Made by a program: the position numbers and the translations under genes | DNA from: Bacteroidota bacterium | GTDB lineage: Bacteria > Bacteroidota > Bacteroidia > Bacteroidales > UBA4417 | Reading direction: 5' to 3' | Assembly (NCBI GenBank): GCA_020048595.1 | Contig: JAIFMH010000086.1 | Location: forward strand, 17,277 to 81,276 | Length of the DNA: 64,000 nucleotides | Shown: positions 1 through 64,000 of the stretch, one piece after another | Position numbering within the stretch: position 1 is the stretch's first letter | Layout: each line of letters starts with the position of its first letter | The notes under the pieces: model-generated | Told to the model about the DNA's origin: nothing | The model's database searches: none | The model's input: the letters and a program-made list of their open reading frames with translations, nothing else

Positions 1-1311
1 CGACTCCGCCGGATCATTTTTAAGGTTATAGAGTTGAATGTCATTTCCAGTTTTTGTCGGAATTATGCCGGGATAATGGCCTGGGTTCGATTGTTCGGCT
101 GGTGCGATAATCGTAGTCCCGTCAGGCCCGCGCGAATCGCGCCAGGTGCTTAAATCAACTTTTTTAAAATAACCCGGGTTGTGTACAAACAGTTTCCAGT
201 CGCCTTTACGAACAGACATCAACTGATTGTTATGCATGCTGAAAACCGGTTCATGAATCGTCTGCTTTCCTTTCAAAATTTCAGTAATATCCTTCCCGTC
301 CAAAACATTCTGTGAAGTGGTTGAGACATTTGTCAGAGCTAATAAGGTTGGGAAAATGTCAGGAGACCAACAAGGAACGTCTGTTTTTTTGTTCTCCGGA
401 AAAACTTCAGGATACGAAATGATGAATGGCACCCGGATTCCACCTTCCCAGTTTGTTGCCTTCATCCCTTTAAAGCCACCGGTGCTTCCGCCGTACCATG
501 GACCGTTGTCCGACATAAAGATGACAATGGTGTTGTCCAGAATTTTCAAACTTTTCAAGGTATTCATAATTTCCCCAACCGACCAGTCGAGCTCACGAAT
601 GACATCGGTATATAAATCGTCCGGTGTATCGGGGGTATAAAATTTTTCTGAAGCCGCCAAAGGTTTGTGAGGCATAGCCTGGCACAAATGAAGAAAAAAT
701 GGTTTATTCTTGTTTACTGTGATGAATTCAATGGCTTTGTTGGTATATTTTTGGGTCAACAACCTCTGATCAACCGGGTACTCCACAGTGTCCATATTTT
801 CGATGATCTGTACCGGACGCATGTCGTTCGAATACAGTATTCCGTAATATTCATCAAATCCATGTTTCACAGGGAAATACTCTGGTTTATGTCCCAGATG
901 CCATTTGCCGATGCATTTGGTGCGATAGCCTGCTTCCTGAAAAACATTACCAAGCGTAATTTCACTTGCATTAATTCCGATGTCGTTGATGCCTGCATCG
1001 GGCGTTGGATTTTTAACCAATCCATGACGAAGCGGAAACCTTCCGGTTAATAAAGTAGCCCTCGACGGCGCACAATACGGAGTCGGGACATAAAAACCGG
1101 TACAACTCACGCCACGTTCTGCCAGATTATCAATGTTGGGTGTTTTATAGTTTTTCTGTCCGAAACACGAAACATCGCCATACCCTAAATCATCTGCTAA
1201 GATGATCAGGACATTGGGTTTTTGTTCTTTTACCGGATTACTGCTTTTAGAAGAACAACTAGCGAAAAACAGTAAAGATGAAAAGAGAAAGGGATTTAAT
1301 TTTTGCTTCAT
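1..1311 (-). CDS. Formylglycine-dependent sulfatase, lipoprotein; 3' end cut by the window edge
   Basis: The minus-strand frame is open from the ATG at 1311 to position 1. It is absent from the ORF track because no stop lies inside the window. My translation starts MKQKLNPFLFSSLLFFASCSSKS (lipobox), then PNVLIILADDLGYGDV and YCAPSRATLLTGR (C-x-P-x-R). The last in-frame residues, ..LYNLKNDPAES, match sulfatase C-termini. Confidence 0.9.
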   Translation of the reverse strand, partial: MKQKLNPFLFSSLLFFASCSSKSSNPVKEQKPNVLIILADDLGYGDVSCFGQKNYKTPNIDNLAERGVSCTGFYVPTPYCAPSRATLLTGRFPLRHGLVKNPTPDAGINDIGINASEITLGNVFQEAGYRTKCIGKWHLGHKPEYFPVKHGFDEYYGILYSNDMRPVQIIENMDTVEYPVDQRLLTQKYTNKAIEFITVNKNKPFFLHLCQAMPHKPLAASEKFYTPDTPDDLYTDVIRELDWSVGEIMNTLKSLKILDNTIVIFMSDNGPWYGGSTGGFKGMKATNWEGGIRVPFIISYPEVFPENKKTDVPCWSPDIFPTLLALTNVSTTSQNVLDGKDITEILKGKQTIHEPVFSMHNNQLMSVRKGDWKLFVHNPGYFKKVDLSTWRDSRGPDGTTIIAPAEQSNPGHYPGIIPTKTGNDIQLYNLKNDPAES

Positions 1312-1447
1312 TGGGTATACCTAGTTCATTTCTATTGATGTAATTTCGGGGATAAACCGGCCTGGAAACAGAAAGGGCAAGACCGGATAATTGCCGATCC
1401 TGCCCTAAAATTCCGATTTAATAAAACAACTATTTTCAGCAAATCAT

Positions 1448-2482
1448 TTACGGAGTAATAACCTTAACCGCAAACTCTTCAAATTTCATATCAGTATCCA
1501 CAAATACCAGGGAGTCGTTAACGTGATATGAATTCGCTCCATCTACATAGGTATAATCCAAATAAATCGTGCGGTGCTTTTTGCCATTGTAACCTTCAGC
1601 CTGGGTATCTCCTTTGGAGTAATATTTACCAGTTCCAGTTGCCGCTATGGAAGTGGTGCTTTTTTGTGATACGACTACGCTTTTGTTGTCTTTATTAAAG
1701 GTTAGCAACAAGCTGTATTTAGCATTGGCTGCTTCCGTATTTGTTCCACCTACTGTTGGCATATAATTTTCTGTCAAAGACTTGGTGGTTAACTTGGTCA
1801 TGATATTGTCATCGATAAACTGTTTGGAATAGGCAACAACGTCCAGAGGATTTGTTGTATTTGTTCTCTTTCCTCTTAACAGATAAACACCATGCGTTGG
1901 GTTAATATATTTAATTCCAAACAACACATAATTTTTAGGAGTTACTAACCAATCGGCTACATTTCGCGGATCAGGAGATACTGCGTCTTCGGTGGGGACC
2001 CCACTCAGCACGGAATCTCCAGCTGCATCAGTAATCCTTACAGGAAGAACATAGTGTAAACCTATTGCAAGAGGATCAGCGAAAAATGCATCAGTTAAAT
2101 TCACTCTCATTTTGCCAAAGAAGCTACCCGCAGGAATGGTTAATTTGTCGAATGTTGCATTATAATATTCAGATGGCAGTAATTTAAGTGCATTGCCTGA
2201 AGCATCAGTAATGTTTGATGCCAATTCAGGTGCAAGTTGCACAGTAAGTACCCTATCTTTCTTATTTGAATACATTCCTCCGATTGCAGCGCCAATGCTA
2301 AAGGCATGTTCCAGGTCGATTGAATTATCTCCAATTACTTCGTCCCCCAACATGATTGATCTGACAGGAGTCTGATAGGGAAAATAAACGGTCTGATAAG
2401 CGAAATCATCAAACTCTACATCCTGGTTTTCACAGCCGAAGAGAAGAGTTGCGATACTTAATAAATACACTATCTTTTTCAT
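1448..2482 (-). CDS. PUL-associated surface lipoprotein, DUF1735-like (SusE/F-position glycan-binding candidate)
   Basis: 344 aa with lipobox LLFGCENQ. The N-terminus, DDFAYQTVYFPYQTPVRSIMLGD, resembles the DUF1735/BT_3987-like N-terminal domain. It lies directly downstream of a SusC/SusD pair. Confidence 0.55.
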   Translation of the reverse strand: MKKIVYLLSIATLLFGCENQDVEFDDFAYQTVYFPYQTPVRSIMLGDEVIGDNSIDLEHAFSIGAAIGGMYSNKKDRVLTVQLAPELASNITDASGNALKLLPSEYYNATFDKLTIPAGSFFGKMRVNLTDAFFADPLAIGLHYVLPVRITDAAGDSVLSGVPTEDAVSPDPRNVADWLVTPKNYVLFGIKYINPTHGVYLLRGKRTNTTNPLDVVAYSKQFIDDNIMTKLTTKSLTENYMPTVGGTNTEAANAKYSLLLTFNKDNKSVVVSQKSTTSIAATGTGKYYSKGDTQAEGYNGKKHRTIYLDYTYVDGANSYHVNDSLVFVDTDMKFEEFAVKVITP

Positions 2483-2511
2483 ACTTGTAATTTTTACATG
2501 TTAAATGTTAA

Positions 2512-4242
2512 CTATTGCCAGCCTTGGTTTTGAATCAGGTTATATTTAAGGGTCTCTCCATAAGGAATCGGACCATAAATCTGATAATCGGAGTAATTAC
2601 GACTCTCTACTTCACGATAGCTGTAAGTACTTCCGTCGGCTGACACTTCTACTCCACTAACTGCTTTTTTCATTTCAGTAGTCATCTTCCATCGACGCAA
2701 ATCCCAGAAACGTTGTTCTTCAAAACACATTTCAATCCTGCGCTCATTGCGGATAAGATCTGTCATCTGTGCTTTACTTAATCCAGTTACATAAGTTGTA
2801 GCTGTTATACCAGCTCTGCTGCGAATCGCATTAATGACCTGACGGGCATTGTAGTTTCCAATATTGACATCCGGACCAACGGCTTCATTGGCCGCTTCGG
2901 CAAACATTAAAAGCACATCGGTATAACGGGCATAGGTGTAATAATGTAATCCACCCGAATTCACTTTCGGATCCAAGTTTACATTGCCTACGTTCATGAA
3001 TTTTCTTAAATAGTAACCCGTTTTTGTTGCATAAATACTTGTACTACCCAATGCGTCCTGGGTTCCTGCGGTTGTATTGATCGTGACCGCTGCTGTTCCT
3101 CTTGTAAACTTTGCTCCATTATACAAGATGAATTTTGCTAATCTGGGGTCTCTGCCTGAATAGGGATCGCTTGAATTAATTTTGATGCTGAGTGTTGGGG
3201 TACCATCTGCCATTGGAAAAGCATTCACCAGATCCTGTGTAGGATTAGTCAATCCCTGGCCAAAAAGAGAAGGAGTAAAATTGGATAGTTCCCAGGTAGT
3301 TGAAGAATTTACCCTGGTAGAATACCAAAGCACTTCCGGATGCAAATCTCCTGCATTTGGAACATCTGCATTACTGTAAAACTCGACATTTTTGGTATTC
3401 GCCAAATTAACCAGGGTCAATCCACTATTTTTATCCATTAATTCAGCTGCTGCCTGTGCCGCCATTTGGTATGTATAACTACCATCTGAATAAGCCGGGC
3501 TTGCAGCATACAATAATGCTTTAGCTTTAATCAACCGGACTGTTAATCCATTTATTCTATTGGCGTTTCTTGCACCTGTAGCGATATCGGCACTGGCATT
3601 GCCGCTATCTTTCCATCTGTCCGGAAGTATGGCAATAGCCTTGTCACAATCGTCGATGATGAATTTAACGAGATCTTTAAAAGAAGAACGTGGAATCTGA
3701 TAATCAGTAGGATTTGCTGTTGCCAGCACATGATCAACAATTGGAACGCCAAGCAGTTCTCCATTAGCTCCCTTTCCGGCATGAGCCTGAAGTAGATTGA
3801 AATAATTCCAGGCCCTTAAACCATAGGCTTCGCCCTTGAGTTTTTGAGAAAAAAGAGCGCTGGTAGTTTCGTTTTTCCAGTACCAATTAACTTTATCAAC
3901 CTCTGATAAAAAGGTATTGATGTATAAAATACTCTCATAAGCTGAATTCCATGCGTCAAAAGGATTTGAACTTGATGTCCAGCCTCCCGCAACAACGGTT
4001 TTTATGCTACTTGTAGGTAAATTGTTTACCGCATCGTCAGATGCGTAAGACTGATTGAAGTTGTTATGAACAACAGGAATGTTCCGGTAGGCATTCATCA
4101 GAAATCCTTCGGTATAAGTCACGATAGACTCAACATCATTCAGATCATATATATTTTCATCTTCCGGCTCTAATACACTACATGCATTGGTTAAGCCAAG
4201 TAAAGTGATGAAGATGAATATCAAATATTTGTATTTTTTCAT
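2512..4242 (-). CDS. susD: SusD/RagB-family outer-membrane glycan-binding lipoprotein
   Basis: 576 aa with lipobox GLTNAC. It has the C-terminal family motif ..CFEEQRFWDLRRWKM.. and sits 22 bp downstream of a SusC-like gene. Confidence 0.85.
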   Translation of the reverse strand: MKKYKYLIFIFITLLGLTNACSVLEPEDENIYDLNDVESIVTYTEGFLMNAYRNIPVVHNNFNQSYASDDAVNNLPTSSIKTVVAGGWTSSSNPFDAWNSAYESILYINTFLSEVDKVNWYWKNETTSALFSQKLKGEAYGLRAWNYFNLLQAHAGKGANGELLGVPIVDHVLATANPTDYQIPRSSFKDLVKFIIDDCDKAIAILPDRWKDSGNASADIATGARNANRINGLTVRLIKAKALLYAASPAYSDGSYTYQMAAQAAAELMDKNSGLTLVNLANTKNVEFYSNADVPNAGDLHPEVLWYSTRVNSSTTWELSNFTPSLFGQGLTNPTQDLVNAFPMADGTPTLSIKINSSDPYSGRDPRLAKFILYNGAKFTRGTAAVTINTTAGTQDALGSTSIYATKTGYYLRKFMNVGNVNLDPKVNSGGLHYYTYARYTDVLLMFAEAANEAVGPDVNIGNYNARQVINAIRSRAGITATTYVTGLSKAQMTDLIRNERRIEMCFEEQRFWDLRRWKMTTEMKKAVSGVEVSADGSTYSYREVESRNYSDYQIYGPIPYGETLKYNLIQNQGWQ

Positions 4243-4263
4243 TTTATCTTGATTTAAATTGAT

Positions 4264-7098
4264 TTAAAATGAGGTGACCAGACCTATTGCGAAATTTCTC
4301 GTTCTTGGAGAGCTACCTACATTCAGTTCGGTATATTTTTTATTCTCTCCTAAAACCAGGGCATTATTGGCTCTCACATACACTCTCGAATCTTTTAGAA
4401 ATGATACTTTATTTTTCCCTGAGAAATTATAGGTAAGTTGCATGGTAGGTACAACAAATGAGTTATTCTTAAACATCCAATAATCAGAATTCCGATTATT
4501 ATTGCTTGCAGTTGTTGTTGACAAACGAGGATGGATCGCATACACATTTTTGTTATTGGGACCATACGCATCATTTACCATTTCAGAATATTTTACATCT
4601 CCGAAAACCCGATAATAGTTTCCTGTACGGTAATCATCATTACCTGCCTGGCCTATTCCAAGGATATAGAATTCAAGTTTTTTAAACTTAAAATCCAGGT
4701 ATAAACTATACTGAGTGCGCAATCCGTGACCAATAATCCGCTGGTCTTTTTGGTCAATAATATTATCGCCGTTTTGATCCAGGTATTTTATGTCTCCTGC
4801 CTGAACCGCTCCAAATGTTGGCACTGGTAATCCGGAAACAAGTGAGCCGTCCGGATTAAAATCTGTCTCGCTGTAAAGCCCGTCAGATTTCAATGCCCAT
4901 AAGGCATCGGTTGCAGTTCCAGTTCTCAACAATGCAATATCGGCACCTTCATAAACAGGTTCTTCCTGTTTGGTGATTTTTGGTGAGATATAGAGGATGT
5001 TGCTACCAGCAGTTATTGAAAAATCGGTTGATACATCTAATTTGTAAATAATGCCCAAGTTTAAACCCTGGGTTTGATTGCTGTTGTAATTGCTGTAAAC
5101 CATATTTTCAAAACCAAGAATCTGTGGATAAGTACTCGACATCAAGGTGATATTACCTAACGAAGCGCTGTTAAAGTACTCCAATTCCATATTCATTGCA
5201 TTATTAAAGAGCGTTGCATCCAATCCTAACGAAAAATCTCTTCTTTTTTGCAGTGCAATGTCATTGGCTATGGAAGAGTAATTTGTCTCCGCATTTTGGG
5301 ATACGCCGTTTTGATAAGTAAAAGTACTGCCACGTAAAAATGTACTTCGATATAAGTTGTAATCGGTCCAATTATCATTTTTTGAAATACCAAAAGATGA
5401 GCGAATTTTAAGATAGTTAATAGTGGATATATCTGACATAAAATTTTCTTCAGACAATACCCATCCAAGACCGAATGACGGAGCTAACTCCATACGATTC
5501 CCTTCTTTTAACTTTCTGCTTCCGATACCCATTAACGACATTTCAGCGATGTATTTTTTTGAATACATATAGTTTGCTGAAAACCCGGTATGAAACAATA
5601 CCTCCTTCTGCAGCACATCCGGATTGGTAATCATGTCAGTATACATTAAGGCAGTAGCAGAAACAGCATGCTCCCCGAAGGAACGGTTGTAGTTTAATGT
5701 CCCAAAATAGGAGTCATGCCTGAAAAAGGTAGAATTGGCATTATTCGCATTGTACTTATTCGCTGCTATATCAGTTCCTCGTACATAAGCCGTATCCAAC
5801 AATCCGGTGGTTTCGTCGAAAACAGGTTCGTAAACAGCAAAGCTTGGACTTTGATTCGAATAGATGGTGTTAAAGAAATCCATTCCACCATAAAGACTTG
5901 CAGAAAGTCCTTCTGTAAGAAAACGCATATCAATGTCAAGTTTTCCGCTAAACTGGACATCACGTTGCATCAGTTTCTTATTGCCATTCTGGATAAAATT
6001 ACCGTAAACATTGCTTAGGAACGAAGAATTTCCTCCCAGAAATTGTCCATTGACTAATTTGGCTTTCCGAAGAAGCAAATTCCGTAAATCTTCATTTGTT
6101 ATGATATTGGGGTCCCACATTACCGGATAATTATTGGGCAATTCTGTTGAGGCTGTAGCCCAGATATTATCTGCATTGGGTTGCTTATTAAATGAGAGTC
6201 TTGCGGTTGTACTTATACTCATGTTCATATACTCATTAATGGTAAAATCAAGGTTCCCTCTGAAGTTTAAATTATCAGTAATATCACCCTGAGGGGTATT
6301 AAGCCATCCGCTACTTTGATCCCAGCCAGTACCAACATAGTACCGCACATTTTCGCTACCACCCATTACATCTGCAAATACATTTATACCTGTGGTATTG
6401 TCTTTTAAATAATCGCTGGAATAGAAATCATTATCCGGGAAACGGGCTGGATTAGTTCCGCTACGGGTTCCATCGATTTTCTCCTGCGTATATCGCAAAG
6501 AGGAAGGGGCAATACCGTCATTCAGTTGTGCTTCATTATATTTTCCCATATAATCAGCAGCATTCAGAAATTTAGGCAAAGCCCGTGGGGTCGCATTACC
6601 GTATTGTCCGGCAATTCTTATCTTATGGATACCGGCTTCGCCGCGCTTGCTTGTTATCAGGATTACGCCCAAATCACCCTGTGCTCCATACATTGCTTTA
6701 GATAAAGCATCCCTAAGGATCACAATAGACTCAATTTCCAATGGATTTAAACTGTTAACATAGAAGTCATTCTGACGGATACCATCAACCAGTATAGCTG
6801 CATTTCCTGTTCCCCAGGTATTGTAATTACCAAAGAGTCCCGGTACTTTTCCATTCAGAATCTCTCCAATAGAGCTGTTCTGATCCCGTTTTAGTTCTTC
6901 CTGCACATCAATAGTAATAACCGATCCAGTCGTTTCCCTGGCAGTAATCGTGTTAAAAGTCAGTTTAACCTCCTTGTCAATCCCTTTTTTATCAGGAAAC
7001 GTATCTGTTTTTATATTACTATCTTGTGAATAAAGGATCTGTGATAATGCCAATAACACTATCAAAAAGTTGATCTTTATTATTATTTTTCTTTTCAT
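4264..7098 (-). CDS. susC: SusC-like TonB-dependent transporter (short form, no N-terminal carboxypeptidase-regulatory-like domain)
   Basis: 944 aa. Plug-domain motifs are present (AAILVDGIRQND, GVILITSKRGEAG), followed by a long beta-barrel ending in ..GLVTSF (terminal Phe). It is paired with the downstream SusD. Confidence 0.9.
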   Translation of the reverse strand: MKRKIIIKINFLIVLLALSQILYSQDSNIKTDTFPDKKGIDKEVKLTFNTITARETTGSVITIDVQEELKRDQNSSIGEILNGKVPGLFGNYNTWGTGNAAILVDGIRQNDFYVNSLNPLEIESIVILRDALSKAMYGAQGDLGVILITSKRGEAGIHKIRIAGQYGNATPRALPKFLNAADYMGKYNEAQLNDGIAPSSLRYTQEKIDGTRSGTNPARFPDNDFYSSDYLKDNTTGINVFADVMGGSENVRYYVGTGWDQSSGWLNTPQGDITDNLNFRGNLDFTINEYMNMSISTTARLSFNKQPNADNIWATASTELPNNYPVMWDPNIITNEDLRNLLLRKAKLVNGQFLGGNSSFLSNVYGNFIQNGNKKLMQRDVQFSGKLDIDMRFLTEGLSASLYGGMDFFNTIYSNQSPSFAVYEPVFDETTGLLDTAYVRGTDIAANKYNANNANSTFFRHDSYFGTLNYNRSFGEHAVSATALMYTDMITNPDVLQKEVLFHTGFSANYMYSKKYIAEMSLMGIGSRKLKEGNRMELAPSFGLGWVLSEENFMSDISTINYLKIRSSFGISKNDNWTDYNLYRSTFLRGSTFTYQNGVSQNAETNYSSIANDIALQKRRDFSLGLDATLFNNAMNMELEYFNSASLGNITLMSSTYPQILGFENMVYSNYNSNQTQGLNLGIIYKLDVSTDFSITAGSNILYISPKITKQEEPVYEGADIALLRTGTATDALWALKSDGLYSETDFNPDGSLVSGLPVPTFGAVQAGDIKYLDQNGDNIIDQKDQRIIGHGLRTQYSLYLDFKFKKLEFYILGIGQAGNDDYRTGNYYRVFGDVKYSEMVNDAYGPNNKNVYAIHPRLSTTTASNNNRNSDYWMFKNNSFVVPTMQLTYNFSGKNKVSFLKDSRVYVRANNALVLGENKKYTELNVGSSPRTRNFAIGLVTSF

Positions 7099-7128
7099 AA
7101 TAGATTACATTATTAAGGTTTTTACAAT

Positions 7129-8961
7129 CTACCATCCGGGATTTTGTTCCCAATCGGTCGTAAATCTGGTTAAACTAACATCAAAAGGCATCCAGTAATG
7201 TTGATCTTTAAACACGTATGCAGTAACATTTATACGCTTAACGGAGGATTCAACAATAACCTTCTTACTGTCAATATCAAAAGTTAATGCCTGTAATTGA
7301 ACACCATCCTGAAGGCGTGCTCTTTTCCACCGTCTGATATCGAACCAATAAACGCCTTCGTAAGCAAACTCAACAGCTCTTTCATTCCGGTAGAGCAATC
7401 TAAATGCCGGATCGGAAGCAAGTTCATAAGATCCCGGAAGCGGATTACCCTCATAGAATGGCAATGTGGCCGCTACAGTTGGTTGCCCGGCACGAACCCT
7501 TATTTTATTCACTGCCTGTTCAGCCGACATACTAAGCCCGGCTGGAATGGTATTGTAACTTCCGGTGCTTTCATAAACTGCTTCAGCATAAGTCAAATAG
7601 ATGTCGGCTAACCTTAATAAGGGAGTGCAAAAAGCGGCTAGTCCCGGGTTATTTTTGGTTACGCCATCGGATAAGAATTTTCGTACGGCGTTACTATTCT
7701 GTGCGCCGTCAGCTTTTAATTGTGCAGCAGAAAAATTCAAGGTAATCTTATCGACTTTGTCGCCATGCATATAAAAATTAAAATCATAACGGTTGTCCCT
7801 GTCGTCCCATCGTCGGACCTTATCATTATCGTATGAAATTTTGTAGCGCGAACCGTCTTTCATTTCAAATTTATCCAGATAATTTTGAGAGCCTTGTGCT
7901 GCTTTTTGACCGGTAAGCTGGTTCTGACCATAGTTTCTGGCGGTAGATTGGCTGACAATCGGCGAACCAAACCGGTCAATCGTCCGGTGAAACAAGACTT
8001 CCGGCGTATAAGGCTGAGTTCCGTTCACAGTTGCAAAGGCTGTTCGAAAATCAGCCCATTTAGTCAGCCCATCTGCATCGGCAACAGGCATGCCGGATGG
8101 CTGAGCGCCTATCAGGCTTACTGCTAAATCGATAGTTTCTTTACAAGCAACGGCACATCGGTCAAGAATATCTTTATTATAATCCAAGACTCCTGTAGCC
8201 TGCTCATTAAAAAGCGGACTCGCCGAGAACTGAAGTGCTTTCGCCTTAAAACCAAGTGCTGCCAGTTTGGAAGGACGCCCCCAATTGATGTTTGGTGAAG
8301 GCCAGTTAGCTGGCAACAGGGCTGCTGCGGCATCAAAATCATCCACAATCCGTTCGAATACGGCCTGCACATCTTTATAGGTCTTGCCGTTTTTTTCGTA
8401 GGTCCAATGGCGTTTCATATCTTGTTCTTCAGCTGTGAAAACCTTGTCCACATAAGGTACAGTGCCAAACGACCTTACATATTCGTAGTAATAGTATGCC
8501 CTGAAAAAAAGCGCCTGCCCTTTTAGCCAGTCTCTCTGCTCATCGGTAGCATCGGTTAAAATTCCTGATTCCAGTTTTTCGAGACACATGTTGGTCATAC
8601 GAATATTTTCCCACATGGAAGAATACAAACCAGCTGAGAACATACCGCTTTCGGCTGGTGCATAGATACCCCGGTTAGTAATTAAATATGTGTAGTTGCC
8701 AAGGTTTCCGTTATAAACAGATTGTGCTGAAGGCGATAGCGCCTCCCCACCAACGGAGTGCGTTACCCGGGCTCCATGATTGTTATAATCAACCAGGTTA
8801 TTCAATAGCTGATCCTGGAATCCCTGAAAGGAGGCATAAGAACCAAAAATCTGTTCTTCAGTAATTGCAGCTTCCGGAGGAATGTTCAAATACTCCTTAC
8901 AACTGGAAAACATAAAAGCTATTGCCAGTAACAGACTTATTTTAATTGTATATCTTTTCAT
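7129..8961 (-). CDS. susD: SusD/RagB-family outer-membrane glycan-binding lipoprotein
   Basis: 610 aa with lipobox FMFSSCKEY. It carries the C-terminal motif ..AYEGVYWFDIRRWKRA.. and sits directly downstream of a SusC-like gene. Confidence 0.85.
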   Translation of the reverse strand: MKRYTIKISLLLAIAFMFSSCKEYLNIPPEAAITEEQIFGSYASFQGFQDQLLNNLVDYNNHGARVTHSVGGEALSPSAQSVYNGNLGNYTYLITNRGIYAPAESGMFSAGLYSSMWENIRMTNMCLEKLESGILTDATDEQRDWLKGQALFFRAYYYYEYVRSFGTVPYVDKVFTAEEQDMKRHWTYEKNGKTYKDVQAVFERIVDDFDAAAALLPANWPSPNINWGRPSKLAALGFKAKALQFSASPLFNEQATGVLDYNKDILDRCAVACKETIDLAVSLIGAQPSGMPVADADGLTKWADFRTAFATVNGTQPYTPEVLFHRTIDRFGSPIVSQSTARNYGQNQLTGQKAAQGSQNYLDKFEMKDGSRYKISYDNDKVRRWDDRDNRYDFNFYMHGDKVDKITLNFSAAQLKADGAQNSNAVRKFLSDGVTKNNPGLAAFCTPLLRLADIYLTYAEAVYESTGSYNTIPAGLSMSAEQAVNKIRVRAGQPTVAATLPFYEGNPLPGSYELASDPAFRLLYRNERAVEFAYEGVYWFDIRRWKRARLQDGVQLQALTFDIDSKKVIVESSVKRINVTAYVFKDQHYWMPFDVSLTRFTTDWEQNPGW

Positions 8962-8984
8962 TTTTTGAAGTTTATTAAGGGTTA

Positions 8985-11900
8985 TTAAAACTGGACATTC
9001 AACCCAAGATTTATTTGCTTCTTGGTCGGATAATTAGATCCGGGATCATCCATACCTACACCATCGTTAGGCATTTTGGTCCAGAGGAATAAGTTTCTTC
9101 CATTCACATACAGCTTTAGATTATTTATGCGTAAAGGCTCAAGCAGATGTTTAGGTATTGAATAACCCAACTGAATGGATTGCAATCTGAAAAAGGATCC
9201 GTCAAACTCAGGATATTGCCCGGTAGGATTATATGTTTTTGCGCTCAGCGCCAGTGCCGGATAAGTAGGATTACTATTATTATATTCAGGCGACCAGGTA
9301 TCTCCCAAAATTACAGTAGGTACATAGGTATTATCGTAATAGAACAATGATGGTGAAATTCTGCGAGTGGCGTTATAGGCTCCTAAAAACCGCATTGTTA
9401 AATCAAATCCTTTATAATCTGTTCCCAGAGCTATTCCGTAATTGTTTTGCGGATAGCTTGGATAGCCATAAGGAACATTATCGTCGGTACCATAATATTT
9501 TCCATCGGCGTTAAAATCGAGCATAATCAGATCGCCCGGCAGTAAAAAACTATTTGAAGAGGAATTGGCCCCTCCTGTTGCGCTATACAAGTCGTCCCAG
9601 CTTTCGATGAATCCGGTTGAAATTCCGGTAACAGTCTGACCCAGCGGCTTGCCTTCCGGTTTTTGATGAGGCAAAGTTAATTCAGTAGATTCTTTATAGA
9701 TCACCTCGCTTCTGGCAACTGCCCAGTTTGCAGTTATCCAATAGTTAAGACTTTTTTTAACATTATTACGGTAGGTTATTTCCAATTCAGCTCCATGAGA
9801 ATTTGCCTTGCCGATATTAGCTGGTGGCGCGGGTTTCCCAAAAATCGGAGGTACTGTACTTGACCTGTCATTGGCTCCCAGCAACATATCTGTTCTTTTT
9901 TCATTAAATATATCTGCAGTTAGGCTAAGCTTGTTGTTAAAAGCTGCAAATTCAAAGCCCAGGTTCTGTTTTGCTGCTTTTTCCCAACGTAAATCAGGAT
10001 TGCCCGGGTTTCCCTCGTTGTACCTGATATATTCTCTGTACGCAGAAGGGTATCCATAATAATTTGACTCATAAGCATTCACGCTGTAAGTATTCCAGAT
10101 GGTTAAGTAAGGCCATGTACTTCCGGTATTCAAGTTGTCATTTCCAACTAATCCATACGAATACCTTAATTTCAGCTTGTCAAGCCATTTTTGATCTTTT
10201 AAAAAACTCTCATTGGATATCATCCACCCCCCAGCAACAGAAGGGAAAAAGTCGAATCGATAAGCAGGACCAAATTTTTCGGAGCCATTGTATGCCCCAT
10301 TCATTTCAATAAAATAGCGATTATTATAATCGTAAGTAATACGTCCTACCCAATCCTCACGTTTATGTGGCCAGTTGCTGCCAGTTTCAGACTGATCGCG
10401 GCTAAACATGGCCATCGCTGTAACACTATGCTTATCAAATGACCTGCTGTATTGCAACTGCAATTGATAATACAAACTACGCTCGGCATCGCCTAATGCA
10501 ACACTCTCGGTTCCGAATGAATTGGGAGTTTTCACCCATCCAAAGCCTTCTCTTCCTGCTGTGGGTTCGGTATATGTGGTATAATCGGCCATATTGGCCG
10601 GGCTTCCATTCAGCATGTAGGTTTTGGTAGCATAATCGTAATAGCCACCTTCAAGGTAAAAATTCTTAGCTATTGTTTTCGTGACAACTCCAGCATTTCC
10701 GATATTTTTTCCATTATTTCTGAATGTATTATCAAACGCCAGCTTACCGACGAAAGATAAACCTTTGGTTATAAAATCAAATTTCTGAGTTAAGGTATAG
10801 TCCATGTTAATTGTTGTTCTCGGATAGGAGCTCGTACCTGTAAAATTAAAGTCGTACCAGGGATTGGCAGCATTAAACCTGCCGTCCTGGGTCCCGGGCA
10901 CACCGTCTTCATATACCCTTATCGGTGTATCTCCGCTAAGATTTGTAAATACGGGAAAAATGCCATTCAATGCACCGCTATTCCTATTTGGAGTGGTTTG
11001 TAAACCATACATTCCCGCGAAATTTGCAGCTAACTGGGTTGTTTTCGTAATTTCAAAATCAAAATTGGCCCGAATATTCAACCTGTCGTATAAGTAAGCA
11101 GGCACATAACCGGTTCCTACGTCCTGACCATCAAAAATATCACCAACATGATTATAACTTGCAGACGCAAAATACTTAGCCCGCTTCGTTCCACCACTGG
11201 CAGTTGTATTTACCCGGTATGATTTAGTAAAATCCTTGAGCATTAGATCCTGCCAATTTTGGTTGGCATAAGCATAGGGATATTTTCCTGTTTTGTAATA
11301 TTCTATTTCCTTATCAGAAGTGTAAAGTTCTGTCCATGATCCGTTATTGAAACGACGGGAACGCTCCAGTGCATAGTTTCTTGCAATCGCTCCTTCCCAT
11401 GTATCAACTCTGTCAATTAATTTTGAGGCACTTTCAAATGACATTTCTGCTTCGACATTAAACCTTGTTTTTCCTTCTTTTCCACGTTTGGTGGTAATCA
11501 ATATAACCCCGTTACCACCTTTGACTCCAAACACCGCAGTAGCTGAAGCATCCTTTAATACGGAAACACTTTCCACTTCGTTGATATCCACTTCGTTCAT
11601 TTGACGTTCCACTCCATCTACTAAAATTAAAGGAGAGGAATTGTTCCAGGTCGTTTTTCCGCGGATAAGAATTTCAGAAGGAGTATAGACTTTTAATCCG
11701 GCTGAAAGTGCAGTTACCGCATCTCCACCAGGCATACCTGAGATGGAAAGAACAGATACTCCGGGTATCAGGCCGGTTAGTGCATCGGTCATGTTACTGA
11801 CATTACCCTGCATCTTGATATCATCTGCCTTTGCGGTACCAATAGCACCAACAAGACTCTGCTTCTTTTGTGTACCATATCCAACCACTACGGTCTCCTG

Positions 11901-12212
11901 TAGCTCGATATTATCTTCCAGTAGCATTACTTCAAGGAATTTATTAGCGCTCTTAATTTCAAGGAGCTGGCTTTTCATTCCGATGAAATGAATTGCTAAA
12001 TTTTGGCCTAAGCTGGCCTGAATGGTAAACATTCCATTTACATCTGTAATAGTACCATTGGTAGTGCCGTCAATCATGATACTTGCACCGGGAATGGGGC
12101 TGCCATCTTTATCGCTAACTTTTCCCTTTATTTGAGATTGAGCAAAAATAATTGTGTTAGTGCACATAAAGATTACGAATAAGGCAAGAATTTTTTGCCA
12201 ATTTTTCATCAT
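8985..12212 (-). CDS. susC: SusC-like TonB-dependent transporter (full-length, with CarboxypepD_reg-like N-terminal domain)
   Basis: 1075 aa. The N-terminal domain reads GKVSDKDGSPIPGASIMIDGTTNGTITDVNGMFTIQ, followed by VVVGYGTQKKQSLVGAI. Plug motifs are PLILVDGVER and GVILITTKRGKEG. The C-terminus is ..LGLNVQF. Confidence 0.92.
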   Translation of the reverse strand: MMKNWQKILALFVIFMCTNTIIFAQSQIKGKVSDKDGSPIPGASIMIDGTTNGTITDVNGMFTIQASLGQNLAIHFIGMKSQLLEIKSANKFLEVMLLEDNIELQETVVVGYGTQKKQSLVGAIGTAKADDIKMQGNVSNMTDALTGLIPGVSVLSISGMPGGDAVTALSAGLKVYTPSEILIRGKTTWNNSSPLILVDGVERQMNEVDINEVESVSVLKDASATAVFGVKGGNGVILITTKRGKEGKTRFNVEAEMSFESASKLIDRVDTWEGAIARNYALERSRRFNNGSWTELYTSDKEIEYYKTGKYPYAYANQNWQDLMLKDFTKSYRVNTTASGGTKRAKYFASASYNHVGDIFDGQDVGTGYVPAYLYDRLNIRANFDFEITKTTQLAANFAGMYGLQTTPNRNSGALNGIFPVFTNLSGDTPIRVYEDGVPGTQDGRFNAANPWYDFNFTGTSSYPRTTINMDYTLTQKFDFITKGLSFVGKLAFDNTFRNNGKNIGNAGVVTKTIAKNFYLEGGYYDYATKTYMLNGSPANMADYTTYTEPTAGREGFGWVKTPNSFGTESVALGDAERSLYYQLQLQYSRSFDKHSVTAMAMFSRDQSETGSNWPHKREDWVGRITYDYNNRYFIEMNGAYNGSEKFGPAYRFDFFPSVAGGWMISNESFLKDQKWLDKLKLRYSYGLVGNDNLNTGSTWPYLTIWNTYSVNAYESNYYGYPSAYREYIRYNEGNPGNPDLRWEKAAKQNLGFEFAAFNNKLSLTADIFNEKRTDMLLGANDRSSTVPPIFGKPAPPANIGKANSHGAELEITYRNNVKKSLNYWITANWAVARSEVIYKESTELTLPHQKPEGKPLGQTVTGISTGFIESWDDLYSATGGANSSSNSFLLPGDLIMLDFNADGKYYGTDDNVPYGYPSYPQNNYGIALGTDYKGFDLTMRFLGAYNATRRISPSLFYYDNTYVPTVILGDTWSPEYNNSNPTYPALALSAKTYNPTGQYPEFDGSFFRLQSIQLGYSIPKHLLEPLRINNLKLYVNGRNLFLWTKMPNDGVGMDDPGSNYPTKKQINLGLNVQF

Positions 12213-12339
12213 AGTTTGTGAATTTTAAAGGTTTAATAAATTAGTTTAGTTTGAATGAAAGTTCTTTGCATAATTTCTGTCCATTAGTTGATTAATTATA
12301 GTTTTATGGTCGAAAGTATTTTATGAGGCTTAATAAAGC

Positions 12340-12365
12340 ATTAACAAATCATTAATAAAATTAAC
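12340..12365 (-). promoter_or_regulatory. Candidate operator: phased ATTAAY hexamers upstream of susC
   Basis: On the plus strand, ATTAAC (12340-45) N5 ATTAAT (12351-56) N3 ATTAAC (12360-65). This lies 128-153 bp upstream of the susC ATG at 12212. The same hexamer-N5-hexamer-N3-ATTAAC layout recurs at 58406-58431. Confidence 0.25.
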
Positions 12366-12409
12366 AAATGTTAAGATTTATAATTAACTGGCAACATTAC
12401 AATGAGTTA

Positions 12410-13466
12410 CGATTTAATAACCTGAGTTCGATATAAGCAACCATTAAAATAAAGCGAGTTGTCCAAATTCTGGTTCAACATCATACTTTATTCTTGGTTT
12501 TTTAGGTAGAAACGAATAAGCGATAAGACCTGAAATCAAGTTGGAGAGAAAGTTTGAGAATGATCTGTGTCTTGAATGTTCTACTTGACAAATGTTTTTA
12601 AGCTCATCATTAATGGTTTCAATGATTGATCTTTTTCGAAGCAGTATTTTATCACTTATCGACATCAGACTATTCTTCATATTTCGTTTGAGGCCAGTAA
12701 TTAACTGAATACCATCAATAAACAGTTGTTCAAATAGCTTCTGGCCGATATATCCTTTATCAGCAAATAGTTTTCCAAAGATATTCTTGAGGAAATTACT
12801 ATCCTTCAATGGAGTTCTATCGTCGATGTGACCAGGAGTAATTACAAAATCAAGAATCTCTCCGGTATCACTAACAACAATATGAAGCTTAAAGCCGAAG
12901 AAGTATCCCATGGTTGATTTTCCTCGGGTAGCAATGCCTTCAAATACTTTGTGATTAAAGATTCGATTGTTTTTACATACCCGAATGGAGGTAGAATCAA
13001 TAAATGAAATACCAGAGCAAGAACCTAACCGCATTATTTTTAGAAAAATAACCATTGGAGGTAATGCTTTCTGCTGCAACTCAACAAACCGATTATATGA
13101 AACAGTCTTGGGGAATTCTGATTTAAGAACCTTCTGCACAAAATTGATATAGAAGTGCTTAAGATTCCTGTACCCACCAAGATGGAACGCGATCATGATG
13201 GTAATAACTTCAGAATCTGAAAGCTTACATGGTTTGTTTCTTTTCTTTTTAGTGGTTTCATCAGCCAATACATGTCCCTCCATTACTTGGTAATATTCTT
13301 TGCAAAATTCGTCAGTATAGAAGAATATTTCGGTAATTTTGTCTGTCATAGAAATAAGGTTTTAAAAGTGTATGTATTTAATAGTCAGATATTTAAATAT
13401 ACACAAAACCTTATTTCTTTCCAACTATTTTCTCCTTTTTTATTTCGAACTCAGGTTAATAAATCG
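12410..13466 (-). mobile_element. IS982-family insertion sequence (about 1057 bp), apparently intact
   Basis: Terminal inverted repeats match at 24 of 26 positions: left is CGATTTAATAACCTGAGTTCGATATA (12410-12435), and the reverse complement of the right end (13441-13466) is CGATTTATTAACCTGAGTTCGAAATA. They enclose one uninterrupted 301-aa transposase ORF. I could not see a target-site duplication. Confidence 0.8.
12444..13349 (-). CDS. IS982-family DDE transposase
   Basis: 301 aa. The N-terminus MTDKITEIFFYTDEFCKEY.., and later ..IDSTSIRVC.., ..GFKLHIVV.., ..LFADKGYIG.., are typical in size and motifs for IS982-type transposases. The ORF is bracketed by inverted repeats. Confidence 0.85.
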   Translation of the reverse strand: MTDKITEIFFYTDEFCKEYYQVMEGHVLADETTKKKRNKPCKLSDSEVITIMIAFHLGGYRNLKHFYINFVQKVLKSEFPKTVSYNRFVELQQKALPPMVIFLKIMRLGSCSGISFIDSTSIRVCKNNRIFNHKVFEGIATRGKSTMGYFFGFKLHIVVSDTGEILDFVITPGHIDDRTPLKDSNFLKNIFGKLFADKGYIGQKLFEQLFIDGIQLITGLKRNMKNSLMSISDKILLRKRSIIETINDELKNICQVEHSRHRSFSNFLSNLISGLIAYSFLPKKPRIKYDVEPEFGQLALF

Positions 13467-13550
13467 AATCATATTTCCATTCAATATTAATTAGTATAAG
13501 CAGTAGTCGTAATCCTGATGATTGCACCTTCATTTCACTTTGATTTAGGT

Positions 13551-15164
13551 TTATAGTTGACGTTTTTTAACACCGTCGTAGTGTTTCGAGTTCGTTTTTT
13601 GCAACCACTCTAACAGATACCCTCTTAATTCTTCTGCTTTCGCTTTGTATTTTGAACTTTCAGAATTTGAGCCTAACAGATTATTCATTTCGTGAGGGTC
13701 GCTGTTCAAATCATACATAGCATTAATCACCTTGGATTCTTTAGAATAAGGAACCAGCAATTTCCATCCCTTATGCATGACCATGTAGTTTGAAATGACA
13801 TCACCTCTAAAATTCCACTCGGTCACGATATATTCCGGGCGGTCTGTTTTTTTGTTTTCAATAAGGTCTCTCAGGCTCCGTCCGTCAGACTTGAACTTTT
13901 CGCCAACTCCGGTATAATCAAGTATGGTGGAGAACAAGTCAATATTCGTCACATAATGGCCGACAACGGTTCCTTTTTTAATTTCCTTCGGGAAACGGAT
14001 CATTAAAGGAATCTGGGCTGATTCAGTATAAAAAACATTTTTTTCGCGCATTCCATGCGAACCAAGCATTTCGCCGTGGTCGCTGGTAAAAATTACGATT
14101 GTATTTTCAGTCAATCCCAGTTCATCGAGTGTATCGAGTATTTTGCCAATCCAGTCATCGATTTCTGTCACCAGGGCATAGTAATTGGCAATCATGTATT
14201 TTATCTTTTGGGGATCTGCGTATTCGGTACTTTCCAGTCTGCCGTTATAGGCCATGTAAGGCGAGTTCTGCATGTTGTCGCCAATACTGGCCGGTACCGG
14301 CATTTCCTGGTGATTATACATTTTTGCATACTTTTCAATGGGAATCATCGGGGCATGCGGAAAATTGATGGATGCGGTAATGCTAAACGACTTATCCCTG
14401 TTTCTTTTCAATGCCTCAATCGCATTTATACATGTAAATGCGGTGGATGTATGCTCAGGTGGAATGTTTGAAACGCCATGCAGCTCAGTTTGAGCGAAAC
14501 GTTCTGTTTTTCGTTTCTCCAAAACATCCTTGTAATTCATCCCATAATGTTTATCAATGGGATTAGGGGTATAAGCTCTACCCGTTTCCGATGAAATGAG
14601 CTGGCCTTCTTTTGGTTCCACATACGGAACATGCTCTTGTATGTATGATTTATATTCGTTTAAAGTAACAAACCTGCTGTAAATTTTCGTCGGTTCTTCC
14701 GGACAATGCCATTTGCCGAAATATTCGCACGTATAGCCATTGTCATGCAATAACTCATCGAAAGTGGGCATGGTTAAAACCGGCACATCAGGTTCATCTT
14801 TCCAGATGGAATTGGTGCGAACGCCATTGTTTTCAATGGTATGACCGCTTAATAGGGTAGCCCTTGCCGGAGCACAAACAGCACACTGCGTATAGGTATT
14901 TATAAAATAGGCACCCTGCCTGGCCAACCGGTCAAGATTTGGCGTTTTTATCATGCTGTTCCCGGCCATACCAAGGGCATCGGCTCTTTGCTGGTCGGTC
15001 ATTATAAACAGTACGTTAGGTTTGGAAGCCTCTTTTTTAGCTGTACAAGTCAACGACAGCGTTGCAAGAAATATGAAACCAGGGTTAAAAAACCTGATCT
15101 TATCCAAAACAATTACCACTGATTTTAGCCTTTTCATAATTACTAATTGATTTTTATTCTTCAT
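13551..15164 (-). CDS. Formylglycine-dependent sulfatase (DQQ-type paralog group)
   Basis: 537 aa with motifs NVLFIMTDQQRADALG, CAVCAPARATLLSGH (C-x-P-x-R) and TSDHGEMLGSHGM. The ATG at 15164 overlaps the upstream gene by 11 nt; an alternative start is at 15137 (MKRLKS..). A probable lipobox is LSLTC. Confidence 0.9.
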   Translation of the reverse strand: MKNKNQLVIMKRLKSVVIVLDKIRFFNPGFIFLATLSLTCTAKKEASKPNVLFIMTDQQRADALGMAGNSMIKTPNLDRLARQGAYFINTYTQCAVCAPARATLLSGHTIENNGVRTNSIWKDEPDVPVLTMPTFDELLHDNGYTCEYFGKWHCPEEPTKIYSRFVTLNEYKSYIQEHVPYVEPKEGQLISSETGRAYTPNPIDKHYGMNYKDVLEKRKTERFAQTELHGVSNIPPEHTSTAFTCINAIEALKRNRDKSFSITASINFPHAPMIPIEKYAKMYNHQEMPVPASIGDNMQNSPYMAYNGRLESTEYADPQKIKYMIANYYALVTEIDDWIGKILDTLDELGLTENTIVIFTSDHGEMLGSHGMREKNVFYTESAQIPLMIRFPKEIKKGTVVGHYVTNIDLFSTILDYTGVGEKFKSDGRSLRDLIENKKTDRPEYIVTEWNFRGDVISNYMVMHKGWKLLVPYSKESKVINAMYDLNSDPHEMNNLLGSNSESSKYKAKAEELRGYLLEWLQKTNSKHYDGVKKRQL

Positions 15165-16548
15165 TTTTCCCTTTCAGGTAAGAAGCAGGAAGGGTAGCTA
15201 CCCACTGCTCCATTTTCTGTTTCAGTTCAGTCACTTTTTCGGGATATTTATTAGCGAGGTCATTTAATTCTTTTGGATCAACTGAAAGGTCATACAGGAC
15301 ATAGCCATTTCCCTGCTGATGCAATTTCCAGTTCCCATCGAGCATCGACGCTTTGGCTTTTACCGCGCTTGTACGCCAGAATAGAGGTGTGGTCCGTTGC
15401 CCGTTTCCTCCTTTTAAAACATCGGACCTATCTTCTCCTTCAAATCCTTCATCTTTAATTGGAATACCAGCCAGGCTGCACAAGGTGGGCAGGTAATCGA
15501 TTCCGGATACGATGGAAGTTTTATTGAGCTTATTCGCCGGTATTTTACCCGGCCACCTGATAATGAAAGGAGAGCGCACCCCACCTTCGAATTGAGTATG
15601 TTTACCACCCCTAAATCCTCCGGCATACCCTAGCATATTCTGACTGGGGATTACTCCTGTATTTTCGCCGATACGATTGTTTTTGCCTTTTGCTTCATAG
15701 CTGGCAACAATGACCGGGGCAGGCCCCTGGTCGCTGGAGAAAATTACGATGGTGTTTTCCCTGAGTCCCCATTCGTCGAGTTTCTTCATTAAACGGTCAA
15801 CCTGAATGTCAAGCGAGTAAACGTCACCAAGATAATTTTGCATCGACTTTTCAATATTTCCACCAAGCTTTTCACAGTCGTCAAACTTCGATTGCATGTG
15901 TTCTCCAAAATCTGACCGTTTAATCCGGACATCTTTAAAGGGCTCAACTAAAGAAGCAACCGGATCGACTTCATAATGCGAAATGTGGCCCCAAATATTT
16001 ACATAAAAAGGTTTATCCTTGTTTTTTTCAATAAATTTTGTTGCAGATTCAAACAGATCAGCATCACGACCTCCATCGGATGTTATATTACCCCCAATAA
16101 TCCCAATTTCATCGATACCATAGGTTCCATTCTGCACCGGATTCTTTTTATTCTCGGGACCAATGTGCCATTTGCCGAAGTGCCCGGTGGTGTAACCGTT
16201 TTGTTTGAACAGTTCGGTAACTGTACGATTTCCGGCAAAACCATAATTTGCCATGTATTCAGGGTAACTGGCCGGGTGCCTGCTGGTCATGATTCCCGTG
16301 CGGGAAGGGCAACAGGTTACACCGGTAACATAAAAGCGCTCAAAACGCGTTCCTTCGGATGCCAATTTATCAAGGGCGGGTGTTTTTGCATACGGATGGC
16401 CGTAACAATGCAAATCGCCCCATCCCAGGTCGTCTGCAAAAATAAAAACTACGTTTGGCCTGCCTGTCTGCGCGGCAGGTTTATCCTGTGCGTTCAGGAA
16501 TGTTGAACAACTAATCAGGAAAAACAGAAGGCTTAAATTTTTTGTCAT
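15154..16548 (-). CDS. Formylglycine-dependent sulfatase
   Basis: 464 aa with a signal peptide. Motifs: PNVVFIFADDLGWGDL, GVTCCPSRTGIMTSRHP, SSDQGP. Confidence 0.9.
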   Translation of the reverse strand: MTKNLSLLFFLISCSTFLNAQDKPAAQTGRPNVVFIFADDLGWGDLHCYGHPYAKTPALDKLASEGTRFERFYVTGVTCCPSRTGIMTSRHPASYPEYMANYGFAGNRTVTELFKQNGYTTGHFGKWHIGPENKKNPVQNGTYGIDEIGIIGGNITSDGGRDADLFESATKFIEKNKDKPFYVNIWGHISHYEVDPVASLVEPFKDVRIKRSDFGEHMQSKFDDCEKLGGNIEKSMQNYLGDVYSLDIQVDRLMKKLDEWGLRENTIVIFSSDQGPAPVIVASYEAKGKNNRIGENTGVIPSQNMLGYAGGFRGGKHTQFEGGVRSPFIIRWPGKIPANKLNKTSIVSGIDYLPTLCSLAGIPIKDEGFEGEDRSDVLKGGNGQRTTPLFWRTSAVKAKASMLDGNWKLHQQGNGYVLYDLSVDPKELNDLANKYPEKVTELKQKMEQWVATLPASYLKGKNEE

Positions 16549-16605
16549 TTATACTTTATTTTAGATTGTTATTTAAAAGTCAGTACAGTGATTCCGGATG
16601 CTTAA

Positions 16606-17589
16606 TTATTTGTCAGTCTCATCTGTGATGTAAAATTCATAGGTAGTCTCCCATGAAAATTCTTTACCCGGTTCAATGGCAATATTTATATAAGGTTCAG
16701 GGCATATTGTTTTATCATTGCACCAAAACACCAATTTAGAAATAGGTTGACTTCCCTTCATTCTCACTCCGGCACCTGTTTTATAGCAATCAATTTGAAT
16801 ATCATATCCATCCGGGTTGTTGTTTATTCCTTCGAGTGAACCACAATAAACGGACTCGCCTTTGGCTAAGGATCGCATAATTTTTAGCTTATTTTCATTT
16901 ACCTCTGCGATTTCTCCAATTCCTCTGCCTTTAGCAGAACAAACTATATTTTCCGGAAATGTCAATTCAAAGCCCTTACCAACAACCTGATGATCAAACA
17001 CAAAAAAGTTGTGGTTGAAAACATGAGTTTCAATGCGTTGCTTCCCTTTATTTTTAAGTCGGTATGAAATACGCATTTCAGGTTTACCTTCAACAAACTC
17101 AATGATTTTGGTATACTCATAAGGATAATCCTTGTGGTTTAAAATATGCTGAAACTGTATTTTTGCCGTCTCCCTTTCTATTTTCCATTTTCCCGGATCA
17201 ATGATTGGATAAGTAGAAAAAGCTTTGTATAGTGTATTCGAAAGTTTCGTTAAAGTTCCTACTCCAATTTTCACAAAAGAGCCTCCCGGTTTGGTTTCAT
17301 CATAATTCAGGGGTTCAAAAGAATCTACAGGCCCCATGATTGCATCGTGAAGGGTCGGCTTATATTTTTCGAACCATTTCCCAAAATAATTATGCCCATT
17401 GTACTCAAGACTCGAAATGATTCCTGCCCAATCGAACCGGGTGGCCCTGTAATAGCCATTATTTGTGTCGGGAAGATAAAGGCTGGCTTTAATTATTCCA
17501 TTTGAAATTTCGGTTTGCGGATTTTCTCCGATACGAAAACCAGTTAGAACAATATAAATAAACAGTATAAATACACCTTCCCTTTTCAT
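16606..17589 (-). CDS. Exported conserved hypothetical protein (fold/function unknown; all-beta sugar-binding fold is only a guess)
   Basis: 327 aa with a hydrophobic N-terminus. I recognise no catalytic family motif. It contains ..YYRATRFDWAGIISSLEYNGHNYFGKWF.. and is embedded between sulfatase genes in the same operon-like array. Confidence 0.5.
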   Translation of the reverse strand: MKREGVFILFIYIVLTGFRIGENPQTEISNGIIKASLYLPDTNNGYYRATRFDWAGIISSLEYNGHNYFGKWFEKYKPTLHDAIMGPVDSFEPLNYDETKPGGSFVKIGVGTLTKLSNTLYKAFSTYPIIDPGKWKIERETAKIQFQHILNHKDYPYEYTKIIEFVEGKPEMRISYRLKNKGKQRIETHVFNHNFFVFDHQVVGKGFELTFPENIVCSAKGRGIGEIAEVNENKLKIMRSLAKGESVYCGSLEGINNNPDGYDIQIDCYKTGAGVRMKGSQPISKLVFWCNDKTICPEPYINIAIEPGKEFSWETTYEFYITDETDK

Positions 17590-17636
17590 TCGCTTATTCC
17601 TTCTAATTTATTGATTGTTTATTTTTTAAAAAAGGT

Positions 17637-19100
17637 TTATCGGCTCGAAGATGCATTTCGAATCCTGTTCAATTCATCCAACAACTGTTTTACTTTCTCC
17701 GGATGCTTATCGTACAAATTAATTTGCTCGGCAGGGTCATCTTTCAGGTTATATAACTGAGGTATTTCGTTTTTGTACTGATTCAACATCTTTTCCGGAA
17801 AACCGGGAGGTGGAGAGTTATCAATAAACTTCCAGTCGCCGATTCGGATGGCGTGCATACCTTTGGAATCAGCTGTAACCATTGATTTGCGTGGATTATT
17901 ATTTTCCTTTTTCAGCAACGATGGAAGAAAACTGAAACTGTCAGACGCCACTTCTTTGTCGTTTGGCAGAACGCTGCCCGAAATGTCAGCCACAGTTGCA
18001 AAAATATCCGTGAGATTAACCAAATCATTGGAAACTGAGCGCTGTTCCACTTTCCCGGGCCAGGATACGATGAAAGGGACATTGGTCCCTCCTTCCCAAA
18101 TCGTATGCTTTCTACCCCTGAGGTTACCATTAATTTTCAATCCGTATTTGATGGCCTGGCTTTCCTCTTCCTCGGGTTTATTTTCCGGAATTACCCCGCC
18201 ATTGTCGCTGGAGAAAATAATGATGGTATTGTCGTAAAGATTTAAATACTTTAAAGTCTCAATTATCCTGCCCACACTTAAATCCACATCCTGAATAAAG
18301 TCTCCGTAAGGACCACAATCGCTGAGTCCCCTCATGAAATCCGAAGGTGTAATCGGACGATGGACAGCTACAGCCGCAAAATATAAGAAGAAAGGGGTAT
18401 CGGCTGATTGGTCTTTCAGCCAATCAATTGACTTTTCAGTAAGAACTTCCATTACATCTTTATTTACGCGCTGAGGTGCATCAAATCCTTTGTAAGGGGT
18501 TCCATAATACGTTCTGGAATATGGCTGTGCTTTTTTACCCCTTAAACCATAAATCTCATCATTTTCGATGTACACGCCCCAATAATCGCCATGATTCTGC
18601 GGAACGGCAAAATGATAATCAAATCCCAAATCAAGTGGCCCCGGGGTTAATTTACCGGTAAAATCACAAGGTTTTTTATTCCCGTATCCCAAATGCCACT
18701 TACCAATTGCAGCAGTGTTGTACCCCTGATTATTTAACAGATCAGCAACGGTTTCTTTGTCAGGATCCGGTAATAAAGCGCCGTCCGGGTCAACCACTCC
18801 AAATTTTAACGAAGACCTCCAGGGATAACTCCCGGTTAAAAGCCCATAACGGGTTGGTGTACATACTGAAGCCGGTGTGTGCGCATGGGTAAAACGCATC
18901 CCTGCTTCGGCCAAATCATCAATATGCGGAGTGCGCACAAGATTCTTATCAGCTCCGTATGCGTTTACACTTCCGTAACCAAAATCATCGGCCAGGATGA
19001 ATACGATGTTGGGCTTTGGAGTTTGAGCCTTTGCCAGACTTATTGGACAAGAAAGGATTACTCCCCAAATCAAATGTTTTAATTGATGATTCATATTCAC
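17637..19100 (-). CDS. Formylglycine-dependent sulfatase (arylsulfatase A/B-like)
   Basis: 487 aa with a signal peptide. Motifs: PNIVFILADDFGYGS, ASVCTPTRYGLLTGSYPWR, SSDNGG, and the C-terminal LYNLKDDPAEQINLY. Confidence 0.9.
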   Translation of the reverse strand: MNMNHQLKHLIWGVILSCPISLAKAQTPKPNIVFILADDFGYGSVNAYGADKNLVRTPHIDDLAEAGMRFTHAHTPASVCTPTRYGLLTGSYPWRSSLKFGVVDPDGALLPDPDKETVADLLNNQGYNTAAIGKWHLGYGNKKPCDFTGKLTPGPLDLGFDYHFAVPQNHGDYWGVYIENDEIYGLRGKKAQPYSRTYYGTPYKGFDAPQRVNKDVMEVLTEKSIDWLKDQSADTPFFLYFAAVAVHRPITPSDFMRGLSDCGPYGDFIQDVDLSVGRIIETLKYLNLYDNTIIIFSSDNGGVIPENKPEEEESQAIKYGLKINGNLRGRKHTIWEGGTNVPFIVSWPGKVEQRSVSNDLVNLTDIFATVADISGSVLPNDKEVASDSFSFLPSLLKKENNNPRKSMVTADSKGMHAIRIGDWKFIDNSPPPGFPEKMLNQYKNEIPQLYNLKDDPAEQINLYDKHPEKVKQLLDELNRIRNASSSR

Positions 19101-19121
19101 GATTTATTCTTAGTTTATACT

Positions 19122-20558
19122 TTACTTTTTTTTCTTAACCACCCCCGAATATTCAGGGCGATTACCATATTCTTTACTAAAATTTTCGTAGCGTGGATCA
19201 TCTACCCAAAAATGAGATTCAGGTTCATCCGGATTAACTTTCCCTTCAGGATAATCCTTGCCTGAGATACTATTTTCAACGGATTCATGCCATTTGATGA
19301 ATTGCTTTTTCATCTGCTCAAAGATTTCCGGGTTTTTATTCGAAATGTTATTTGATTCCGTTTTATCGGCTACAAGGTTGTACAGTTCAAAAGTACCTTG
19401 ACTGATATTTGTTGCAACCAGTTTAAACTCGTTATCGATTAATGCACCTTTTCCCTGAAAAATGAACGGAATTGGCTTTGTACGTTCCTTTAACTTTTGA
19501 TTTTCAAGAAGTGGTTTTATGCTAAATCCATCGACAGGTTGAAGCATCGCGTTATCCGGAATATTCAGAATATCCGCTATCGTTGGAAAAATGTCCATTG
19601 TAGTTGCAGGATAACTGGTAATGTTAGGTTTTATATGACCATTCCATTCAATGACGCATGGCACACGAATTCCGCCATCCCAGACGTCACCTTTGTTTCC
19701 ACGCAAACCGCCAACCGTTTCAGGTTCAATACCGGGGAGGCCGCCATTATCACTGCAATACCAGATAAGTGTATTGTTCGCAACTTTCAACTCTCGTAAT
19801 TTTGAACGCAATGTACCCAAACTACGGTCGAAGGCGACAAGCTCGCCATAGTGGTTCCTGCTTTTGGGTTCCAAATCATTAAGCTCCTTCATATCTTCGT
19901 CGGTTGCAACAAATGGTGAGTGAGGCGAGCCGTCCCAAATTACCGCAAAGAATGGTTGTTTCTTCTTAATAGTTCTTTCAATAAATTTCAACGCCTCATC
20001 AACTAGTATATCTGACGATGTTCCTTCAAATTCTTCGAAATCACCGTTTCGACTCATAATTGGATTAATGTCGAAAAAATTGCTTACTGACAACCACGTA
20101 TCAAAACCAAACTCACCGGGAGAATGTGTGTCTTCTTTAAAAATGGGTACTCCTGGTCCACGTAAACCGTTCAGGTGCCATTTTCCAAAATGACCGGTAG
20201 CATACCCGATATCTTTTAATGCTTCAGGTAAAACTCTTTCCTGCTTTCTTAAAGCATATCCATGCGAAGGAACTCCTGAGCGAACACATGATCTTCCTGT
20301 CATAATACTTGCCCTGGTTGGAGAGCACACCGGTGCACCTGCATAAAACCGATCGAAACGTAATCCGTTTTCAGCCATTTTATCCAGGTTGGGTGTTTTC
20401 AAAACAGGATGATGATAATAACCTGTTTCTCCCCAACCCTGATCGTCGGTCATGATTAAAATAATGTTAGGACGTTCCTCTTGTGCACGGGCACTTATCC
20501 TGAATAATGGTCCAAATAGTAAAGTCAGGAACAAAATTGTTATCTCTTTCGGCATCAT
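19122..20558 (-). CDS. Formylglycine-dependent sulfatase
   Basis: 478 aa. Motifs: PNIILIMTDDQGWGE, APVCSPTRASIMTGR, CSDNGG. Confidence 0.9.
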   Translation of the reverse strand: MMPKEITILFLTLLFGPLFRISARAQEERPNIILIMTDDQGWGETGYYHHPVLKTPNLDKMAENGLRFDRFYAGAPVCSPTRASIMTGRSCVRSGVPSHGYALRKQERVLPEALKDIGYATGHFGKWHLNGLRGPGVPIFKEDTHSPGEFGFDTWLSVSNFFDINPIMSRNGDFEEFEGTSSDILVDEALKFIERTIKKKQPFFAVIWDGSPHSPFVATDEDMKELNDLEPKSRNHYGELVAFDRSLGTLRSKLRELKVANNTLIWYCSDNGGLPGIEPETVGGLRGNKGDVWDGGIRVPCVIEWNGHIKPNITSYPATTMDIFPTIADILNIPDNAMLQPVDGFSIKPLLENQKLKERTKPIPFIFQGKGALIDNEFKLVATNISQGTFELYNLVADKTESNNISNKNPEIFEQMKKQFIKWHESVENSISGKDYPEGKVNPDEPESHFWVDDPRYENFSKEYGNRPEYSGVVKKKK

Positions 20559-20608
20559 ATTTATTTTTAAGTTTTTTCAAAAAATACCGGGGCCAACCAT
20601 TTTTGATA

Positions 20609-22078
20609 TTATTTATTGCGCAGGATTTCATTCAATCTCAGTTTCATCTCTTTCACCTTTTCAGGATATTTCCCGTATAGATTATTTTGCTCTGAAAGGT
20701 CATCTTTCAAATTGTACAGTTCACCTGGAATTTTATCGCTTATGATGTATTTTTTATCCGGTGCATATCTTGCCGCAATTCCTCCCTGACCGGAGCCATC
20801 AATGTATTTCCAATCGCCAATTCTGTAGGAGTTTTTCTCGATTACCAACTCGTTTCGTACAGGTTTTTCAGATTCGGGATTTTTAAGGATGGACAAAAAA
20901 CTGTGGCTATCGAAATCGGCGCTGTTGAAAGTTTTATCACCAACTAAATCCGCCAGAGTTGCCATCATATCTGTAAAACAAATTAGTTGATTGCTTTGAG
21001 CACCTTTTTTAAATCTGGTGGGCGCACTTACAATAAATGGAATTCGTGAACCGCCTTCCCACATGTCGCCCTTCATTCCCCGAAGTACTCCCATACTGGC
21101 ATGATCAAACTTCTCTATATCTTCATGAAACCAAACCGGACCATTATCGCTGCCAAAAAAGACGATGGTATTTTCAAGTAAATTATTTTCCTGCAAATAA
21201 GTCATTAGTTGCCCCACCAGATTATCAACCTGCATGGTGAAATCGCCATATTCACCGGCTCCGCTTTTGCCGACAAATTCATCTTTTGGTAACCAGGGGG
21301 TATGTGGGGCGGTTAATGGCAGATACAGAAAAAACGGATCTTTTTGATGCTGCTTTTGATGGTTATTTAGAAAAACCCTGGCTTTCCCCAGGAATTTATC
21401 CAACACCTCCTCATGTTTGAAATCAGGTGAAATTGCCCCTGCCCGAAAAAATGCTCCGGACACTTCGGAGGTCGCATTTGGGCTGGAATGGTCGTTTACC
21501 GATTTTGCTGGCGACTGAACCGCACGATTGTTTTCAATATAAAAATAGGGCGGAATATCCAGCGATGCATGCATTCCGAAGAAATAATCAAAGCCCTTTT
21601 CAATTGGCCCTCCTTTCATTTCGGAAATAGAAGCAGGATTTTTCCAATCCACATCATCGAAACCCAAATGCCATTTTCCAATGCAGGCTGTGTGGTATCC
21701 ATTCCGTTTCAGCAATGTTGCTATGGTTTCCTGATCTGGCTTTATTAAACTGTGTTGTTGTACATTCAGATCAGGCAATAGCCCCGGATAACATCCGGTA
21801 ATTAACCCGTATCGGGACGGAACACACCATGCACCCGGAGAATGGGCATTGGTAAACCGGACGCCCTTTTCAGCTAATTTATCGATGTTGGGAGTTGGGA
21901 TTTTCGACTTGCTGTTGTAGCATGTTAAATCACCAAATCCCATATCATCAGCAAGTATAAAAACAATATTGGGTTGATCCTTTGGTTTTATATCCGATGC
22001 ACTGGTTTCATTCGGAACAGGTAATCCGGTATCAAAAACAAATGCAAGGAAAAGCAGAGACTTTAATTTAGCTTTCAT
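20609..22078 (-). CDS. Formylglycine-dependent sulfatase
   Basis: 489 aa. Motifs: PNIVFILADDMGFGDL, GAWCVPSRYGLITGCYP, GSDNGP. Confidence 0.9.
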   Translation of the reverse strand: MKAKLKSLLFLAFVFDTGLPVPNETSASDIKPKDQPNIVFILADDMGFGDLTCYNSKSKIPTPNIDKLAEKGVRFTNAHSPGAWCVPSRYGLITGCYPGLLPDLNVQQHSLIKPDQETIATLLKRNGYHTACIGKWHLGFDDVDWKNPASISEMKGGPIEKGFDYFFGMHASLDIPPYFYIENNRAVQSPAKSVNDHSSPNATSEVSGAFFRAGAISPDFKHEEVLDKFLGKARVFLNNHQKQHQKDPFFLYLPLTAPHTPWLPKDEFVGKSGAGEYGDFTMQVDNLVGQLMTYLQENNLLENTIVFFGSDNGPVWFHEDIEKFDHASMGVLRGMKGDMWEGGSRIPFIVSAPTRFKKGAQSNQLICFTDMMATLADLVGDKTFNSADFDSHSFLSILKNPESEKPVRNELVIEKNSYRIGDWKYIDGSGQGGIAARYAPDKKYIISDKIPGELYNLKDDLSEQNNLYGKYPEKVKEMKLRLNEILRNK

Positions 22079-22142
22079 TAAACCAGATATTAATTCTTAA
22101 GAGAAATGATGAACATATATTTACTTTTCACATGGGATTAAA

Positions 22143-23480
22143 TTAAGGCCGGATAATAGTTCCGTCATTTTTTCGTACCTGAGTCCAGTTATTCAGTTGA
22201 ACATTGGGCAGCGGATATTTGGCAGCCAGTTTTTCATCCATATCAACACCCAATCCCGGCGCTTCGTTGACGTACATATACCCATTTTTTATAGTTGGCG
22301 TTCCCGGAAAAATTTCGCGCAGCTTTTCAGAAAAATTATGAGGTTCCTGAATTCCAAAATTCCAAACAGCCAGGTCGATATGTGCATTTGCAGCATGGCC
22401 AACCGGTGAAACATCTCCAGGTCCGTGCCAGGCGGTTCTGACATTAAAAGCCTCGCCAAAACGTGCAACTTTCATCGCCGGGGTTATGCCGCCAATCTGA
22501 GAAATATGTATGCGAATAAAATCAAACCACTGATCTTTCATCGGATCGACCCATTCATGAGGACTGTTAAATAACTCTCCCATAGCTATTGGCACAGAGG
22601 TATTCTCCCTCAATAATTTGAAATACCGGTTGTTTTCAGGTGAAAAAGGATCTTCAATAAAAAAAGGCCGATATTCTTCCAAAGATTTGATCAGATTAAT
22701 CGCTTCCATGGGTTGAAGTCGCTCATGTATATCATGCAATAGTTCAACCTTTTCACCACATTGTTTTCTTACTTTATCAAAAATCTCTCTGGTGCTTTTT
22801 GTATAGACATAAGGATCCATAAAACTATCGCGAGGCATACCGAATCCGGCATTCTTATAATCAGGATTATCTACCAGACCCGTAGTTCCATAACCTCCTA
22901 TCTGAATCCGAACGTGTCGGTACCCTTGTTCCATATAGCCTGCAACATCTTCAGCAACTTTTTCAGGTGAATTTCCACTCGCATGGGCATAGCAATCAAC
23001 TGCAAAACGGCATTTTCCTCCCAACAGCTGATAAACAGGCATGTTGGCCCGTTTTCCTTTGATGTCCCAAAGAGCCTGATCCAGGCCACTTAGCGCATTG
23101 TTTAAAACCGGACCGTTCCGCCAATACGAACTCTGATAGGTCGATTGCCAAAGGTCTTCGATAGTATCAACATCCTTCCCTACACAAAAGTCATTCAGAT
23201 ATTTGTCGATGGCGGCAACCACCACATGAGCCCTTTGCCTGAAGGTTGCACAGCCAATGCCATATAAACCAGGTTCACTGGTTTCAACTTTTACAATTAC
23301 CAACTCTATACCTTCAGGACAGGTTGAAATTGCTTTAACCTTTGTGATCTTTACCGGGGGAAGTCCTTTAAAAACTTTCTTATCATCTGCTGCAGCTGAA
23401 AAAGGATTCATCAATCCGGCTCCAATAGTAGCCAAACCAAGACTTTTCAGCGCTGTTCTGCGGTTTAGATTTGTATTCAT
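22143..23480 (-). CDS. Enolase-superfamily protein, D-mannonate dehydratase (ManD/RspA)-like, with Tat signal
   Basis: 445 aa. The N-terminus MNTNLNRRTALKSLGLATIGAGLMNPFSAAA has a twin-arginine motif, hydrophobic region and AxA site. The body resembles the ManD subgroup (..LWDIKGKRANMPVYQLLGG.., ..HDIHERL.., ..EDP..). Confidence 0.7.
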   Translation of the reverse strand: MNTNLNRRTALKSLGLATIGAGLMNPFSAAADDKKVFKGLPPVKITKVKAISTCPEGIELVIVKVETSEPGLYGIGCATFRQRAHVVVAAIDKYLNDFCVGKDVDTIEDLWQSTYQSSYWRNGPVLNNALSGLDQALWDIKGKRANMPVYQLLGGKCRFAVDCYAHASGNSPEKVAEDVAGYMEQGYRHVRIQIGGYGTTGLVDNPDYKNAGFGMPRDSFMDPYVYTKSTREIFDKVRKQCGEKVELLHDIHERLQPMEAINLIKSLEEYRPFFIEDPFSPENNRYFKLLRENTSVPIAMGELFNSPHEWVDPMKDQWFDFIRIHISQIGGITPAMKVARFGEAFNVRTAWHGPGDVSPVGHAANAHIDLAVWNFGIQEPHNFSEKLREIFPGTPTIKNGYMYVNEAPGLGVDMDEKLAAKYPLPNVQLNNWTQVRKNDGTIIRP

Positions 23481-23512
23481 AATTCTGAGAATTTTTAATT
23501 ATTAAATCTGAA

Positions 23513-24535
23513 TCAATTTAACACCCTTTTATAATTCTCCACGATCAAACCCGCATAAGGAGCAGCATATCCTTCCAATTTTTTCATATCAGCTTCTGAA
23601 AGTTTTTTCATGTTTCTCAGCACTTTTACATTTTCCTCCAATTCATGTGTAAACCTGCAGCCACTTACTAAAGATGAAACCGGAAGTGAATAAACATACT
23701 GATGAAGATTCGCGTATGTCAGTTCGGTAAGGCTAACAACATCCGGAATATCCTTAGTTTCGATATTTTTCGGTGTTGTATCTATCCTTCCTCCCATCAT
23801 GCTACCGCCAGCCATGGTCTTCATGGCCAGAATGCCATATTTTTTTTCGAGCAACACAGGAAGAACATGATGTTGGAAGGATTCAAACGACGGATCGCAA
23901 ACATTTAAGGGCATTTGGCAGGTATCCAGTTCAATGCCCAATTCATCGAGCTTTTTCAGAAAATGCAGATGAGTTTTAGGATTTTGGTGGCCGGTAAAAC
24001 CAATATAGCGTGCCTTACCTTTTTGTTTAGCTTCGAGAAAAGCTTCCAAAACACCTGCTTTTAACCTGTTATCAACATCTTCCGGAGTATTTAAGGCATG
24101 AATCTGCCACAAATCGATGTAATCTGTTTTTAATGCTTTTAACGATTCATCCAACATTTGTCGTACTTCCGCACCTGTTTTGCCTGGCGCCTTTGTCATC
24201 AGGAAAATCTGGTCACGGTATTTAGGTGTTAGAAATTTACCCATGTACTCTTCGGCACGACCATTGACATATTTTCGGGCATTGTCGAAAAACCGGACTC
24301 CCAACTCCATAGATCGTTCAACCATTCTCTCAGCATCAGCCGGATTATCGATGAACCCTAAATGGTAGCCACCAAGGCAAAAAGCAGTTACTTTCTGACC
24401 ATCCCGGGTCAACTGACGTTGAGGTAAAATTTCGCCCCACTTGTCGTTCACAGGAATTGCCGAAGCCCAGTCAGCAATCAAACTTAAGGCCGCAACAGTC
24501 CCAACTTTTTTGATGAATTTTCTTCTGTTTTCCAT
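23513..24535 (-). CDS. Aldo/keto reductase with Tat signal
   Basis: 340 aa. The N-terminus is MENRRKFIKKVGTVAALSLIADWASA (Tat-like). AKR motifs: ..GVRFFDNARKYVNGRAEEYMGKFL.., ..DYIDLWQIHA.., ..RYIGFTGH... Confidence 0.75.
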   Translation of the reverse strand: MENRRKFIKKVGTVAALSLIADWASAIPVNDKWGEILPQRQLTRDGQKVTAFCLGGYHLGFIDNPADAERMVERSMELGVRFFDNARKYVNGRAEEYMGKFLTPKYRDQIFLMTKAPGKTGAEVRQMLDESLKALKTDYIDLWQIHALNTPEDVDNRLKAGVLEAFLEAKQKGKARYIGFTGHQNPKTHLHFLKKLDELGIELDTCQMPLNVCDPSFESFQHHVLPVLLEKKYGILAMKTMAGGSMMGGRIDTTPKNIETKDIPDVVSLTELTYANLHQYVYSLPVSSLVSGCRFTHELEENVKVLRNMKKLSEADMKKLEGYAAPYAGLIVENYKRVLN

Positions 24536-24700
24536 AATTGTATTTTTAAAATTGTATTTATTTCAATATGATCATCGAATGTCATTTTTATGAACTGATC
24601 ATCAGTTGGTTCCCACGATATTTTATAGTCAGACTATAGTTGAATATTGTGTTCCTTTGCCCCTTCAGCCATCATCACAACTGATTTAATTATAGAACTC

Positions 24701-26323
24701 CTACTTTTTCTTCATACTCATTTCTTCCTTTCCGGTTGCAGGAGTATTTTTCACAAATTCATTATAGTACCCCCGGAGTTTTGCAACGTCTTTTTGATAC
24801 ATGGAATCTTTAATTCGATTATTAATTTCAAGGAGATCATTTGTCCGGTCAAAAAACATATCTCCAAAATCGCGGAAGTCCCAATTTTTATGAAGTGCAG
24901 TTGGATCGAGCATAATGCCCAGTTTCTGATCTTTGGTAATTACGGTAGCCTGCGACCAGCTTTCAGAAACAAAATATTTCCTTTTCATGGGCATTCCTGA
25001 AAGAAGGGTCTTTGCCATGGATTCGCCCTGTAAGGGATGTTCCAACTTTGGCATTTTTAAGCCCAGGAGTTCGACCAGGGTCGGATAAATATCCACAAGG
25101 CTTACCAATTCACCGGTATGTTTCCCGTTTTTTTTATTCCCCGGATATCGGATGATCAATGGCATATTTAGAATGTCCTCGTAAACATTTTGTCCGGCTG
25201 CGGTTTTTTCAACCATCCCGTGGTTTCCTACAAAATCGCCGTGGTCGGAAGTGTAAATAACAATGGTCTCATCTTCCAATCCGGCTTCATCGAGCGCTTT
25301 TAGAATTTCGCCAACATGATGATCCAATTCAGTAACCAACGCATAGTAAGCTCCAATATGATTGCGCCATAGTTGTTCGTCAGCGTATGCCTTGTTGACA
25401 TTCCACACTTTATTACCGCCATCCCGGATCGATTGCATCATCGGAGGAATATTCTCCTTTGGTTCGTACAGACTGGCAGGTTTCCTGATTGAACCGCCAT
25501 TTATCCGACCATTTCCCCAGTCAGACACATCGTACAGTTCCATGTATTTTTTCAGAGGTGTATAGGGTTGATGGGGACGATAAAATGTAGCCCAGCAAAA
25601 GAATGGCTGATCACTTTTTGCCTGGTCTTTAATCATCTGAACGGTTAGCTGGCTTGTAAAGGCCTCCATTGTCATGTTTTCCGGCAGCGCTGAAATCCGG
25701 GTTCCCAGGTCAGCAATCGGCAGTTTTTCGTTTGCATAAGATGAGCAAACTGAACCTTTACCAAATTCGGCTGACCAGTCTCTGGCAAATTCTTTTCCAT
25801 AACCCATTTTCTCAACCCATTCCGTATAGCTGTTTCGGGGAGTTTCATTGCACAAATGACTTCGCTGAACATCCCATCCGGCATCGACTGCCTGCGAGGT
25901 ATGTCTTTTACCAAAAGCATAGGTATTGTAACTGTTTTGCTTAAAAACAGTGGCCAGTGAAACTACCTCATTCATAACTTGCGTTTGTTCACCATTTGAA
26001 AGTAATCCGAGGGTACGGGAGTACAAACCTGACATCATGGATGATCTGGAAGGAGCACAAATACCGGTGGTGCAATAGGCCCTGTCAAACACAACTGATT
26101 CTTTTGCCAGTTTATCCAGATTAGGAGTAAGTACATCAGGGTGTCCCTCGAATCCCATCACCTTTTTGTTGTGCTGATCTGAAAACAGGATAAGCACGTT
26201 GGGCTTCTTTTGATTACTTTTTGACTCCTTATTCAACGAAAAACCAAATCCAATAATGGGATAAAGAATCGGTACTAATATGAAAGCGTTTCTTCCGAAA
26301 TTTAATTTAAACATTTTTTTCAA
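24701..26323 (-). CDS. Formylglycine-dependent sulfatase (DQ-type paralog group)
   Basis: 540 aa. Motifs: PNVLILFSDQHN, TTGICAPSRSSMMSGLY, TSDHGDFVGNHGM. Confidence 0.9.
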   Translation of the reverse strand: MKKMFKLNFGRNAFILVPILYPIIGFGFSLNKESKSNQKKPNVLILFSDQHNKKVMGFEGHPDVLTPNLDKLAKESVVFDRAYCTTGICAPSRSSMMSGLYSRTLGLLSNGEQTQVMNEVVSLATVFKQNSYNTYAFGKRHTSQAVDAGWDVQRSHLCNETPRNSYTEWVEKMGYGKEFARDWSAEFGKGSVCSSYANEKLPIADLGTRISALPENMTMEAFTSQLTVQMIKDQAKSDQPFFCWATFYRPHQPYTPLKKYMELYDVSDWGNGRINGGSIRKPASLYEPKENIPPMMQSIRDGGNKVWNVNKAYADEQLWRNHIGAYYALVTELDHHVGEILKALDEAGLEDETIVIYTSDHGDFVGNHGMVEKTAAGQNVYEDILNMPLIIRYPGNKKNGKHTGELVSLVDIYPTLVELLGLKMPKLEHPLQGESMAKTLLSGMPMKRKYFVSESWSQATVITKDQKLGIMLDPTALHKNWDFRDFGDMFFDRTNDLLEINNRIKDSMYQKDVAKLRGYYNEFVKNTPATGKEEMSMKKK

Positions 26324-26332
26324 TTGTTGGAA

Positions 26333-27565
26333 TCAGTTAAATGTTTTGTTGTATAAATTCTCATCCTTGTCGAAACAGCCTGACATATATACAATTGCCT
26401 TTGTATTTTCGATGGTTACAGGGGAACCGGAAATATAGTTTCTCATGCGGCTGCCCCACACCGAAACGGTTAATTTTTTGTCTCCCTGAACCAGTATAAA
26501 ATCCTGCGATTGGTTTTCAGGAACAGTTGTCAGTGCGCCGTTTCCGCCTGAAAATGCTTCAACATTGCTTAGCGAAGTATGTCCCTGTCCTTCGATGATG
26601 ATGGGGTGAATATTTTCCACTTTCTCGCCGGTATTGGCTATGATTGAACCTTGCGCGATTTGCCAGTTGCGGTTTTTTGTATTACTCCCTCGTTTTAAAA
26701 TGCCAACTGCAACACAGTCGAAGTTAAAATTGGTTAATTGCCCGTAAGATTCGCTATCGAGTAAAATTCCACCATACGTTCCGAAGGTAAAAAGGTCGAT
26801 AATCTGGGCATTATCAGTATGGTTTATGGTGTAGGCATATGTTTTTTTAGCAATGACAGCATCCACAACTGCACGACTGTACTGACCTCCAATGTATCGC
26901 TGTCCGGCAGGGTTGACATGGCAATGCAAAATGCGGGGAACATCGTAGACATAATCCATCCGGATAAATTCACCGCTAAGCGGATAGCCATAGCAATGTT
27001 CGAAAGTCATTAATTCGCAGGCATTTTCGCGACTGGCATTAAAATCGAAAGCTAAATATTCGCCATAAAAAGTGAGGCAGGAAAGAAACACGCCCTGTGC
27101 CCTGCTGGTTTGTGAAACCTGAATGGTTGCCTTGTATGGGATAATTGCAGCCGGGTCTTTGATGGTTTGCTCAGGATACCAAAACTGAATGCCTTTAATT
27201 TGAGTCCCGGTTTCAACAGTTATAAAAGCATTTTCTCTATCCGTAATGGCGAACACACTGCCAACAGGTTGTTTTTTTGTCGCGTGGGTAGTTCCACGGG
27301 GAGTTGGACCGTGTACGCCGATCAGGGAAACATTTTTTTTCAGGATAATTCCGCCATTAATGGGATAGGGTTCTTCGGAGGGTTCAACAAATAATGCAGC
27401 GCCTCTTACTGTGGCCCAATCAATGGCTTTTTGCAGGTTTATTTTATTTAAAGCAGCGCTGTTCCCGGGCTTTACATCAAATTTTTGGATGCTTGTTAAT
27501 TCTGAAGCTCTTAACTGGTTTATGCCAATAACTAACATCAGCAATAGGATTAAGTTCGTTTTCAT
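26333..27565 (-). CDS. Exported right-handed beta-helix protein (Pectate_lyase_3-like); candidate glycanase or lyase
   Basis: 410 aa with a signal peptide. The N-terminal region, ..FDVKPGNSAALNKINLQKAIDWATVRGAALFVEPSEEPYPINGGIILKKNVSLIG.., resembles the start of pectate-lyase-superfamily/GH28/GH55-like beta-helix proteins. The assignment is by eye only. Confidence 0.45.
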   Translation of the reverse strand: MKTNLILLLMLVIGINQLRASELTSIQKFDVKPGNSAALNKINLQKAIDWATVRGAALFVEPSEEPYPINGGIILKKNVSLIGVHGPTPRGTTHATKKQPVGSVFAITDRENAFITVETGTQIKGIQFWYPEQTIKDPAAIIPYKATIQVSQTSRAQGVFLSCLTFYGEYLAFDFNASRENACELMTFEHCYGYPLSGEFIRMDYVYDVPRILHCHVNPAGQRYIGGQYSRAVVDAVIAKKTYAYTINHTDNAQIIDLFTFGTYGGILLDSESYGQLTNFNFDCVAVGILKRGSNTKNRNWQIAQGSIIANTGEKVENIHPIIIEGQGHTSLSNVEAFSGGNGALTTVPENQSQDFILVQGDKKLTVSVWGSRMRNYISGSPVTIENTKAIVYMSGCFDKDENLYNKTFN

Positions 27566-27601
27566 TGGTTTTATCTGTTTAATTTAAAATAATTTCTGGT
27601 A

Positions 27602-28690
27602 TTACGGTTTTAACAACTTCGTCAAATCAATACGGTCGTAAGGCTTTTTTCCGAAGGCTGCGTAATACTCCAGCTTTACAGTTCCTTTTTTACCATCGGT
27701 TTTAATTATTGCATATCCCGGCAGGTCGGTTTGTTTGAAGAAAGTTACCTGTTTTGCTTCTTCAGATATGATGGCTTTCCTGTCTTCAAGGGTTTCCGGT
27801 TGCCAATCCGGAACATTTTCTGCCAGGGATGGACCGTATTCTGTGATTACTTTTGTTGGTATTTGGTAATTCCTGTCTTTTATGACACTTACCACCATAA
27901 CCTGCACGATTGGCCCGTACTGGGTAGTGCGCCGAACAACCGAGTACTTGTGAAGATGACCGCATAAAACAATCGCTTTATGCCGGGCAATTACTTCCAA
28001 TAGTTTTTCATGTTGTTCCGGATTTTTTCTAAAGGTGTGCCAGCACCGTTCAGTAACCGGAATGACCGGTTCGTGGATCACCACAAATTTGAATTTTGCT
28101 TTTGATGCCGAAAGCTCTTTTTCAAGGAAAGCAGACATATTGGTATTTTTATCCCATGGATCAAGGCAGGTAATTTGCACATCGCCAACGACATAAGAAT
28201 AACTGGCATTTTTTATATCCGGATTATTGGTCTGTTTCCTGAACATGGGCACATAAAATTCCTGAAATGCTTCCACCGATCCGGGTCCGGTAACATCATG
28301 GTTTCCTTTGGCAATAATCCAGGGAGCAGGCACAATGGCCGCTTCAATTGACTTCATCGCATTCGAAGCCATCTGTTTCGCCATTTGCACCGAACCGGCC
28401 AATCCCTCCGATAAATCACCCAATTGAATTACAGCTTTTACCGGTGGATTTTCAGACACAGCTTTGTTTCTGATGATTGTCATAAAATCGCTCCAGTTTT
28501 TCTCTGTATATACGGTATATTCCTTTGTCACCTGCAGCAAATCGTCGGGTTTGGTTCCGAGCCAATTCATATCGTGGTCGTCCAGGAGGTCATAATGCAG
28601 GTCGCCAAGCACAATAAAACTACTTTTTTGTGCAAGTGCATAATACCCAAATAAGAAAGTAAACAATACCAGAATTGAAAATTGCTTCAT
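27602..28690 (-). CDS. Exported calcineurin-like metallophosphoesterase
   Basis: 362 aa with a signal peptide. Metallophosphoesterase motifs occur in order: VLGDLHYD, QLGDLSE, KGNHD, VIHEP, CGHLH. Confidence 0.75.
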   Translation of the reverse strand: MKQFSILVLFTFLFGYYALAQKSSFIVLGDLHYDLLDDHDMNWLGTKPDDLLQVTKEYTVYTEKNWSDFMTIIRNKAVSENPPVKAVIQLGDLSEGLAGSVQMAKQMASNAMKSIEAAIVPAPWIIAKGNHDVTGPGSVEAFQEFYVPMFRKQTNNPDIKNASYSYVVGDVQITCLDPWDKNTNMSAFLEKELSASKAKFKFVVIHEPVIPVTERCWHTFRKNPEQHEKLLEVIARHKAIVLCGHLHKYSVVRRTTQYGPIVQVMVVSVIKDRNYQIPTKVITEYGPSLAENVPDWQPETLEDRKAIISEEAKQVTFFKQTDLPGYAIIKTDGKKGTVKLEYYAAFGKKPYDRIDLTKLLKP

Positions 28691-28707
28691 TTTGAGTGAA
28701 TAGTTGT

Positions 28708-29799
28708 TTATCTTTCTAATTTGACTTGTTTCCCGGTTTTGCTGCTTTTGCGGGCAGCTTCGAGAATTTCGACAACGGTCAGGTTCGTTTCAAGCGCCGA
28801 TAAATCAGTTTTTGAAACAATAACATCTCCTTTTATTGCAGCCGAAAAAAAGGCAAAACCATCCTTAAAGGGGGATTTTGTCCATGGTATTTTCTCAACA
28901 CTTTCAACCGATTTTTCATTTAACCTGAACCGGATTGTTTGAGCATCGTCGCTGAGTACATATCCGGTATTGCCGTAGATGTGCATGTCTTTACGATTGA
29001 AGGGCCAATTCCATGAAGCATTGATGACTCCTTCCATGTTTGGATACGAAAGCACGATGGTCGCATCATCATCAACTTTTGGATAGACACCAGGTTTGTA
29101 TTGTTTAAGTCTGGCATAAACCGATAATGGTTTTTCACCCTTCATGATCCAGGTTATCAGATCAGCTCCATAACAACCAAAATCGGTTACAGCCCCACCT
29201 CCATTTAAAACAGGATCGGTGAGCCATTCTAAAAATTCGCTGTTTACTTTTATTTCTTTTGGCCCTTTGTGCCCATCGTAAACAATTACTTTTCTCAATT
29301 CACCCAATTCACCCTTATTAACCATCTCCTGACTTTTATAATTCGATGGATACCAGGTCGTTTCATAATTGGTAAGTGTAAGTATATGGTGCTTTTTTGC
29401 AAGTTTTGCCATGACATTGGCATGTTTGACGCTCACAGCCAAAGGTTTTTCAACCATAACGTGAATTCCGCGGGGAGCACATGCCTGCACAACTTTCAGG
29501 TGGTCGAAAATGGAAGTGAAAGTGATTACCCCGGCGGGTTTAGTTTTGTCCAGCATTTCATCCAAAGACTGATAAATCAGGTTTTGATCGATTCCAAACT
29601 GTCTGGAGTACCGGCCTGAAAGGACAGTATCACTTTCTGCAATTCCCACAATCTGAATATCATTTCTGCTCAAATTTCTTAGCAAGGGAAGCACATGCGA
29701 ATGCGATAATCCGGCAATTCCAATTCTGACTGGTTGTTGAGCTTCAGAGGCACTAAAAATTATGCTGAAACAGATAATTAAAAACCATGCAACTTTCAT
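28708..29799 (-). CDS. Exported Gfo/Idh/MocA-family NAD(P)-dependent oxidoreductase
   Basis: 363 aa with a Sec-type signal (MKVAWFLIICFSIIFSASEAQQ). A Rossmann N-terminus follows (VRIGIAGLSHSHV..IVGIAESD), then ..VMVEKPLA.. as is typical of the family. Confidence 0.75.
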   Translation of the reverse strand: MKVAWFLIICFSIIFSASEAQQPVRIGIAGLSHSHVLPLLRNLSRNDIQIVGIAESDTVLSGRYSRQFGIDQNLIYQSLDEMLDKTKPAGVITFTSIFDHLKVVQACAPRGIHVMVEKPLAVSVKHANVMAKLAKKHHILTLTNYETTWYPSNYKSQEMVNKGELGELRKVIVYDGHKGPKEIKVNSEFLEWLTDPVLNGGGAVTDFGCYGADLITWIMKGEKPLSVYARLKQYKPGVYPKVDDDATIVLSYPNMEGVINASWNWPFNRKDMHIYGNTGYVLSDDAQTIRFRLNEKSVESVEKIPWTKSPFKDGFAFFSAAIKGDVIVSKTDLSALETNLTVVEILEAARKSSKTGKQVKLER

Positions 29800-29862
29800 A
29801 CTGTAATAATTTGATTTTTAATGGTAGAATAGAACTCCATGCTGCAATTTAATATTATACTC

Positions 29863-30687
29863 TTAAGTATTGAGAAGCAACATGTTCGTTCCATGGTTAA
29901 AACACAACTGAATCCGGAAGCTCTTCCAACCCGAAATACTCATGTTCAATTTTGTCGCTAATTGCACATTTCCGTAGGTTGAAAGGCTGTTGTTGTGATA
30001 ATGACCCGAAAAGACAGCATTCACTTTATTGTCGTTAAATAAATCAAGGTATTTTTCGCGATATTCCAAATCAATGTTTGAGTAGGCTGTCGGTTCATCA
30101 ACGGTTTTAATAAAAAACGGATAATGGCAAAACAAGATAATATGCTGCGCTTTCAGGCTTTCTTTCAGTTTTTTTGTAAGCCAGTTGTATTGCTTTTGTT
30201 CGGGCTTTTCTAATTTGGCTTTGATTAAACCGGAGTTAAATCCAATAAACGATGAACCCTTGTGTTCGAATGAAAACCGATCACTTCCGTAGTTCTTTTT
30301 GTACTTTTTCAAGCTTTCCTTATCAGGAATTTGCCCGATGTCATGATTTCCAGGCGAATAATAAACCCGAATCGCCGGATTTATTTTTGCAGTATTTCGT
30401 TTAAATTCCTCAATCTGTGAAGGTGATTTTGGATCATTCACGAAATCACCTGTAATCACCACAAAATCAGGATTCAGACTATTTATTTTTGCTACCGCTT
30501 TTTCATATAAAATAGTTTCCTTTTCAAAACTCACATTACTGTCAAACATGCCAAACTGTGGGTCGGTAAGCTGTATAAAAAACCAGGGGGCTTTTGGATT
30601 TTCCTTTTGCGCTATCGAAGTACCTGCAATAATAAAAATCATTGCCAGGCTGATGATTGTTTTTCTTCTCAGTACTTGTAAAAACAT
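29863..30687 (-). CDS. Exported calcineurin-like metallophosphoesterase
   Basis: 274 aa with a signal peptide. Motifs: QLTDPQFG, ITGDFVND, PGNHD, FCHYP, SGHYH. Confidence 0.7.
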   Translation of the reverse strand: MFLQVLRRKTIISLAMIFIIAGTSIAQKENPKAPWFFIQLTDPQFGMFDSNVSFEKETILYEKAVAKINSLNPDFVVITGDFVNDPKSPSQIEEFKRNTAKINPAIRVYYSPGNHDIGQIPDKESLKKYKKNYGSDRFSFEHKGSSFIGFNSGLIKAKLEKPEQKQYNWLTKKLKESLKAQHIILFCHYPFFIKTVDEPTAYSNIDLEYREKYLDLFNDNKVNAVFSGHYHNNSLSTYGNVQLATKLNMSISGWKSFRIQLCFNHGTNMLLLNT

Positions 30688-30843
30688 ATTTTTAAAGTTT
30701 TAAATAGTCAGTAAAAGGATTTGTGTTTTAAAATTATTCACCTGTATCATTTCCGATTTGAAATAAAGTACATGGGCATGATAAATTTAATATTACATTC
30801 CATATCCTGCTTCCTGCTTTAATTGGATTTGTAATAACAAAAT

Positions 30844-32433
30844 CTAATTCGCTGCCTCTACTTTGTACAAACGCTTGATTTGTACCCTTGTCATTTCGCG
30901 AAGTTCTTCCACACTTTTGTTTATTTTAAGCTCTTTTTTCAATTTATCCAGTCGCAATTTCAAATCATCAGTCACACTGTCGAATTCCTGAATTCCAGAA
31001 AGGTTGTGCAATTCATTCGGATCTGTTTTTAAATCATACAACTCCCATTTGTCCATATCGTAGTAGAAATGAATCAGTTTATAGCGGTCGGTGCGGATAC
31101 CATAATGTGGCTGAACATGATGCCAATAAGGGTATTCGTAATAATGATAATATACGGCATCTCGTAAAGGTGTCGTGGTTTTGCCTTCCATAACCGGCAA
31201 AAAGCTTTTTCCCTGAATATCATCAGGAATTGAAACTCCTGCAGCATCGAGCAAGGTTGGGGCATAATCGATATTCAGGAGCAAATCGTTGTTGATCGTT
31301 CCGGGTTTTATGTGTCCCGGATATCGAATCAAACAGGGCATATGAAAAGATTCTTCGTACATAAACCGTTTGTCGAACCAGCCGTGCTCACCGATATAAA
31401 ACCCTTGATCGGAAGTGTAAACTACAATTGTATTTTCCGCCAGGCCACTTTCATCTAAATAATCAAGTACTTGGCCAATGGCATCATCCGCAGCTTTTAC
31501 ACACCTCAGATAATCCTTGATAAAATGCTGGTATTTCCAGTCTTTGCGTTCTGCATCAGTCATCGTTGAATCGGGTGTCCAGAACTCTCCATCATTGTTC
31601 CCGTAGCTGTTCCATTTTTCCAGATCTTCAGGTGACAATCCTTCGGGGGCATGAATTTTTACATCTTTCCGGTTCATGTGCCCATCAATACGCATCCATG
31701 CCTCTTTGGCCGCTTCCCTTCCTTCATAATTGTCATCGAAAGTTGCAGGGTGAGGGATGGTTATATCGGCCAGGTAATTTTCATATCCGGGACCAGGATC
31801 CCATGGACGGTGAGGAGCTTTAAACTGATACATCAACATAAATGGTTTGGTTATATCTCTTCCGGTTTTTAACCAATTCAAGGCATCTTCCTTAATAACG
31901 GTGGTGGAGTATTTGCCTTTTTCCTCAATAATTTTTCCTCCCGTTTCCTCAAAAACCGGATCGAAATAAGTGCCTTGACCTTCTTTATTAAACAACACCT
32001 TATAATAATCGAATCCGGTTGGCGAGGTTCCCAAATGCCACTTGCCAATAACTGCTGTTTCGTAACCGGCCTTCTGTAAAAGTTTGGGGAAAGTTTGCTG
32101 TGAACCATCGAAATCGCCTCCACCTTCATTTTTATAGAAACCATTTATATGGCTGTATTTTCCGGTAAGGATACAAGCCCGGGAAGGGCCGCAAATTGAA
32201 TTGGTACAGAAGAAGTTATTGAACCGAACTCCTTCGTTCGCAATCCGGTCGATATTGGGAGTAGGGGCAACTTTTGCTAAATATCTGCCATACGCACTTA
32301 TTGCTGAAAGTGCATGATCGTCGGTCATGATAAAAAGAATGTTTGGCCTTTTTAATTCCCTCTCTTTAAGTTGACAGCCTGGCAATATCAGCGAGACGAG
32401 AAGGACAGGTGCAATAAAGTTTTCTTTTTTCAT
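30844..32433 (-). CDS. Formylglycine-dependent sulfatase, lipoprotein
   Basis: 529 aa with lipobox LILPGCQ. Motifs: PNILFIMTDDHA, NSICGPSRACILTGKY, TSDQGF. Confidence 0.9.
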   Translation of the reverse strand: MKKENFIAPVLLVSLILPGCQLKERELKRPNILFIMTDDHALSAISAYGRYLAKVAPTPNIDRIANEGVRFNNFFCTNSICGPSRACILTGKYSHINGFYKNEGGGDFDGSQQTFPKLLQKAGYETAVIGKWHLGTSPTGFDYYKVLFNKEGQGTYFDPVFEETGGKIIEEKGKYSTTVIKEDALNWLKTGRDITKPFMLMYQFKAPHRPWDPGPGYENYLADITIPHPATFDDNYEGREAAKEAWMRIDGHMNRKDVKIHAPEGLSPEDLEKWNSYGNNDGEFWTPDSTMTDAERKDWKYQHFIKDYLRCVKAADDAIGQVLDYLDESGLAENTIVVYTSDQGFYIGEHGWFDKRFMYEESFHMPCLIRYPGHIKPGTINNDLLLNIDYAPTLLDAAGVSIPDDIQGKSFLPVMEGKTTTPLRDAVYYHYYEYPYWHHVQPHYGIRTDRYKLIHFYYDMDKWELYDLKTDPNELHNLSGIQEFDSVTDDLKLRLDKLKKELKINKSVEELREMTRVQIKRLYKVEAAN

Positions 32434-32451
32434 AATTTGAGTTGAAAATTT

Positions 32452-34707
32452 CTATTCGTATTTGGGGATTTCAGCATTCTTTCCCCACTCTTTGTTTGGA
32501 AGTTCATCCACTATAAGTTCGAGGCTTCCTCCTTCCATTATTTGTTTATGTGAAATAAATGGCGAATCTATTTCTTTGCCATTAATAAGCGCTTTTTGGA
32601 TGTATTTTTTTGTTCGGCTGGCGCCTTTGGCCAAAACAGTAAACTTCTTACCGTTTGTAAGATTGATGGTTGTTTCTTCAAATACCGGACTAGTGATGGT
32701 ATAAAATGGCAGACCTGGTGTAACAGGATACAGGCCCATTGAGGTAAACACGACAAATGCGGTCATCCCGCCACCATCTTCATCTCCGGGTATTCCGAAA
32801 ATATTGTCTTTATACCAAACGTCAAGTAAGAAGCGCGTTCTCTGTTGAGTCTTCCACGGCGCTCCAAAATAATTGTATAAATAAGGAATATGGAAAGAAG
32901 GTTCGTTCCCCATCGAAAATTGCCCAACCATGCCGGTTGAATTAGAACCATTAACATAGAAATCATTTTTTTTCATACCAAGCGGTTCCCTAAAAAGCTG
33001 ATCTAAGCGATTTTCAGCAGCTTTTTTACCTCCCAGCATTTGGGTTAAACCTTCAATATCCTGCTGTACATCCCAGGCGTAAGTCCAGCCATTGTTTTCA
33101 TCGTAATATTCCCGATAGCCTTTTCCACCTGCTGATTTAGGGTCAATATCTATCCAGTTCCCTTTATCATCTTTGGGCATAAATAATCGATGTTTCGGGT
33201 CCCACAGATTTTTGTGGTCCAGTCCTTTTTTTACAAATTGGTTATAATCATCGCTTTTACCTAAATCTTTGGCTAATTCAGCCAGGGTCCAAAAATCATA
33301 ACTAATCCCTAAAGTTACCGAAACCGGCTGGCGTTTTTCAAAACCGTCCATTTGTGGCTCAGTCTCTTTTTCGCCCGGATGAAGTGCGGGAAAGAATCCA
33401 TTTTCATGGTAGAAATCGTCAATGGGACGTCGGGGTGTTCCCTGCCGCCATGGAATAAAAGTCCCTTCCATTAGGTTTTTCTTAATCCCTTCGTAGGCTT
33501 TTTCAACGTTGTAATCTTTTAATCCTTTCCGGTAACCATCAATAAAGATGGCCGACGAGTGATAGGAATTCATACACATGTGATTGCCATGAACCTGCGG
33601 AAATGTCGGCATCCAGCCACTCTGCTCATACATTAGGGTGTACGAATTCAACATGTCATTTTCCATTTGAGGGTTGAGAATGGTGCGCAAAGGATGTTGG
33701 GCGCGATACGTATCCCAAATCCAATCGTCAACAAAAAAGGCACGGTTACTTTCATGTACTTTACCGTCATATCCGCTGAAATATTTACCTCCTTCATTAA
33801 TGTCGACCATCCGTTCGTAAGTGCGGTATAATGAAGTATAAAAAGTTCTTCTTTGCGCTTCTGTTCCACCTTTGACTTCAATCTGGTTGATTACTTTTTC
33901 CCATTCTTTCTTTCCCGATACTGTCAAATCGTCAAAACTGACATTTGTCAATTCTTTATCAAAATTGATTTTTGCCTGTTCAGGACTAATATACGAAACT
34001 GCATATTTCACCAATACTGATGTCGGGTCAGTATTGGAAAATGAAACAGAACATTTCTCATTCTGAATATTTACAGAAGCATCTTTAATCAAATTATTGT
34101 TGTTATCTCGCAGTTCACCATAAACATATACTGTAACTGTCATTTTAACCGGATTTAATCCTCTTGAAGTTTCGCCTACATTCTCTTCAAATGTGAAAGT
34201 TCCCTGTTTATTAAAGGCGCTTTTCATTTCACCAGAGCCCTTTATTAGCAAGTTCTTCGTGCCGGTATCCGGAAAGTCGATTTTATAAATGGCACATTTT
34301 TCACCGGGAGCAAAACTAACCCTGATCTCATCATCAATTAAATATGTAGAATACAACCAGGGATTCACCACTTCCAAATCATGGTCGATATTCATTTTTT
34401 GATTCCATGATGAATTGGTGATTTCGCCAATAGTTACCTTCATCTGAAGGATACCGGCTTGCCGGTGCGAAGTGACCTGCAAAGGAAAAGCTTCCACCTG
34501 ATCGGAGAGGTAATCCTGTTTTACAGGGAACATCCGGATCATTTGGTTTGGCAAATGCATGGTTGGATAGGTTGGCACAAGAAACTGAGCTACATTCCCA
34601 ATGGTTGGGTCGATGTATTTGGTGAAATCTTCCTGTGCAAAAGACGTTATACTGAAATAAAAAGATAGTAGAACAAAAGCTGTAAATTTTTTGATTATTC
34701 GATTCAT
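32452..34707 (-). CDS. GH92-like exo-alpha-mannosidase (divergent)
   Basis: 751 aa with a signal peptide. The N-terminus YIDPTIGN.. parallels the GH92 N-domain. The C-terminal block, GNEPSFHIPYLYNYFGAPWKTQQRTRFLL...GIPGDEDGGGMTAFVVFTSMGLYPVTPG, parallels the GH92 catalytic-region signature as I recall it. Confidence 0.7.
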   Translation of the reverse strand: MNRIIKKFTAFVLLSFYFSITSFAQEDFTKYIDPTIGNVAQFLVPTYPTMHLPNQMIRMFPVKQDYLSDQVEAFPLQVTSHRQAGILQMKVTIGEITNSSWNQKMNIDHDLEVVNPWLYSTYLIDDEIRVSFAPGEKCAIYKIDFPDTGTKNLLIKGSGEMKSAFNKQGTFTFEENVGETSRGLNPVKMTVTVYVYGELRDNNNNLIKDASVNIQNEKCSVSFSNTDPTSVLVKYAVSYISPEQAKINFDKELTNVSFDDLTVSGKKEWEKVINQIEVKGGTEAQRRTFYTSLYRTYERMVDINEGGKYFSGYDGKVHESNRAFFVDDWIWDTYRAQHPLRTILNPQMENDMLNSYTLMYEQSGWMPTFPQVHGNHMCMNSYHSSAIFIDGYRKGLKDYNVEKAYEGIKKNLMEGTFIPWRQGTPRRPIDDFYHENGFFPALHPGEKETEPQMDGFEKRQPVSVTLGISYDFWTLAELAKDLGKSDDYNQFVKKGLDHKNLWDPKHRLFMPKDDKGNWIDIDPKSAGGKGYREYYDENNGWTYAWDVQQDIEGLTQMLGGKKAAENRLDQLFREPLGMKKNDFYVNGSNSTGMVGQFSMGNEPSFHIPYLYNYFGAPWKTQQRTRFLLDVWYKDNIFGIPGDEDGGGMTAFVVFTSMGLYPVTPGLPFYTITSPVFEETTINLTNGKKFTVLAKGASRTKKYIQKALINGKEIDSPFISHKQIMEGGSLELIVDELPNKEWGKNAEIPKYE

Positions 34708-34741
34708 TATAAATATAGTTGATTGTTATTTATTTGTGAAA

Positions 34742-36061
34742 TTAAAAGGTTTGTTGAGCATAGTTTCCCATTTCCTTTTCCCAATCCTTTAGCAGGGTTT
34801 TGAACTTTTTTATCATAACCGGATTTTCATCCTTTAAATTTGTTGTTTCACCAAGATCTTTAGCCAAATCAAAAAGATATTCCTTTTCTTTTATTTTCAG
34901 GTATTTCCAATTTTCCATGCGCACTACCCACTGATTCTGGAACCTCCAAAATAAGGGGCGCTTTTTCATTTCTTTTTCAGAAAAAAGAAGTTTCGAAAAA
35001 TCCTCTCCATCGAACCTGACCTTGTTAGAAATTCCGGCTACGTTAAGTAATGTAGGTAAAACATCCATACTTATAACTGGGTCATCAGCAATTTTACCGG
35101 GTTTAATTTTTCCGGGATACCAGGCAATTGCAGGAACCCTGTGTCCACCTTCCCAAAGTGAACTTTTAAATCCGTTAAGCGCACCGTTGTTTCCCATGCT
35201 TGTGGCTCCATTGTCGGAGCAAAAAAACACAAATGTATTTTTGTCCAGGTTCAATTCCTTCAATTTCTCAAGCACACGACCAATATTTTCGTCCATAATT
35301 TCTACCATTTCTTTGTAGGCCTGTTTTTTGTCGGAACGGGAACCAAGCATTTCGAAATTTAATCCAGGCAATCGATCCGCTTTGTCATTCCGCCCCTGAT
35401 AAGGAAAATGTGGAGCTTCATGGGGTAAATACAGTAAAAATGGTTTGTTTTTATTGGATTCAATAAACTTCAGTGCCTGGTTCGTAATTAAATCGGTTAC
35501 ATAACCTTCATCGTAGCACGTATCGGTATTGTGCCACCAATCATAAATGCCGATTCCATCTCGATGAGAGATATAATCCACATTGCCACTTACATAGCCA
35601 TAAAATTCATTGAATCCATGATGTGTCGGATTAAATTCAGGTTGGTAGCCCAAATGCCATTTTCCAAAAATACCAGTCTGATAACCTGATTTTTGGAAAA
35701 TTTCAGCCATTGTTACTTCAGAATCAGCAATACCATAGATCCTTTTATCCATTTGGGCATTAATTACCCCTTCCAATCCGACGCGCTGCTGGTAGTTACC
35801 AGTCAGTAATGAGGCCCTGGTTGGAGTGCAGACGGCTCCGTTGGAGTGGTAGTCGGTAAACTTTATTCCATCGGCTGCCATTTTATCCAAAACCGGTGTT
35901 TTAATGGATTTACTTCCATAACAGCCAATGTCTCCATACCCCATGTCATCGGCCATAATCAGAATAATATTTGGTTTTTCGGCAAGTTCTTTTGCTGCAG
36001 CGGCAGAAGTAAAACAACTCAAGGCAATTGAAACGGACAAAACATTAACCGGACTCTTCAT
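34742..36061 (-). CDS. Formylglycine-dependent sulfatase
   Basis: The ORF track gives 34742..36172, but that start overlaps the upstream gene by 56 nt. The ATG at 36061 (MKSPVNVLSVSIALSCFTSAAAA) gives a normal signal peptide. Motifs: PNIILIMADDMGYGD, GAVCTPTRASLLTGNY, CSDNGA. Confidence 0.88.
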   Translation of the reverse strand: MKSPVNVLSVSIALSCFTSAAAAKELAEKPNIILIMADDMGYGDIGCYGSKSIKTPVLDKMAADGIKFTDYHSNGAVCTPTRASLLTGNYQQRVGLEGVINAQMDKRIYGIADSEVTMAEIFQKSGYQTGIFGKWHLGYQPEFNPTHHGFNEFYGYVSGNVDYISHRDGIGIYDWWHNTDTCYDEGYVTDLITNQALKFIESNKNKPFLLYLPHEAPHFPYQGRNDKADRLPGLNFEMLGSRSDKKQAYKEMVEIMDENIGRVLEKLKELNLDKNTFVFFCSDNGATSMGNNGALNGFKSSLWEGGHRVPAIAWYPGKIKPGKIADDPVISMDVLPTLLNVAGISNKVRFDGEDFSKLLFSEKEMKKRPLFWRFQNQWVVRMENWKYLKIKEKEYLFDLAKDLGETTNLKDENPVMIKKFKTLLKDWEKEMGNYAQQTF

Positions 36062-36116
36062 TTCTTTTTTGTTTGTTAGTATTGGTTGTAAACTGCTTAC
36101 AAGCAAATAGAATATT

Positions 36117-37670
36117 CTAATTCTGCTTATTAGCTTTCTTTTCCCAATGAAACGAATCCCCTTCAACAACAAGCTTCAACTCATTTTTCGGAGTAACTTC
36201 GGGTGCAAATACCTTTGGGGCCGATTTTTGCATGTTCTGCATAATTGGACGGTATTTTTCATCCGCTGCCAAATTGTACCATTCGTTAGGATCTTCCTTC
36301 ACATTGTACAACTCTTCACCTCCATCGAAATAACGGATATACCGCCAATTTGTATTTATTACTGCATAGCTTCCTTTTTCATTACTCGGAAGAAAAACGT
36401 TTCTGTCCATCGATCTGTTTGGTTTTTTCAAGGAAGATACCAGGGATACGCCCTCAAGGTTTTTAACCTTCGGAAGATGGCAGAGTTCAATAAAAGTCGG
36501 GTACATATCGATCAGACTAACCGATGTATTTACTTTTTTATTTTTTGGAATCCCTTTCCCTGCCCAGATAAACGGAACATGCGATGTACGTTGCCAGAGC
36601 GTATGTTTGCCCCAGTGCATTTTTTCACCATGATGAAATCCCTGGTCACTCCAAAAAACAATGATTGTATTGTTTTTTTCAGGACTCGCATCCAGGGCAT
36701 CCAGAACGCGACCAAGCATAGCATCAGCGAATGAAACGGAAGCAAGGTATCCGTGGATTGCATCCTTTAAAACGCCCAATTCTTCCAGTTCCCTGTGTTG
36801 TTTCGACCGGTTCATCATATTTTTACGGATTTTTTCCGGAAGATCATCCAGGTCATCAGCCTTAAAAGGAGGAAGTTGGATTGAATCGCGGTTATACATG
36901 TCAAAATACTTTTGGGGAGCATAATTCGGATAGTGGGGTGAGTACAATCCCAGGGCAAGGAAGAACGGTTTGTCATGCTTTTGCTGAAGGATACTACAAG
37001 CCCAATTCGTACGTATGGCATCCACCATATCATCTTCCTTTTCATTGGCAATTGGCCCCCATTCAAGATGCAATGCCGAGCCACCTTCTCTGCCGGTTTT
37101 GGTGTAATAAGGACTATAGGGATATGGAACCGGAAGCGGGTTGTCATTCATGTGGTAAGGTCCTATTTCCCATCCTGAATTTTTGACTTCCTGACTTCGT
37201 GCAAAATATTTATCCCAGCCACGAAGATCAACGAACCCACCCCGGTGATGATAGATTTTACCGGAACCATACGTACTGTATCCTCCTTGTTTAAAGGCCA
37301 TTTGCATGGTTACCAGATCCGGATGATCGTATTGAAAAGGATCTTCTCCATAACAGCCTGTAGTTGATGCATTTAATCCGGTCATGATCGCAGTACGGGA
37401 TGGCGCGCAGAAAACGCCGGGCGACTGGGCAGATGTAAAAACTACCCCTAGTTTTGCCAAACGATCCATATTCGGCGTTTTGGCCTGATTGTAACCCAGG
37501 GGAGTTACCCAGTCGTTAAGGTCATCCATGGCCAAAAAGATCACATTGGGCTGGCTTCCTGATTGGTTGCTTTTTTCACCTGTGCCCTCATTTGCCTGTA
37601 AAATATTTCCTGTCTGTCCCACAATGAAAATCATGCCCGGGATCAAAAAAAATTGATGTATTTGTTTCAT
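36117..37670 (-). CDS. Formylglycine-dependent sulfatase (iduronate-2-sulfatase-like N-terminus)
   Basis: 517 aa. Motifs: PNVIFLAMDDLNDW, GVFCAPSRTAIMTGL, WSDQGFHHGE. Confidence 0.88.
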   Translation of the reverse strand: MKQIHQFFLIPGMIFIVGQTGNILQANEGTGEKSNQSGSQPNVIFLAMDDLNDWVTPLGYNQAKTPNMDRLAKLGVVFTSAQSPGVFCAPSRTAIMTGLNASTTGCYGEDPFQYDHPDLVTMQMAFKQGGYSTYGSGKIYHHRGGFVDLRGWDKYFARSQEVKNSGWEIGPYHMNDNPLPVPYPYSPYYTKTGREGGSALHLEWGPIANEKEDDMVDAIRTNWACSILQQKHDKPFFLALGLYSPHYPNYAPQKYFDMYNRDSIQLPPFKADDLDDLPEKIRKNMMNRSKQHRELEELGVLKDAIHGYLASVSFADAMLGRVLDALDASPEKNNTIIVFWSDQGFHHGEKMHWGKHTLWQRTSHVPFIWAGKGIPKNKKVNTSVSLIDMYPTFIELCHLPKVKNLEGVSLVSSLKKPNRSMDRNVFLPSNEKGSYAVINTNWRYIRYFDGGEELYNVKEDPNEWYNLAADEKYRPIMQNMQKSAPKVFAPEVTPKNELKLVVEGDSFHWEKKANKQN

Positions 37671-37688
37671 TTCATTAATATTATTTAC

Positions 37689-38735
37689 TCAATTTACAAT
37701 TTCAGCATTTTCAATAAACTCCTTATCAGGTTGAAAATTTATCTTTTCTGCCAGCTTGGTATTCAACCAGATTTTCGATTTCATATTCCTTGTCACAGGA
37801 ATATCAGAAGGATTTTCTCCCTTTAATATTTTTTTAGCGGTTGTGGCAGCCCAGATTCCCTGCTCCTCTGCAACCTTTGTAATTCCAAATACAGCATAGG
37901 ACATCATAAAATCTTCACATGTAACTACAGGAACAAGGATGTTTTTAGAAATAAAATTTTCGGCTTCAACATTATTCCAACCTTTTATAGCTCCATTAGT
38001 GGAAATATAGATTATATCATATGTTTTATTTCCTTCTTCAAAATGTGTTTTCCAGCTCTCAAAATCATCAACCAATTCATGTCTGACTGATAATCCTACG
38101 CGATTATAAAGTGAATCTAGAATTAACTTTTCCTTTCGCGATGTGGTGGTGTTCTCGGTAAGCACCAATAATTTTTTCATCGCCGGATAAAAAGATTTCA
38201 TCGTAATTAAAGTTTCGGCCAAAGGAAGTATTTCGAGCATACCCGTCAGCTTAACAGCCTTGAGGTCGTATTCCGTATCCGACCAGTTTACCCCACAAAA
38301 TACAACCGGAATATCGATTCCGGAGAAGTAGGGTTGAATGAGATATTTCACCGCATTATCGTCAGAAACAATTACTACATCAGGTTCAATAATCCTTATT
38401 GAGTCGAATAATTGAGCGGCTTTTTTTTCAACGTAATCTTGCGAAGGATTTCTTTTAGTATCCATTATATAGGTCACCAGCTGAAAGCTATCGGCTGGGA
38501 ATGCCTTCCAAATGGCATCCATGATTTGATCACTTGAGGGATGTCCTTTGTGGTATGAATTTATATAAATTACTTTCGGCTTCTCGGTTTTTTGCTGAAT
38601 GCAACCTTGAAATAGCAGGCTCAAAAGAACGATGAGTAATCCACTTTTAAAATGTGGCTTACGGGAATTGGTTATTTTTTTCATGGATAGTGCTTTTTTG
38701 ATTGCTGTTGTTTTGTTCCTCAATGAAAATAGCAT
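37689..38735 (-). CDS. Orphan periplasmic-binding-protein-fold lipoprotein (ABC_sub_bind / PF04392-like)
   Basis: 348 aa; an alternative start at 38684 gives MKKITN... Lipobox LLFQGC. Pattern: KVIYINSYHKGHPSSDQ.., ..DVVIVSDDNAV.., ..IPVVFCGVNWSD..LTGM... No ABC permease or ATPase gene occurs anywhere in the window. Confidence 0.5.
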   Translation of the reverse strand: MLFSLRNKTTAIKKALSMKKITNSRKPHFKSGLLIVLLSLLFQGCIQQKTEKPKVIYINSYHKGHPSSDQIMDAIWKAFPADSFQLVTYIMDTKRNPSQDYVEKKAAQLFDSIRIIEPDVVIVSDDNAVKYLIQPYFSGIDIPVVFCGVNWSDTEYDLKAVKLTGMLEILPLAETLITMKSFYPAMKKLLVLTENTTTSRKEKLILDSLYNRVGLSVRHELVDDFESWKTHFEEGNKTYDIIYISTNGAIKGWNNVEAENFISKNILVPVVTCEDFMMSYAVFGITKVAEEQGIWAATTAKKILKGENPSDIPVTRNMKSKIWLNTKLAEKINFQPDKEFIENAEIVN

Positions 38736-38739
38736 TGAT

Positions 38740-40878
38740 TTATTTTATAGCCTGTTCCTTTAAAACTGAGATTTTATGTATCAGGGAATCCAGCTGAAAT
38801 GTTCTGGTTAAAGGCTCTGCATTGGAGTACCATGTTGAAAAAATGCCGTGTTGTCCTTCGTACAAATATTTTTTTGCCTGGACTGCCTCATTATGAGCCA
38901 TCTCAAGATTTTTAATCAGAATATCCTTTTTTGCCTGATTTTTATATGCAAAAACAAAGTGGTACAGTGTTTTACTTAAATGGGACATATAGTAGCTGTA
39001 TATCCGAAGGTTGTCGTTAAAAAACGTTTGTTTATCCTTATCCAATTCAGACATCATTGCAGTACAACGTGCAGCTACAGATTCAAATTTGGGTAAAGTT
39101 TCTTCCATCCCATACAATAGGGCATCTACCTGGTTCTGACTTTTATTAAATTCATTATCAATGCGAAATGTGCGGCCTTGAACACTCTCATAACCAATCT
39201 TGTGCAACGGATTCTTATTTAACTCCTCTTTTGAAGAATAAAACACTTCATAGATATGATCGAATGCCCTCGCATACCTTAAATCCTGAAACAAGAACTG
39301 GCGTTCCATTCCCTCAAATTCGGATGCCTTGGGTTGCCAATATGAGTTGTAATAATCTTTGTATAGTTGTGCCACTTGCTTTGCATGTTTTGCACCAAAA
39401 TACTGAGTACAATAATCCAGTATAAATTCGTCGGTGCTATAGCTATTATAATCCCATAGCATTTTTGCATTGGCCGATAATTCCATCACAAATTCTCTGA
39501 CATTACCAGCATTAACTACGGAGAAATAGAGCGGTGATTTATTGTTGATGTACCGGTAATTGAACTCCATTTTCCAGGGACCTTCGGCCGGAGCAACATG
39601 AGCTCCGGTTGAGGCAAATCCAAAATTCATATAATAACCCAGCTTAACAGGTTTTTCCGAATTAAAACTGACCAGATCGTCAAACGGATAGGGATCACGA
39701 CGGGCGGCAACATAAGTCCAGATCATGTTTTCACTCTCTGGCGGCTTTAAATAACCAGCAGCCATTAATGAAGCAATTTCATCGTAAAAGGTAATACGTG
39801 TGTATGGATTAGGATTTCCCGTAACTTCTTTAATAATATCAAGTTGTGTCTGAAGCATTTTGTTTATTACCGCTGCCCTGTCTTTATCACTTTCAGGAGC
39901 ATCTTCAAAAACACTCCAGAAAGGCTGATCTACTTTTCCCCTGAACGCGATGGTCCAGAGGTTTTCAATCCCACTCTTTTTGACAGTTTCTGCATTGTAC
40001 CTGAAGAAATCTTTAATAGCAGACTCATTCGCAAGTAATAACTTTGGAGCTTCCATATTTCTGACATTTCCCCAATAGTCGTCCCAAGTTCCAAAGGAAG
40101 TATTAAGTCCTGATGTATGATGGGAAGTAATCACTAATCCATATTTGTCGATTAAATTGGCATAATTACTTACTTTATAACCCGGTTCAATGGTAGAATA
40201 AGTTTCAACAGTATTCAATTTAAGCCGTAGTGTTGTTTCAAGCCAAACATTCTCATTTTCCTTTGAAAGCTTTTTCCATGGATTGAAAAAATCCTGGTCG
40301 CCCGGTAAAATGCTCCGGTACCTCACCTGTGGCGATTTGAAGAAAATATCGAAATCATCGGCAATTAATATCTCATCTTTTTTAACAGGAATCCACGAAC
40401 TCCAATGGTGCAGGGGAGGTACATCAAGAATTTTTTCGGAGAAAGTGTAGATGGCATAAATTGTACCCCGGAGGTCATTTCCTTCAAGATAAATCCTATT
40501 ATTCTCCGAATCAGCATATATCCGGTGAGATTCAAAACCATCGAGCTTCCTGACTTTATCAAACGGTATGGCAAGATGCCCTGATGATCGGTTTACAATT
40601 ACAATTTCCGGCTTTGAAATGTCAGCATCCATCTTATTTACAACGGATGGCTTTGTTCCCATAACACTCACAAAGTCTTTCAGAAAGGCATTAAGCGCGA
40701 TCTTGAGAGGGCCATCTTCCTTATCAGAAAATACAATTGTCAGGTCATTTTTACTTAATTTTATAACTTTTCCCTTCATCGGATTCGCATTCAGTGAAAA
40801 AGCAATAAGCTGAATTAAAATTACCAGCAAGAGTGATTTAATTCCCGAAAAATTGTTAGAGTTCATCCTATTTTTCAT
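38740..40878 (-). CDS. GH115-like glycoside hydrolase candidate (alpha-glucuronidase family)
   Basis: 712 aa with a signal peptide. The block ..NRIYLEGNDLRGTIYAIYTFSEKILDVPPLHHWSSWIPVKKDEI.. resembles the conserved GH115 N-terminal signature (GxDxRGTxYGxYxLSExxGVSPWxWW) as I recall it. It is shorter and more divergent than characterised GH115 enzymes. Confidence 0.5.
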   Translation of the reverse strand: MKNRMNSNNFSGIKSLLLVILIQLIAFSLNANPMKGKVIKLSKNDLTIVFSDKEDGPLKIALNAFLKDFVSVMGTKPSVVNKMDADISKPEIVIVNRSSGHLAIPFDKVRKLDGFESHRIYADSENNRIYLEGNDLRGTIYAIYTFSEKILDVPPLHHWSSWIPVKKDEILIADDFDIFFKSPQVRYRSILPGDQDFFNPWKKLSKENENVWLETTLRLKLNTVETYSTIEPGYKVSNYANLIDKYGLVITSHHTSGLNTSFGTWDDYWGNVRNMEAPKLLLANESAIKDFFRYNAETVKKSGIENLWTIAFRGKVDQPFWSVFEDAPESDKDRAAVINKMLQTQLDIIKEVTGNPNPYTRITFYDEIASLMAAGYLKPPESENMIWTYVAARRDPYPFDDLVSFNSEKPVKLGYYMNFGFASTGAHVAPAEGPWKMEFNYRYINNKSPLYFSVVNAGNVREFVMELSANAKMLWDYNSYSTDEFILDYCTQYFGAKHAKQVAQLYKDYYNSYWQPKASEFEGMERQFLFQDLRYARAFDHIYEVFYSSKEELNKNPLHKIGYESVQGRTFRIDNEFNKSQNQVDALLYGMEETLPKFESVAARCTAMMSELDKDKQTFFNDNLRIYSYYMSHLSKTLYHFVFAYKNQAKKDILIKNLEMAHNEAVQAKKYLYEGQHGIFSTWYSNAEPLTRTFQLDSLIHKISVLKEQAIK

Positions 40879-40901
40879 ATTTGGTTTAGTAACCGGAATT
40901 T

Positions 40902-43900
40902 TTACATTTTTTCAAATCTTTTTGTAAAGTCTTCATCACGGTGTAAGTCTTCTAATGGTGATTGAAGCGGTATTGCATTACCTTCATCGCCAACACTCAA
41001 AGCAACAATGCGAACGAAACGTGAATTTGGCAGGGTGATGTTTGTGGCGCCTTCAGGTATTTCAAGCCGGTATGAAAACAGGTAACTATATTCATAAAGC
41101 GCATCGCCGTCAGGCCTGTGATGGTGCGAAGCTGCCCATGCAATGCGTTGATCGCGGATAAATGCCGGATGAATTGTTTTCAGATTATTTCGCATTGAAT
41201 AGGATAATTCTGCAACATATCCTTCGAATTCACGGTTATCCCATAAGCCCATATAACCTGTCCAGCCACCTATGGTTAACGGGTATTCCTTTTCACCAAC
41301 CTTAAAGATTACATCGGAATCGACATCAGCAGCAGCTAAAATGTGCAATACTTTTGTGCCTTCAGGAAAAGCAATACTTTGCCCTTTACATGCCACTGCA
41401 TTAAAATCGCCCTCCTTACGTGAACCAATATCAAACAAAACGTTGCCCAGATGAACTGTATCACCAATCATTTCAGCCGGATAAGTTCCCCCCTTACCAT
41501 CGAGACTACCCCGATAACCTTCATTTCTTGGAGTTCGATCTACGTATCCATCTTCGCGGTTGCTGTTAAAGCTAAAAATATCAGTCTCGTATTTAAGTTT
41601 TAAGGGTTGAGTTACAGCAGGCATCTTTTCCTCTCCTGATATCTTTAACAGAACAGTTTTTAGTTCATAAGGTGTAAAGTCCAAACTAAGCACATTCTTT
41701 TTCGTGGCAAGTTTTACGTTCAACGGGCGTTCAGCTCCATCAAGTTCTTCTGCGGCAAGAATTGGCACTGAAGCAGAAAGCATAACATCTTTGCACTCTT
41801 TTCCTGATAATTCCTGTAAACGCACTACAACACCCGAACCATCTTCAGCCATTTTAACGGCTTGTATGTTTACCTGATCGCTATTGATATTTAGAAGAGA
41901 GAAAGAACTTGCCTTCCCTTTATGCTTTGGCACAGCAAAAGCTGCCGGACGCTGCTCAAAACGCATGGCTTCCCAGTGCGATTTACCTTCGCGCCAGTCG
42001 CCTTTATGGCCTGTAACAGAATAAGTAAACAGATGTCGTCCCCAATCCTGCCATCTCATTTCACTCATAGTACCATCGTCCAGCACTTCCTGTTCACTAT
42101 CCTTGGTATCCGGCCCATGAATTAAGGTAAGTCTTATGGTATGGTCGTCTACTTTGTCACTCCCGTATTTTGCACCCGTAAGCAGTGAAACTCCATACGA
42201 ACCTGATTTATCAGTTAAGTCTATCCAGGCATGATGAGGCACCTCATATTGCTTTTCGTTTCTATTACCGCGTTTGATAGTTCCCAAATCGAGGTTATAG
42301 GTTGCCTCAGGTGCTCCTGCCGTAAAGTGGAATGCAGCCTTCAACAGAGTCCCGCGACTTTTCCAATCTATAAGGTTTGCTGTTTCCACGCGGCTTCCAT
42401 CGGCTCCTGCCGAAAGTCTTATTCGTTGAGTGATTTTTGAACCTTCGTTCTCCCTGATTACTTCAACAGCAACCCTGACAGGACCTTCCTCAATAACTTT
42501 AACTGAGATAGAATTCGATGCTACGCTTCGTGCAGGTTGTTTTATATCTTTCCAGTAGATACGCCATGCCGGCTTGGTATCCGGAAAGTCTTCCCCAAAT
42601 TCAAGTTGTATAGGTTTTTCAAGTAATTCTTTATTAATTCTTTTATCGAATATACTTGCTACGTCGCCGTTGGCATCTATGGTTACTTTAAAATTACTGT
42701 TTTCCAAAAAGTCTTTATGAACAACTAATTCTGAATTTTTAATCTGTGTTTTTTCCTGGCGAATTGAATAAACAGCTGCTCCAACAGGAGGAAGATCAGC
42801 CAGAAATAAAATTCGTCTTTTCCCATCAAATCCTGCTGTAATCTGCGAAGGGACTTCTTTCCCTTTTGAATCAAATACTGCAAGAGATTCCGCATTTACC
42901 AGTTCTTCAGGAAGAAAGGCTTCGACATGATCTTTACGTGAAATGGAAAGCGGATTAAGCACAACTACTGGTACTCCCGGAACATCGGTATTGAGGGCCC
43001 TTGCCAAAGTGCCAACTGCATCCTGATATACTCCGGCAAATCGGTTCAGGGCAATAATTCCATCGTTCCAGCCTTGTTCGTAGGCTTTGGGGATGCTGGT
43101 TCCGGGCAGGTTATCATGAAACTGATTACGAAGCATTAATCCCCAGGCATCATTCAGCGTGACGTAAGGATATTCAGCCCCATTTAACAGGTGGGCGGCA
43201 ACGGCTGCACGCTCGCTGGCATCAGCCAACAGTTCAGCATCGCGGTTTAATTTCTTTGTATAGGCCTGTGATGAAAGTACTCCGGTTGAATGTTTTATAA
43301 GCAAAAGATCCTTATTCCAGGTTGGAAATTTTTCAGCCTGTTCATCTGTTATGGCCCTAAACATAAGGTCAGCCTGCCCGGCAACAACACTAACAGGACC
43401 TTTTGTTTCCTGAGCTTTTTTAAGTGTTTCGAGTGAAACTTTTTGAACTACGCCACCGCGGTCGGCATTGTTTTGATCACCTCCGCCAATGTAGAAATAG
43501 TCAATTGGAAGGCCGCTAACCGCTCTGTTCTTTTCCAAACGCGCCAGTGTCTCTTCGTGGGTGGAGTAAACTTGCTCATGTCCTTCAGCATAGTTGCCGG
43601 CATTTAGTGCAGCAATTACTGATTTTCCGTCGGGTCCAATCCACCGGCCTACATTGAACGGAATTCCGTTAGCTGATTCCCATGTTAACTTTTGGGTTGA
43701 GAATCCGCGAATTCCACAGTGATTTAAAACAGAGGGCAACGAATATGGAAATCCGAAACAGTCGGGAAGCATAAATTCGCGACTCTCTTTTCCGAATTCA
43801 TTTTTAAAATACTGATAGCCCATTAGAATTTGACGTACCATAGATTCCGTTGACGGAACATTAACATCATTTTCAACCCATGAGCTGCCGCTTGGGTACC

Positions 43901-44288
43901 ATCGACCCGCCGCAACCCATTCTTTAAGTTCTGCATATTTTTCAGGATAATACTCACGCATCATCTGATAACGACTTGCTCCTGACCAGTTAAATACATA
44001 ATTTGGGTATTCCTCAAAAGCCTTAAAGTTATCATCCAGGGTATTTTTCAAAAAATCACGGATTACTTGTGGGTAAGACCAGCGCCACATGTCGTCGAGA
44101 TGCGTATAGGGCACTGCAAACAAGGTTGGCCGGGTAATGTCAATTGACTTGGGATCAATCGGCTTTACAACAACTTTTATCGGGTTGTTATTTTGTGCAA
44201 AGGTGGCTATCGCCAGCAGACAATTAAAGACACAAGCTATAGGAATGGCCTTTGTTAGACTGTAATTAGTTAAGAATTTTATATTCAT
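40902..44288 (-). CDS. GH38 alpha-mannosidase with long C-terminal extension
   Basis: 1128 aa with a signal peptide. The N-terminal catalytic region matches the GH38 pattern: FAVPYTHLDDMWRW.., ..AAGRWYPSGSSWVENDVNVPSTESMVRQILMGYQYFKNEFG..FMLPDCFGFPYSLPSVL..GIRGFSTQKLTW... Confidence 0.85.
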   Translation of the reverse strand: MNIKFLTNYSLTKAIPIACVFNCLLAIATFAQNNNPIKVVVKPIDPKSIDITRPTLFAVPYTHLDDMWRWSYPQVIRDFLKNTLDDNFKAFEEYPNYVFNWSGASRYQMMREYYPEKYAELKEWVAAGRWYPSGSSWVENDVNVPSTESMVRQILMGYQYFKNEFGKESREFMLPDCFGFPYSLPSVLNHCGIRGFSTQKLTWESANGIPFNVGRWIGPDGKSVIAALNAGNYAEGHEQVYSTHEETLARLEKNRAVSGLPIDYFYIGGGDQNNADRGGVVQKVSLETLKKAQETKGPVSVVAGQADLMFRAITDEQAEKFPTWNKDLLLIKHSTGVLSSQAYTKKLNRDAELLADASERAAVAAHLLNGAEYPYVTLNDAWGLMLRNQFHDNLPGTSIPKAYEQGWNDGIIALNRFAGVYQDAVGTLARALNTDVPGVPVVVLNPLSISRKDHVEAFLPEELVNAESLAVFDSKGKEVPSQITAGFDGKRRILFLADLPPVGAAVYSIRQEKTQIKNSELVVHKDFLENSNFKVTIDANGDVASIFDKRINKELLEKPIQLEFGEDFPDTKPAWRIYWKDIKQPARSVASNSISVKVIEEGPVRVAVEVIRENEGSKITQRIRLSAGADGSRVETANLIDWKSRGTLLKAAFHFTAGAPEATYNLDLGTIKRGNRNEKQYEVPHHAWIDLTDKSGSYGVSLLTGAKYGSDKVDDHTIRLTLIHGPDTKDSEQEVLDDGTMSEMRWQDWGRHLFTYSVTGHKGDWREGKSHWEAMRFEQRPAAFAVPKHKGKASSFSLLNINSDQVNIQAVKMAEDGSGVVVRLQELSGKECKDVMLSASVPILAAEELDGAERPLNVKLATKKNVLSLDFTPYELKTVLLKISGEEKMPAVTQPLKLKYETDIFSFNSNREDGYVDRTPRNEGYRGSLDGKGGTYPAEMIGDTVHLGNVLFDIGSRKEGDFNAVACKGQSIAFPEGTKVLHILAAADVDSDVIFKVGEKEYPLTIGGWTGYMGLWDNREFEGYVAELSYSMRNNLKTIHPAFIRDQRIAWAASHHHRPDGDALYEYSYLFSYRLEIPEGATNITLPNSRFVRIVALSVGDEGNAIPLQSPLEDLHRDEDFTKRFEKM

Positions 44289-44335
44289 GTATTTTTTTTA
44301 ACCTCACAAAAACTTCGTTTGATTTAAGGGAAAAT

Positions 44336-45631
44336 TTATTTTCTTTCCGGCATCTTTTTCGAAAAAGGAATTTCGCCACGCAGCATTTTACCTGCCATGC
44401 CCGTTAACCACAAATAATGATCGGATGGAACCTCTTTTTCAATAGGAACAAAAACACTTTTTCCAACCGGAACGTTATGCGCACATTTCATGATGGCAGT
44501 ACCTTCATCAATTTCATCGAACATGGCAACATAGATCATTTCAGCTCCACTCTCAAGTGCGCCGGCAATTTGCTTCCAGTAAAATTCACCTTTGTTCCTT
44601 GGAATTTTGTCTGATTTGTCATCTTTCATGTTGTGCCAGGAGAAGCCGGGATAAACAGTTGGGGCATAGGATTTCCCATTTTCTTTGCACCATTTCACAT
44701 CATCAATAATATTCTCCTGACGGTAAGCTTCGTAATTTCCCTCGTTATAACGCCCGACCAACCAGGGATGAACAACGTCTGCCTGTTTGATGGCATCATG
44801 CAAACGTGGGTCGCCTTTTGTATCCGATCCAAGGGTTCTCCAGCGCGACGGGATTCCCAAATGAATGGAACAACCGCCATATATAGGATCGTTTTTGAAA
44901 AAATCCATGATATCAAATATTTCAGGGATGTGACCAGATTCCCTTGTTCCGGCGCTTATTCCCCAAAAAGCAACTAAAGGTTTATTATTATGAAAAAGGT
45001 AGGTTGTTTTCTTCCCCTGGTTTGTGAGTTTCAGGTCGTCAACCAGATGTTTCCAATCCGCTATCACCAGTTTGTATTTGCTGTCATCCATACTGCCAAT
45101 ATCGTACATCAAACAAATAGCAATTCCATATTTAGTAGCAGCTTTTATAGCCGAAGCCATGACTTTGTCGTTATGATTTAGTCTTTCCTTGCTTGTAAGA
45201 ACAGAGAAGAACCTTTGCATAAACACGCCATCAATCCCGTACTGTTTCATCCATTTAAAATGCAAATCAACGGTACTTTCATCGTAAGAGCTAAAAACAT
45301 AGGCAGGAGAACCATCCGCGAACTTAAACGGTGTTTTGTATTTCACCTTGTACTCATCCATTTCAGGCCAGTTATCGAATTTACAACTTCCGTCTTCGAA
45401 TTTGTTATTTAAAGCGTAGTGGGTCCAACCCCTTTGGGCGCCATCGCCCTCACAATTAAACCAGCCCTGATAACCAGCCATAACAAGCCCTTTATAACTC
45501 ATGTATTTACTTTTTGGAGCATGTTTAGTTTGGGCTGAAATATGAATACTGAATAAGAGCATAAATAGTCCTGTTAAAAACAGTTTGTCCTTCATGGTGT
45601 ATGTTTTGAGAATAAAAGTACCTGTGGGCAT
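44336..45631 (-). CDS. Exported TIM-barrel glycosidase candidate, GH99/GH71-clan-like (family uncertain)
   Basis: 431 aa; the likely true start is the ATG at 45595 (MKDKLFLTGLFMLLFS..). Motifs: VMAGYQGWF, HFKWMKQYGIDGVFMQRF, and the C-terminal VAMFDEIDEGTAI, reminiscent of the NEWHEGT block of GH99-type barrels. Confidence 0.4.
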   Translation of the reverse strand: MPTGTFILKTYTMKDKLFLTGLFMLLFSIHISAQTKHAPKSKYMSYKGLVMAGYQGWFNCEGDGAQRGWTHYALNNKFEDGSCKFDNWPEMDEYKVKYKTPFKFADGSPAYVFSSYDESTVDLHFKWMKQYGIDGVFMQRFFSVLTSKERLNHNDKVMASAIKAATKYGIAICLMYDIGSMDDSKYKLVIADWKHLVDDLKLTNQGKKTTYLFHNNKPLVAFWGISAGTRESGHIPEIFDIMDFFKNDPIYGGCSIHLGIPSRWRTLGSDTKGDPRLHDAIKQADVVHPWLVGRYNEGNYEAYRQENIIDDVKWCKENGKSYAPTVYPGFSWHNMKDDKSDKIPRNKGEFYWKQIAGALESGAEMIYVAMFDEIDEGTAIMKCAHNVPVGKSVFVPIEKEVPSDHYLWLTGMAGKMLRGEIPFSKKMPERK

Positions 45632-45680
45632 ATAATTTTTAATTAATAAATGATTAACCGGATTAACAGATTAAAAAAGA

Positions 45681-46787
45681 TTACGATTTTAAACCGGCAT
45701 TACAATTTATACGCAAATATTCAAAGCTTTTTAACAGCTCCGATTGCTGAAGTTCAATATCAAAATTTTTCTGGGTTATTCCTGCAGGAGGATTTTTGAT
45801 TTCCTGTGGCTTTCCATTTTTTGCAAGATTTAGAAAAACTATAATGCCAGCTGCAGAGAGATTTGGGAAACCTTTCCAGAATTCGGGCTTTAAAAAAGGA
45901 GTCGGTCGTGCCGAGTTTGAAATGGTCTCCACATGAAGTGGGACTCCCGGGCATAATTCAGCCATCGTTTTTGAATAAAGTGGGTAGTCCAATATTCCTT
46001 CGCCGATAGCCATTCCCTGAAATGTGGCACCTTCCTGGGTTTCCCAAATGGCAACATCGCGCACGCTGGTACAAACTATGGTTGACCCCAATATCTTTAA
46101 TGCCTCCATAGGATCTTCCATTGCCCAGAGTGCATTTGCCGGGTCGAATAGTGAACCGCAAATGTCAGTTCCGGTTTCATTAATAAGAGCCAACAATTCT
46201 TCTGAACGAAGGTCGCCGGCATGGTTTTCAAAAGCAAATTTAACCCCGGCATCTAAAGCTGCCTGGCGAAGCGACTTCATTACTTTTATCACAGCTTCCA
46301 TGTGTGCTTCAATTCCGCCATCCATATAGCGGTCATCAATACCACCGATACGTACACCAACTATTGGAGAACCAACAGCTGCTGCAACGCGAATCCCCTC
46401 ACTCAATAAAGTCCCGGCATTTCCATAATTTGAAGAGAAACTTTTAGATTTTTCGCTGATGCTTCCGGCTCCGATATAAATACTGATATCGTTATCTCTG
46501 GCCATTTTACTTAAAAGGGAAAGATATTCAGGCTCTAGACTATCAAGCGGTTGAAGGGTATTCAGTAAAACTGAATCGAGCTTTTGTTTTATGGCATATT
46601 CTGTGAGTTGTTGAGCATTAAAATTCATCCCCCGAAGAGAATGATTACACAATCCCAACGGAATTCTTGCGGATTCGGATGGCTTATTTTTCAAAAATTC
46701 AATTGAAGCAAAAGCGGGAAATGATTGCATTGCTAACGCACCCAATCCGGCTATTTTTGTAAAATCACGTCGTTTCATAGGGAACAT
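45681..46787 (-). CDS. Xylose-isomerase-like TIM-barrel protein (sugar phosphate isomerase/epimerase family) with Tat signal
   Basis: 368 aa. The N-terminus (MFP)MKRRDFTKIAGLGALAMQSFPAFA is Tat-like. The body has ..VKFAFENHAGD.. and barrel-type periodicity typical of AP_endonuc_2 / xylose isomerase-like proteins. Confidence 0.6.
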   Translation of the reverse strand: MFPMKRRDFTKIAGLGALAMQSFPAFASIEFLKNKPSESARIPLGLCNHSLRGMNFNAQQLTEYAIKQKLDSVLLNTLQPLDSLEPEYLSLLSKMARDNDISIYIGAGSISEKSKSFSSNYGNAGTLLSEGIRVAAAVGSPIVGVRIGGIDDRYMDGGIEAHMEAVIKVMKSLRQAALDAGVKFAFENHAGDLRSEELLALINETGTDICGSLFDPANALWAMEDPMEALKILGSTIVCTSVRDVAIWETQEGATFQGMAIGEGILDYPLYSKTMAELCPGVPLHVETISNSARPTPFLKPEFWKGFPNLSAAGIIVFLNLAKNGKPQEIKNPPAGITQKNFDIELQQSELLKSFEYLRINCNAGLKS

Positions 46788-46893
46788 ATTATAGTTGGTT
46801 ATAAAAAATAATGCTGCCAGAGTGTAATCCTGATGTTTCGGAACGAAACTTCATTTCGATACGCTTGAAGAAGGATATGGCATTTAAGTTAAA

Positions 46894-47772
46894 TTACTGA
46901 TCAAATGTCAGATCCCGTCCCCAAACTTCCACTTCAACCCACGAACACCATTTATTCTCATTCTCCATTAAATCAGTAAAATGCACCCAGGATGTCAAAT
47001 GTTTGCTTATTTTGATTTCCTGAGGCAAAGCTGTTTTTTCAATTTTTATTTTTTCGGACGTTCCATCAGAGAAATTAATAACAGCTTCATTCCAGTAGCT
47101 ATCGTGCATGTCATAGTATTGAGCCCGGTTTACAATGATAAGTTTGTCCACTTCAACAGCTTTTCCAAAATCAATTTTGAACCATAAATCATCGCGTATG
47201 TCAGGTCCCCAGGCTTGGTAAGGCCATTTACCATGTTTCGAATTGGATTTATAACCATCGATGGCGTTTCGGGCAGCATAAAAACTTTCGTTGCGACACT
47301 CGCTGTTTGAAGTAGCGTGCGGATAATAATCTGTTTCACCCCGAATGTCGAATGAATTCAGTGCCAGATTTCGATAGGCTGACCATTCCTTCTTTGAACA
47401 AATACGAACCTTTATTTGGTGTTTCGTCTCCGAAAAACTTTCCTCCGGATAATTCTTTCCATTTTCGTGAAAAGGTATTCGAAATGTAAAACGCCCATTT
47501 GGTGCATAAACATAACACCCTGGAATATTCTTGTCGAACTGAACCAATAAATTTTTGGCTCCTTCAACGACTATATAATCACCTTCCTGGAATTCTCTGT
47601 CTATAGTCAGATTAACTTCGCCTGTTAAATCCAATGAATTAGATTCTTGTTCTGCAATAAGGACCTGGCTGGCATCGAAAGCCCTAATACTTAAACTGGC
47701 AGCCTGACTGTTGAACCCATACAAAATCAGAATGACTGTGTAAATGAAATATGTTGCAGGTATGCTTTTCAT
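46894..47772 (-). CDS. Exported protein with C-terminal F5/8-type-C (discoidin/CBM32-like) domain
   Basis: 292 aa with a signal peptide. The C-terminal half, ..AARNAIDGYKSNSKHGKWPYQAWGP..LWFKIDFGKAVEVDKLIIVNR..FSDGT.., fits the discoidin-domain pattern. Its start codon overlaps the stop of the upstream gene (TAATG). Confidence 0.45.
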   Translation of the reverse strand: MKSIPATYFIYTVILILYGFNSQAASLSIRAFDASQVLIAEQESNSLDLTGEVNLTIDREFQEGDYIVVEGAKNLLVQFDKNIPGCYVYAPNGRFTFRIPFHENGKNYPEESFSETKHQIKVRICSKKEWSAYRNLALNSFDIRGETDYYPHATSNSECRNESFYAARNAIDGYKSNSKHGKWPYQAWGPDIRDDLWFKIDFGKAVEVDKLIIVNRAQYYDMHDSYWNEAVINFSDGTSEKIKIEKTALPQEIKISKHLTSWVHFTDLMENENKWCSWVEVEVWGRDLTFDQ

Positions 47773-48734
47773 TATTTGTTCAGTTTTCGAAATGCCCCTT
47801 CCATCATCAGAAAAAATGCTTCCCCTTCCGGGGATGTTCCGGGTGAATTAAAACGTGGAGCCGCGCTGGCTTGCTGAAGCAAACCGTATTCATCGACATT
47901 TGCATAAACTGCCCTTCGCATTTTATCAGCAGGAATCAAATACGAAGAATCCAGCCATCCTGATTTTACCGCTGTATAAATCGTGTAAGCCAGCATTGCC
48001 GGCAAGGTTGATTCCTCAAAATTTGGTTCTGTAATCTTGTCGTATAACAATCCGCCGGGTAATTGATTGGCGATACAACCATCCAATAAATCGGTGCAAT
48101 ATCCGATTAGTTTTTTCTTGTCATCATTTCTTTCGGCTGGTAAAAGATCGATTACCTGCATCATTGCAGCAGCACACCATCCATTGCCACCACCCCAAAA
48201 TGAACGATCTTTAAATTCACCTGTTTCCTGAATCCGAATATGATGGAATAGCTTTTTTTCACTATTCCAAAGTACATCCCGAATTCCTTCAATCTGATGA
48301 ATCGCCTCATCGTAATCGCCCATTTGAGCCAGAAACGGTGCCACCATAAACATATTATCGCTAAAAATTACTTTGGATTTATTGTTGTGATAAATTACCC
48401 CATTGGCATTTTTCGACTCCGGCTTTTTTAAATATTCGTACTGAGCCTGAGTGTTAAAATCAGAACCAACCATAGATAACCTTCCATCCGGATTATTCCG
48501 TTGAACCGATTCACGGGCCATTAGAATTAACCTCGTTGTATCTCCAATTTCCAACATGCCCTGCATGGCAGTTCCCTGCTCCCACGAATGTCGTTGCATA
48601 CAAAGCATGGCCGTTTTTACCTTTTCAACAACCTTATCATCGCATTGTGGAAGGATTGTATTTTGTCCTCTTAAACTGGCGGAAAACAAAATCAGGACTA
48701 ATACAAATGATAATTTTAGATCGGATTTCTTCAT
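47772..48734 (-). CDS. GH88/GH105-like unsaturated uronyl hydrolase
   Basis: The ORF track gives 47772..48914, but the ATG at 48734 (MKKSDLKLSFVLVLILFSASLRGQ) gives a signal peptide and removes the overlap with the upstream gene. Motifs: WEQGTAMQGMLEIGD, SDNMFMVAPFLAQMGDYDEA, LFHHI..FWGGGNGWCAAAM (Glyco_hydro_88-type). Confidence 0.65.
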   Translation of the reverse strand: MKKSDLKLSFVLVLILFSASLRGQNTILPQCDDKVVEKVKTAMLCMQRHSWEQGTAMQGMLEIGDTTRLILMARESVQRNNPDGRLSMVGSDFNTQAQYEYLKKPESKNANGVIYHNNKSKVIFSDNMFMVAPFLAQMGDYDEAIHQIEGIRDVLWNSEKKLFHHIRIQETGEFKDRSFWGGGNGWCAAAMMQVIDLLPAERNDDKKKLIGYCTDLLDGCIANQLPGGLLYDKITEPNFEESTLPAMLAYTIYTAVKSGWLDSSYLIPADKMRRAVYANVDEYGLLQQASAAPRFNSPGTSPEGEAFFLMMEGAFRKLNK

Positions 48735-48780
48735 TTTATTGGGTTTTGATTTATCGCAACAGTGATAATCATTTCGACTG

Positions 48781-49878
48781 TTATACAGGAGGATAGCACA
48801 ATAACACTTTTGCAGGTTTCGTCGTTTTCCAGGTGATTGTTTCAATGGCAGCAGGGAAAAATATTTCATCGCCTTGAGAGAAGCTGTAATTTTGGCCTCC
48901 GCATGTAATATCAACTTCCCCGGAATATATCACTCCCACAAAGAAAGACCCATTGCCTTTTAAAATAAATTCACCATTCAGGTTCAGTTCGTTTAAGCCA
49001 AAGCAGTCGGTGTGAAGTTTATTGAAAATGGTTTTAAGCGTATATGCATCTGTCGATTCGAGTGTTTTTGGTGTAATTTTCCAACGTTCGGTGGCTTCTT
49101 CAAACGAACATCCATCGTAATGAAAGCATTTTAACATGTTTTCCTCACCAACGCCCTGATGAATTAAATCATCGCTGATAGCCAGACCTCCGGGAGTAAT
49201 TTTTTCTACGCGCATGGTATAGTCGGTAGGCTCCTGAACTTCCATTAGAAAACAACCTTGTCCAATAGCATGAGGTACACCACCATAGATAATAAATGCA
49301 TCGCCAGGTTTCACCTCAAAACGGTGCAATGAATTTAGCATACCATGAATATCTTGTTTCTTAAAAAGTTCATGCCATTTTTCAGGAGTTACACCTTCTT
49401 TGAAACCCAGAAAAATTGAACTCTTTACGCCATCTATTTCCCGACCACCTAAAATATACCACGATTCTGTTTTTCCAAATGCAGAATTGAGCATGGTATG
49501 AGCATATTCTTTATTGGGATGTACTTGTATGGTAAGGCGTTCTTTGGAATCGAGCATTTTAATAAGTACACCCGTTGTGCCATATTTTTTCGCAAGCTTT
49601 TCGCCCAAAAAAAGATTCAAATCAGAATTAATCAACTCATTAAGTGAAACTACGCCATCAGGTGATGACAAGAGTGATAGTCCCTCTTCAATCGGACGAT
49701 TTTTGCCTCGAGCCGAAATAGTGGACATAATCCATTCTTCGGGTAAACTTCCATCATCTTCCGTTGTGCCAAACTTCCATTTATCAATTAATGCACCACC
49801 AGTATAAGTTCTCCACACGCGGTTTGGTAATTGTTTTAGTGGTGTCCTGGCAAATTTTGCTAATTCGTTTTTATCCAT
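48781..49878 (-). CDS. manA: Type I mannose-6-phosphate isomerase (cupin)
   Basis: 365 aa with no signal peptide. Motifs: LTIQVHPNKEYA, GKTESWYILGG and GVPHAIG, as in Bacillus-type class I PMI. Confidence 0.7.
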   Translation of the reverse strand: MDKNELAKFARTPLKQLPNRVWRTYTGGALIDKWKFGTTEDDGSLPEEWIMSTISARGKNRPIEEGLSLLSSPDGVVSLNELINSDLNLFLGEKLAKKYGTTGVLIKMLDSKERLTIQVHPNKEYAHTMLNSAFGKTESWYILGGREIDGVKSSIFLGFKEGVTPEKWHELFKKQDIHGMLNSLHRFEVKPGDAFIIYGGVPHAIGQGCFLMEVQEPTDYTMRVEKITPGGLAISDDLIHQGVGEENMLKCFHYDGCSFEEATERWKITPKTLESTDAYTLKTIFNKLHTDCFGLNELNLNGEFILKGNGSFFVGVIYSGEVDITCGGQNYSFSQGDEIFFPAAIETITWKTTKPAKVLLCYPPV

Positions 49879-51217
49879 GTTTTGTAATTATTTCATTGTT
49901 TTTAGGGGCAAAAATAAATACCGAAAGAACTGACAACGGGATTAATAGCCCCCCCATGATAAAGAATGGGATCCAGTTTCCACCTCGTGTAAGCATAGGC
50001 ACCAGATAAGTTGACAGAATAATTCCAAAAATTGCAGATGCACCACCCAATCCGGCTAAAGACCCTACAGTTTTACCAGAATGAAAGTCGCTTGGTAAAG
50101 TTTGAATATTGGTTATGGCAAATTGAAATCCTCCAAGAATAAACATTAACATGATAGATGCAGAAAGACCAGTGAGGGCAAAAGCAGCACCAATCATACC
50201 AGGTAAAATTATTGCACAGCCAATACCAATCGTTATCTTTCTGGCTTTTATTGCATTACAGCCTTTACTAATAAGCCTTCCAGCCCACCAGCCACCAAGT
50301 AAACTTCCAAAAGCAGCACCCACAAATGGTATCCAAGCTACAGCCGCCACTTCCTTAAGATCCAATTTGTACACTTCCTGCAAATAAATGGGTAGCCAGG
50401 TCATAAACATCCACCATATTGGATCGAGGAAAAAGCGACTTGCAATAACCGAATAACTATGCTTGTCTTTAAGTAATTGTTTAATGTTTAATGTCTTCGA
50501 ATCTATTTTATCAACTTCTCCCTGTCCGTTTAGAATGTAATCTTTTTCCTTTTGAGTGATCCAGGGATGGGTTTTGGGTCCGGATTTATTTATAATATAC
50601 CATAGTGGTATCCAAGCCAAACATATTAACCCTAAAACAACAAAAGTCTGACGCCATCCCATGGACAAAAAAAGTAATGGAATAATAATTGGCACCAATA
50701 TATTTCCAACTGAAGAGGCCGCACCAAAAAAACCCTGAGCAATTGCTCTTTCTTTAATTGGAAACCACTCAGCATTCGACTTTGTGGTTCCTGGCCATGG
50801 TCCTGCTTCCCCAAGTCCGAGTAAAACCCTGAAAAATGCAAGTTGCCGAACACCACCAACAAGGGAAGTCAGTGAAATTGCACCTCCCCAAATGAGAGCT
50901 GAAATACTAAATCCGTTGCGTGTTCCAACTTTATCGTACATTACGCCTGATAGTAACTGACTTACGCCATAAGCAAGCATAAAAGCGATATTTATCCAGG
51001 CAAATACTTCTTTTGATTTTTGTTGTCTTTCCTCCGGAGTCATTTCATCACTCACAATATGCAGCTCAGATGCAATACCTGGTTGCACAACCATGCCCGT
51101 AGTTTTATCTTTTCCGTCCTGCCACATGTAGTTTAATGTGCCCCTGTCAAGTATATTAATTACTGTAACAAGTACTATCAAACTTAAAATTACCCAACGC
51201 ATTCCCCTTATTTTCAT
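49871..51217 (-). CDS. MFS transporter, ACS/hexuronate (ExuT)-like
   Basis: 448 aa with about 12 predicted hydrophobic spans. The N-terminus, RWVILSLIVLVTVINILDRGTLNYM, is typical of ExuT-like permeases. It overlaps the downstream manA-like gene by 8 nt. Confidence 0.65.
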   Translation of the reverse strand: MKIRGMRWVILSLIVLVTVINILDRGTLNYMWQDGKDKTTGMVVQPGIASELHIVSDEMTPEERQQKSKEVFAWINIAFMLAYGVSQLLSGVMYDKVGTRNGFSISALIWGGAISLTSLVGGVRQLAFFRVLLGLGEAGPWPGTTKSNAEWFPIKERAIAQGFFGAASSVGNILVPIIIPLLFLSMGWRQTFVVLGLICLAWIPLWYIINKSGPKTHPWITQKEKDYILNGQGEVDKIDSKTLNIKQLLKDKHSYSVIASRFFLDPIWWMFMTWLPIYLQEVYKLDLKEVAAVAWIPFVGAAFGSLLGGWWAGRLISKGCNAIKARKITIGIGCAIILPGMIGAAFALTGLSASIMLMFILGGFQFAITNIQTLPSDFHSGKTVGSLAGLGGASAIFGIILSTYLVPMLTRGGNWIPFFIMGGLLIPLSVLSVFIFAPKNNEIITKHG

Positions 51218-51372
51218 TCGAAAATATTGTTATTAATAAATTGATTATCTGTGCGTTCTCATGGAACTCTCATGCCAGGAGATCTCCACTTCGAACTATA
51301 TTTTCATTTCTTTTTGTGCCGCCTCCTTTAAAATTATTCCAGCGGCATGTTCGTTTCATAAGTATTTCTTAT

Positions 51373-52965
51373 TTATTTTCTGATTAATTCCCGTGATTCA
51401 ATACTTTTGACAAGTGGGTAGTTTACATCTTTTAAATATCCGATCAATTTCGAACGCAACTCCTCTGTGGTTTTTTTGTATTCAAATCGTTTAGGATTTG
51501 TACCCAAAAGATTATTCATTTCATACGGATCGTTTTTCATATCGAAAAGCGCTTCAATGTCTTTGCCTCCGCTTCGATGCGTGGTCATTAATTTCCAATT
51601 TTCTGTCCGAATCATTATTGACGGGACATTGGCATTTTCCCACTGCCATTCGGAAACAGCAAAATCGTATTTTGGAGATGCTGTTCCTTCCATAACACCT
51701 TTGAGCGAATAACCATCAGTTGCGATTGATTTGACTCCGGCATAATCGAGAATTGTCGGGAAAATATTGAGTACTGAAACCGGAGTTGAAACAGTTTGAC
51801 CTGCTTTTATTTTCCCCGGGTAACGAAATAAAAACGGCACCCTCACCGACTCTTCATAGAAATTAAATTTGCCACGCATACCATGTGCCCCAAGCATTTC
51901 ACCATGGTCGGAAACAAAGATAACCAGCGTGTTTTCGGCTAATTTCAATTCATCCAGTTTATTCAGAATTTTACCCACCCATTCGTCAATTTCGGTAACA
52001 AATGCATAGTAGTTCGCAGTCATATACTGCACTTTATCTTTTTCATTGTAAGGAGGTTCAATTTTGCCCGGATTGTACGGCGAGTTTTCCCTGCGGTCTT
52101 CGATTGACGAAGGAGTCAACAAGTCTGCTGCCTTGTACATCGAAGCGTAAGGTTCTGAAGGAGTTATTGGCACATGCGGACAATGAAAGGAGCAAGTCAG
52201 AATAAATTGTTCATTTTTTAATCGTTCCAAAGCATCAATTGTTTGCTTGCCTTGCACTGCAGTAATTGTATAATCGGCTGGCAAATCAAGAACCCCATGA
52301 ATATCAGCCTGACTCAATTTTCGTTTTAGTTCATCTTCCGGTATTACTGCTGATGGCAGATATTTGTAATACCGATCGGTCGGATCAAGTTTATATGGGA
52401 CCGTTCCTCCATAAAAGGTAGTTTCATATAATTCGCCAGGCTTCAATGGCCTTTTCTTGAAATTCTCCTGAATATATTTCACATAAATGGGTTCCCAACG
52501 AACAATAGGGTCAGTGCCAGTCATTCCATTTACCGGAGGATTCATGTAAACCCTTGCCATGTGTTCCGGTGAATGAAATTTGCCATAAACTTCGGTGGCA
52601 TATCCTCTTTTTGCAAGAATTTCATCGAAAGTGGGATAATAACATTCTCCTGTTTTGACATCATTATTCTCCCTGATAGTAGTTGTCTCTGTTAACCGTC
52701 CGGTTAAAATGGAGGTACGTGCAGGAACGCAAACCGGGCAGGGAGTAATAGCCTGACTAAAATTAATCCCTTCACGTGCCAGCCTGTCCAGATTTGGCGT
52801 TTTGATCATTTTATTTCCTGCATAACCAACTGCATTCCATGCTTGTTGATCGGTCATAATTAAAAGGACATTTGGATTCCTTTCATTCTGACCAAACGAT
52901 GCAGTAAATACAGAAAGAACCCCGGTAACAAACAAGGTGGTTGATTTGTATTTTTGAGGTATCAT
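51373..52965 (-). CDS. Formylglycine-dependent sulfatase (DQQ-type paralog group)
   Basis: 530 aa. Motifs: NVLLIMTDQQAWNAVG, PCPVCVPARTSILTGR, VSDHGEMLGAHGM, DPYEMNNLLGTNP. Confidence 0.9.
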   Translation of the reverse strand: MIPQKYKSTTLFVTGVLSVFTASFGQNERNPNVLLIMTDQQAWNAVGYAGNKMIKTPNLDRLAREGINFSQAITPCPVCVPARTSILTGRLTETTTIRENNDVKTGECYYPTFDEILAKRGYATEVYGKFHSPEHMARVYMNPPVNGMTGTDPIVRWEPIYVKYIQENFKKRPLKPGELYETTFYGGTVPYKLDPTDRYYKYLPSAVIPEDELKRKLSQADIHGVLDLPADYTITAVQGKQTIDALERLKNEQFILTCSFHCPHVPITPSEPYASMYKAADLLTPSSIEDRRENSPYNPGKIEPPYNEKDKVQYMTANYYAFVTEIDEWVGKILNKLDELKLAENTLVIFVSDHGEMLGAHGMRGKFNFYEESVRVPFLFRYPGKIKAGQTVSTPVSVLNIFPTILDYAGVKSIATDGYSLKGVMEGTASPKYDFAVSEWQWENANVPSIMIRTENWKLMTTHRSGGKDIEALFDMKNDPYEMNNLLGTNPKRFEYKKTTEELRSKLIGYLKDVNYPLVKSIESRELIRK

Positions 52966-52974
52966 ATCTGTTTA

Positions 52975-54348
52975 TTATTTATTTTTTCTGTTATCAGTCT
53001 TGTTCTTTTTCTTGCCATCAGTCTTATCTTGTTTGTTTTTTAAATCGCCCATTGGAGTTTTCATTTCAGCGCGCCATTTTTCGTATTTTAGCTTCAATTC
53101 GTTTGTTTTCTCCGGATTTTGAGCTGACAGATCATTGTTTTCGCTGATATCTTTCTCAAGATCATACAATTCCAATTTCGCTTTTTTGTCAAAGACCAGC
53201 TTCCATTTACCTGCTCTAACAGCCCATCTGTTTTCTGATCCATCCCAAAACAGCTCTTCATGCAGCGGTTGCTTTAATTTACCCTTAATTGCCGGAAGCA
53301 TACTTTTACCATCATATATCCGGTCGGCTGGTAGTTTGATATCCAGAACTGCACAAATGGTAGGCATAATATCCAGAGAGATAACAGGTTCCTTACACAC
53401 CGAAGGTTTTATTTTTCCGGGCCAGCTCATGACAAATGGCACACGCAGTCCGCCTTCATAAACACTTTGTTTAAAGTCTCTGAGCGGCAGGTTGTTGGCC
53501 GATGTAGCTTTAGAGCCACCATTATCAGAGAAATAAAAAATAATGGTATTTTCATAAACCCCTTCACTTTTGAGTGTCTTAATAACTTCACCTACTGCAA
53601 TATCCATACGGTATATCATTGCCATTTGAATATCGCGATTCCTGTTTCCGGTATTGAATCTCTTGATATCTTCTTCGGGTGCCTGCAATGGAGCATGAAC
53701 CGCATTAAACGGGAGGTACAGGAAGAAAGGTGACTTCTTGTCTGCATTTGTCTTGATAAATGAACAGGCTTCTTTCGCCAGAATATCGGTCAGATAGCCT
53801 TCATCGCTTACAGGAGTGAAATTCCGAACAATACATTCGTAATTTTTTTCATCAGGACAGGTGAAATTGTAATAATCATGTCCGCCGTGCCCCAGAAATC
53901 CATAAAAATCCTGAAATCCTCTATTGAGCGGATGATAAGCTTTTTCAAGTCCTAAATGCCATTTCCCGAAGATGCCTGTGCGGTAACCTTCTTTTTTAAG
54001 CACATCTGCCAGGGTTAACTCACTCAAAGGCATCCCTGCCCTGGAATCGTTGGCCGTGTAGAAACCAAATCGTTGCTGATAACGTCCGGTTAACAAACCT
54101 GCCCGCGTTGGCGCGCAAACGTAAGCGCTGGCGTAACCATTCGTAAAAACCACTCCGCTTGCTGCCAATTTATCGATTGATGGAGTTGAAATGGTAGAAG
54201 GTGAACGTTGAAAGCCGACATCCGCATTGCCCTGATCATCAGCCAGAATAATCACGATGTTGGGTTTTGTCAGATTTTGAGCAGTAAGTCCCATTGTCAT
54301 TAAGACCAATGAAGGAAACACAACTGAAGTTTTCAAAATGCTTTTCAT
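52975..54348 (-). CDS. Formylglycine-dependent sulfatase with Lys/Asn-rich C-terminal tail
   Basis: 457 aa. Motifs: PNIVIILADDQGNAD, AYVCAPTRAGLLTGRY, FSDNGG. The tail is ..KNKQDKTDGKKKNKTDNRKNK. Confidence 0.9.
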   Translation of the reverse strand: MKSILKTSVVFPSLVLMTMGLTAQNLTKPNIVIILADDQGNADVGFQRSPSTISTPSIDKLAASGVVFTNGYASAYVCAPTRAGLLTGRYQQRFGFYTANDSRAGMPLSELTLADVLKKEGYRTGIFGKWHLGLEKAYHPLNRGFQDFYGFLGHGGHDYYNFTCPDEKNYECIVRNFTPVSDEGYLTDILAKEACSFIKTNADKKSPFFLYLPFNAVHAPLQAPEEDIKRFNTGNRNRDIQMAMIYRMDIAVGEVIKTLKSEGVYENTIIFYFSDNGGSKATSANNLPLRDFKQSVYEGGLRVPFVMSWPGKIKPSVCKEPVISLDIMPTICAVLDIKLPADRIYDGKSMLPAIKGKLKQPLHEELFWDGSENRWAVRAGKWKLVFDKKAKLELYDLEKDISENNDLSAQNPEKTNELKLKYEKWRAEMKTPMGDLKNKQDKTDGKKKNKTDNRKNK

Positions 54349-54389
54349 AATTTAATAATTTTAATTATTTGAATAATTTATGATATGAA

Positions 54390-56633
54390 TTAACGATTCT
54401 GGATTACTAACTTTTGGTTATAAACGTGCCCGTCAAGTATTGCGGAAACGATATAGACTCCAGGACTGAAAGAATTATAGCTAAACACGCAGGTTTTCGA
54501 CCGGGGATCACTTTGGACAACCAGTTTTCCATCAATGCTGTAAACAGAGCATTGGTCGATATTTTTAGCTGAAGAAACGATTTCTAATCCGGTTTTGGCG
54601 TAAATTATTTTGATTTGATTATCGATGGATCGATTTTCTGCAGCGGTATTTGTTTCAGGATAAAAAGCTGCAAGGGTATAAACACTGTTGCTTGAAATTG
54701 TATAAAGTGGATTCGCAGCACTTACTTTGGTACTGTTGCTCCAAACATCAAGCACAGTGCCATCTCCCCTTCGGATTTGAAGATTATCAATGTAAAAGTT
54801 GTATTTGCCTGTCTTTTTAAGAATAATACTAAATTTATTTACAACACCCGGAGCTTCACTACCCATGCCAATAACCCTATGTTCCCAAACTCCGGCACCT
54901 CCCAATGGTGCGGGTGCTGTCATTTGAACCCGTCCAAATTGGTCAACCCCTCTTTTGGCGCTAAAGTATTTTCCTGTACCAAAAAACGGCGTTACATAAA
55001 AACCATCTGTTTTACTCCCTACCTCAGCTTTAATATCAAAATGCAAATAATCATCCGGCAATAACTTAAATCCAGTACCCGAAATTTGAATAACCGGCTC
55101 GGGATTACTTGCACCGGAAACGTAATCGGCAGTAACCTTTAATACTGCATTACCTGGAGCGGGATTTATTGGAGTTGCAAGTTTTGGAGCCAGATGTGTG
55201 ATGGCTACACCGATAGATTCTCTCCATTTTTCAAGTTTAGCCAGCAAATCTGATGTAACGACTGAATTACTCATATTCACATTTGTACTTTCAGTAATAT
55301 CAGCCTGTATGGCGAATAATTCGCTGCGATCAATGTATCTCGACATTTTCCATTGGTCAGTGCGAATTACATCGTGGTCTCTCCAAACCCAGTAATATTC
55401 GCGATCACCTGATTGAGCATTGGTTTTCATCTCCTGTAAAAATGAACTGCCATCAATTTCACCAATTACTGAGGTGGATATTCCTGATATTTCCATAAAA
55501 GTGGGCAGAACATCAAGATATCCAACCATTGGTTTAAAGACTTTTGGCCCAACGAATTCCCCTGCCGGCCAGCGTATTACGGCTGGTGAATGCACTCCAC
55601 CTTCTAAAGTGGAGTGTTTATTTCCTCTAAAAGGCAATCCGCTGCCGTCAGGTGTTGCCCCATTATCGGCGAAAAACAGAACTACCGTATTATTTGCAAG
55701 GTTGTTGTCTTCCAGATATTTCATCATCTCGCCCACTTTGTCATCCAGGTTGATTAGCATAGCCGAATACAGCACCTGACGTTCCGAAGTACTTAATGTT
55801 CCGGTAATGCTAAATATGGTATTATCGCCGGTTAGCTGAGCATACATGTTATTCATTTCCGGAGTATCACCATCATTATACAGTTTGTAATACTCTTTCC
55901 AGGTACGAAGCGGACCTCCGGTGGCTTGCAGGATTGAAGCAGGAACACGCTGAAGATCAATATCTTTTACATGAAGCGGAGTGTGGATAATATTCAGGGG
56001 CACATAAGCTAAAAATTGATTTGTCTTGTTTTGTTCAATAAATTCCAGGGCATATCTTGTCAATAAATCTGTTGAATATTCAAATTCTGTATTTATCTCA
56101 GTTTTGTCATGATACCAGTTGGGGCTCGTTGGTTTATTGGCCCAAACTTTCGTATAATAGTCACATCCACCGCCATAAAAACCTATAAACCTGTCAAATC
56201 CATAATCGTTTACATGAGGGAGTGTTGGGTAAAATTCGGGAGCATTGCCATTGTGCCATTTACCAAAAATTCCGGTTTTGTAACCGTTTGCTTGAAACAC
56301 ACTGCCCATGGTCGGAATGCTGGTAGCCAGTTGTCCGTCAGTATTTGGTCCTTGTCCGGTTCTTAACGGATTCAAACCGGTAAGTAAGCCCGCACGTGTA
56401 GGGCTACAGACAGGGCAGGTCATAAAATTACCAAATTCAATGCCTTGATTGATAAGCTTATCGATGTTTGGCGTAGGTGTTTTACCGCCATGACAGCTCA
56501 AGTCGCCATAACCTAAATCATCGGCCAGGATAATCAAAAAATTAGGCCGGGTAGTTTTTTGAGCCAATGTTGCCGTTGAAACTGAACTAAAAGAAACCAA
56601 AAACAAGATGTTGCGGCAATAGATTGTTCTCAT
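54390..56633 (-). CDS. Three-part sulfatase: S1 sulfatase domain, beta-sandwich (CBM-like) region and T9SS C-terminal sorting domain
   Basis: 747 aa. The N-terminal sulfatase has PNFLIILADDLGYGDL, TCPVCSPTRAGLLTG and FADNGA. A non-sulfatase region of about 180 aa follows. The last 75 aa or so (..IKIIYAKTGLEIVSS..CSVYSIDGKLVVQSD..FSPGVYIVSAILDGHVYNQKLVIQNR) fit the Por/T9SS type-A CTD pattern. Confidence 0.8.
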   Translation of the reverse strand: MRTIYCRNILFLVSFSSVSTATLAQKTTRPNFLIILADDLGYGDLSCHGGKTPTPNIDKLINQGIEFGNFMTCPVCSPTRAGLLTGLNPLRTGQGPNTDGQLATSIPTMGSVFQANGYKTGIFGKWHNGNAPEFYPTLPHVNDYGFDRFIGFYGGGCDYYTKVWANKPTSPNWYHDKTEINTEFEYSTDLLTRYALEFIEQNKTNQFLAYVPLNIIHTPLHVKDIDLQRVPASILQATGGPLRTWKEYYKLYNDGDTPEMNNMYAQLTGDNTIFSITGTLSTSERQVLYSAMLINLDDKVGEMMKYLEDNNLANNTVVLFFADNGATPDGSGLPFRGNKHSTLEGGVHSPAVIRWPAGEFVGPKVFKPMVGYLDVLPTFMEISGISTSVIGEIDGSSFLQEMKTNAQSGDREYYWVWRDHDVIRTDQWKMSRYIDRSELFAIQADITESTNVNMSNSVVTSDLLAKLEKWRESIGVAITHLAPKLATPINPAPGNAVLKVTADYVSGASNPEPVIQISGTGFKLLPDDYLHFDIKAEVGSKTDGFYVTPFFGTGKYFSAKRGVDQFGRVQMTAPAPLGGAGVWEHRVIGMGSEAPGVVNKFSIILKKTGKYNFYIDNLQIRRGDGTVLDVWSNSTKVSAANPLYTISSNSVYTLAAFYPETNTAAENRSIDNQIKIIYAKTGLEIVSSAKNIDQCSVYSIDGKLVVQSDPRSKTCVFSYNSFSPGVYIVSAILDGHVYNQKLVIQNR

Positions 56634-56715
56634 TTTGATATCTTATTATTTATCTGGGATATAGCGGCATTGAACTCCATCATGAGTTGTTTGAATTGTA
56701 AACAAATCATGATCT

Positions 56716-58335
56716 TCATAGTTCTGTAACCTCCAATTCTTTGATATATGGTGTTTTTGTCTTGATCATCCAATCTTTCAGTGTGGATTTCAAATCACTG
56801 ACTACCTTTTCGTAGTTGGATTTTTCGGGATTTGTCCCGATCAGGTTATTCATTTCCAGGGGATCGGATTTGAGATTGTATAAAGCGCTAACCGTTTTTT
56901 GCTTTTTATCAGACATCTGGAGATAGACAATCATTTTCCAGTCGCCTTTGCGTAACATGAACGGACCTCCGTTATTTATCTGGCCCCAGACAGAAACCGC
57001 ATAATCAACGGGATCTGCTTTGCCGTCAACTAATTTCCGCAAACTTCGTCCGTCATTTTCAGGAATTTTCATTCCTGTGTAATCTAAAATCGATGCAAAA
57101 ATATCATGGTGCGAAACCGGCGCATTAACTTTTTTTCCGGCAGGTATTGTGCCAGGCAAACGCATGATTAAAGGAATATGAACCGAACCTTCGTACATTT
57201 TCATTTTACTGTTTAGACCATGATCCCCCATCATTTCGCCGTGATCACTAACAAAAACCACCAATGTATTTTCGGTTAATCCTTTTCGGTCCAGCTCGTC
57301 GAGCAATTTTCCCACCCACTCATCAACCTGAGTAACCATGCCATAATAAACCTGCTTCATTTGCTGCACCATTTCCGGATTCTGAAAACGCAGGTCGAAT
57401 GATGTATTATTTCTCTGGTAAGGAGCATTTTGCAAATTGTCGTTTATGCTGGCGGGCACTGACAATAGACCAGGGTTGTATAAATCTGCATATTTTTTAG
57501 GAACGACATAAGGTGGATGAGGAGGACCAAATGAACAGGTGAGCGAAAATGATTTCCCGGGTTTCATCTTTTTTAAGGCTTCCAGAGCCTCGTGTCCTTC
57601 GTAGGCAGCCAAGGAACCATCGGCCAGACCATTAAATATTCCGAAATTCTGTGCCTGAGATACTTCCGATCGGTTGTCCTTCTTTCTTCCATTTTCACTG
57701 GTTGAAACTTCTTCCTTTTGTTCCCCATACCTTCCATCAATAGGAAGGGGAATATACGGACGAAGGCTCATCTTATCAATTACTTCATTGGCATTTGCAT
57801 CTCTTGCCGGTATGCCAAGTTCATCGAGGTATTTTCTGAAACCATCGACAGTTGAGGGGACATTTGCCATCTTTGATTTGCCGGTTGTCTTCACTACATT
57901 GTTGTATTTTGAGGCAAACTTATAAGGAGAATGCCATTTCCCATAATATTCAGTGTGATATCCATTATCAGATAGAATCTGATCGAAAGTTGGAACATTC
58001 GGAATACTATCACTATCAACATCATTATTTCCGAGTACTTTGGTATTAAAAATAGTACGTCCTGTGAGAATGGAGGATCGCGCCGGCACACATACCGGGC
58101 ATGAAGAATAGGCGTTTGTAAACTGAACGCCTCCTTTTGCAAGCCGGTCGATGTTGGGCGTTTTTATTTCCAAATTCCCGGCACATCTCAGGGCATCCCA
58201 ACGTTGCTGATCGGTCATAATAAACAGGACATTGGTTTTCTCATTTACCTGACCAAAGGCTATAAAAGAGGAACAAAAAATAAAACCGTTTAGTAGTACG
58301 ACGGATTTATTAAAACAAGGGATGAGCTTTTTCAT
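56716..58335 (-). CDS. Formylglycine-dependent sulfatase (DQQ-type paralog group); first structural gene after the regulator
   Basis: 539 aa. Motifs: NVLFIMTDQQRWDALRC, SCPVCVPARSSILTGR, VSDHGEMMGDHGL, DPLEMNNLIGTNP. Confidence 0.9.
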   Translation of the reverse strand: MKKLIPCFNKSVVLLNGFIFCSSFIAFGQVNEKTNVLFIMTDQQRWDALRCAGNLEIKTPNIDRLAKGGVQFTNAYSSCPVCVPARSSILTGRTIFNTKVLGNNDVDSDSIPNVPTFDQILSDNGYHTEYYGKWHSPYKFASKYNNVVKTTGKSKMANVPSTVDGFRKYLDELGIPARDANANEVIDKMSLRPYIPLPIDGRYGEQKEEVSTSENGRKKDNRSEVSQAQNFGIFNGLADGSLAAYEGHEALEALKKMKPGKSFSLTCSFGPPHPPYVVPKKYADLYNPGLLSVPASINDNLQNAPYQRNNTSFDLRFQNPEMVQQMKQVYYGMVTQVDEWVGKLLDELDRKGLTENTLVVFVSDHGEMMGDHGLNSKMKMYEGSVHIPLIMRLPGTIPAGKKVNAPVSHHDIFASILDYTGMKIPENDGRSLRKLVDGKADPVDYAVSVWGQINNGGPFMLRKGDWKMIVYLQMSDKKQKTVSALYNLKSDPLEMNNLIGTNPEKSNYEKVVSDLKSTLKDWMIKTKTPYIKELEVTEL

Positions 58336-58394
58336 AGTAGTTTTTATTAAAAATTATCTTCTCATGATTTTATTCACGAAGAAAGGTTTTGACT

Positions 58395-58431
58395 ATTAAT
58401 TTTCAATTAATAAAAAGCTAATAAGATTAAC
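58395..58431 (-). promoter_or_regulatory. Candidate operator: phased ATTAAT/ATTAAC hexamers upstream of the first sulfatase gene
   Basis: On the plus strand, ATTAAT (58395-400) N5 ATTAAT (58406-11) N5 GCTAAT (58417-22) N3 ATTAAC (58426-31). This lies 60-96 bp upstream of the ATG at 58335. The last three hexamers have the same spacing as the site at 12340-12365. Confidence 0.25.
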
Positions 58432-58535
58432 AAGCCCTGAATATGGCTGAATAAAATCCAGCATAAATGAAGAATTTACTGAATTCGGAGTCAAAGTGGT
58501 GATGGGAATTGGCAGAAGATGTGGTCACAAAAAGG

Positions 58536-61118
58536 TTAACATTTTACTAATTCATTAAATGACCTTTTATATTCCTCATTATACAAGAGATGATATTCCT
58601 TTATAAATTTTTCGTAAGTCAGCTTTGCAAGGCTATGCTTTCCTAGGCAATATTCAGCCCTGCATTTCAGAATCATAGCTTCTTCATTACTTCGGTCGAA
58701 ATTAAAAATACAGTCCGCCAAATGAACTATGAATTCAGCTTCAGTTTTTAAATCGCATTTTTCAGCAAAAACCACAAGGGTATCAACAATTTTATCGGAA
58801 ACATCTGACTTGAAATCATCCAGCCATTCGTACCCGCAGTTCATTAAAAAGGCTCCTTTCCCGGTTATTTCTATTAATCTGCTGACATTTTGTTTGGTGA
58901 GATTTGATTTAGAACTTGTAACCTGTAAAAATTCAGCATAATCACATTTAACGTCCTTGTTGCTGTATATAATTTTCCAATACCCGGTATTTTTTGTCAA
59001 TTCAATGGCCCCGATTTCAGCCAGTATTGCTTTGAGTTTTGCAATATTCACGGCCCTGTTGTTTCGTGCACTTAATTCTGATTTATCGAACCACAGATAT
59101 TCTGATAATTTTTCTGAAGATATTCCTTTGTTATTTTTGTGCGTGTAAAGTAGAATGAGTAGAAAAAGTTCTTTTAAAAGAGGTGAGAACTTATTTGTAA
59201 TATCCTCTTTATGCTGGCTAAGAACCTGAAATCCACCGAATAGAACCATCTGATATTTTGGCTTTTCATTTTGTAGCATAGAAACAGATTCTTCAAATTC
59301 TTTATCATTGGCCAATTCATTTGCGGTGACTGCTTCTGATGATTTCCTTTTAGCGTTTCTTTTCCGAATCATAAACCAGGTTAAAAATCCAGATAAAATC
59401 ACCAATGCAATCGAAAGATAGATGAACGATAAATTCTTTTTTGTTTTAACAATCGAGAGATTGCTGTCGGATTTATTTGGCGGATAATCTATCGAATAGA
59501 TACCAACCTGCGTAGACGAAGTGTCTTTTGCAAAGGAAGTATAGGCAAAAAGTTTGTTTTGAAAAGCAAAATAAAACAGACCTGCATTCGATTTGATATC
59601 CGTAAACTTAAAAGGGATCGTATTTCCAACGACATCAACTTTAGGATTGTCAATATTTCCCTTAATCAGTTGTAAAGTTCCTTCAAACTTCATTTTTTCA
59701 AATACCAATGCGTAAAAATCCCGATTTTTCTTATCGATCCACATGTTGTTGACTACACACATATCATCAATCAATCGGGGAATTTCAAATTTTTTGAATA
59801 ATGTCTGATTTTTAATGGAATATCCCATTAAATCGAAATAACTATGTGGATTAACCATCTGACTTCCAGACAAACTACCATAACCCCCTAAAAGATAAAG
59901 TGTATCATTCAAAGAACCAAGACCTGCCAAATACCTGGGCGGGAAAATATTTTTGTTTGAAGGTAATACCTGCCATTCATTTCTCGTTAAATCAAGCTTT
60001 CTTATTTCATTATTGTAGGTATGCATGCCATAACCGCCGAATATGTATATTGAATTCTCCGCAGGATTAAAATAGCTGTTATGATGCCTGGACTTTGTTT
60101 CTGATTTAGTAGAAATGCCAATTTCATTCCATTCGTCCGTCAATATATCAAGACAAAACAATAGTTTACCATCTATCTCGTAACAGTATATTTTTTTATC
60201 CAGGCTATTAAATATGGCTTTAAAATCATTGCTTATTATAAAATTTGGTTTATTCCGGTATTTTACTGTTCGAACATTATCTTCCTGAGCCGAATAAACA
60301 GACAATTCTTTATTTCCGACCAGAAATATTTTACCATTTTCGGTGTCAGGAGCAATCAATACAATTCCTTCAATTTCATTTTGATATTTGGATTCCCATG
60401 CCTGATGATTGTTCTTTAACCACGAAGGATTTTTAACACTGGCCACTTTCTTGCTTAAGCTATTTCCCGCTATGTTACCCTTAACTTCATCCAACGGCCA
60501 ATGATATTCTAATTTTCCCTTTTCAGAAATCCGTATCTCCTTAATACTCATTAAGGGAACATCTGATGATTTAAAATTTTCATAATCATTCGCTCCAAAT
60601 ATGATCTTAAAGTAATCATTATTTTTAAATCCGATGTTTTCCTGAACGTAAAAAGTATCAGGTGTATAAAAAATTAAACGATCTTCACTCAATAAAAACT
60701 TAACACGTAAATTAATCCAACTATCAATAGCGTTATAGGGTGAACCAACCTTAATAATAGAATTGTTTTTCCCAATGACCAGGTTTAAAAATATTGTAGG
60801 TGTAGGTGTTATTATAAGATCAACATTGTTATTCTCTTTGGAAATAACTCTAAAAACATAACCAAATAACCCTGAATAATCGTTTGGTTTTAAAAGATCA
60901 ATTCTATAGTCAAACGAAATTTCAAATTCGTCACGAAAATTTAATAATTGATCAGGAGATAAATCTAATTCTGTTCTTTTATCCAGAACAACATCGTGGC
61001 TTTGAAATTTTAACCCATAAGTTTGAGAGAAAGCTGCATCATTTATAATGATAAAAACAAAAAGTAATATAAGCCGAAAAATAGGAGCAGATCTGCTTGA
61101 TTTTAATGTAGCTATCAT
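58536..61118 (-). CDS. Membrane-spanning one-component regulator candidate: exported LamG-like and Kelch-like sensor, one TM helix, cytoplasmic SARP-type winged helix and BTAD-like domain
   Basis: 860 aa. A signal/anchor spans aa 12-30. Residues about 33-200 look like a jelly-roll (LamG-like). Residues about 250-540 carry Kelch-like repeats (IYIFGGYG, LYLLGGYG). The TM helix is aa 563-584 (LSFIYLSIALVILSGFLTWFMI), followed by RKRNAKRK (positive-inside). Residues 622-705, YQMVLFGGFQVLSQHKEDITNKFSPLLKELFLLILLY..GISSEKLSEYLWFD..ARNNRAVNIAKLKAIL, match the SARP/OmpR-type wHTH pattern. Residues 710-860 are helical and BTAD-like (..GAFLMNCGYEWLDDF..). Confidence 0.6.
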   Translation of the reverse strand: MIATLKSSRSAPIFRLILLFVFIIINDAAFSQTYGLKFQSHDVVLDKRTELDLSPDQLLNFRDEFEISFDYRIDLLKPNDYSGLFGYVFRVISKENNNVDLIITPTPTIFLNLVIGKNNSIIKVGSPYNAIDSWINLRVKFLLSEDRLIFYTPDTFYVQENIGFKNNDYFKIIFGANDYENFKSSDVPLMSIKEIRISEKGKLEYHWPLDEVKGNIAGNSLSKKVASVKNPSWLKNNHQAWESKYQNEIEGIVLIAPDTENGKIFLVGNKELSVYSAQEDNVRTVKYRNKPNFIISNDFKAIFNSLDKKIYCYEIDGKLLFCLDILTDEWNEIGISTKSETKSRHHNSYFNPAENSIYIFGGYGMHTYNNEIRKLDLTRNEWQVLPSNKNIFPPRYLAGLGSLNDTLYLLGGYGSLSGSQMVNPHSYFDLMGYSIKNQTLFKKFEIPRLIDDMCVVNNMWIDKKNRDFYALVFEKMKFEGTLQLIKGNIDNPKVDVVGNTIPFKFTDIKSNAGLFYFAFQNKLFAYTSFAKDTSSTQVGIYSIDYPPNKSDSNLSIVKTKKNLSFIYLSIALVILSGFLTWFMIRKRNAKRKSSEAVTANELANDKEFEESVSMLQNEKPKYQMVLFGGFQVLSQHKEDITNKFSPLLKELFLLILLYTHKNNKGISSEKLSEYLWFDKSELSARNNRAVNIAKLKAILAEIGAIELTKNTGYWKIIYSNKDVKCDYAEFLQVTSSKSNLTKQNVSRLIEITGKGAFLMNCGYEWLDDFKSDVSDKIVDTLVVFAEKCDLKTEAEFIVHLADCIFNFDRSNEEAMILKCRAEYCLGKHSLAKLTYEKFIKEYHLLYNEEYKRSFNELVKC

Positions 61119-61150
61119 CTATTAGTCCTGGATAAATATATTTTTTAGAG

Positions 61151-61177
61151 AGTCTAAATATAGTCTAAAAATCTAAT
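61151..61177 (-). promoter_or_regulatory. Direct repeats AGTCTAAA x2 (11-bp spacing) plus a partial third copy, 33-59 bp upstream of the regulator ATG
   Basis: On the plus strand, AGTCTAAA occurs at 61151-58 and 61162-69, and ATCTAAT at 61171-77. In gene orientation this reads TTAGAT..TTTAGACT..TTTAGACT. Two TATATTTA boxes, close to the Bacteroidota -7 consensus TAnnTTTG, lie in or just downstream of the repeats. Confidence 0.3.
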
Positions 61178-61230
61178 TTGATTTTCGCTGAATTGAAAAT
61201 CTTCGATTGAATGCAAAAAAACCGACTTTA

Positions 61231-61425
61231 TTTTACAGTCCGGATCATCGGCTATCAACTCCACAAACTCTCCGGAACTTAGCCCCGGTATTTTAGAGGT
61301 TGGCACAGCAGATGCCAATTGTTCGGAGCGGCTGATGGAAGTATCAGAAGTATTAACGGAAAGGCACGACCTATCAGCTTGCGGAAAGGAGAACTGAAAA
61401 CATATTGGAAGAAAAGCTTGTATAG
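61231..61425 (-). pseudogene. Relic fragment of a conjugative coupling-protein (TraG/VirD4-like) gene 3' region
   Basis: 61231-61365 aligns without gaps to 63174-63308 inside the coupling-protein gene, with about 83% identity by my manual count (about 23 mismatches in 135). In protein terms, LSVNTSDTSISRSEQLASAVPTSKIPGLSSGEFVELIADDPDCKI matches LSINSVDTSISRSKQLESAVPPSKISGLSSGEFVGMVADDPDCKI. The tracked ORF 61154..61492 is a chance composite around this relic. Confidence 0.75.
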
Positions 61426-61510
61426 CAAACGCTGACAGTAATAGAACACAAACATCATTGTATATCAACAAATTACGAAAAAAAAACAACAAATTTTTCT
61501 GTATTTATCA

Positions 61511-61585
61511 ATCGGATAGGAGAAACGGGATTAGTTCCCGTTTCGTCCTTCCACACTACCATGCATACCGTTCGGCACACGGCGG
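61511..61585 (-). ncRNA. Group II intron domain V (61585-61556), 3-nt linker, and domain VI (61552-61514) with bulged branch-point A; 3' end ..GAU at 61511
   Basis: Domain V candidate: CCGCCGUGUGCCGAACGGUAUGCAUGGUAG. It folds into a 9-position lower helix with one mismatch, a CGC triad position, a 2-nt 3'-strand bulge (AU), a 3-bp upper helix and a GAAC loop. Domain VI: GGAAGGAC-GAAACGGGA-ACUAA-UCCCGUUUC-UCCU[A]UCC-GAU. It has a 9-bp perfect inner stem, and the bulged A is the 7th nucleotide from the 3' end. Confidence 0.6.
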
Positions 61586-61589
61586 TTCC

Positions 61590-62098
61590 TTAATTTACGC
61601 CATTCACTTTCCGATAATACTCCGTGAAGAAAATGTATCCTGCTTGCTGAAGACGGTCGTTGGTGATTGATCTTGTTAGAATTGGGCTATTGGTAATGCG
61701 TCAATAGCCTTTCCTGGTATTCGCATATTCCCATGCCTTTTATTTTGCAATACCAAGCTTTATGAGATTTCGTAATCGGGTTCGTATCCGTTTCCATTGT
61801 TTCCAAATTACCATCCGTAACCGTCTGCGAAACCATTCATCTAACTGCAGTAAAAGTTGCTTCATATCTGCCAACTTAAAATAATTCACACAACCAGTGA
61901 TATACTGTTTTAGTTTTTCTTTTCTACTGGCATCTCCCCAGACGTTGCTCTTTGATGTAACTCTTTTATTCGATCTTTAATCTTGGATACGCTTTACGGA
62001 TGTATCCGTAACCGCCCACCTTTCCCATTTTCATAGAAAGAGTATCTCAAAAATTTAATATTTCGGAAGCTTATGCGGCCATGGAAGCGATATGACTT
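61590..62098 (-). pseudogene. Group II intron reverse transcriptase/maturase, C-terminal part, inactivated
   Basis: My translation reads ..NIKFLRYSFYENGKGGRLRIHP*SVSKIKDRIKE(frameshift)TSKSNVWGDASRKEKLKQYITGCVNYFKLADMKQLLLQLDEWFRRRLRMVIWKQWKRIRTRLRNLIKLGIAK*KAWEYANTRKGY*RITNSPILTRSITNDRLQQAGYIFFTEYYRKVNGVN*. It has three premature stops and one frameshift. Confidence 0.75.
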
Positions 62099-62196
62099 TT
62101 GAAGAAACCACTTCCTTGTACCACGAAATCATTCATAACTAAGACACCGATTCTTCGAAAATTCAGTTCTCGAAAGAGAACCTCTTCTATAAAAAA

Positions 62197-62886
62197 ATGA
62201 TGGAACTAACTGAAGTCGGGCTTCAGAAATGCGGCGATCAGTTTCTGGTTGGTTATCCGGATTTGCATCCCGGGTTGGATTGCGCATTGGCATGGCGCGG
62301 AACCAATGATTTGTGCATGGACCTGATGCTCGACCGTGAAAACGCGCAGAAACTCTTCAACCTGGCCAGCGAACATTTCCTTGATGTGTATGACGATTTC
62401 CATAACGTTTTGAGTGCTGCGGGTCAGCCTTCCTGTACATGGATGAATCTTCCAATTCCCAATGGCCGAATGCACATTCCAAGCGCCGATTTTTCGTTTC
62501 TGATTTCGCCGGATGATTACATTGAATTTGGCTTGCCCGGCCTGAAAGAAGAGGTAAAAACAATGACTCAAAACATTTTTCATGTGGATGGAAAAGGCGT
62601 GACCAACCATATTTACGCGATACTTAGCGTTCCTGACGTGCAATGCATTCAGTGGGTGCAGGGCATGGCCGACGATTACCCGATAATGCAACATCTGGAT
62701 TTCATCCGATACGTTCAGTCGCGGAACCAGGGAATTATTGTTGATTTGGCGAAAGAAGACCTGGATGAATACATGGAAAAAATGTCGCCCAAAAACAACT
62801 TTTTATGGATTGCCACCGAAAGCGAAGAAGAGGAATTTGCGATCATGAAAAAAGTAGAAAAATGGAGCCGGAAAACTATGATTTGA
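62197..62886 (+). CDS. Hypothetical protein, possibly the C-terminal two-thirds of a uroporphyrinogen-decarboxylase (URO-D)-fold protein; probably 5'-truncated
   Basis: This 229-aa ORF is the only plus-strand ORF not nested in a minus-strand gene. The pattern ..NIFHVDGKGVTNHIYAILSVPDVQCIQWVQG.. resembles the URO-D/MtaA-like C-terminal barrel. An in-frame stop lies just upstream and the upstream DNA is intron debris, so the N-terminus seems to be missing. Confidence 0.3.
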   Translation: MMELTEVGLQKCGDQFLVGYPDLHPGLDCALAWRGTNDLCMDLMLDRENAQKLFNLASEHFLDVYDDFHNVLSAAGQPSCTWMNLPIPNGRMHIPSADFSFLISPDDYIEFGLPGLKEEVKTMTQNIFHVDGKGVTNHIYAILSVPDVQCIQWVQGMADDYPIMQHLDFIRYVQSRNQGIIVDLAKEDLDEYMEKMSPKNNFLWIATESEEEEFAIMKKVEKWSRKTMI

Positions 62887-62949
62887 TATTTAACAAAGGG
62901 ATAGCTTCAACAAATAAGTCTATTCATGAAATATGGCTTTTATCTTCAC

Positions 62950-64000
62950 CTATCCCTTCCTTACAACCAAATGACTCAGCCCCGGATCATTCAGCAATCG
63001 TTCCATTTCTGATTGGATAATGTCCTGTACATCCTGTTTTATCTGGAGATAGTTGTGTTGCACCATCGTATTGTCCAGTTTGCGAATGACTTGGATATCC
63101 TTGTAACTATCCTGTTCTTTCTTCAGTGCTGCATGGTCGTTCAATATCTCGCAATGGAATGTTTTCAGGTCAATTTTACAGTCCGGATCATCAGCCACCA
63201 TACCTACAAACTCCCCGGAACTTAGTCCTGATATTTTAGAAGGTGGCACAGCTGATTCCAATTGTTTGGAGCGGCTGATGGAAGTATCGACGCTGTTAAT
63301 GGAAAGGCTTTCCCGGTCCTGCATAATCTTTCCGAAACGCTCGGATAATTGTTTGGCTGTTTCTCCGTTTACCTGACCGCTAACGATGTTGCCGGTAATG
63401 TTCATGATCACATCAGCCTGTTCCCGGCCATAATCTTTGCGAAGCTGACTAAAGTCCTGAATACCCAGACAGGTTGCCACCCTGTTGCTTCTTGCCGTGG
63501 CAATCAAGCTATCCATATTATTCAGATAAATAGTGGGGAATTCATCAAAAATAAGACTGCTCTTTTGTTTGCCTTTCTTGTTCACCAGCTTCACCAGACG
63601 GGTCACATACAATGATAAAACGGCACCGTAAATTTGGATCTTCTGCGGATTATTCCCCATACAAACAATCTTTGGCTCATCAGGATTATTGATGTCCAGC
63701 GTAAAGTCGTTCCCCGATAAAACGTAGTACAATTGCGGTGATGAAAGCCTGGCCATGGCCACTTTGGCGGAAGCAATCTGGCCTTCCAGTTGCTCCATCA
63801 CATCATTAAGGTAAGCGTTCACAAAAGGATTGATCAGTACCTCAATTTCCTTCTCCGTTCGGAGCAAAGTAAACAGGCTGTCATAGTCCACCTGCATTAG
63901 CTCAATGACGTGGGGCAGGGTGCAAAATTCACCATCCTTATACTTTTTTAAATACCAGATTACAGCCGTTAAAAAATTGATTGGCGACTCAACAAAGAAA
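62950..64000 (-). CDS. traG: Conjugative type IV coupling protein (TraG/VirD4/TraD-like; Bacteroides CTn TraG / MobC type), N-terminus beyond the window
   Basis: The frame stays open upstream of the tracked Met to position 63999 (..FFVESPINFLTAVIWYLKKYKDGEFCTLPHVIELMQVDY..). The body has ..SSLIFDEFPTIYL.. (Walker-B-like), ..ATARSNRVATCLGIQDFSQLRKDYG.. and ..NIVSGQV.., typical of T4CP C-terminal halves. Confidence 0.75.
   Translation of the reverse strand, partial: FFVESPINFLTAVIWYLKKYKDGEFCTLPHVIELMQVDYDSLFTLLRTEKEIEVLINPFVNAYLNDVMEQLEGQIASAKVAMARLSSPQLYYVLSGNDFTLDINNPDEPKIVCMGNNPQKIQIYGAVLSLYVTRLVKLVNKKGKQKSSLIFDEFPTIYLNNMDSLIATARSNRVATCLGIQDFSQLRKDYGREQADVIMNITGNIVSGQVNGETAKQLSERFGKIMQDRESLSINSVDTSISRSKQLESAVPPSKISGLSSGEFVGMVADDPDCKIDLKTFHCEILNDHAALKKEQDSYKDIQVIRKLDNTMVQHNYLQIKQDVQDIIQSEMERLLNDPGLSHLVVRKG

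Follow-up and report, generated by a model that had tools for sequence, protein, structure and literature searches.

A very large sulfatase-rich polysaccharide utilization locus in an uncultured Bacteroidota bacterium, probably directed at a sulfated alpha-mannose-rich glycan

Results and Discussion

The window, a 64,000-nucleotide stretch of DNA from an uncultured Bacteroidota bacterium, probably represents most of one very large polysaccharide utilization locus (PUL). Judging from its genes, the target would probably be a glycan with dense, heterogeneous sulfation and abundant alpha-linked mannose, of the diatom sulfated alpha-1,3-mannan/glucuronomannan class on which GH92- and sulfatase-rich PULs of marine Flavobacteriia act. 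By its best hits, the host would be a Prolixibacteraceae/Mariniphaga-like member of the Marinilabiliales.

A preliminary description of this DNA had proposed a unidirectional PUL of about 40 genes, closely spaced on the minus strand between positions 1 and 61118. The ORF map agrees with this layout: all ORFs of at least 150 aa in 1-61118 lie on the minus strand, bar two shadow ORFs on the plus strand (15976-16506 and 36147-36734), each nested within a minus-strand gene. Gene junctions are overlapping or at most 64 nt long in 28 of 37 cases, and the TAATG stop/start overlap at 47772 and the 8-nt overlap at 49871-49878 were both verified. The number of genes, all on the minus strand, is 38, including the IS982 transposase and the regulator, and position 1 is not the end of the cluster. 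Identical contigs (L084-L087) continue to the left with a second GH92 gene and four further sulfatases, some T9SS-tagged, so that the whole cluster contains at least 18 sulfatases.

Glycosidases

The recognisable glycosidases and a protein with a CBM32-like domain are listed below.

32452-34707, minus: GH92 alpha-mannosidase (Pfam E 3e-144; TIGR01180 606 bits; nearest structure 2WVY, 319 bits)
38740-40878, minus: divergent GH115 family protein, 712 aa (PF15979 138 bits; catalytic domain E 7e-40)
40902-44288, minus: GH38 alpha-mannosidase, 1128 aa (four GH38 Pfam domains; nearest structures Ams1-type, 225 bits)
44336-45631, minus: GH99-like (GH71/99 clan) secreted barrel (PF16317 33.8 bits, cutoff 33, weak)
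46894-47772, minus: secreted protein with an F5/8 type C (CBM32-like) domain (Pfam 28.7 bits)
47772-48740, minus: GH88/GH105-like (alpha/alpha)6 protein (PF07470 89 bits, E 3e-25)

All glycosidase families named in the preliminary description were recovered with Pfam and NCBIfam HMMs, but the GH99, GH115 and GH88 members are remote; checked for assignment to unrelated families, the GH38, GH92, GH115 and GH88/105 genes retained their original ones. The GH92 enzyme has orthologues 73-75% identical in Polaribacter filamentus and other loci, and a homologue is also present in a Tara Oceans sample. The GH99-like protein matches Bacteroides GH99 structures at E 3e-6 with both catalytic Glu residues aligned, and these two residues are invariant across 19 homologues, making it a candidate endo-alpha-mannanase. 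Compared with 6NPS, the solved GH115 closest to it, the GH115 protein scores only 52 bits, and the C-terminal GH115 domain was not detected in it; orthologues 56-79% identical occur in 11 related loci, the source-strain contig L001 not counted. For the GH88/105-like protein the nearest structure (3K11) scores only 37 bits, besides weak GH105 matches. Its true start is likely near 48740 (MKKSDLKLSF), with a signal peptide, and the seeming overlap with the cupin gene results from an alternative start upstream.

The earlier suggestion of a sulfated mannan carrying glucuronic acid holds for the sulfated, alpha-mannoside-rich part. A glucuronic acid component is weakly supported, through the 52-bit and 37-bit structure matches of the GH115 and GH88/105-like proteins. 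No recognised polysaccharide lyase was found among the window ORFs, and the uronate catabolic genes UxaC, UxuB, KDG kinase and KDG aldolase are absent from the locus. Profile searches of every window ORF likewise gave no fucosidase, galactosidase, agarase, carrageenase or known lyase family, as the first reading had it. The brown-algal fucoidan that it offered as an option is unlikely, because fucosidases are lacking and near-identical contigs apparently come from an inland mat.

Sulfatases

1-1320, minus: S1 sulfatase, lipoprotein, cut by the window edge (translation, CAPSR motif)
13551-16548, minus: two S1 sulfatases, 13551-15164 and 15154-16548 (Pfam; formylglycine motifs)
17637-22078, minus: three S1 sulfatases, 17637-19100, 19122-20558 and 20609-22078 (Pfam)
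24701-26323, minus: S1 sulfatase (Pfam)
30844-32433, minus: S1_11-type sulfatase (hexose-6-O-sulfatase subfamily), lipoprotein (503 bits to 5G2V; 371 bits to the 7LHA/7LJ2 sequence)
34742-37670, minus: two S1 sulfatases, 34742-36172 and 36117-37670 (Pfam)
51373-58335, minus: four S1 sulfatases, 51373-52965, 52975-54348, 54390-56633 and 56716-58335 (Pfam)

The count of 14 sulfatases in the window was confirmed. All are of the Cys-type S1 family, 13 being complete genes (PF00884) and one running off the left end (1-1320); the formylglycine motif C-x-[PA]-x-R is present in 14 of 14, and pairwise identity among them does not exceed 40%. The edge gene encodes 466 aa in full in the identical contigs and has orthologues 63-72% identical in loci L010, L013, L079 and L081. 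The sulfatase at 54390-56633 carries an additional C-terminus of 270 aa. Homologues of the 51373-type sulfatase (71-86% identity) lie near the GH99-like gene in eight loci. Assignment of 51373-52965 to S1_51 was ruled out by sequence comparison, and three window sulfatases compared with 9FVT yielded no homologue of the S1_51 endo-sulfatase.

The S1_11 sulfatase, with orthologues 74-80% identical in loci L002, L013 and L015, falls in the same subfamily as PbSulf2 of Polaribacter, a characterised mannose-6-sulfate sulfatase (PMC13063451), and both are lipoproteins. Taken together, the 18 mutually divergent sulfatases of the cluster, the two phosphoesterases and the GH115 protein suggest a heteroglycan more complex than any characterised diatom mannan.

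Related loci and known alpha-mannan systems

The comparison set comprised 83 loci with a GH99-like homologue, 36 of which also contain a homologue of the window's GH92 gene. Sulfatases are concentrated in the clade with GH99-like genes at least 74% identical, where 11 of 16 loci have at least one. In the 48-60% clade, from soil and gut Bacteroidota, 59 of 66 loci have none, and the GH99-like gene is accompanied by GH92, GH3, GH95, GH31, GH43 and esterase genes. Such a pattern would be expected if a module for the mannan backbone had been adapted to mannans with different decorations. In another MAG the block order GH92, S1_11, phosphoesterase, GFO and beta-helix is conserved. Family memberships, localisation signals and synteny are established from the sequences.

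In 2018, PULs that are rich in GH92 and sulfatases and also contain GH88 and GH99-like genes were put forward as glucuronomannan systems (PMC6298971); in situ visualisation followed in 2021 (PMC9723552) and a partial biochemical characterisation in 2026 (PMC13063451). The statement that such degradation systems are poorly described is superseded by these papers. The PUL of Polaribacter sp. Hel1_33_78, which degrades diatom C6-sulfated alpha-1,3-mannan, contains five GH92, two S1_11, GH88, two GH99-like proteins and the GH99-related GH195; both stand-alone GH99-like proteins were inactive on pure mannan (PMC13063451). It shares GH92, S1_11, GH88 and GH99-like genes with the window, whereas its GH3, GH2 and CE have no counterpart there. 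Polaribacter filamentus has a locus rich in GH92 and sulfatases in which the GH99-like (80% identical), GH92 (74-75%) and S1_11 (75%) orthologues are grouped together. The comparison with published marine alpha-mannan PULs, as the first reading had suggested, places the gene mix in the sulfated alpha-mannan type. The alpha-mannan reading of these sequences is well supported because of this published gene mix and the orthologues 74-80% identical in Polaribacter filamentus.

Source habitat

Identical genes were found in several metagenomes, one a JGI record named MIS_..., and samples from groundwater, lakes and further inland sites contain close relatives. If MIS_... denotes the Middle Island Sinkhole mat, the habitat is one with plentiful diatoms, in which Bacteroidetes form the chief heterotrophs (PMC8651085). 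A cyanobacterial mat is the likely source, and sulfated exopolymers of cyanobacteria would be as available a substrate there. The metagenome occurrences and the inland relatives would fit a sulfated heteropolysaccharide of mat-forming cyanobacteria or other mat organisms, with mannose, uronic acids and perhaps phosphate, in place of a diatom mannan; in that case the mannosidases would serve to trim side chains or blocks that contain mannose. The divergence of the 14 sulfatases, the phosphoesterases and the enzymes of no known family argue for a chemically complex polymer of this kind, and the cycling of sulfated exopolymers has been described for cyanobacterial mats (PMC9723792). We consider this substrate possible but rather unlikely: the GH99-like/GH92/S1_11 core is common to the marine Polaribacter locus at 74-80% identity, the GH92 homologue reaches into the Tara Oceans sample, the presumed source mat is also rich in diatoms, and the window lacks the rhamnosidase, fucosidase, galactosidase and glucosidase expected for cyanobacterial heteropolymers.

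Transport, regulation and the unity of the locus

1448-2482, minus: surface lipoprotein with BT_3987-like_N and DUF5627 domains (Pfam; lipoprotein Cys)
2512-7098, minus: SusC/D pair 1, SusD-like 2512-4242 and SusC-like 4264-7098 (Pfam SusD_RagB E 2e-45; Plug domain)
7129-12212, minus: SusC/D pair 2, SusD-like 7129-8961 and SusC-like 8985-12212 (Pfam SusD_RagB, CarbopepD_reg_2, Plug)
12418-13460, minus: IS982-family insertion sequence, transposase 12444-13349 (Pfam DDE_Tnp_1_3 E 5e-70; NF033520 268 bits)
37689-38735, minus: ABC_sub_bind (PF04392) type lipoprotein (Pfam E 3e-15)
48781-49878, minus: cytoplasmic class I PMI-like cupin (TIGR00218 (manA) 83.5 bits; 1QWR 47 bits)
49871-51217, minus: MFS permease, anion:cation symporter group (TIGR00893 192 bits)
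58536-61118, minus: candidate sensor/regulator with Kelch propeller (Kelch Pfam matches; sequence)

Pfam matches bear out the two SusC/D pairs noted before, and the adjoining lipoprotein (1448-2482) is likely a surface glycan-binding protein. The permease described as ExuT-like was found to belong to the anion:cation symporter group, which contains hexuronate and aldonate carriers; its orthologue in locus L010 (84-85% identical) adjoins the PMI-like gene. What had been called a mannose-6-P isomerase is present as a PMI-like cupin, but its manA score lies under the NCBIfam cutoff (83.5 vs 116 bits). No ABC partner genes lie near the ABC_sub_bind lipoprotein, whose orthologue (52-54% identical) adjoins the GH115 gene in locus L016. 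In the regulator, a signal peptide and a domain of no known family precede the Kelch propeller, which is followed by a single transmembrane helix and, at the C-terminus, by a conserved cytoplasmic domain of 250 aa without match in Pfam or PDB; homologues stand beside GH99-like/GH92 genes in 27 of the 83 loci.

The IS982 element ends in the inverted repeats ACCTGAGTTCGA / TCGAACTCAGGT and is also inserted in contig L086. It separates the transport genes from the enzyme genes, TraG fragments flank the cluster on the right, and terminator-like hairpins and gaps of 150-230 nt divide it into several transcription units. Together with the two SusC/D pairs, and with GH99-like and GH92/S1_11 blocks that have different partners in other genomes, these features could indicate a composite of at least two neighbouring PULs or modules with different substrates, joined by mobile elements. 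Such an origin appears improbable, since in the independent MAG the block from GH92 to beta-helix lies 2 kb from the Kelch regulator/GH99-like/GH38/GH115 block on one contig, there is a single candidate regulator, and all recognisable glycosidases indicate one sugar class. Tandem SusC/D pairs are, moreover, frequent inside single PULs.

Exported enzymes of other kinds

16606-17589, minus: secreted protein of 327 aa, faintly similar to aldose-1-epimerase (only Pfam Aldose_epim, E 0.002)
22143-23480, minus: enolase-superfamily ManD-like dehydratase, twin-arginine (TAT) signal (NF043051 401 bits, under the 550 cutoff)
23513-24535, minus: aldo-keto reductase, TAT signal (Pfam; RR motif conserved)
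26333-27565, minus: secreted right-handed beta-helix protein, no assigned family (AlphaFold2 and Foldseek)
27602-28690, minus: secreted metallophosphoesterase 1 (Pfam Metallophos)
28708-29799, minus: secreted GFO/IDH/MocA oxidoreductase (Pfam; weak matches to glycoside 3-dehydrogenase families)
29863-30687, minus: secreted metallophosphoesterase 2 (Pfam)
45681-46787, minus: xylose-isomerase-like TIM barrel, TAT signal (Pfam AP_endonuc_2)

The beta-helix protein has no Pfam, NCBIfam or PDB sequence match and 2611 homologues, the best 120 of which are 83-94% identical; a distant one (P0365) scores above the PF12708 cutoff. Its AlphaFold2 model (pLDDT 91.5) resembles tailspike depolymerases, GH91, GH28, C5-epimerase/alginate lyase and GH87 in Foldseek, making it a candidate glycan depolymerase (hydrolase, lyase or epimerase). 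The 16606-17589 protein gave no further match in Pfam, NCBIfam or PDB sequence searches. The ManD-like enzyme is placed in the periplasm, outside any cytoplasmic uronate pathway, because of its TAT signal, and the RR signal is kept in the orthologues of loci L015 and L079, as it is in six orthologues of the xylose-isomerase-like protein. Oxidoreductases of the GFO/IDH/MocA type recur next to GH99-like genes in other loci, and metallophosphoesterase 2 has orthologues 70-74% identical in loci L004 and L010.

The trimming of N-glycans and yeast mannan classically involves GH92, GH38 and GH99-like enzymes, all of which are present here. Sulfated or phosphorylated mannose-rich glycoprotein glycans, N-glycan-like or fungal phosphomannan-like, to which the BT_3987-like N-terminal domain of the lipoprotein and the two secreted phosphoesterases might also point (a glycoprotein substrate was raised by Kappelmann et al. 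as well, PMC6298971), are nevertheless a very improbable target, as GH18, GH85, GH20, GH130, GH76, GH125 and peptidases are all missing from the window, eighteen sulfatases far exceed the need, and the sulfatase-free relatives are better candidates for fungal-type mannans.

Proposed pathway and significance

For a sulfated alpha-mannose-rich target, we infer the substrate, the sequence of events and the part played by each non-hydrolase as follows. Secreted enzymes would first open the polymer, the candidates being the T9SS-tagged sulfatases left of the window, the GH99-like protein and the beta-helix protein. Oligosaccharides would then be imported by the two SusC/D pairs, assisted by the surface lipoprotein. 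Sulfate esters would be taken off in the periplasm by some 18 different S1 sulfatases, one of them the S1_11 hexose-6-sulfatase; there, GH92 and GH38 would remove mannose, and acidic or other decorations would be cleaved off by the GH115-like and GH88/105-like proteins. The GFO/IDH/MocA protein, xylose-isomerase-like barrel, aldo-keto reductase and ManD-like dehydratase, a conserved group of exported enzymes of redox and elimination type, may act on linkages or monomers where hydrolases cannot. Products would enter central metabolism via the anion-type MFS permease and the PMI-like isomerase, with the Kelch transmembrane protein as the likely sensor.

Although this type of locus has already been described in marine bacteria, several of its conserved enzymes here are uncharacterised anywhere. 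New beyond the known PUL type are the highly conserved beta-helix protein without a known family, the TAT-exported ManD-like, aldo-keto reductase and xylose-isomerase-like enzymes, the two secreted phosphoesterases, and a Kelch transmembrane regulator that also occurs in sulfatase-free loci of soil and gut Bacteroidota.

Layout and extent of the locus

In good agreement with the preliminary description, which had read positions 1-61118 as a single minus-strand cluster, the ORF listing gave an unbroken run of minus-strand genes over this interval, and all plus-strand ORFs of at least 150 aa within it were nested in minus-strand genes. The count was 38 genes, close to the approximately 40 first given. 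Overlaps or spacers of at most 64 nt were found at 28 of the 37 gene junctions, and the two junctions singled out earlier, the TAATG at 47772 and the 8-nt overlap at 49871-49878, are both real. The overlap between the GH88 and cupin genes vanishes when the GH88 start is placed at the Met preceding the signal peptide. A 9-mer search for shared operator motifs in the long intergenic gaps returned only AT-rich words. Two adjacent SusC/D pairs and five glycosidase-family genes lie on the same strand, and the cluster thus qualifies as a polysaccharide utilization locus (PUL). The features discussed here are the following.

1-1320, minus strand, sulfatase running off the left edge
2512-12212, minus strand, two adjacent SusC/D pairs
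22143-23480, minus strand, ManD-like enolase-superfamily protein
23513-24535, minus strand, aldo-keto reductase (AKR)
26333-27565, minus strand, 410-aa secreted protein with a predicted beta-helix fold
27602-28690, minus strand, secreted metallophosphoesterase
28708-29799, minus strand, GFO/IDH/MocA oxidoreductase
29863-30687, minus strand, secreted metallophosphoesterase
30844-32433, minus strand, S1_11 sulfatase, predicted lipoprotein
32452-34707, minus strand, GH92
38740-40878, minus strand, GH115-like protein
40902-44288, minus strand, GH38
44336-45631, minus strand, GH99-like protein
45681-46787, minus strand, xylose-isomerase-like (XI-like) TIM barrel
47772-48740, minus strand, GH88/105-like protein
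51373-52965, minus strand, sulfatase (51373-type)
58536-61118, minus strand, Kelch protein, candidate regulator

Proteins identical to those of the window were found on contigs from five JGI metagenomes, one SRA run and the NCBI WGS set JFJP01, and these contigs showed that the window cuts the locus. Beyond the left edge (7633-17496 of L084, the contig carrying the left continuation) they encode the complete sulfatase of 466 aa together with another GH92 and four further sulfatases; of these left-side sulfatases, one carries a T9SS sorting domain and another a laminin-G domain. Hence, the system comprises at least 18 sulfatases and two GH92 enzymes.

Sulfatases and glycosidases

All 14 sulfatases of the preliminary description were recovered, 13 as complete S1 enzymes by Pfam and one as the truncated translation of 1-1425. 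The Cys-type motif C-x-[PA]-x-R was present in all 14, and their pairwise identities did not exceed 40%. The sulfatase at 30844-32433 scored 503 bits against 5G2V and 371 bits against the 7LHA/7LJ2 sequence, both S1_11 structures, and by these scores it clearly falls into S1_11; it is a predicted lipoprotein, like the characterised Polaribacter S1_11 sulfatase PbSulf2. Two window sulfatases and the left-side T9SS sulfatase were compared with the S1_51 structure 9FVT (OpSulf1). Two of the three matched it weakly, with 75 and 95 bits, the third did not match at E up to 1e-30, and none is a close relative of that enzyme.

The two SusC/D pairs and the GH92, GH38, GH115, GH99-like and GH88 genes were all likewise recovered by Pfam, with very unequal strengths. 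GH92 was assigned with E 3e-144 and GH38 with four Pfam domains. For the GH115-like protein, the GH115 catalytic domain PF15979 scored 138 bits (cutoff 27); the C-terminal GH115 domain was not detected in this protein, and the nearest structure, 6NPS, scored 52 bits. The GH88/105-like protein matched PF07470 with 89 bits and its nearest structures with at most 37 bits. The GH99-like protein reached 33.8 bits against PF16317 (cutoff 33) over 77 profile positions only, and E 3e-6 against 4AD1, with only the C-terminal ~100 residues aligning to Bacteroides GH99 structures. The catalytic Glu pair of GH99 (NEWHEG) aligns on the motif DEIDEG of this protein, and both Glu residues are invariant in 19 homologues. 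These alignments point to kinship with GH99 at the level of the clan, short of demonstrated family membership. The GH195 endo-alpha-1,3-mannanases belong to the same clan, and the protein may be one of them. The GH99-like family has more than 7800 homologues, the best match among GTDB species representatives (90% identical) coming from a groundwater MAG. Up to three GH99-like paralogues (33-50% identity) occur in related loci, one of which also has a DUF5010-CBM35-T9SS protein.

The cupin, initially called a mannose-6-phosphate isomerase, does belong to the PMI-like fold family, but with 83.5 bits against TIGR00218 (cutoff 116.2) and 47 bits against 1QWR it stays below the manA equivalog score for class I mannose-6-phosphate isomerases; the fold family is right and the substrate uncertain. 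Similarly, the permease is an MFS transporter as proposed, and was assigned to the anion:cation symporter group instead of ExuT. Scans of the locus ORFs with Pfam and NCBIfam found no fucosidase, galactosidase, agarase, carrageenase or known lyase family, bearing out the absences listed at the outset.

Conservation of the locus in other bacteria

Every window protein was used to search 80 loci around GH99-like homologues together with loci from exact look-ups. In a first group, with GH99-like proteins at least 74% identical to that of the window, 11 of the 16 loci contained at least one sulfatase. Orthologues of the 51373-type sulfatase (71-86% identity) were located nearby in eight of these loci and S1_11 orthologues (74-80% identity) in three, while GH115-like genes were present in 9 of 15 loci when the source-strain contig was left out. 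GH38, GH92, XI-like barrels and GFO/IDH/MocA oxidoreductases also recurred, and PF06439 3-keto-disaccharide hydrolases were found in three loci. Best hits of several window proteins were to Mariniphaga, Prolixibacteraceae, Draconibacterium and unclassified Bacteroidales MAGs.

The second group (GH99-like proteins 48-60% identical) comprised soil bacteria (Mucilaginibacter, Pedobacter, Puia, Chitinophaga) and gut bacteria (Bacteroides cellulosilyticus, oleiciplenus, timonensis, ovatus). Here the GH99-like gene was accompanied by an orthologous GH92 and by a Kelch-protein homologue, and 59 of the 66 loci lacked a sulfatase. Two such sulfatase-free loci, L049 of B. cellulosilyticus and L037 of Mucilaginibacter sp. 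SMC90, the latter also with GH92, encode GH95, GH3, GH31, GH43 and a GDSL esterase; their substrate may be a decorated fungal-type alpha-mannan. The simplest reading of this distribution would be an ancient GH99-like/GH92/Kelch module for glycans with an alpha-mannan backbone, of which the window represents a sulfate-adapted form. The mannan part of the original interpretation is supported by synteny as well as by the family tests.

Exported non-hydrolase enzymes and the beta-helix protein

The glucuronic acid originally proposed finds weak support in a divergent GH115, the GH88/105-like protein, the anion-type permease and the ManD-like enolase, and an acidic decoration on the substrate appears plausible from these genes. 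UxaC, UxuB, KDG kinase and KDG aldolase are absent, and the window holds no known PL family able to make a GH88 substrate; the beta-helix protein is a possible lyase partner of the GH88/105-like protein. The ManD-like protein scored 401 bits, below the equivalog cutoff of 550 for D-mannonate dehydratase. Twin-arginine signals were found on the ManD-like, AKR and XI-like proteins and are retained in orthologues from other loci. Because of these conserved signals, the three are predicted to be periplasmic enzymes, and a place in a cytoplasmic uronate pathway, considered for the ManD-like protein, was ruled out. A periplasmic enolase-superfamily dehydratase is unusual within a PUL. The two secreted metallophosphoesterases both lie within the sulfatase block, and the related loci L002, L003 and L093 also contain phosphoesterases, belonging to various families. 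This hints at phosphate esters on the substrate or else at an activity not yet recognised.

The 410-aa secreted protein had no match in Pfam, NCBIfam or the PDB, the latter searched with both the single sequence and a profile. It has 2611 homologues, the best 120 of which are 83-94% identical. An AlphaFold2 model from a shallow alignment (pLDDT 49) was discarded, and a deep alignment from a full HMMER scan gave a pLDDT of 91.5. Foldseek matched this model to right-handed beta-helix enzymes, namely phage tailspike depolymerases, GH91 inulin lyases, GH28, mannuronan C5-epimerase/alginate lyase and GH87, with E 7e-6 to 4e-4 and 8-12% identity. A 49%-identical homologue passed the PF12708 cutoff. 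The surrounding block consists of GH92, S1_11, phosphoesterase, GFO, phosphoesterase, beta-helix, sulfatase, AKR and ManD-like genes. The order of the first five is conserved in another MAG, 2 kb from the Kelch/GH99-like/GH38/GH115 block of that genome, and on a Tara Oceans scaffold from a marine relative the beta-helix homologue likewise has sulfatases, GFO, AKR and a ManD-like gene as neighbours. On the same scaffold (L094, 16677-19861), a glycyl-radical enzyme with its activase, a GH130 and an SSF transporter adjoin this sulfatase/beta-helix/ManD-like block. The protein is a good candidate for the founder of a new depolymerase or carbohydrate-active enzyme family, and possibly the missing lyase.

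A speculative and rather unlikely proposal is that the exported non-hydrolase block forms a periplasmic oxidative/eliminative route for sulfated mannosides that are refractory to glycoside hydrolases and S1 sulfatases. The GFO/IDH/MocA, the XI-like TIM barrel, the AKR, the TAT-exported ManD-like protein, the two phosphoesterases and the beta-helix protein would together cleave or desulfate such mannosides, conceivably by first oxidising the sugar and then eliminating the aglycone or sulfate group. The oxidative (3-keto) cleavage system BT2156-2160 (NF058561, NF058563) shares with the window an exported GFO/IDH/MocA and an XI-like TIM barrel. PF06439 3-keto-disaccharide hydrolases adjoin the GH99-like gene in related loci, whereas the window has no PF06439 gene. 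Against the BT_2158 and BT_2159 families, the window gave 35 and 22 bits, far below cutoff, and an oxidative role here is putative. If the proposal were true, the beta-helix protein would be the founding member of a CAZyme family of its own, and the Kelch transmembrane protein would represent a previously undescribed PUL sensor class common to sulfated and non-sulfated mannan systems.

Candidate regulator and mobile elements

The 860-aa product of 58536-61118 is better described as a candidate regulator than as an enzyme. It combines a signal peptide, a domain of unassigned family and a Kelch propeller with a single transmembrane helix; its cytoplasmic part, a conserved domain of 250 aa, has no relative in Pfam or the PDB. 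A winged-helix/BTAD type had been guessed by eye for its C-terminus; Pfam and PDB profile searches neither supported nor refuted this, and it was not used. In 27 of 83 loci, including those of gut Bacteroides and soil Mucilaginibacter and Pedobacter, homologues of the protein occur beside GH99-like/GH92 genes. A literature search found no description of a Kelch-type PUL regulator, and the protein, one-component-like in architecture, may represent an undescribed class.

The SusC/D transport genes are separated from the enzyme genes by an intact IS982 element (approximately 12418-13460) bounded by terminal inverted repeats, an insertion shared with the independent metagenome contig L086. TraG/T4SS coupling-protein fragments at 61154-61492 and 62950-63897 share a near-identical stretch and look like conjugative-element remnants directly beside the regulator. 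Between them lies a possible plus-strand ORF of 229 aa (62197-62886) with no Pfam match, overlapped by a minus-strand ORF of 162 aa. A lateral spread of modules would fit the IS982 element, the TraG fragments and the finding that PUL proteins from different bacterial orders are 74-90% identical. Strong purifying selection could also be the source of such cross-order identities.

Comparison with known systems

The statement that degradation systems for such polymers are poorly described is outdated (PMC6298971, PMC9723552, PMC13063451). The PUL of Polaribacter sp. Hel1_33_78 was experimentally shown to degrade diatom C6-sulfated alpha-1,3-mannan (PMC13063451, 2026). Its active enzymes are an S1_51-GH195 fusion, a GH92 releasing mannose-6-sulfate and an S1_11 mannose-6-sulfate sulfatase, and its gene table lists five GH92, two S1_11, two S1_51, S1_15, S1_53, two S1_71, GH88, GH2, two GH3, two stand-alone GH99-like proteins, a CE and a putative new lyase (PMC13063451). 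On pure mannan 18 of its 21 enzymes were inactive; this only characterised cascade explains three of the 21 enzyme genes (four catalytic domains), and homomannan only (PMC13063451).

Both this PUL and the window are SusC/D-based, dominated by S1 sulfatases and GH92, and contain an S1_11 lipoprotein sulfatase, GH88 and GH99-like genes, and in both most enzymes have no assigned function. The window additionally has GH38, the GH115-like and beta-helix proteins, the TAT-exported ManD-like, AKR and XI-like proteins, two phosphoesterases and the Kelch regulator, but it lacks GH3, GH2 and CE, and no S1_51 homologue was found among the three sulfatases compared. Its system has two GH92 (one outside the window) against five and approximately 18 sulfatases against 9, and its host is not a flavobacterium and probably not marine. 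In Polaribacter filamentus, orthologues of the window GH99-like (80%), GH92 (74-75%) and S1_11 (75%) proteins sit among further GH92, sulfatase, phosphatase and GFO genes. Two marks of a Polaribacter-type sulfated alpha-mannan PUL, GH92 with multiple S1 sulfatases and a predicted S1_11 exo-sulfatase, are found in the window.

North Sea Flavobacteriia carry type A 'glucuronomannan' PULs rich in GH92 and sulfatases (Kappelmann 2018, PMC6298971; Zeugner 2021, PMC9723552), and type B GH38-containing alpha-mannan PULs devoid of sulfatases (PMC6298971). The bioinformatic logic and predicted substrate of type A are those of the preliminary description, with GH92, sulfatases, GH88 and GH99-like genes leading to a sulfated alpha-(glucurono)mannan. 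Because it combines GH38 with the highest sulfatase load, the window is not cleanly of either type. We found no report in the literature of GH115 together with GH92, GH38 and sulfatases. The Bacteroides thetaiotaomicron MAN-PULs of Cuskin et al. 2015 reportedly combine GH92, GH38, a GH99 endo-mannanase, SusC/D import and periplasmic exo-mannosidases with GH76 and GH125, and are said to have HTCS or ECF-type regulators and no sulfatases. GH92, GH38, GH99(-like) and SusC/D genes are thus common to these and the window; the resemblance between the window's GH99-like protein and BT GH99 is remote (E 3e-6 across 100 residues).

Substrate and habitat

On balance, the gene content favours a diatom-type sulfated alpha-mannan or heteromannan as the probable target. 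Sulfated diatom mannans are a large carbon pool. One JGI record with an identical protein bears the name MIS_1001246, in which we take MIS to abbreviate the Middle Island Sinkhole cyanobacterial mat of Lake Huron; from the name only, the sample would be from this mat. The phototrophs of this mat are chiefly diatoms and Phormidium, and its heterotrophs chiefly Bacteroidetes (PMC8651085). The main rival to the diatom-type substrate is a sulfated exopolymer of the mat. A brown-algal fucoidan backbone was rejected because the locus has no fucosidases, and carrageenan, agar, ulvan and GAG were ruled out by the lack of matching GH or PL families.

The locus has the same core (GH99-like, GH92, S1_11) as published sulfated alpha-mannan PULs and a different accessory set, partly without known function; host lineage and habitat, probably an inland sulfidic mat, also differ. 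Outside marine Flavobacteriia, the core thus travels with a different, highly conserved accessory set of GH38, the GH115-like protein, the family-less beta-helix protein, periplasmic redox and dehydratase enzymes and phosphoesterases. Through the Kelch regulator, these loci are connected with relatives that lack sulfatases in gut Bacteroides and soil Sphingobacteriia. The value of the locus lies not in a new principle but in the candidates it supplies, its accessory genes being candidates for missing steps such as glucuronomannan breakdown and the removal of non-C6 sulfate.

Follow-up and report, generated by a model that had tools for sequence, protein, structure and literature searches.

Enolase-superfamily acid-sugar dehydratases and aldo/keto reductases (AKRs) are textbook cytoplasmic enzymes, and the current PUL model places in the periplasm just glycosidases, lyases, sulfatases and a few NAD-dependent oxidoreductases. 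Why, then, does a PUL from a member of the Bacteroidota encode one protein of each kind, side by side, with apparent twin-arginine (Tat) export signals? The stretch of DNA that was analysed (the window, 64 kb in full) contains 17 ORFs with a sulfatase domain, two SusC/D pairs and genes for GH92, GH38, GH99-like, GH115-like and GH88 proteins, and thus the sulfatase-flanked PUL setting described in the first-pass annotation is real. Both ORFs were recovered at exactly the positions given there, as minus-strand neighbours separated by a gap of 32 bp (Table 1).

Table 1. Coordinates of the gene pair, its leaders and possible further members of the route within the window.
Feature	Position	Strand	Details
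ManD-like enolase-superfamily protein, predicted periplasmic acid-sugar dehydratase	22143..23480	-	445 aa; MR_MLE_N + MR_MLE_C (Pfam)
Putative twin-arginine leader of ManD-like protein	23388..23480	-	residues 1-31; predicted cleavage between AAA and D; motif N-R-R-T-A-L-K
AKR family protein, predicted periplasmic NAD(P)-dependent oxidoreductase	23513..24535	-	340 aa; PF00248 1.6e-32
Putative twin-arginine leader of AKR	24458..24535	-	residues 1-26; predicted cleavage between ASA and I; motif N-R-R-K-F-I-K-K
Secreted protein, unnamed family, galactose-mutarotase-like fold	16606..17589	-	327 aa; fold match
GFO/IDH/MocA oxidoreductase, Sec-type leader, candidate periplasmic sugar dehydrogenase	28708..29799	-	Pfam GFO_IDH_MocA domains; putative member
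Xylose-isomerase-like TIM-barrel protein, twin-arginine leader MFPMKRRDFTKIAGLGALAM	45681..46787	-	Pfam AP_endonuc_2; putative member
MFS transporter, D-galactonate (sugar-acid) subfamily, candidate product importer	49871..51217	-	TIGR00893 1.8e-56, below cut-off

The ManD-like protein begins with MNTNLNRRTALKSLGLATIGAGLMNPFSAAA, followed by DD after the predicted cleavage site, and the AKR begins with MENRRKFIKKVGTVAALSLIADWASA, followed by IP. The segments NRRTALK and NRRKFIK agree with the Tat motif S/T-R-R-x-F-L-K, and each leader also has a moderately hydrophobic region (Gly/Ala-rich in the ManD-like protein), a helix breaker and an A-x-A site. The hydropathy maximum over 12 aa is 1.5-1.7 in both leaders versus 2.29 in the 14 Sec-type leaders of the same window. 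Scores against the Tat profile TIGR01409 fall just below its cut-off of 16.7 bits (14.2 for the ManD-like leader and 15.7 for the AKR leader), and PF10518 scores 13.5 bits against the former, below its cut-off of 22.7, and does not match the latter. A Sec-type control leader matches neither profile. These sub-threshold matches are supportive of a Tat assignment and do not decide it. The recognizable portions of the two proteins begin well downstream, wherein the ManD profile starts at residue 44, leaving a 43-aa N-terminal extension, and the Aldo_ket_red domain starts at residue 53. There are no tat genes within the 64-kb window.

The arginine pair is found at the same place in 113 of 120 ManD-like homologues (71-100% identity), in 119 of 120 AKR homologues (78-97% identity), in distant AKR homologues (33-46% identity) and in 113 of the 114 ManD-like paralogues from 80 genomes. 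The proposal that the two adjacent genes bear twin-arginine leaders is therefore borne out. Across homologues the leader consensus is [N/S]-R-R-x-[A/F/V/L]-[L/I]-[K/R], and those homologues lacking the pair that were inspected are sequences shorter at the N-terminus. The pair is invariant across phyla in every full-length homologue with a complete N-terminus, and the remainder of the leader drifts. In a neighbour-joining tree, the clade of the ManD-like protein is a block of about 85 sequences with RR in all members except L080:10001-11239. This sole exception is an apparently start-truncated ORF. Among representatives chosen at 50% identity, leader-bearing and leaderless relatives are mixed, and this picture is a rough one since many of the matches are fragments.

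The first-pass annotation had raised shorter, leaderless start codons as an alternative, which would make the leaders annotation artefacts. Each annotated ATG is the first start downstream of an in-frame stop, and the next methionine of the ManD-like protein, M24, lies within the hydrophobic region. Leaderless starts were rejected on this basis and on the conservation of the leaders as protein across phyla. Judged by these features the leaders are not artefacts and both proteins are very probably exported by Tat, and actual export of the two enzymes is what they would predict.

The ManD-like protein has the two-domain architecture of the enolase superfamily, consisting of a capping domain and a modified TIM barrel (PF02746, 1.5e-21; PF13378, 2.1e-47). 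Its closest solved structures are 3t6c (469 bits), 3tw9 and 4ihc, with E values of about 1e-139, and it is 42% identical to E. coli RspA. These solved relatives are known only as low-efficiency dehydratases. Scores fall below the cut-offs both of the NCBIfam ManD equivalog NF043051 (401.4 versus 550 bits) and of NF011654 for the galactonate dehydratase family (396.4 versus 430 bits). Because of the former score, D-mannonate cannot be assigned as the substrate, in keeping with the earlier view that subgroup membership does not fix it. In an alignment of ten sequences, comprising this protein, E. coli RspA and eight exported relatives, all ten have the Mg ligands D250, E276 and E302 and nine have the D-x-H residue H252; R191, Y197 and H352 are present as well. 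Rakus et al. in 2007 reportedly assigned the Arg/Tyr of the ManD subgroup as general base and the D-x-H histidine as general acid. A check of these acid/base residues, suggested in the first-pass annotation, finds the arginine and the histidine in place, and the sequence alignment puts the tyrosine at +6 from the arginine, not at +12 as in RspA. This +6 spacing is common to the closest solved relatives.

In the AKR, the catalytic tetrad D84, Y89, K115 and H146 aligns with the tetrad positions of solved AKRs, and so by alignment the catalytic residues of both proteins are intact. Membership of an AKR family conventionally demands more than 40% identity to a member. Here the closest solved chain reaches just 81 bits, along 160 residues, and the best NCBIfam match 50.6 bits against a cut-off of 448, and the protein is not assignable to any named AKR family by solved chains or NCBIfam profiles. 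Several L-galactose dehydrogenases (8scc, 7ezi and 7smi, about 38-55 bits) are among its best structure matches.

The association between the two genes is recurrent and narrow. By tblastn, the AKR adjoins the dehydratase at only seven of the 80 genome loci, every one of them from a clade with at least 79% identity, and a universal AKR-ManD pair was rejected accordingly. Close adjacency is restricted to one Marinilabiliales-like lineage, where it occurs in sulfatase/mannosidase loci. The ManD-like gene is directly downstream of the AKR gene in six of the seven closest genome loci, and in the seventh (L004) an unnamed ORF of about 410 aa separates them. Among about 21 informative metagenome loci, it is directly downstream in eight, one ORF or about 1.3 kb beyond in three more (L086, L124) and nearby on the opposite strand in another two; the unnamed ORF of about 410 aa lies wholly between the genes only in L086 (7032-8249), not in L124. 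Some of these metagenome adjacencies involve a ManD subclade of 66% identity (L087, L091, L104, L105). The AKR is found without the dehydratase in L081 (Pleomorphovibrio marinus) and in about eight of these metagenome loci, and the genes surrounding the pair are strongly rearranged from one genome to the next.

Adjacency is also seen at much greater divergence. AKRs of 34% identity (L139, L145 and L147) have as neighbours an enolase-superfamily protein (25% identity) and an Amidohydro_2 protein, both exported, together with an SMP-30 lactonase whose leader is of the Sec/lipoprotein type. Such neighbours reproduce the dehydrogenase-lactonase-dehydratase order of oxidative sugar pathways. Because of these neighbours and the L-galactose dehydrogenase matches, an oxidative role is likelier than the reduction of a keto or aldehyde product proposed earlier, and the AKR probably acts as an aldose 1-dehydrogenase.

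The ManD-like clade with RR leaders spans Bacteroidota, Planctomycetota and Latescibacterota, and its exported paralogues often occur in arrays of two to eight in SusC/D loci. Neighbours of the dehydratase among the 80 genomes include SusC/D (16-19 loci), Tat-leader GFO/IDH/MocA proteins (10), galactonate-type MFS transporters (9), PQQ quinohaemoprotein dehydrogenases (8), DgoK (6), Tat-leader UxuA proteins scoring above the mannonate dehydratase subfamily cut-off (6) and KDPG aldolase (2). Secreted lactonase-like proteins also recur nearby, and many of these loci have Tat or Sec leaders on neighbouring genes. For example, L039 has the order PQQ dehydrogenase, MFS, exported dehydratase, SusC, SusD, exported dehydratase, DgoK and KDPG aldolase. 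No related locus has a dehydrogenase, lactonase, dehydratase, kinase and aldolase together: L039 is without a lactonase, L145 is without the kinase and aldolase, and in L061, where the other four are present, no dehydrogenase was detected. Sulfatases are nearby in just 6 of the 80 loci, so a general sulfatase link was rejected, and this part of the original proposal is lineage-specific. Our literature search found no published description of exported enolase-superfamily, ManD or galactonate dehydratase, AKR or MocA members, and thus no characterized member of the exported clade. The earlier view that both families are otherwise cytoplasmic is supported.

Several other genes in the window are possible participants. 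The secreted mutarotase-fold protein is the commonest genomic partner of the exported dehydratase. Of the 80 genome loci, 16 have a homologue of it no more than 10 kb from the dehydratase gene, in most cases right next to it, and homologues are also present in L104, L105 and L123. This protein has no Pfam family. Its AlphaFold2 model (pLDDT 89.7) has mutarotase-like proteins as top Foldseek matches (E 4.5e-11, TM about 0.5), and the invariant residues H66, H193 and E298 are possible counterparts of the mutarotase His/His/Glu set. Sequence kinship with E. coli GalM was rejected, since hhalign found none (probability 0.4%), and a fold-level match alone remains. The GFO/IDH/MocA protein has weak NCBIfam matches that include D-xylose 1-dehydrogenase and glycoside 3-dehydrogenase, and its orthologues adjoin the gene pair in L005 and L086. 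The xylose-isomerase-like protein has an orthologue in L004, and 11 of the 80 dehydratase loci include a Tat-leader TIM barrel. The MFS transporter is 31-34% identical to MFS genes that accompany exported dehydratases elsewhere, some of them in loci with DgoK. Of the components of an oxidative pathway, the window holds candidate dehydrogenases (the AKR and the GFO protein), the predicted dehydratase and a sugar-acid MFS transporter, and there are no lactonase, kinase or aldolase genes within it. A PMI-like protein is also encoded, which suggests that mannose is used by the ordinary phosphorylative route too. In other genomes, too, the pair occurs together with orthologues of the window's GH92, GH99-like, GH115-like and sulfatase genes. 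A scan for sigma-70 promoters and terminators around the pair gave no enrichment over shuffles, and a sigma-70 scan is unsuited to Bacteroidota.

These observations cause us to favour, at somewhat less than an even chance, a model in which both enzymes are exported folded by Tat and take part in an extracytoplasmic oxidative sugar route running from aldose through lactone and aldonate to 2-keto-3-deoxy acid. Both would fold in the cytoplasm before crossing to the periplasm. An aldose freed from the imported glycan, here most likely mannose derived from a polymer of the sulfated alpha-mannan type, would be oxidized at C1 to the lactone, probably by the AKR, which would carry its NAD(P) with it on export; the mutarotase-fold protein may assist and the GFO/IDH/MocA enzyme may contribute. 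Ring opening would yield the aldonate, which the ManD-like enzyme would dehydrate using Mg2+, Arg191/Tyr197 as base and His252 as acid. The resulting 2-keto-3-deoxy-aldonate (KDG if D-mannonate or D-gluconate is the substrate) would be taken into the cytoplasm by the galactonate-type MFS transporter, and a cytoplasmic kinase and KDPG-type aldolase encoded outside the window would finish the route. The sequence data show the genes with their domains, intact catalytic residues, conserved Tat-type leaders and recurrent gene neighbourhoods; from these we infer actual export, the identity of the substrate, the direction in which the AKR works and the mode of cofactor re-oxidation. The last is hard to explain for an NAD(P)-dependent enzyme because we know of no periplasmic NAD(P) pool; possibly a second substrate re-oxidizes the cofactor in ping-pong fashion, the mechanism of glucose-fructose oxidoreductase. 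The comparative gene context fits the original suggestion that acid sugars are processed in the periplasm ahead of import. However, about one third of the 80 dehydratase loci have housekeeping surroundings without sugar context, which counts against the oxidative-route reading. The AKRs found alone, the PMI-like protein, the absence of lactonase, kinase and aldolase genes from the window, the sub-threshold Tat profile scores and the +6 tyrosine count against it as well.

The shuffled gene order raises the possibility that both proteins are exported but uncoupled, as independent periplasmic modules juxtaposed in one lineage by PUL shuffling, in which case possible tasks of the AKR include detoxification of reactive carbonyls and action on an unrelated sugar. 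The 73 dehydratase loci with no AKR within 10 kb and the AKRs that lack a dehydratase are what this would predict. Yet the adjacency recurs with the 66%-identity subclade and again at deep divergence, which is hard to attribute to chance, and we consider independence unlikely while giving it more weight than the remaining alternatives. Least probable, and in our judgement very unlikely, is that the N-terminal extensions do not drive export and that the proteins are a cytoplasmic or membrane-tethered mannonate/gluconate dehydratase and a reductase for hexuronate catabolism. Extensions without RR do occur on some ManD-subgroup relatives, the Tat profile scores are under their cut-offs and Mg2+ enzymes have no obvious need for Tat, but an arginine pair that stays invariant while the rest of the leader drifts, a complete set of leader elements with hydropathy clearly under that of the Sec leaders, and leaders on neighbouring genes all argue for export.

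A further alternative keeps the enzymes in the periplasm and changes their substrates. The pair could work on acidic residues still attached to oligosaccharides, where a terminal uronate or aldonate is dehydrated or epimerized and the AKR reduces the keto or aldehyde product, or the AKR could reduce free glucuronate, yielding L-gulonate, a reaction of the reductive uronate route in fungi and animals. The GH115-like and GH88 genes imply glucuronate-containing substrates, the diverged paralogues beside SusC/D in many loci resemble diversification against varied glycans, and the fungal galacturonate pathway, too, runs from an AKR to an enolase-superfamily dehydratase. Nevertheless, the recurrent partners (lactonase-type and mutarotase-fold proteins and aldose dehydrogenases) are enzymes of free reducing sugars, a stoichiometric reductase would require a periplasmic supply of NADPH, and all characterized enolase-superfamily acid-sugar dehydratases known to us have a closed active site and use free monosaccharide acids. 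We found nothing pointing to the action on oligosaccharide termini that was proposed earlier, and regard this alternative as improbable.

The oxidative route that we favour would have wider consequences. Conserved export signals on this pair and on hundreds of relatives suggest that in some glycan degraders sugars are oxidized and dehydrated while still in the periplasm and are imported afterwards. If so, an exported dehydratase/dehydrogenase set would constitute a metabolic layer between glycan depolymerization and import, in which electrons could be captured at the periplasmic face, sugars could become forms that competitors cannot import, and a different molecule crosses the inner membrane. 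It would also raise the question of how a nicotinamide-dependent AKR turns over outside the cytoplasm. ManD-subgroup proteins described as having low or no activity gain a concrete new place in which to seek substrates. More speculatively, and with somewhat less confidence than in the route itself, PUL-bearing Bacteroidota, Planctomycetota and relatives may run an unrecognized periplasmic sugar-acid pathway. Arrays of up to eight exported dehydratase paralogues per locus, exported UxuA-type dehydratases, AKR, GFO or PQQ dehydrogenases, lactonases and mutarotase-fold proteins would convert glycan sugars to 2-keto-3-deoxy acids outside the cytoplasm, only these acids would be imported, and the AKR would hold its nicotinamide cofactor permanently.

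Each part of the proposed route has a counterpart among known systems. The ManD-like protein shares with the ManD subgroup (3t6c, 3tw9, 4ihc, 2qjj and E. coli RspA) the fold, three carboxylate Mg ligands, the D-x-H acid and the arginine at the end of barrel strand 2; it also has a loop tyrosine, at +6 from that arginine where RspA has +12. It adds a conserved 31-aa Tat leader and a linker and is located in PULs with exported partners. The L-galactose dehydrogenases matched by the AKR are themselves AKRs that oxidize an aldose at C1 to the lactone; they are cytosolic plant enzymes, and at such scores a common specificity is not inferable. GFOR-type enzymes are exported by Tat and hold NADP tightly. 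The GFOR-like aldose-aldose oxidoreductase of Caulobacter converts xylose to xylonate and xylitol (PMC4628093). Together with the glucose-fructose oxidoreductase of Zymomonas, it may serve as a working model for turnover of the exported AKR. These enzymes have the GFO/IDH/MocA Rossmann fold, whereas the AKR is a TIM barrel for which tight cofactor binding and ping-pong turnover are postulated.

At the level of pathways, the enzyme trio of the non-phosphorylative L-fucose, L-galactose and L-rhamnose pathways (aldose dehydrogenase, Amidohydro_2 or SMP-30 lactonase and enolase-superfamily dehydratase) is encoded side by side in L139, L145 and L147, and partly so in L123 and L126. The known pathways are cytoplasmic, whereas here the AKR, enolase-superfamily and Amidohydro_2 proteins carry twin-arginine leaders, and the place of the dehydrogenase is taken by an AKR that has just distant relatives among solved AKRs. 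Loci related to the exported dehydratase likewise resemble the De Ley-Doudoroff pathway and its dgo operon (DgoT, DgoD, DgoK and DgoA) in combining a galactonate-type MFS transporter, an enolase-superfamily dehydratase, a 2-keto-3-deoxy-galactonokinase and a KDPG-type aldolase. In contrast to that pathway, the oxidizing enzymes proposed here are periplasmic (PQQ, GFO or AKR), the window has neither the kinase nor the aldolase, and the dehydratase bears an export signal, such that the imported molecule would be a 2-keto-3-deoxy acid rather than an aldonate.

The ManD-like gene and the aldo/keto reductase (AKR) gene lie on the same strand and are separated by 32 bp in the ORF listing. The NCBIfam ManD model matches the former at 401 bits (cut-off 550) and begins at residue 44, leaving a 43-residue N-terminal extension, MNTNLNRRTALKSLGLATIGAGLMNPFSAAA, with a predicted cleavage site before DD. 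The AKR also carries an extension, MENRRKFIKKVGTVAALSLIADWASA, with predicted cleavage before IP. No other start codon comes between either ATG and the in-frame stop before it, and an A/T-rich stretch precedes each. Among the 120 ManD-like homologues nearest to the window protein (71-100% identity), 113 have the arginine pair in the same position, and those inspected among the exceptions are shorter at the N-terminus. The AKR leader is kept in 119 of 120 homologues, and even distant ones (33-46% identity) have RRxF[LI]K at the start. Both leaders share the consensus [N/S]-R-R-x-[A/F/V/L]-[L/I]-[K/R]. Their hydrophobic regions are weak, with a hydropathy of 1.5-1.7 versus a mean of 2.29 for 14 Sec-type leaders from the same window, and both match Tat-signal HMMs at scores just below the cut-offs, whereas a Sec control gives no match. 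The first-pass annotation had described both proteins as Tat-exported and, as far as sequence can tell, these twin-arginine leaders are genuine.

Coordinates of features in the window and in related loci from the genome and metagenome scans (L-numbers)
Feature	Source	Coordinates	Strand	Description
Transposase, IS-type DDE	window	12444-13349	-	between SusC/D block and sulfatase string
Mutarotase-fold protein	window	16606-17589	-	secreted, 327 aa; same gene string as the pair
ManD-like protein	window	22143-23480	-	445 aa; two enolase-superfamily domains
AKR	window	23513-24535	-	340 aa; aldo/keto reductase domain from residue 53
410-aa protein	window	26333-27565	-	secreted; no Pfam family
Overlapping sulfatases	window	34742-36172, 36117-37670	-	56-bp overlap; downstream ORF called from TTG
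Substrate-binding protein	window	37689-38735	-	ABC-transporter domain PF04392
431-aa protein	window	44336-45631	-	weak GH99 match, 33.8 bits
TIM barrel	window	45681-46787	-	xylose-isomerase-like; twin-arginine leader MFPMKRRDFTKIAGLGALAM
747-aa sulfatase	window	54390-56633	-	weak match to type IX secretion C-terminal sorting domain (E 0.0018)
TraG/TraD-type coupling protein	window	62950-63897	-	type IV secretion; window edge
Unnamed ~410-aa protein	L004	4999-6219		
Unnamed ~410-aa protein	L086	7032-8249		
Unnamed ~410-aa protein	L124	530-1732		
Unnamed ~410-aa protein	L105	4284-5522		
Second AKR copy	L005	4849-5223		directly 3' of ManD-like gene; 77% identical over 125 residues present
UxuA-type mannonate dehydratase	L065	11345-12496	+	twin-arginine leader MKNNRREFIRK
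Paralogue array	L080	996-12843		
Leaderless ORF	L080	10001-11239		apparently start-truncated

When the ManD-like protein is aligned with exported relatives and E. coli RspA, its metal ligands (D250, E276 and E302) prove invariant, and R191 (strand 2), Y197 (loop), H252 (within D-x-H) and H352 are present. The arginine and tyrosine are 6 residues apart rather than 12, a spacing shared with the closest solved structures, 3t6c, 3tw9 and 4ihc (E about 1e-139), which are reportedly low-efficiency dehydratases. The AKR retains the tetrad D84/Y89/K115/H146 and is far from all solved AKRs (top structure match 81 bits); several of its next-best structure matches are L-galactose dehydrogenases. Both enzymes look active.

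A genome scan with one genome per species gave 80 loci for the exported dehydratase (62-97% identity). They come from Bacteroidota (Marinilabiliales-like/Draconibacterium, Saprospiraceae, Cyclobacteriaceae, Cytophagales, Sphingobacteriaceae and Chitinophagaceae), and also from Planctomycetota and Latescibacterota. There are 118 enolase-superfamily ORFs within these loci, and an RR leader is found on 113 of the 114 that are full-length. Many loci carry 2-8 paralogues in tandem beside SusC/D, with eight in L080. In a neighbour-joining tree, the window's ManD-like protein falls inside a block of ~85 sequences that all carry the leader except the truncated L080 ORF. Exported paralogues of other types cluster with leaderless galactonate-dehydratase-like representatives, and thus several superfamily lineages bear leaders. 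Arrays of 3-8 diverged paralogues (L080, L023, L044, L046, L048, L060, L068 and L076), which often adjoin SusC/D, have RR leaders throughout apart from that same ORF, and fall into four or more types by length and sequence (about 413, 414-421, 425-495 and 445-470 aa).

Of the 80 genome loci, only the seven nearest (at least 79% identity) have the AKR upstream of the dehydratase, directly so in six and with one intervening ORF in L004. An AKR-centred metagenome scan gave ~21 informative loci with close AKRs. The ManD-like gene is directly 3' of the AKR in 8 of these, one ORF or ~1.3 kb farther 3' in three more (L086, L124), and nearby on the opposite strand in two; a ManD subclade of 66% identity is involved in four of the positive loci. 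No ManD-like gene is near the AKR in about 8 of the ~21, and the AKR of Pleomorphovibrio marinus lacks a dehydratase partner.

An unnamed ~410-aa protein, absent from the window, is located between, overlapping or beside the AKR gene in 10 loci. It separates the AKR and ManD-like genes in L004 and L086, the latter being the only one of those metagenome loci where it lies wholly between them, and in L124 it and the end of the AKR match overlap. Its sole domain match, to an MGH1-like glycoside hydrolase domain, is weak, and an RR leader is present in some copies. The order in L005 is AKR, ManD, AKR.

The role of the AKR can be read in two ways. The first-pass annotation had suggested, as a possibility, reduction of a keto or aldehyde product. 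However, in three deep loci (L139, L145 and L147) the neighbours of an AKR of 34% identity are an exported enolase-superfamily protein (25%) and an exported protein of the Amidohydro_2 family, which includes sugar lactonases. An SMP-30 lactonase is also present in L145 and L147, and the shorter L139 contig stops before that position. Two other loci (L123 and L126) combine an AKR with sulfatases and an exported Amidohydro_2 protein, and the mutarotase-fold protein is found in L123 as well. The deep AKR loci echo the order of dehydrogenase, lactonase and dehydratase in the known oxidative fucose, galactose and rhamnose pathways. Because of this match, we favour a role for the AKR as an aldose 1-dehydrogenase that would feed the dehydratase, and action as a reductase after it is less favoured. 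No NAD(P) pool is known in the periplasm. An exported AKR would have to keep its cofactor, with recycling by a second substrate or an unknown partner; glucose-fructose oxidoreductase and a Caulobacter relative are said to recycle bound cofactor through a second substrate. That Caulobacter enzyme converts xylose into xylonate and xylitol (PMC4628093).

The partner found most often near the exported dehydratase is the secreted mutarotase-fold protein (~320 aa; 16 of the 80 loci). Its homologues number in the thousands and Pfam has no family for it. The structure model of the window copy (pLDDT 89.7) resembles galactose-mutarotase-like structures (E 4.5e-11, TM about 0.5), and a profile comparison with E. 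coli GalM found no sequence similarity. A mutarotase-type partner, as the model suggests, would suit a pathway whose starting compound is a free reducing sugar.

The sulfatase-rich PUL setting first described for the pair is borne out by 17 sulfatase-domain ORFs and two SusC/D pairs in the window. Its glycosidases are GH92 and GH38 (alpha-mannosidase families), GH99-like, GH115-like and GH88, and other genes encode a Tat-leader TIM barrel, a Sec-leader GFO/IDH/MocA enzyme, a sugar-acid MFS transporter and a PMI-like protein. No lactonase, kinase or aldolase is encoded within the 64 kb. Given the sulfatases and the mannosidase-family and glucuronate-linked glycosidases, a sulfated mannan or glucuronomannan is a reasonable candidate substrate. 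For the pair, a route from D-mannose through D-mannonate to KDG would be a sensible guess and no more. The 431-aa protein may be a relative of a GH99-like endo-alpha-1,3-mannanase domain that PMC13063451 reports for diatom sulfated mannan. The description there names neither a dehydratase nor an AKR.

Orthologues of several window genes accompany the pair in other genomes in shuffled order. Those of the 431-aa protein occur in L002, L003 and L004, and those of the secreted 410-aa protein (88-90% identity) in L003 and L088. The substrate-binding domain within a SusC/D-type locus is unusual for a Bacteroidota PUL. The transposase may split the locus and, because a TraG/TraD-type gene is present, this large glycan locus may lie beside or on a conjugative element. 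The true start of the downstream overlapping sulfatase is probably later than called, since an internal Met and a signal-like stretch precede its domain, which begins at residue 67. The 747-aa sulfatase may be surface-exposed or secreted.

A literature search of incomplete coverage found no account of Tat-exported enolase-superfamily enzymes or AKRs. The enzyme families and the proposed chemistry are already known, and what appears new is the compartment, the exported paralogue arrays and the PUL association.

Flanking ORFs of the 80 loci were clustered and the recurrent clusters annotated. Besides the mutarotase-fold protein, these include SusC/D (16-19 loci), Tat-leader xylose-isomerase-like TIM barrels (11) and GFO/IDH/MocA oxidoreductases (10), MFS transporters of the D-galactonate subfamily (9), PQQ quinohaemoprotein dehydrogenases (8), Tat-leader UxuA (6), 2-keto-3-deoxy-galactonokinase (DgoK; 6) and KDPG aldolase (2). 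Other recurrent neighbours are secreted lactonase-like proteins (7-bladed propeller, SMP-30 and MBL fold) and a 3-keto-disaccharide hydrolase, and about one-third of the loci have no sugar context. The Tat-leader UxuA scores 256 bits, above the NCBIfam mannonate dehydratase subfamily cut-off of 191. In L059 and L063-L066 its gene comes immediately 3' of that for the exported ManD-like protein, and in L052 it lies at another place in the locus. This UxuA appears to be a second exported dehydratase family, unrelated to the ManD-like one. The gene order in L039 is PQQ dehydrogenase, MFS transporter, exported dehydratase, SusC, SusD, exported dehydratase, DgoK and KDPG aldolase. These genes make up the set of an oxidative pathway of the De Ley-Doudoroff type, but the L039 version would differ in that its dehydratase and oxidising enzymes are predicted to be extracytoplasmic.

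Follow-up and report, generated by a model that had tools for sequence, protein, structure and literature searches.

Two exported enzymes in one sulfatase-rich locus

Do two exported enzymes encoded in the same polysaccharide locus, a Gfo/Idh/MocA oxidoreductase and a xylose-isomerase-like TIM barrel, act as a dedicated dehydrogenase/lyase pair? The 64-kb stretch of DNA analysed here (the window) carries a Prolixibacteraceae-like locus in which at least 13 sulfatases accompany GH92, GH38, GH99-like, GH115-like and GH88 genes. Both enzymes are encoded inside it on the reverse strand, the 363-aa oxidoreductase (Gfo363) at 28708-29799 and the barrel protein (TIM) at 45681-46787, separated by 15.9 kb and nine genes. 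The initial annotation had tentatively joined them as a glycoside 3-dehydrogenase and a lyase that would cleave bonds or eliminate sulfate in sulfated oligosaccharides.

A route of this kind, consisting of oxidation, elimination and hydration, was recently described for small glycosides in gut Bacteroides and Alistipes. In the periplasmic pathway AL1-AL4/BT2156-BT2159 (Liu et al. 2021, PMC8121099; Nasseri et al., bioRxiv 10.1101/2024.03.25.586180) Gfo proteins, DUF1080 proteins and TIM-barrel lyases perform C3 oxidation, 1,2-elimination and hydration of glycosides. AL2/BT2157 (DUF1080/PF06439) is a 3-keto-alpha-glycoside lyase and glycal hydratase, and BT2158 and AL3 are Tat substrates, which would let the enzyme be exported with the cofactor already bound. 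The TIM-barrel gene of B. thetaiotaomicron, BT2156, had no phenotype.

Both proteins are predicted to be exported by signals that are conserved in their homologues, in agreement with the initial annotation; the calls are based on motif, hydrophobicity and conservation. The N-terminus of Gfo363, MKVAWFLIICFSIIFSASEA|QQPVRIGIAG, is a hydrophobic extension that leads directly into Rossmann strand 1, and residues 1-20 (29740-29799, reverse strand) form a putative Sec-type signal peptide with a predicted cut at SEA|QQ. Among the 188 homologues with an N-terminal extension none has an RR motif, and 183 contain a strongly hydrophobic 10-mer. The N-terminus of TIM, MKRRDFTKIAGLGALAMQSFPAFA (46707-46778, reverse strand), has the RR-x-F-x-K motif, the moderately hydrophobic h-region and the AxA cleavage site of a probable Tat substrate (MKRRDFTK...AFA|S). 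In 47 aligned homologues R6 and R7 never vary and F9 hardly does, and 110 of 117 homologues combine an RR motif with an h-region of weak hydrophobicity, the pattern expected of Tat substrates. As the homologues begin MKRRDF, translation probably starts at M4 (nt 46778) and not at 46787.

Gfo363 resembles aldose and dihydrodiol oxidoreductases

The Pfam domains of Gfo363 are GFO_IDH_MocA (PF01408, 53.9 bits), GFO_IDH_MocA_C3 (PF22725, 72.1 bits) and GFO_IDH_MocA_C (PF02894, 44.8 bits) only. Its AF2 model has a pLDDT of 88, and the top Foldseek matches are aldose-aldose oxidoreductase (AAOR) of Caulobacter (5a02) and glucose-fructose oxidoreductase (GFOR) of Zymomonas (TM 0.76-0.83), with E-values of the matches spanning only 2e-24 to 1e-22. 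A profile search of the PDB gave 63.8 bits for dihydrodiol dehydrogenase (DHDH), 56.5 for AAOR and 54.1 for DgpA1. In both rankings the group of dihydrodiol/xylose dehydrogenase, AAOR and GFOR comes first, by small margins.

The catalytic residues agree with this ranking. Among 77 orthologues 88 positions are at least 95% conserved, and E117-K118-P119, D206, Y210 and E55 are invariant, giving the EKP lysine and the Asp-x3-Tyr pattern of GFOR, AAOR and dihydrodiol dehydrogenase. The motif GGGAVTDFGCY aligns with the Tyr of DHDH (2o48) and AAOR (5a02); a Tyr does not by itself fix the regiochemistry of Gfo363, as the C3-ketoreductase KijD10 likewise uses it. At this position DgpA1 has His, and with 45-54 bits it matches Gfo363 no better than the aldose oxidoreductases do. 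C-glycoside cleavage by DgpA with DgpB/C pairs a Gfo-fold oxidase with a TIM-barrel Mn lyase, the pairing proposed for this locus. However, DgpB-C is only at Foldseek rank 44 for TIM, and the likeness to DgpA/DgpBC that had been drawn for this locus is generic. A DgpB-like second subunit is absent here.

Gfo363 also departs from BT2158/AL3 in every feature that we compared. With the BT_2158_fam model (NCBIfam NF058561), whose cutoff is 750 bits, Gfo363 scores 34.6 and aligns over residues 26-173 alone. BT2158/AL3 enzymes have about 450-490 aa and a GFO_IDH_MocA_C2 domain (PF19051), while Gfo363 has 363 aa and lacks this domain. The catalytic Asp-x3-His of AL3 (Asp248/His252) is replaced by D206-x3-Y210, and the N-terminus is of the Sec type, without the Tat signal of BT2158/AL3. 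Together with a gene neighbourhood of its own, described below, this speaks against Gfo363 as the glycoside 3-dehydrogenase partner of TIM. Two other assignments were rejected: a GH109- or GH188-like NAD-dependent glycosidase (8qc2 obtained 22.6 bits and GH109 structures are absent among the matches) and an AL4/BT2159-like reductase (BT_2159_fam, 22.3 bits).

GFOR and AAOR are exported sugar oxidoreductases of the Gfo fold with the same Lys/Asp/Tyr set. GFOR leaves the cytoplasm through Tat carrying tightly bound NADP, as does AAOR. Gfo363 differs from both in its Sec-type signal and in an invariant Glu55 located where strand 2 ends, a feature that we take to point to NAD and not NADP. A Sec signal sits uneasily with the cofactor loading of an NAD-type Rossmann enzyme, and a literature search for NAD enzymes exported by Sec gave nothing of use.

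Gfo363 has its own conserved gene neighbourhood

In Prolixibacteraceae-like genomes Gfo363 is flanked by two metallophosphoesterases, with a 410-aa protein and a GH92 gene beside them, forming a conserved module in the order phosphoesterase, Gfo, phosphoesterase, 410-aa protein, GH92. In the window, the module comprises on the reverse strand an exported calcineurin-like metallophosphoesterase upstream of Gfo363 (MPE2, 29863-30687, Pfam Metallophos), a second exported metallophosphoesterase downstream (MPE1, 27602-28690, identified by Pfam and neighbourhood comparison) and the exported 410-aa protein (unk410, 26333-27565). MPE2 adjoins the Gfo gene in 9 of 80 loci, close relatives without exception. 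The 410-aa protein is 81-88% identical across 10 Gfo loci and has no match in Pfam, NCBIfam or the PDB; a PDB sequence search with MPE1 gave nothing useful.

Outside this group, Gfo363 is conserved at 48% identity or more over several phyla, mostly as a stand-alone gene. The distant orthologues have mixed neighbours, and AP_endonuc_2 is not present among the 25 families listed of 97 matched. A Pfam scan of 80 immediate neighbours found no recurrent partner and neither did de novo clustering of all neighbours; these neighbourhoods therefore provide no functional clue.

One neighbouring gene group could fit a different role. A ManD-like dehydratase and an aldo-keto reductase (AKR), both with Tat signals, are encoded in the Gfo363 gene array (22143-24535, reverse strand), four to five genes downstream of Gfo363. 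Gfo363 could then be a periplasmic aldose 1-dehydrogenase that would hand its aldonate, either mannonate or a sulfated one, to these two enzymes for processing in the periplasm. The nearest relatives DHDH, AAOR and GFOR, with their catalytic Tyr, are consistent with this, as is locus L068, where a Gfo paralogue (50% identity) directly precedes the AKR and ManD homologues and the Tat signals are kept. However, apart from the window itself, L068 alone among the 80 fetched loci shows this linkage. DgpA1 scores only a little lower than the nearest relatives, glucuronate catabolism explains ManD and AKR equally well, and the model offers no means of recycling the cofactor in the periplasm. We regard this role as rather unlikely.

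Gfo363 and TIM are rarely found together

Of 80 Gfo363 loci, 4 have a TIM homologue within 10 kb, and in none of them are the two genes adjacent. In the complete genome OW818689.1 the Gfo363 orthologue is located at 5.13 Mb in a non-PUL setting, and the TIM orthologue at 0.50 Mb, 4.6 Mb away, in a block of sulfatase, TIM, GH99-like, GH115, ABCsbp, two sulfatases and GH92. The partnership proposed in the initial annotation is therefore not borne out.

Some observations favour the pair. Both proteins are predicted to be exported, they share one locus, and members of the two families are located within 10 kb of each other in L100, L101, L012, L018 and L041. L100 and L101 contain a co-directional array of Gfo363, MPE1, (unk410), GH92, (GH88) and TIM, and an AL3-like Gfo was not found within 10 kb in either; in some genomes, this one included, Gfo363 and TIM may therefore be functionally linked. 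Gfo363 is also the only Gfo in the window, where the AL3-like type is missing. On the other hand, L041 encodes an AP_endonuc_2::DUF1080 fusion, an AL3-like Gfo, TIM, a sulfatase, Gfo363 and MPE1, in this order; both Gfo types and both TIM types thus coexist in one locus, and it is the AL3-like Gfo that adjoins TIM. Nothing observed here favours sulfate elimination. By chemical reasoning, a 3-keto group leaves a C6 sulfate outside the beta-leaving position, and no chemistry links the 3-keto product to the loss of C6 sulfate. In view of these points and of the differences from BT2158/AL3 we consider the pair improbable.

In several sister loci TIM is accompanied by families of the keto-sugar pathway

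Sister loci of TIM show a recurring gene order: sulfatase, DUF1080, TIM, GH99-like and a Tat-exported 449-aa Gfo of the AL3/BT2158 type. In L095, L096, L098 and L102, DUF1080, TIM and the GH99-like gene are followed by a Gfo of 446-449 aa with PF19051 and a Tat signal (MSSRRKFIKN...), and across the sister loci PF19051 is carried by Gfo proteins of 446-452 aa beside TIM. The best NCBIfam match of these Gfo proteins is BT_2158_fam, with 139-160 bits (curated cutoff 750), and their best PDB matches are 8tdf and 8tdh (E = 5e-24); the DUF1080 proteins match 8tda/8tde (E = 7e-34). The partner families in the sister loci are those characterised for the oxidation-elimination-hydration pathway. Among 16 distinct TIM loci, six contain the AL3-like Gfo and seven contain DUF1080, in addition to the remnant in the window described below. 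A metagenome scan for TIM gave only 12 loci, many of them short.

The sister loci thus share with the AL/BT pathway a Tat-type Gfo of about 450 aa, DUF1080 and xylose-isomerase-like barrels, all of them predicted to be exported. They differ in several respects. The AL/BT pathway is a small disaccharide operon, while the TIM set lies within a mannan-type locus rich in sulfatases; the signal of AL1 is Sec and that of TIM is Tat. Unlike in the AL/BT pathway, a second, Sec-exported TIM barrel is often near TIM. A PDB sequence search with the second barrel of L098 gave nothing useful, and neither TIM nor DUF1080 nor the second barrel was assigned to a family by NCBIfam.

The company of DUF1080 and the AL3-like Gfo supports the general idea of the initial annotation, with another partner: a periplasmic oxidation/beta-elimination route is a reasonable context for TIM, and Gfo363 as its oxidase is not.

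The keto-sugar gene set is eroded in this window

In the window the known keto-sugar gene set of TIM is eroded, in further difference from the AL/BT pathway. The GH99-like gene is conserved downstream of TIM (44336-45631, reverse strand). Upstream, an intact DUF1080 gene is not present in the window and only the last 23 codons are left (46817-46885, reverse strand), detected by tblastn with 74-81% identity (E = 2e-6); the conserved GHG is altered to AYR. DNA homology to L084, L102 and L095 begins at 46885, a sharp breakpoint. The sulfatase that directly precedes DUF1080 and TIM in the sister loci is here at 51373-52965 (reverse strand), separated from TIM by MFS, PMI-like, GH88 and F5/8C genes. 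A tblastn search found no AL3-like Gfo449 in the window, and none is present in the 10 kb that follow it (about 74 kb covered). Locus comparison places it in L102 at a position which in the window is the junction between an ABC_sub_bind-like gene and a sulfatase (37671-37688).

The destroyed DUF1080 and the missing AL3-like Gfo might indicate that the TIM of the window is itself a functionless, decaying leftover. However, its ORF is intact, all family-invariant residues are retained, and the dN/dS is 0.12-0.16 among loci without adjacent partners. Purifying selection continues to act on the TIM gene, which makes decay highly improbable. Selection on TIM despite the eroded set implies that its partners are encoded elsewhere or that it has a partly independent role.

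TIM has a distinct active site

TIM is a member of a small uncharacterised family. It matches AP_endonuc_2 in Pfam with 50.8 bits, and its AF2 model has a pLDDT of 86 overall and above 90 over the barrel. It has the xylose-isomerase-like fold of the TIM-barrel 3-keto-glycoside 1,2-lyases. Foldseek, at probability 1.0, gives generic superfamily matches only, headed by 3-epimerases and isomerases, and we found no specific similarity in sequence or fold to characterised 3-keto-glycoside lyases.

The site residues are E187-N-H189, D215, S241 and H285-x-E287. The lyase constellation of AL1/BT2156, AtOGE and CGE/DgpC, with His-x-His on strand 5, Asp on strand 6, His on strand 7 and Glu on strand 8, is not found: the site of AL1 reads H-x-H/D/H/E and that of TIM E-x-H/D/S/E. 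S241 aligns with the strand-7 His of 3tva and Art22, and His occupies this position in 25 of 48 sequences of the wider TIM family. The 3-keto-glucoside route of A. tumefaciens, with the beta-eliminase AtOGE and the hydratase AtHYD (PMC10628242; PDB 8ro4), also uses TIM-barrel metalloenzymes, acting on 3-keto-glycosides and 2-hydroxy-3-keto-glycal. AtHYD is at rank 24 among the fold matches of TIM (E = 4e-10). However, the identity of AtOGE and AtHYD to TIM is 11-12%, no nearer than sugar 3-epimerases, and TIM matches only in part the metal site of AtOGE (His132, Asp163, His189 and Glu233, with the catalytic His134).

These features, and the gene neighbours, leave room for a TIM that acts independently of keto-glycosides. 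It would be a metal-dependent isomerase, epimerase or eliminase of the periplasm, with reducing (sulfated) mannose or uronate products as substrates and a functional coupling to S1 sulfatases. Its first metal ligand is Glu, as in epimerases, in line with the top fold matches. The most constant neighbour of TIM is a sulfatase, also near distant homologues (47-54% identity) where DUF1080 and Gfo are absent, one database ORF fuses TIM with the N-terminus of a sulfatase, and selection persists even without DUF1080 and the AL3-like Gfo. From the distant homologues, the keto-glycoside link of TIM may be lineage-specific. Against an independent role, four to six loci show tight DUF1080-TIM adjacency with the AL3-like Gfo one gene away, and sulfatases are so abundant across these loci that their adjacency to TIM is weak evidence. 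We consider this role possible but doubtful.

Discussion

The reading that we prefer, with about even confidence, is that one large utilisation locus of the sulfated alpha-mannan or glucuronomannan type houses Gfo363 and TIM in separate modules, with no dedicated dehydrogenase/lyase pair. TIM would be a Tat-exported, metal-dependent barrel acting on a keto-sugar intermediate, with enolisation, elimination or hydration possibly taking place at a divalent metal. Its place in the oxidation-elimination-hydration route would be that of a fourth, accessory component and not of the AL1-type lyase itself. Gfo363 would be an oxidoreductase exported by Sec, with a Rossmann signature of the NAD type and Lys, Asp and Tyr as its catalytic set, and it may oxidise or reduce a free sugar or reducing end released by mannosidases, and not the C3 of a glycoside. 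Domains, signals, synteny, the DUF1080 remnant, conservation and the failure to join known families were observed, whereas the substrates and the chemistry are inferred.

A bolder proposal is that TIM represents a new enzyme class for sulfated mannans. It might isomerise a 3-keto to a 4-keto sugar and so allow beta-elimination of C6 sulfate, or cleave 3-keto-6-sulfomannosides where GH92 and sulfatases fail. In lineages without the AL3-like dehydrogenase the keto-sugar would come from Gfo363, and with the ManD-like dehydratase and AKR this would form a non-hydrolytic system outside the cytoplasm. We consider it very unlikely.

The sulfated alpha-1,3-mannan PUL of Polaribacter (PMC13063451) is similar to the locus studied here in its many S1 sulfatases, a GH92 and a GH99-related protein, there an endo-mannanase of GH195. 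It is reported as a purely hydrolytic four-enzyme cascade, and the main text of that paper nowhere mentions an oxidoreductase or a xylose-isomerase-like protein.

The window provides a caution, as two exported enzymes of the "right" families that share a locus need not be partners. Gfo363 belongs to a strongly conserved, cross-phylum Rossmann family that is apparently exported by Sec, which raises the question of where, beyond the cytoplasm, it acquires a nicotinamide cofactor. Enzymes that can be tested are TIM, DUF1080 and the 449-aa Gfo of L102. In sediment and aquatic Bacteroidota, mannan-type loci rich in sulfatases contain the families of the oxidation-elimination-hydration route along with an additional, uncharacterised Tat-exported TIM barrel, which suggests that this route also serves the breakdown of complex sulfated polysaccharides.

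Gene content of the locus

Every gene between about 1.4 and 61 kb lies on the minus strand, in a single, very large polysaccharide utilisation locus. Its contents are two SusC/SusD pairs, 13 S1 sulfatases (13551-58335, minus strand), GH92, GH38, GH99-like, GH115-like and GH88 genes, a phosphomannose-isomerase-like cupin, an MFS transporter, a ManD-like enolase-superfamily dehydratase and an aldo-keto reductase. Such a set of genes would suit a sulfated alpha-mannan or a glucuronomannan as substrate. Polaribacter has a characterised locus of a comparable kind, which is hydrolytic and includes a GH99-related endo-mannanase (PMC13063451). Close homologues are found in genomes of Prolixibacteraceae, Draconibacterium and Bacteroidales.

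In contigs with an identical leftmost gene the locus extends past the left end of the window with a sulfatase, a GH92 and then four more sulfatases. The sulfatases of this one locus thus number at least 18: 13 lie in the window, and five or more beyond its left end (L104, 7633-17496). An IS-type DDE transposase (DDE_Tnp_1_3; 12444-13349, minus strand) separates the SusC/D block from the sulfatase array. A TraG/TraD-type coupling-protein gene (62197-63897) lies just past the first gene of the locus, which therefore borders a conjugative element. An ABC_sub_bind-like (PF04392) lipoprotein adjoins the GH115-like gene (37689-40878, minus strand), a pair kept in L002, L083 and L102; a solute-binding-protein fold is unusual within a SusC/D-type locus. 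The GH88 (47772-48914) and one sulfatase ORF (34742-36172), both on the minus strand, have TTG starts and long N-terminal extensions overlapping the upstream genes; their true starts are probably internal ATGs, e.g. MKKSDLKLSF... in GH88.

Gfo363 and TIM have separate neighbours

The initial annotation proposed that two exported proteins, the oxidoreductase Gfo363 (28708-29799, minus strand) and the xylose-isomerase-like barrel TIM (45681-46787, minus strand), form a dehydrogenase/lyase pair. Both ORFs are present as described, with three Gfo/Idh/MocA Pfam domains and an AP_endonuc_2 match, respectively, and the signals assigned to them are borne out by their homologues. An RR motif is absent from all 188 Gfo363 homologues having an N-terminal extension, and the core is strongly hydrophobic in 183 of them, as predicted for Sec export; in Gfo363 the extension stops at SEA|QQ, immediately ahead of Rossmann strand 1. 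In TIM, R6 and R7 do not vary in 47 homologues, and the RR motif with a weakly hydrophobic h-region, typical of a predicted twin-arginine signal, is found in 110 of 117. Since homologues begin at MKRRDF, TIM probably starts at nt 46778.

The pairing itself is not supported. Using every protein of the window as a query, we probed 80 loci surrounding relatives of Gfo363 (48-77% identity, several phyla). Just four of these loci have a TIM homologue within 10 kb, and in none is it adjacent. OW818689.1, a complete genome of 7.2 Mb, has its Gfo363 orthologue (74% identity) at 5.13 Mb amid unrelated genes; its TIM orthologue (80%) is at 0.50 Mb, in a block that matches the window: sulfatase, TIM, GH99-like, GH115, ABC_sub_bind, two sulfatases and GH92. 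Each protein keeps its own conserved neighbours. Close relatives of Gfo363 show the order MPE2, Gfo363, MPE1, unk410, GH92. In the window the first four form a module (26333-30687, minus strand), where MPE1 and MPE2 are calcineurin-like phosphoesterases, both predicted exported, and unk410 is a 410-aa predicted exported protein, 81-88% identical across relatives, with no Pfam, NCBIfam or PDB match. For distant Gfo363 orthologues no recurrent neighbour was found, and no xylose-isomerase-like barrel is among the 25 families listed (of 97 matched) for 80 immediate neighbours. Elimination of sulfate by the pair is likewise without support.

The Gfo363 family

The AF2 model of Gfo363 is confident (pLDDT 88). 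Its best scores are to dihydrodiol/xylose dehydrogenase (63.8 bits), aldose-aldose oxidoreductase (56.5) and DgpA1 (54.1), followed by the P2B11 glucuronide 3-dehydrogenase (36.6) and 8tdf and 8tdh (about 34). In the catalytic motif GGGAVTDFGCY the Tyr aligns with the Tyr of dihydrodiol dehydrogenase and aldose-aldose oxidoreductase and with the His of DgpA1. By small margins, in both sequence and fold searches, Gfo363 appears nearest to these two enzymes and glucose-fructose oxidoreductase; sequence does not fix its regiochemistry. At 88 positions, among them H33, H35, E55, H100, EKP, D206 and Y210, conservation across 77 orthologues reaches 95% or more; this suggests a single conserved activity, and the binding signature is of NAD type. 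The H33-x-H35 pair in the glycine-rich loop is invariant. Judged from sequence, the family (L003-L082) is cross-phylum, with an NAD-type Rossmann fold and a signal that is consistently Sec, not Tat. Characterised exported relatives, in contrast, use Tat export and carry their cofactor along (PMC8121099; bioRxiv 10.1101/2024.03.25.586180).

A weak possibility is that Gfo363 makes an aldonate, processed in the periplasm by the ManD-like dehydratase (22143-23480) and the adjacent aldo-keto reductase (23513-24535), both on the minus strand. Both have twin-arginine signals (MNTNLNRRTALKSLGLATIGAG... and MENRRKFIKKVGTVAAL...), which are kept in L068 with a Gfo363 paralogue directly ahead; however, this linkage occurs in only one of the 80 fetched loci and the window itself. 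A predicted periplasmic sugar-acid dehydratase and exported NADP-type reductase are unusual.

The TIM barrel protein

The AF2 model of TIM has a pLDDT of 86 overall and above 90 in the barrel. Its fold matches, all at 10-18% identity, are generic: a Planctomyces structural-genomics protein, Art22, IolI and sugar 3-epimerases, with the A. tumefaciens hydratase AtHYD (PMC10628242; PDB 8ro4) at rank 24 and DgpB-C at rank 44. The resemblance to DgpA and DgpBC, to which the pair had been compared, is generic, since DgpA1 scores below dihydrodiol dehydrogenase and DgpB-C ranks this low. Alignment to 3tva and Art22 shows the four canonical metal positions to be taken by E187, D215, S241 and E287, with H189 two residues past E187. 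The likeness to characterised lyases is only partial because these use His-x-His, Asp, His and Glu (AL1: bioRxiv 10.1101/2024.03.25.586180; AtOGE: PMC10628242).

The family is small and isolated, with 1018 matches at E <= 1e-3 and 72 at E <= 1e-30 among 1.84 billion representatives, and about half of the wider family has RR signals. On strand 7, the position is occupied by His in 25 of 48 sequences of the wider family and by Ser in the window's clade. C47 and H49 are also specific to this clade; at residues 47, 49 and 241 the wider family instead shows D, Y/F and H, and these differences suggest that the metal site was remodelled in the locus-associated clade.

Sister loci contain a putative oxidation-elimination gene set

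In L095, L096, L098 and L102 the order is sulfatase, DUF1080 (PF06439), TIM, GH99-like and a Gfo/Idh/MocA protein of 446-449 aa. The latter contains PF19051 and has an evident Tat signal (MSSRRKFIKN...); its top NCBIfam model is BT_2158_fam (139-160 bits, under the equivalog cutoff and far over other models), and in the PDB it matches 8tdf and 8tdh best (E = 5e-24). The DUF1080 protein matches 8tda/8tde (E = 7e-34). These families correspond to BT2156 (TIM barrel), BT2157 (DUF1080) and BT2158 (Tat-exported Gfo), which jointly underlie disaccharide use via 3-keto intermediates: in Alistipes and Bacteroides AL3/BT3 oxidises C3 with tightly bound NAD, AL1/BT1, a TIM barrel, is a 3-keto-beta-glycoside 1,2-lyase, and AL2/BT2, a DUF1080 protein, is an alpha-lyase and glycal hydratase (PMC8121099; bioRxiv 10.1101/2024.03.25.586180).

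A second, smaller AP_endonuc_2 protein with a Sec-type signal is often close by in TIM loci. The order in L041 is an AP_endonuc_2::DUF1080 fusion, an AL3-like (BT2158-type) Gfo, TIM, sulfatase, Gfo363 and MPE1; the 538-aa fusion (3850-5466) links TIM-barrel and DUF1080 functions. A 485-aa ORF on the JGI contig P0200 joins TIM to a sulfatase N-terminus and may be a gene-calling artefact. The neighbours that accompany TIM most constantly are sulfatases, even at 47-54% identity in loci without DUF1080 or Gfo.

The window retains only part of this set. The gene order of L102 agrees with that of the window from the four sulfatases upstream through GH92; in L102, DUF1080 stands ahead of TIM and the 449-aa Gfo past the ABC_sub_bind gene. 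The window junction at the position of that Gfo is 18 bp. No AL3-like Gfo was found in the window, where the best match (E = 0.007) is the Rossmann region of Gfo363, or in the next 10 kb. Of DUF1080, only the final 23 residues are traceable (46817-46885, minus strand; tblastn with DUF1080 proteins, E = 2e-6; KCHILLQAYRNEVSFRNIRITLW versus KGHILLQGHGNEVSFRNIRIT), in the 106-bp gap from an F5/8-type-C gene to TIM. DNA homology to L084, L102 and L095 begins abruptly at 46885 and continues via the spacer into TIM; DUF1080 was therefore deleted in the window's lineage. TIM is intact, keeps every family-invariant residue and has a dN/dS of 0.12-0.16 against other loci without adjacent partners.

The oxidative-eliminative route of the initial annotation fits TIM through the loci of its relatives; the Gfo named for it was the wrong partner, and the gene set in the window is incomplete. 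Because sister loci carry the AL/BT pathway families, comparison supports such a route for TIM, which would involve a dehydrogenase other than Gfo363. Since TIM coexists with a barrel in the AL1 position, it looks like a fourth component of an AL/BT-type set, not an AL1 equivalent. AL/BT-type families, with an extra Tat-signal TIM barrel, occur here within probable sulfated-mannan loci.
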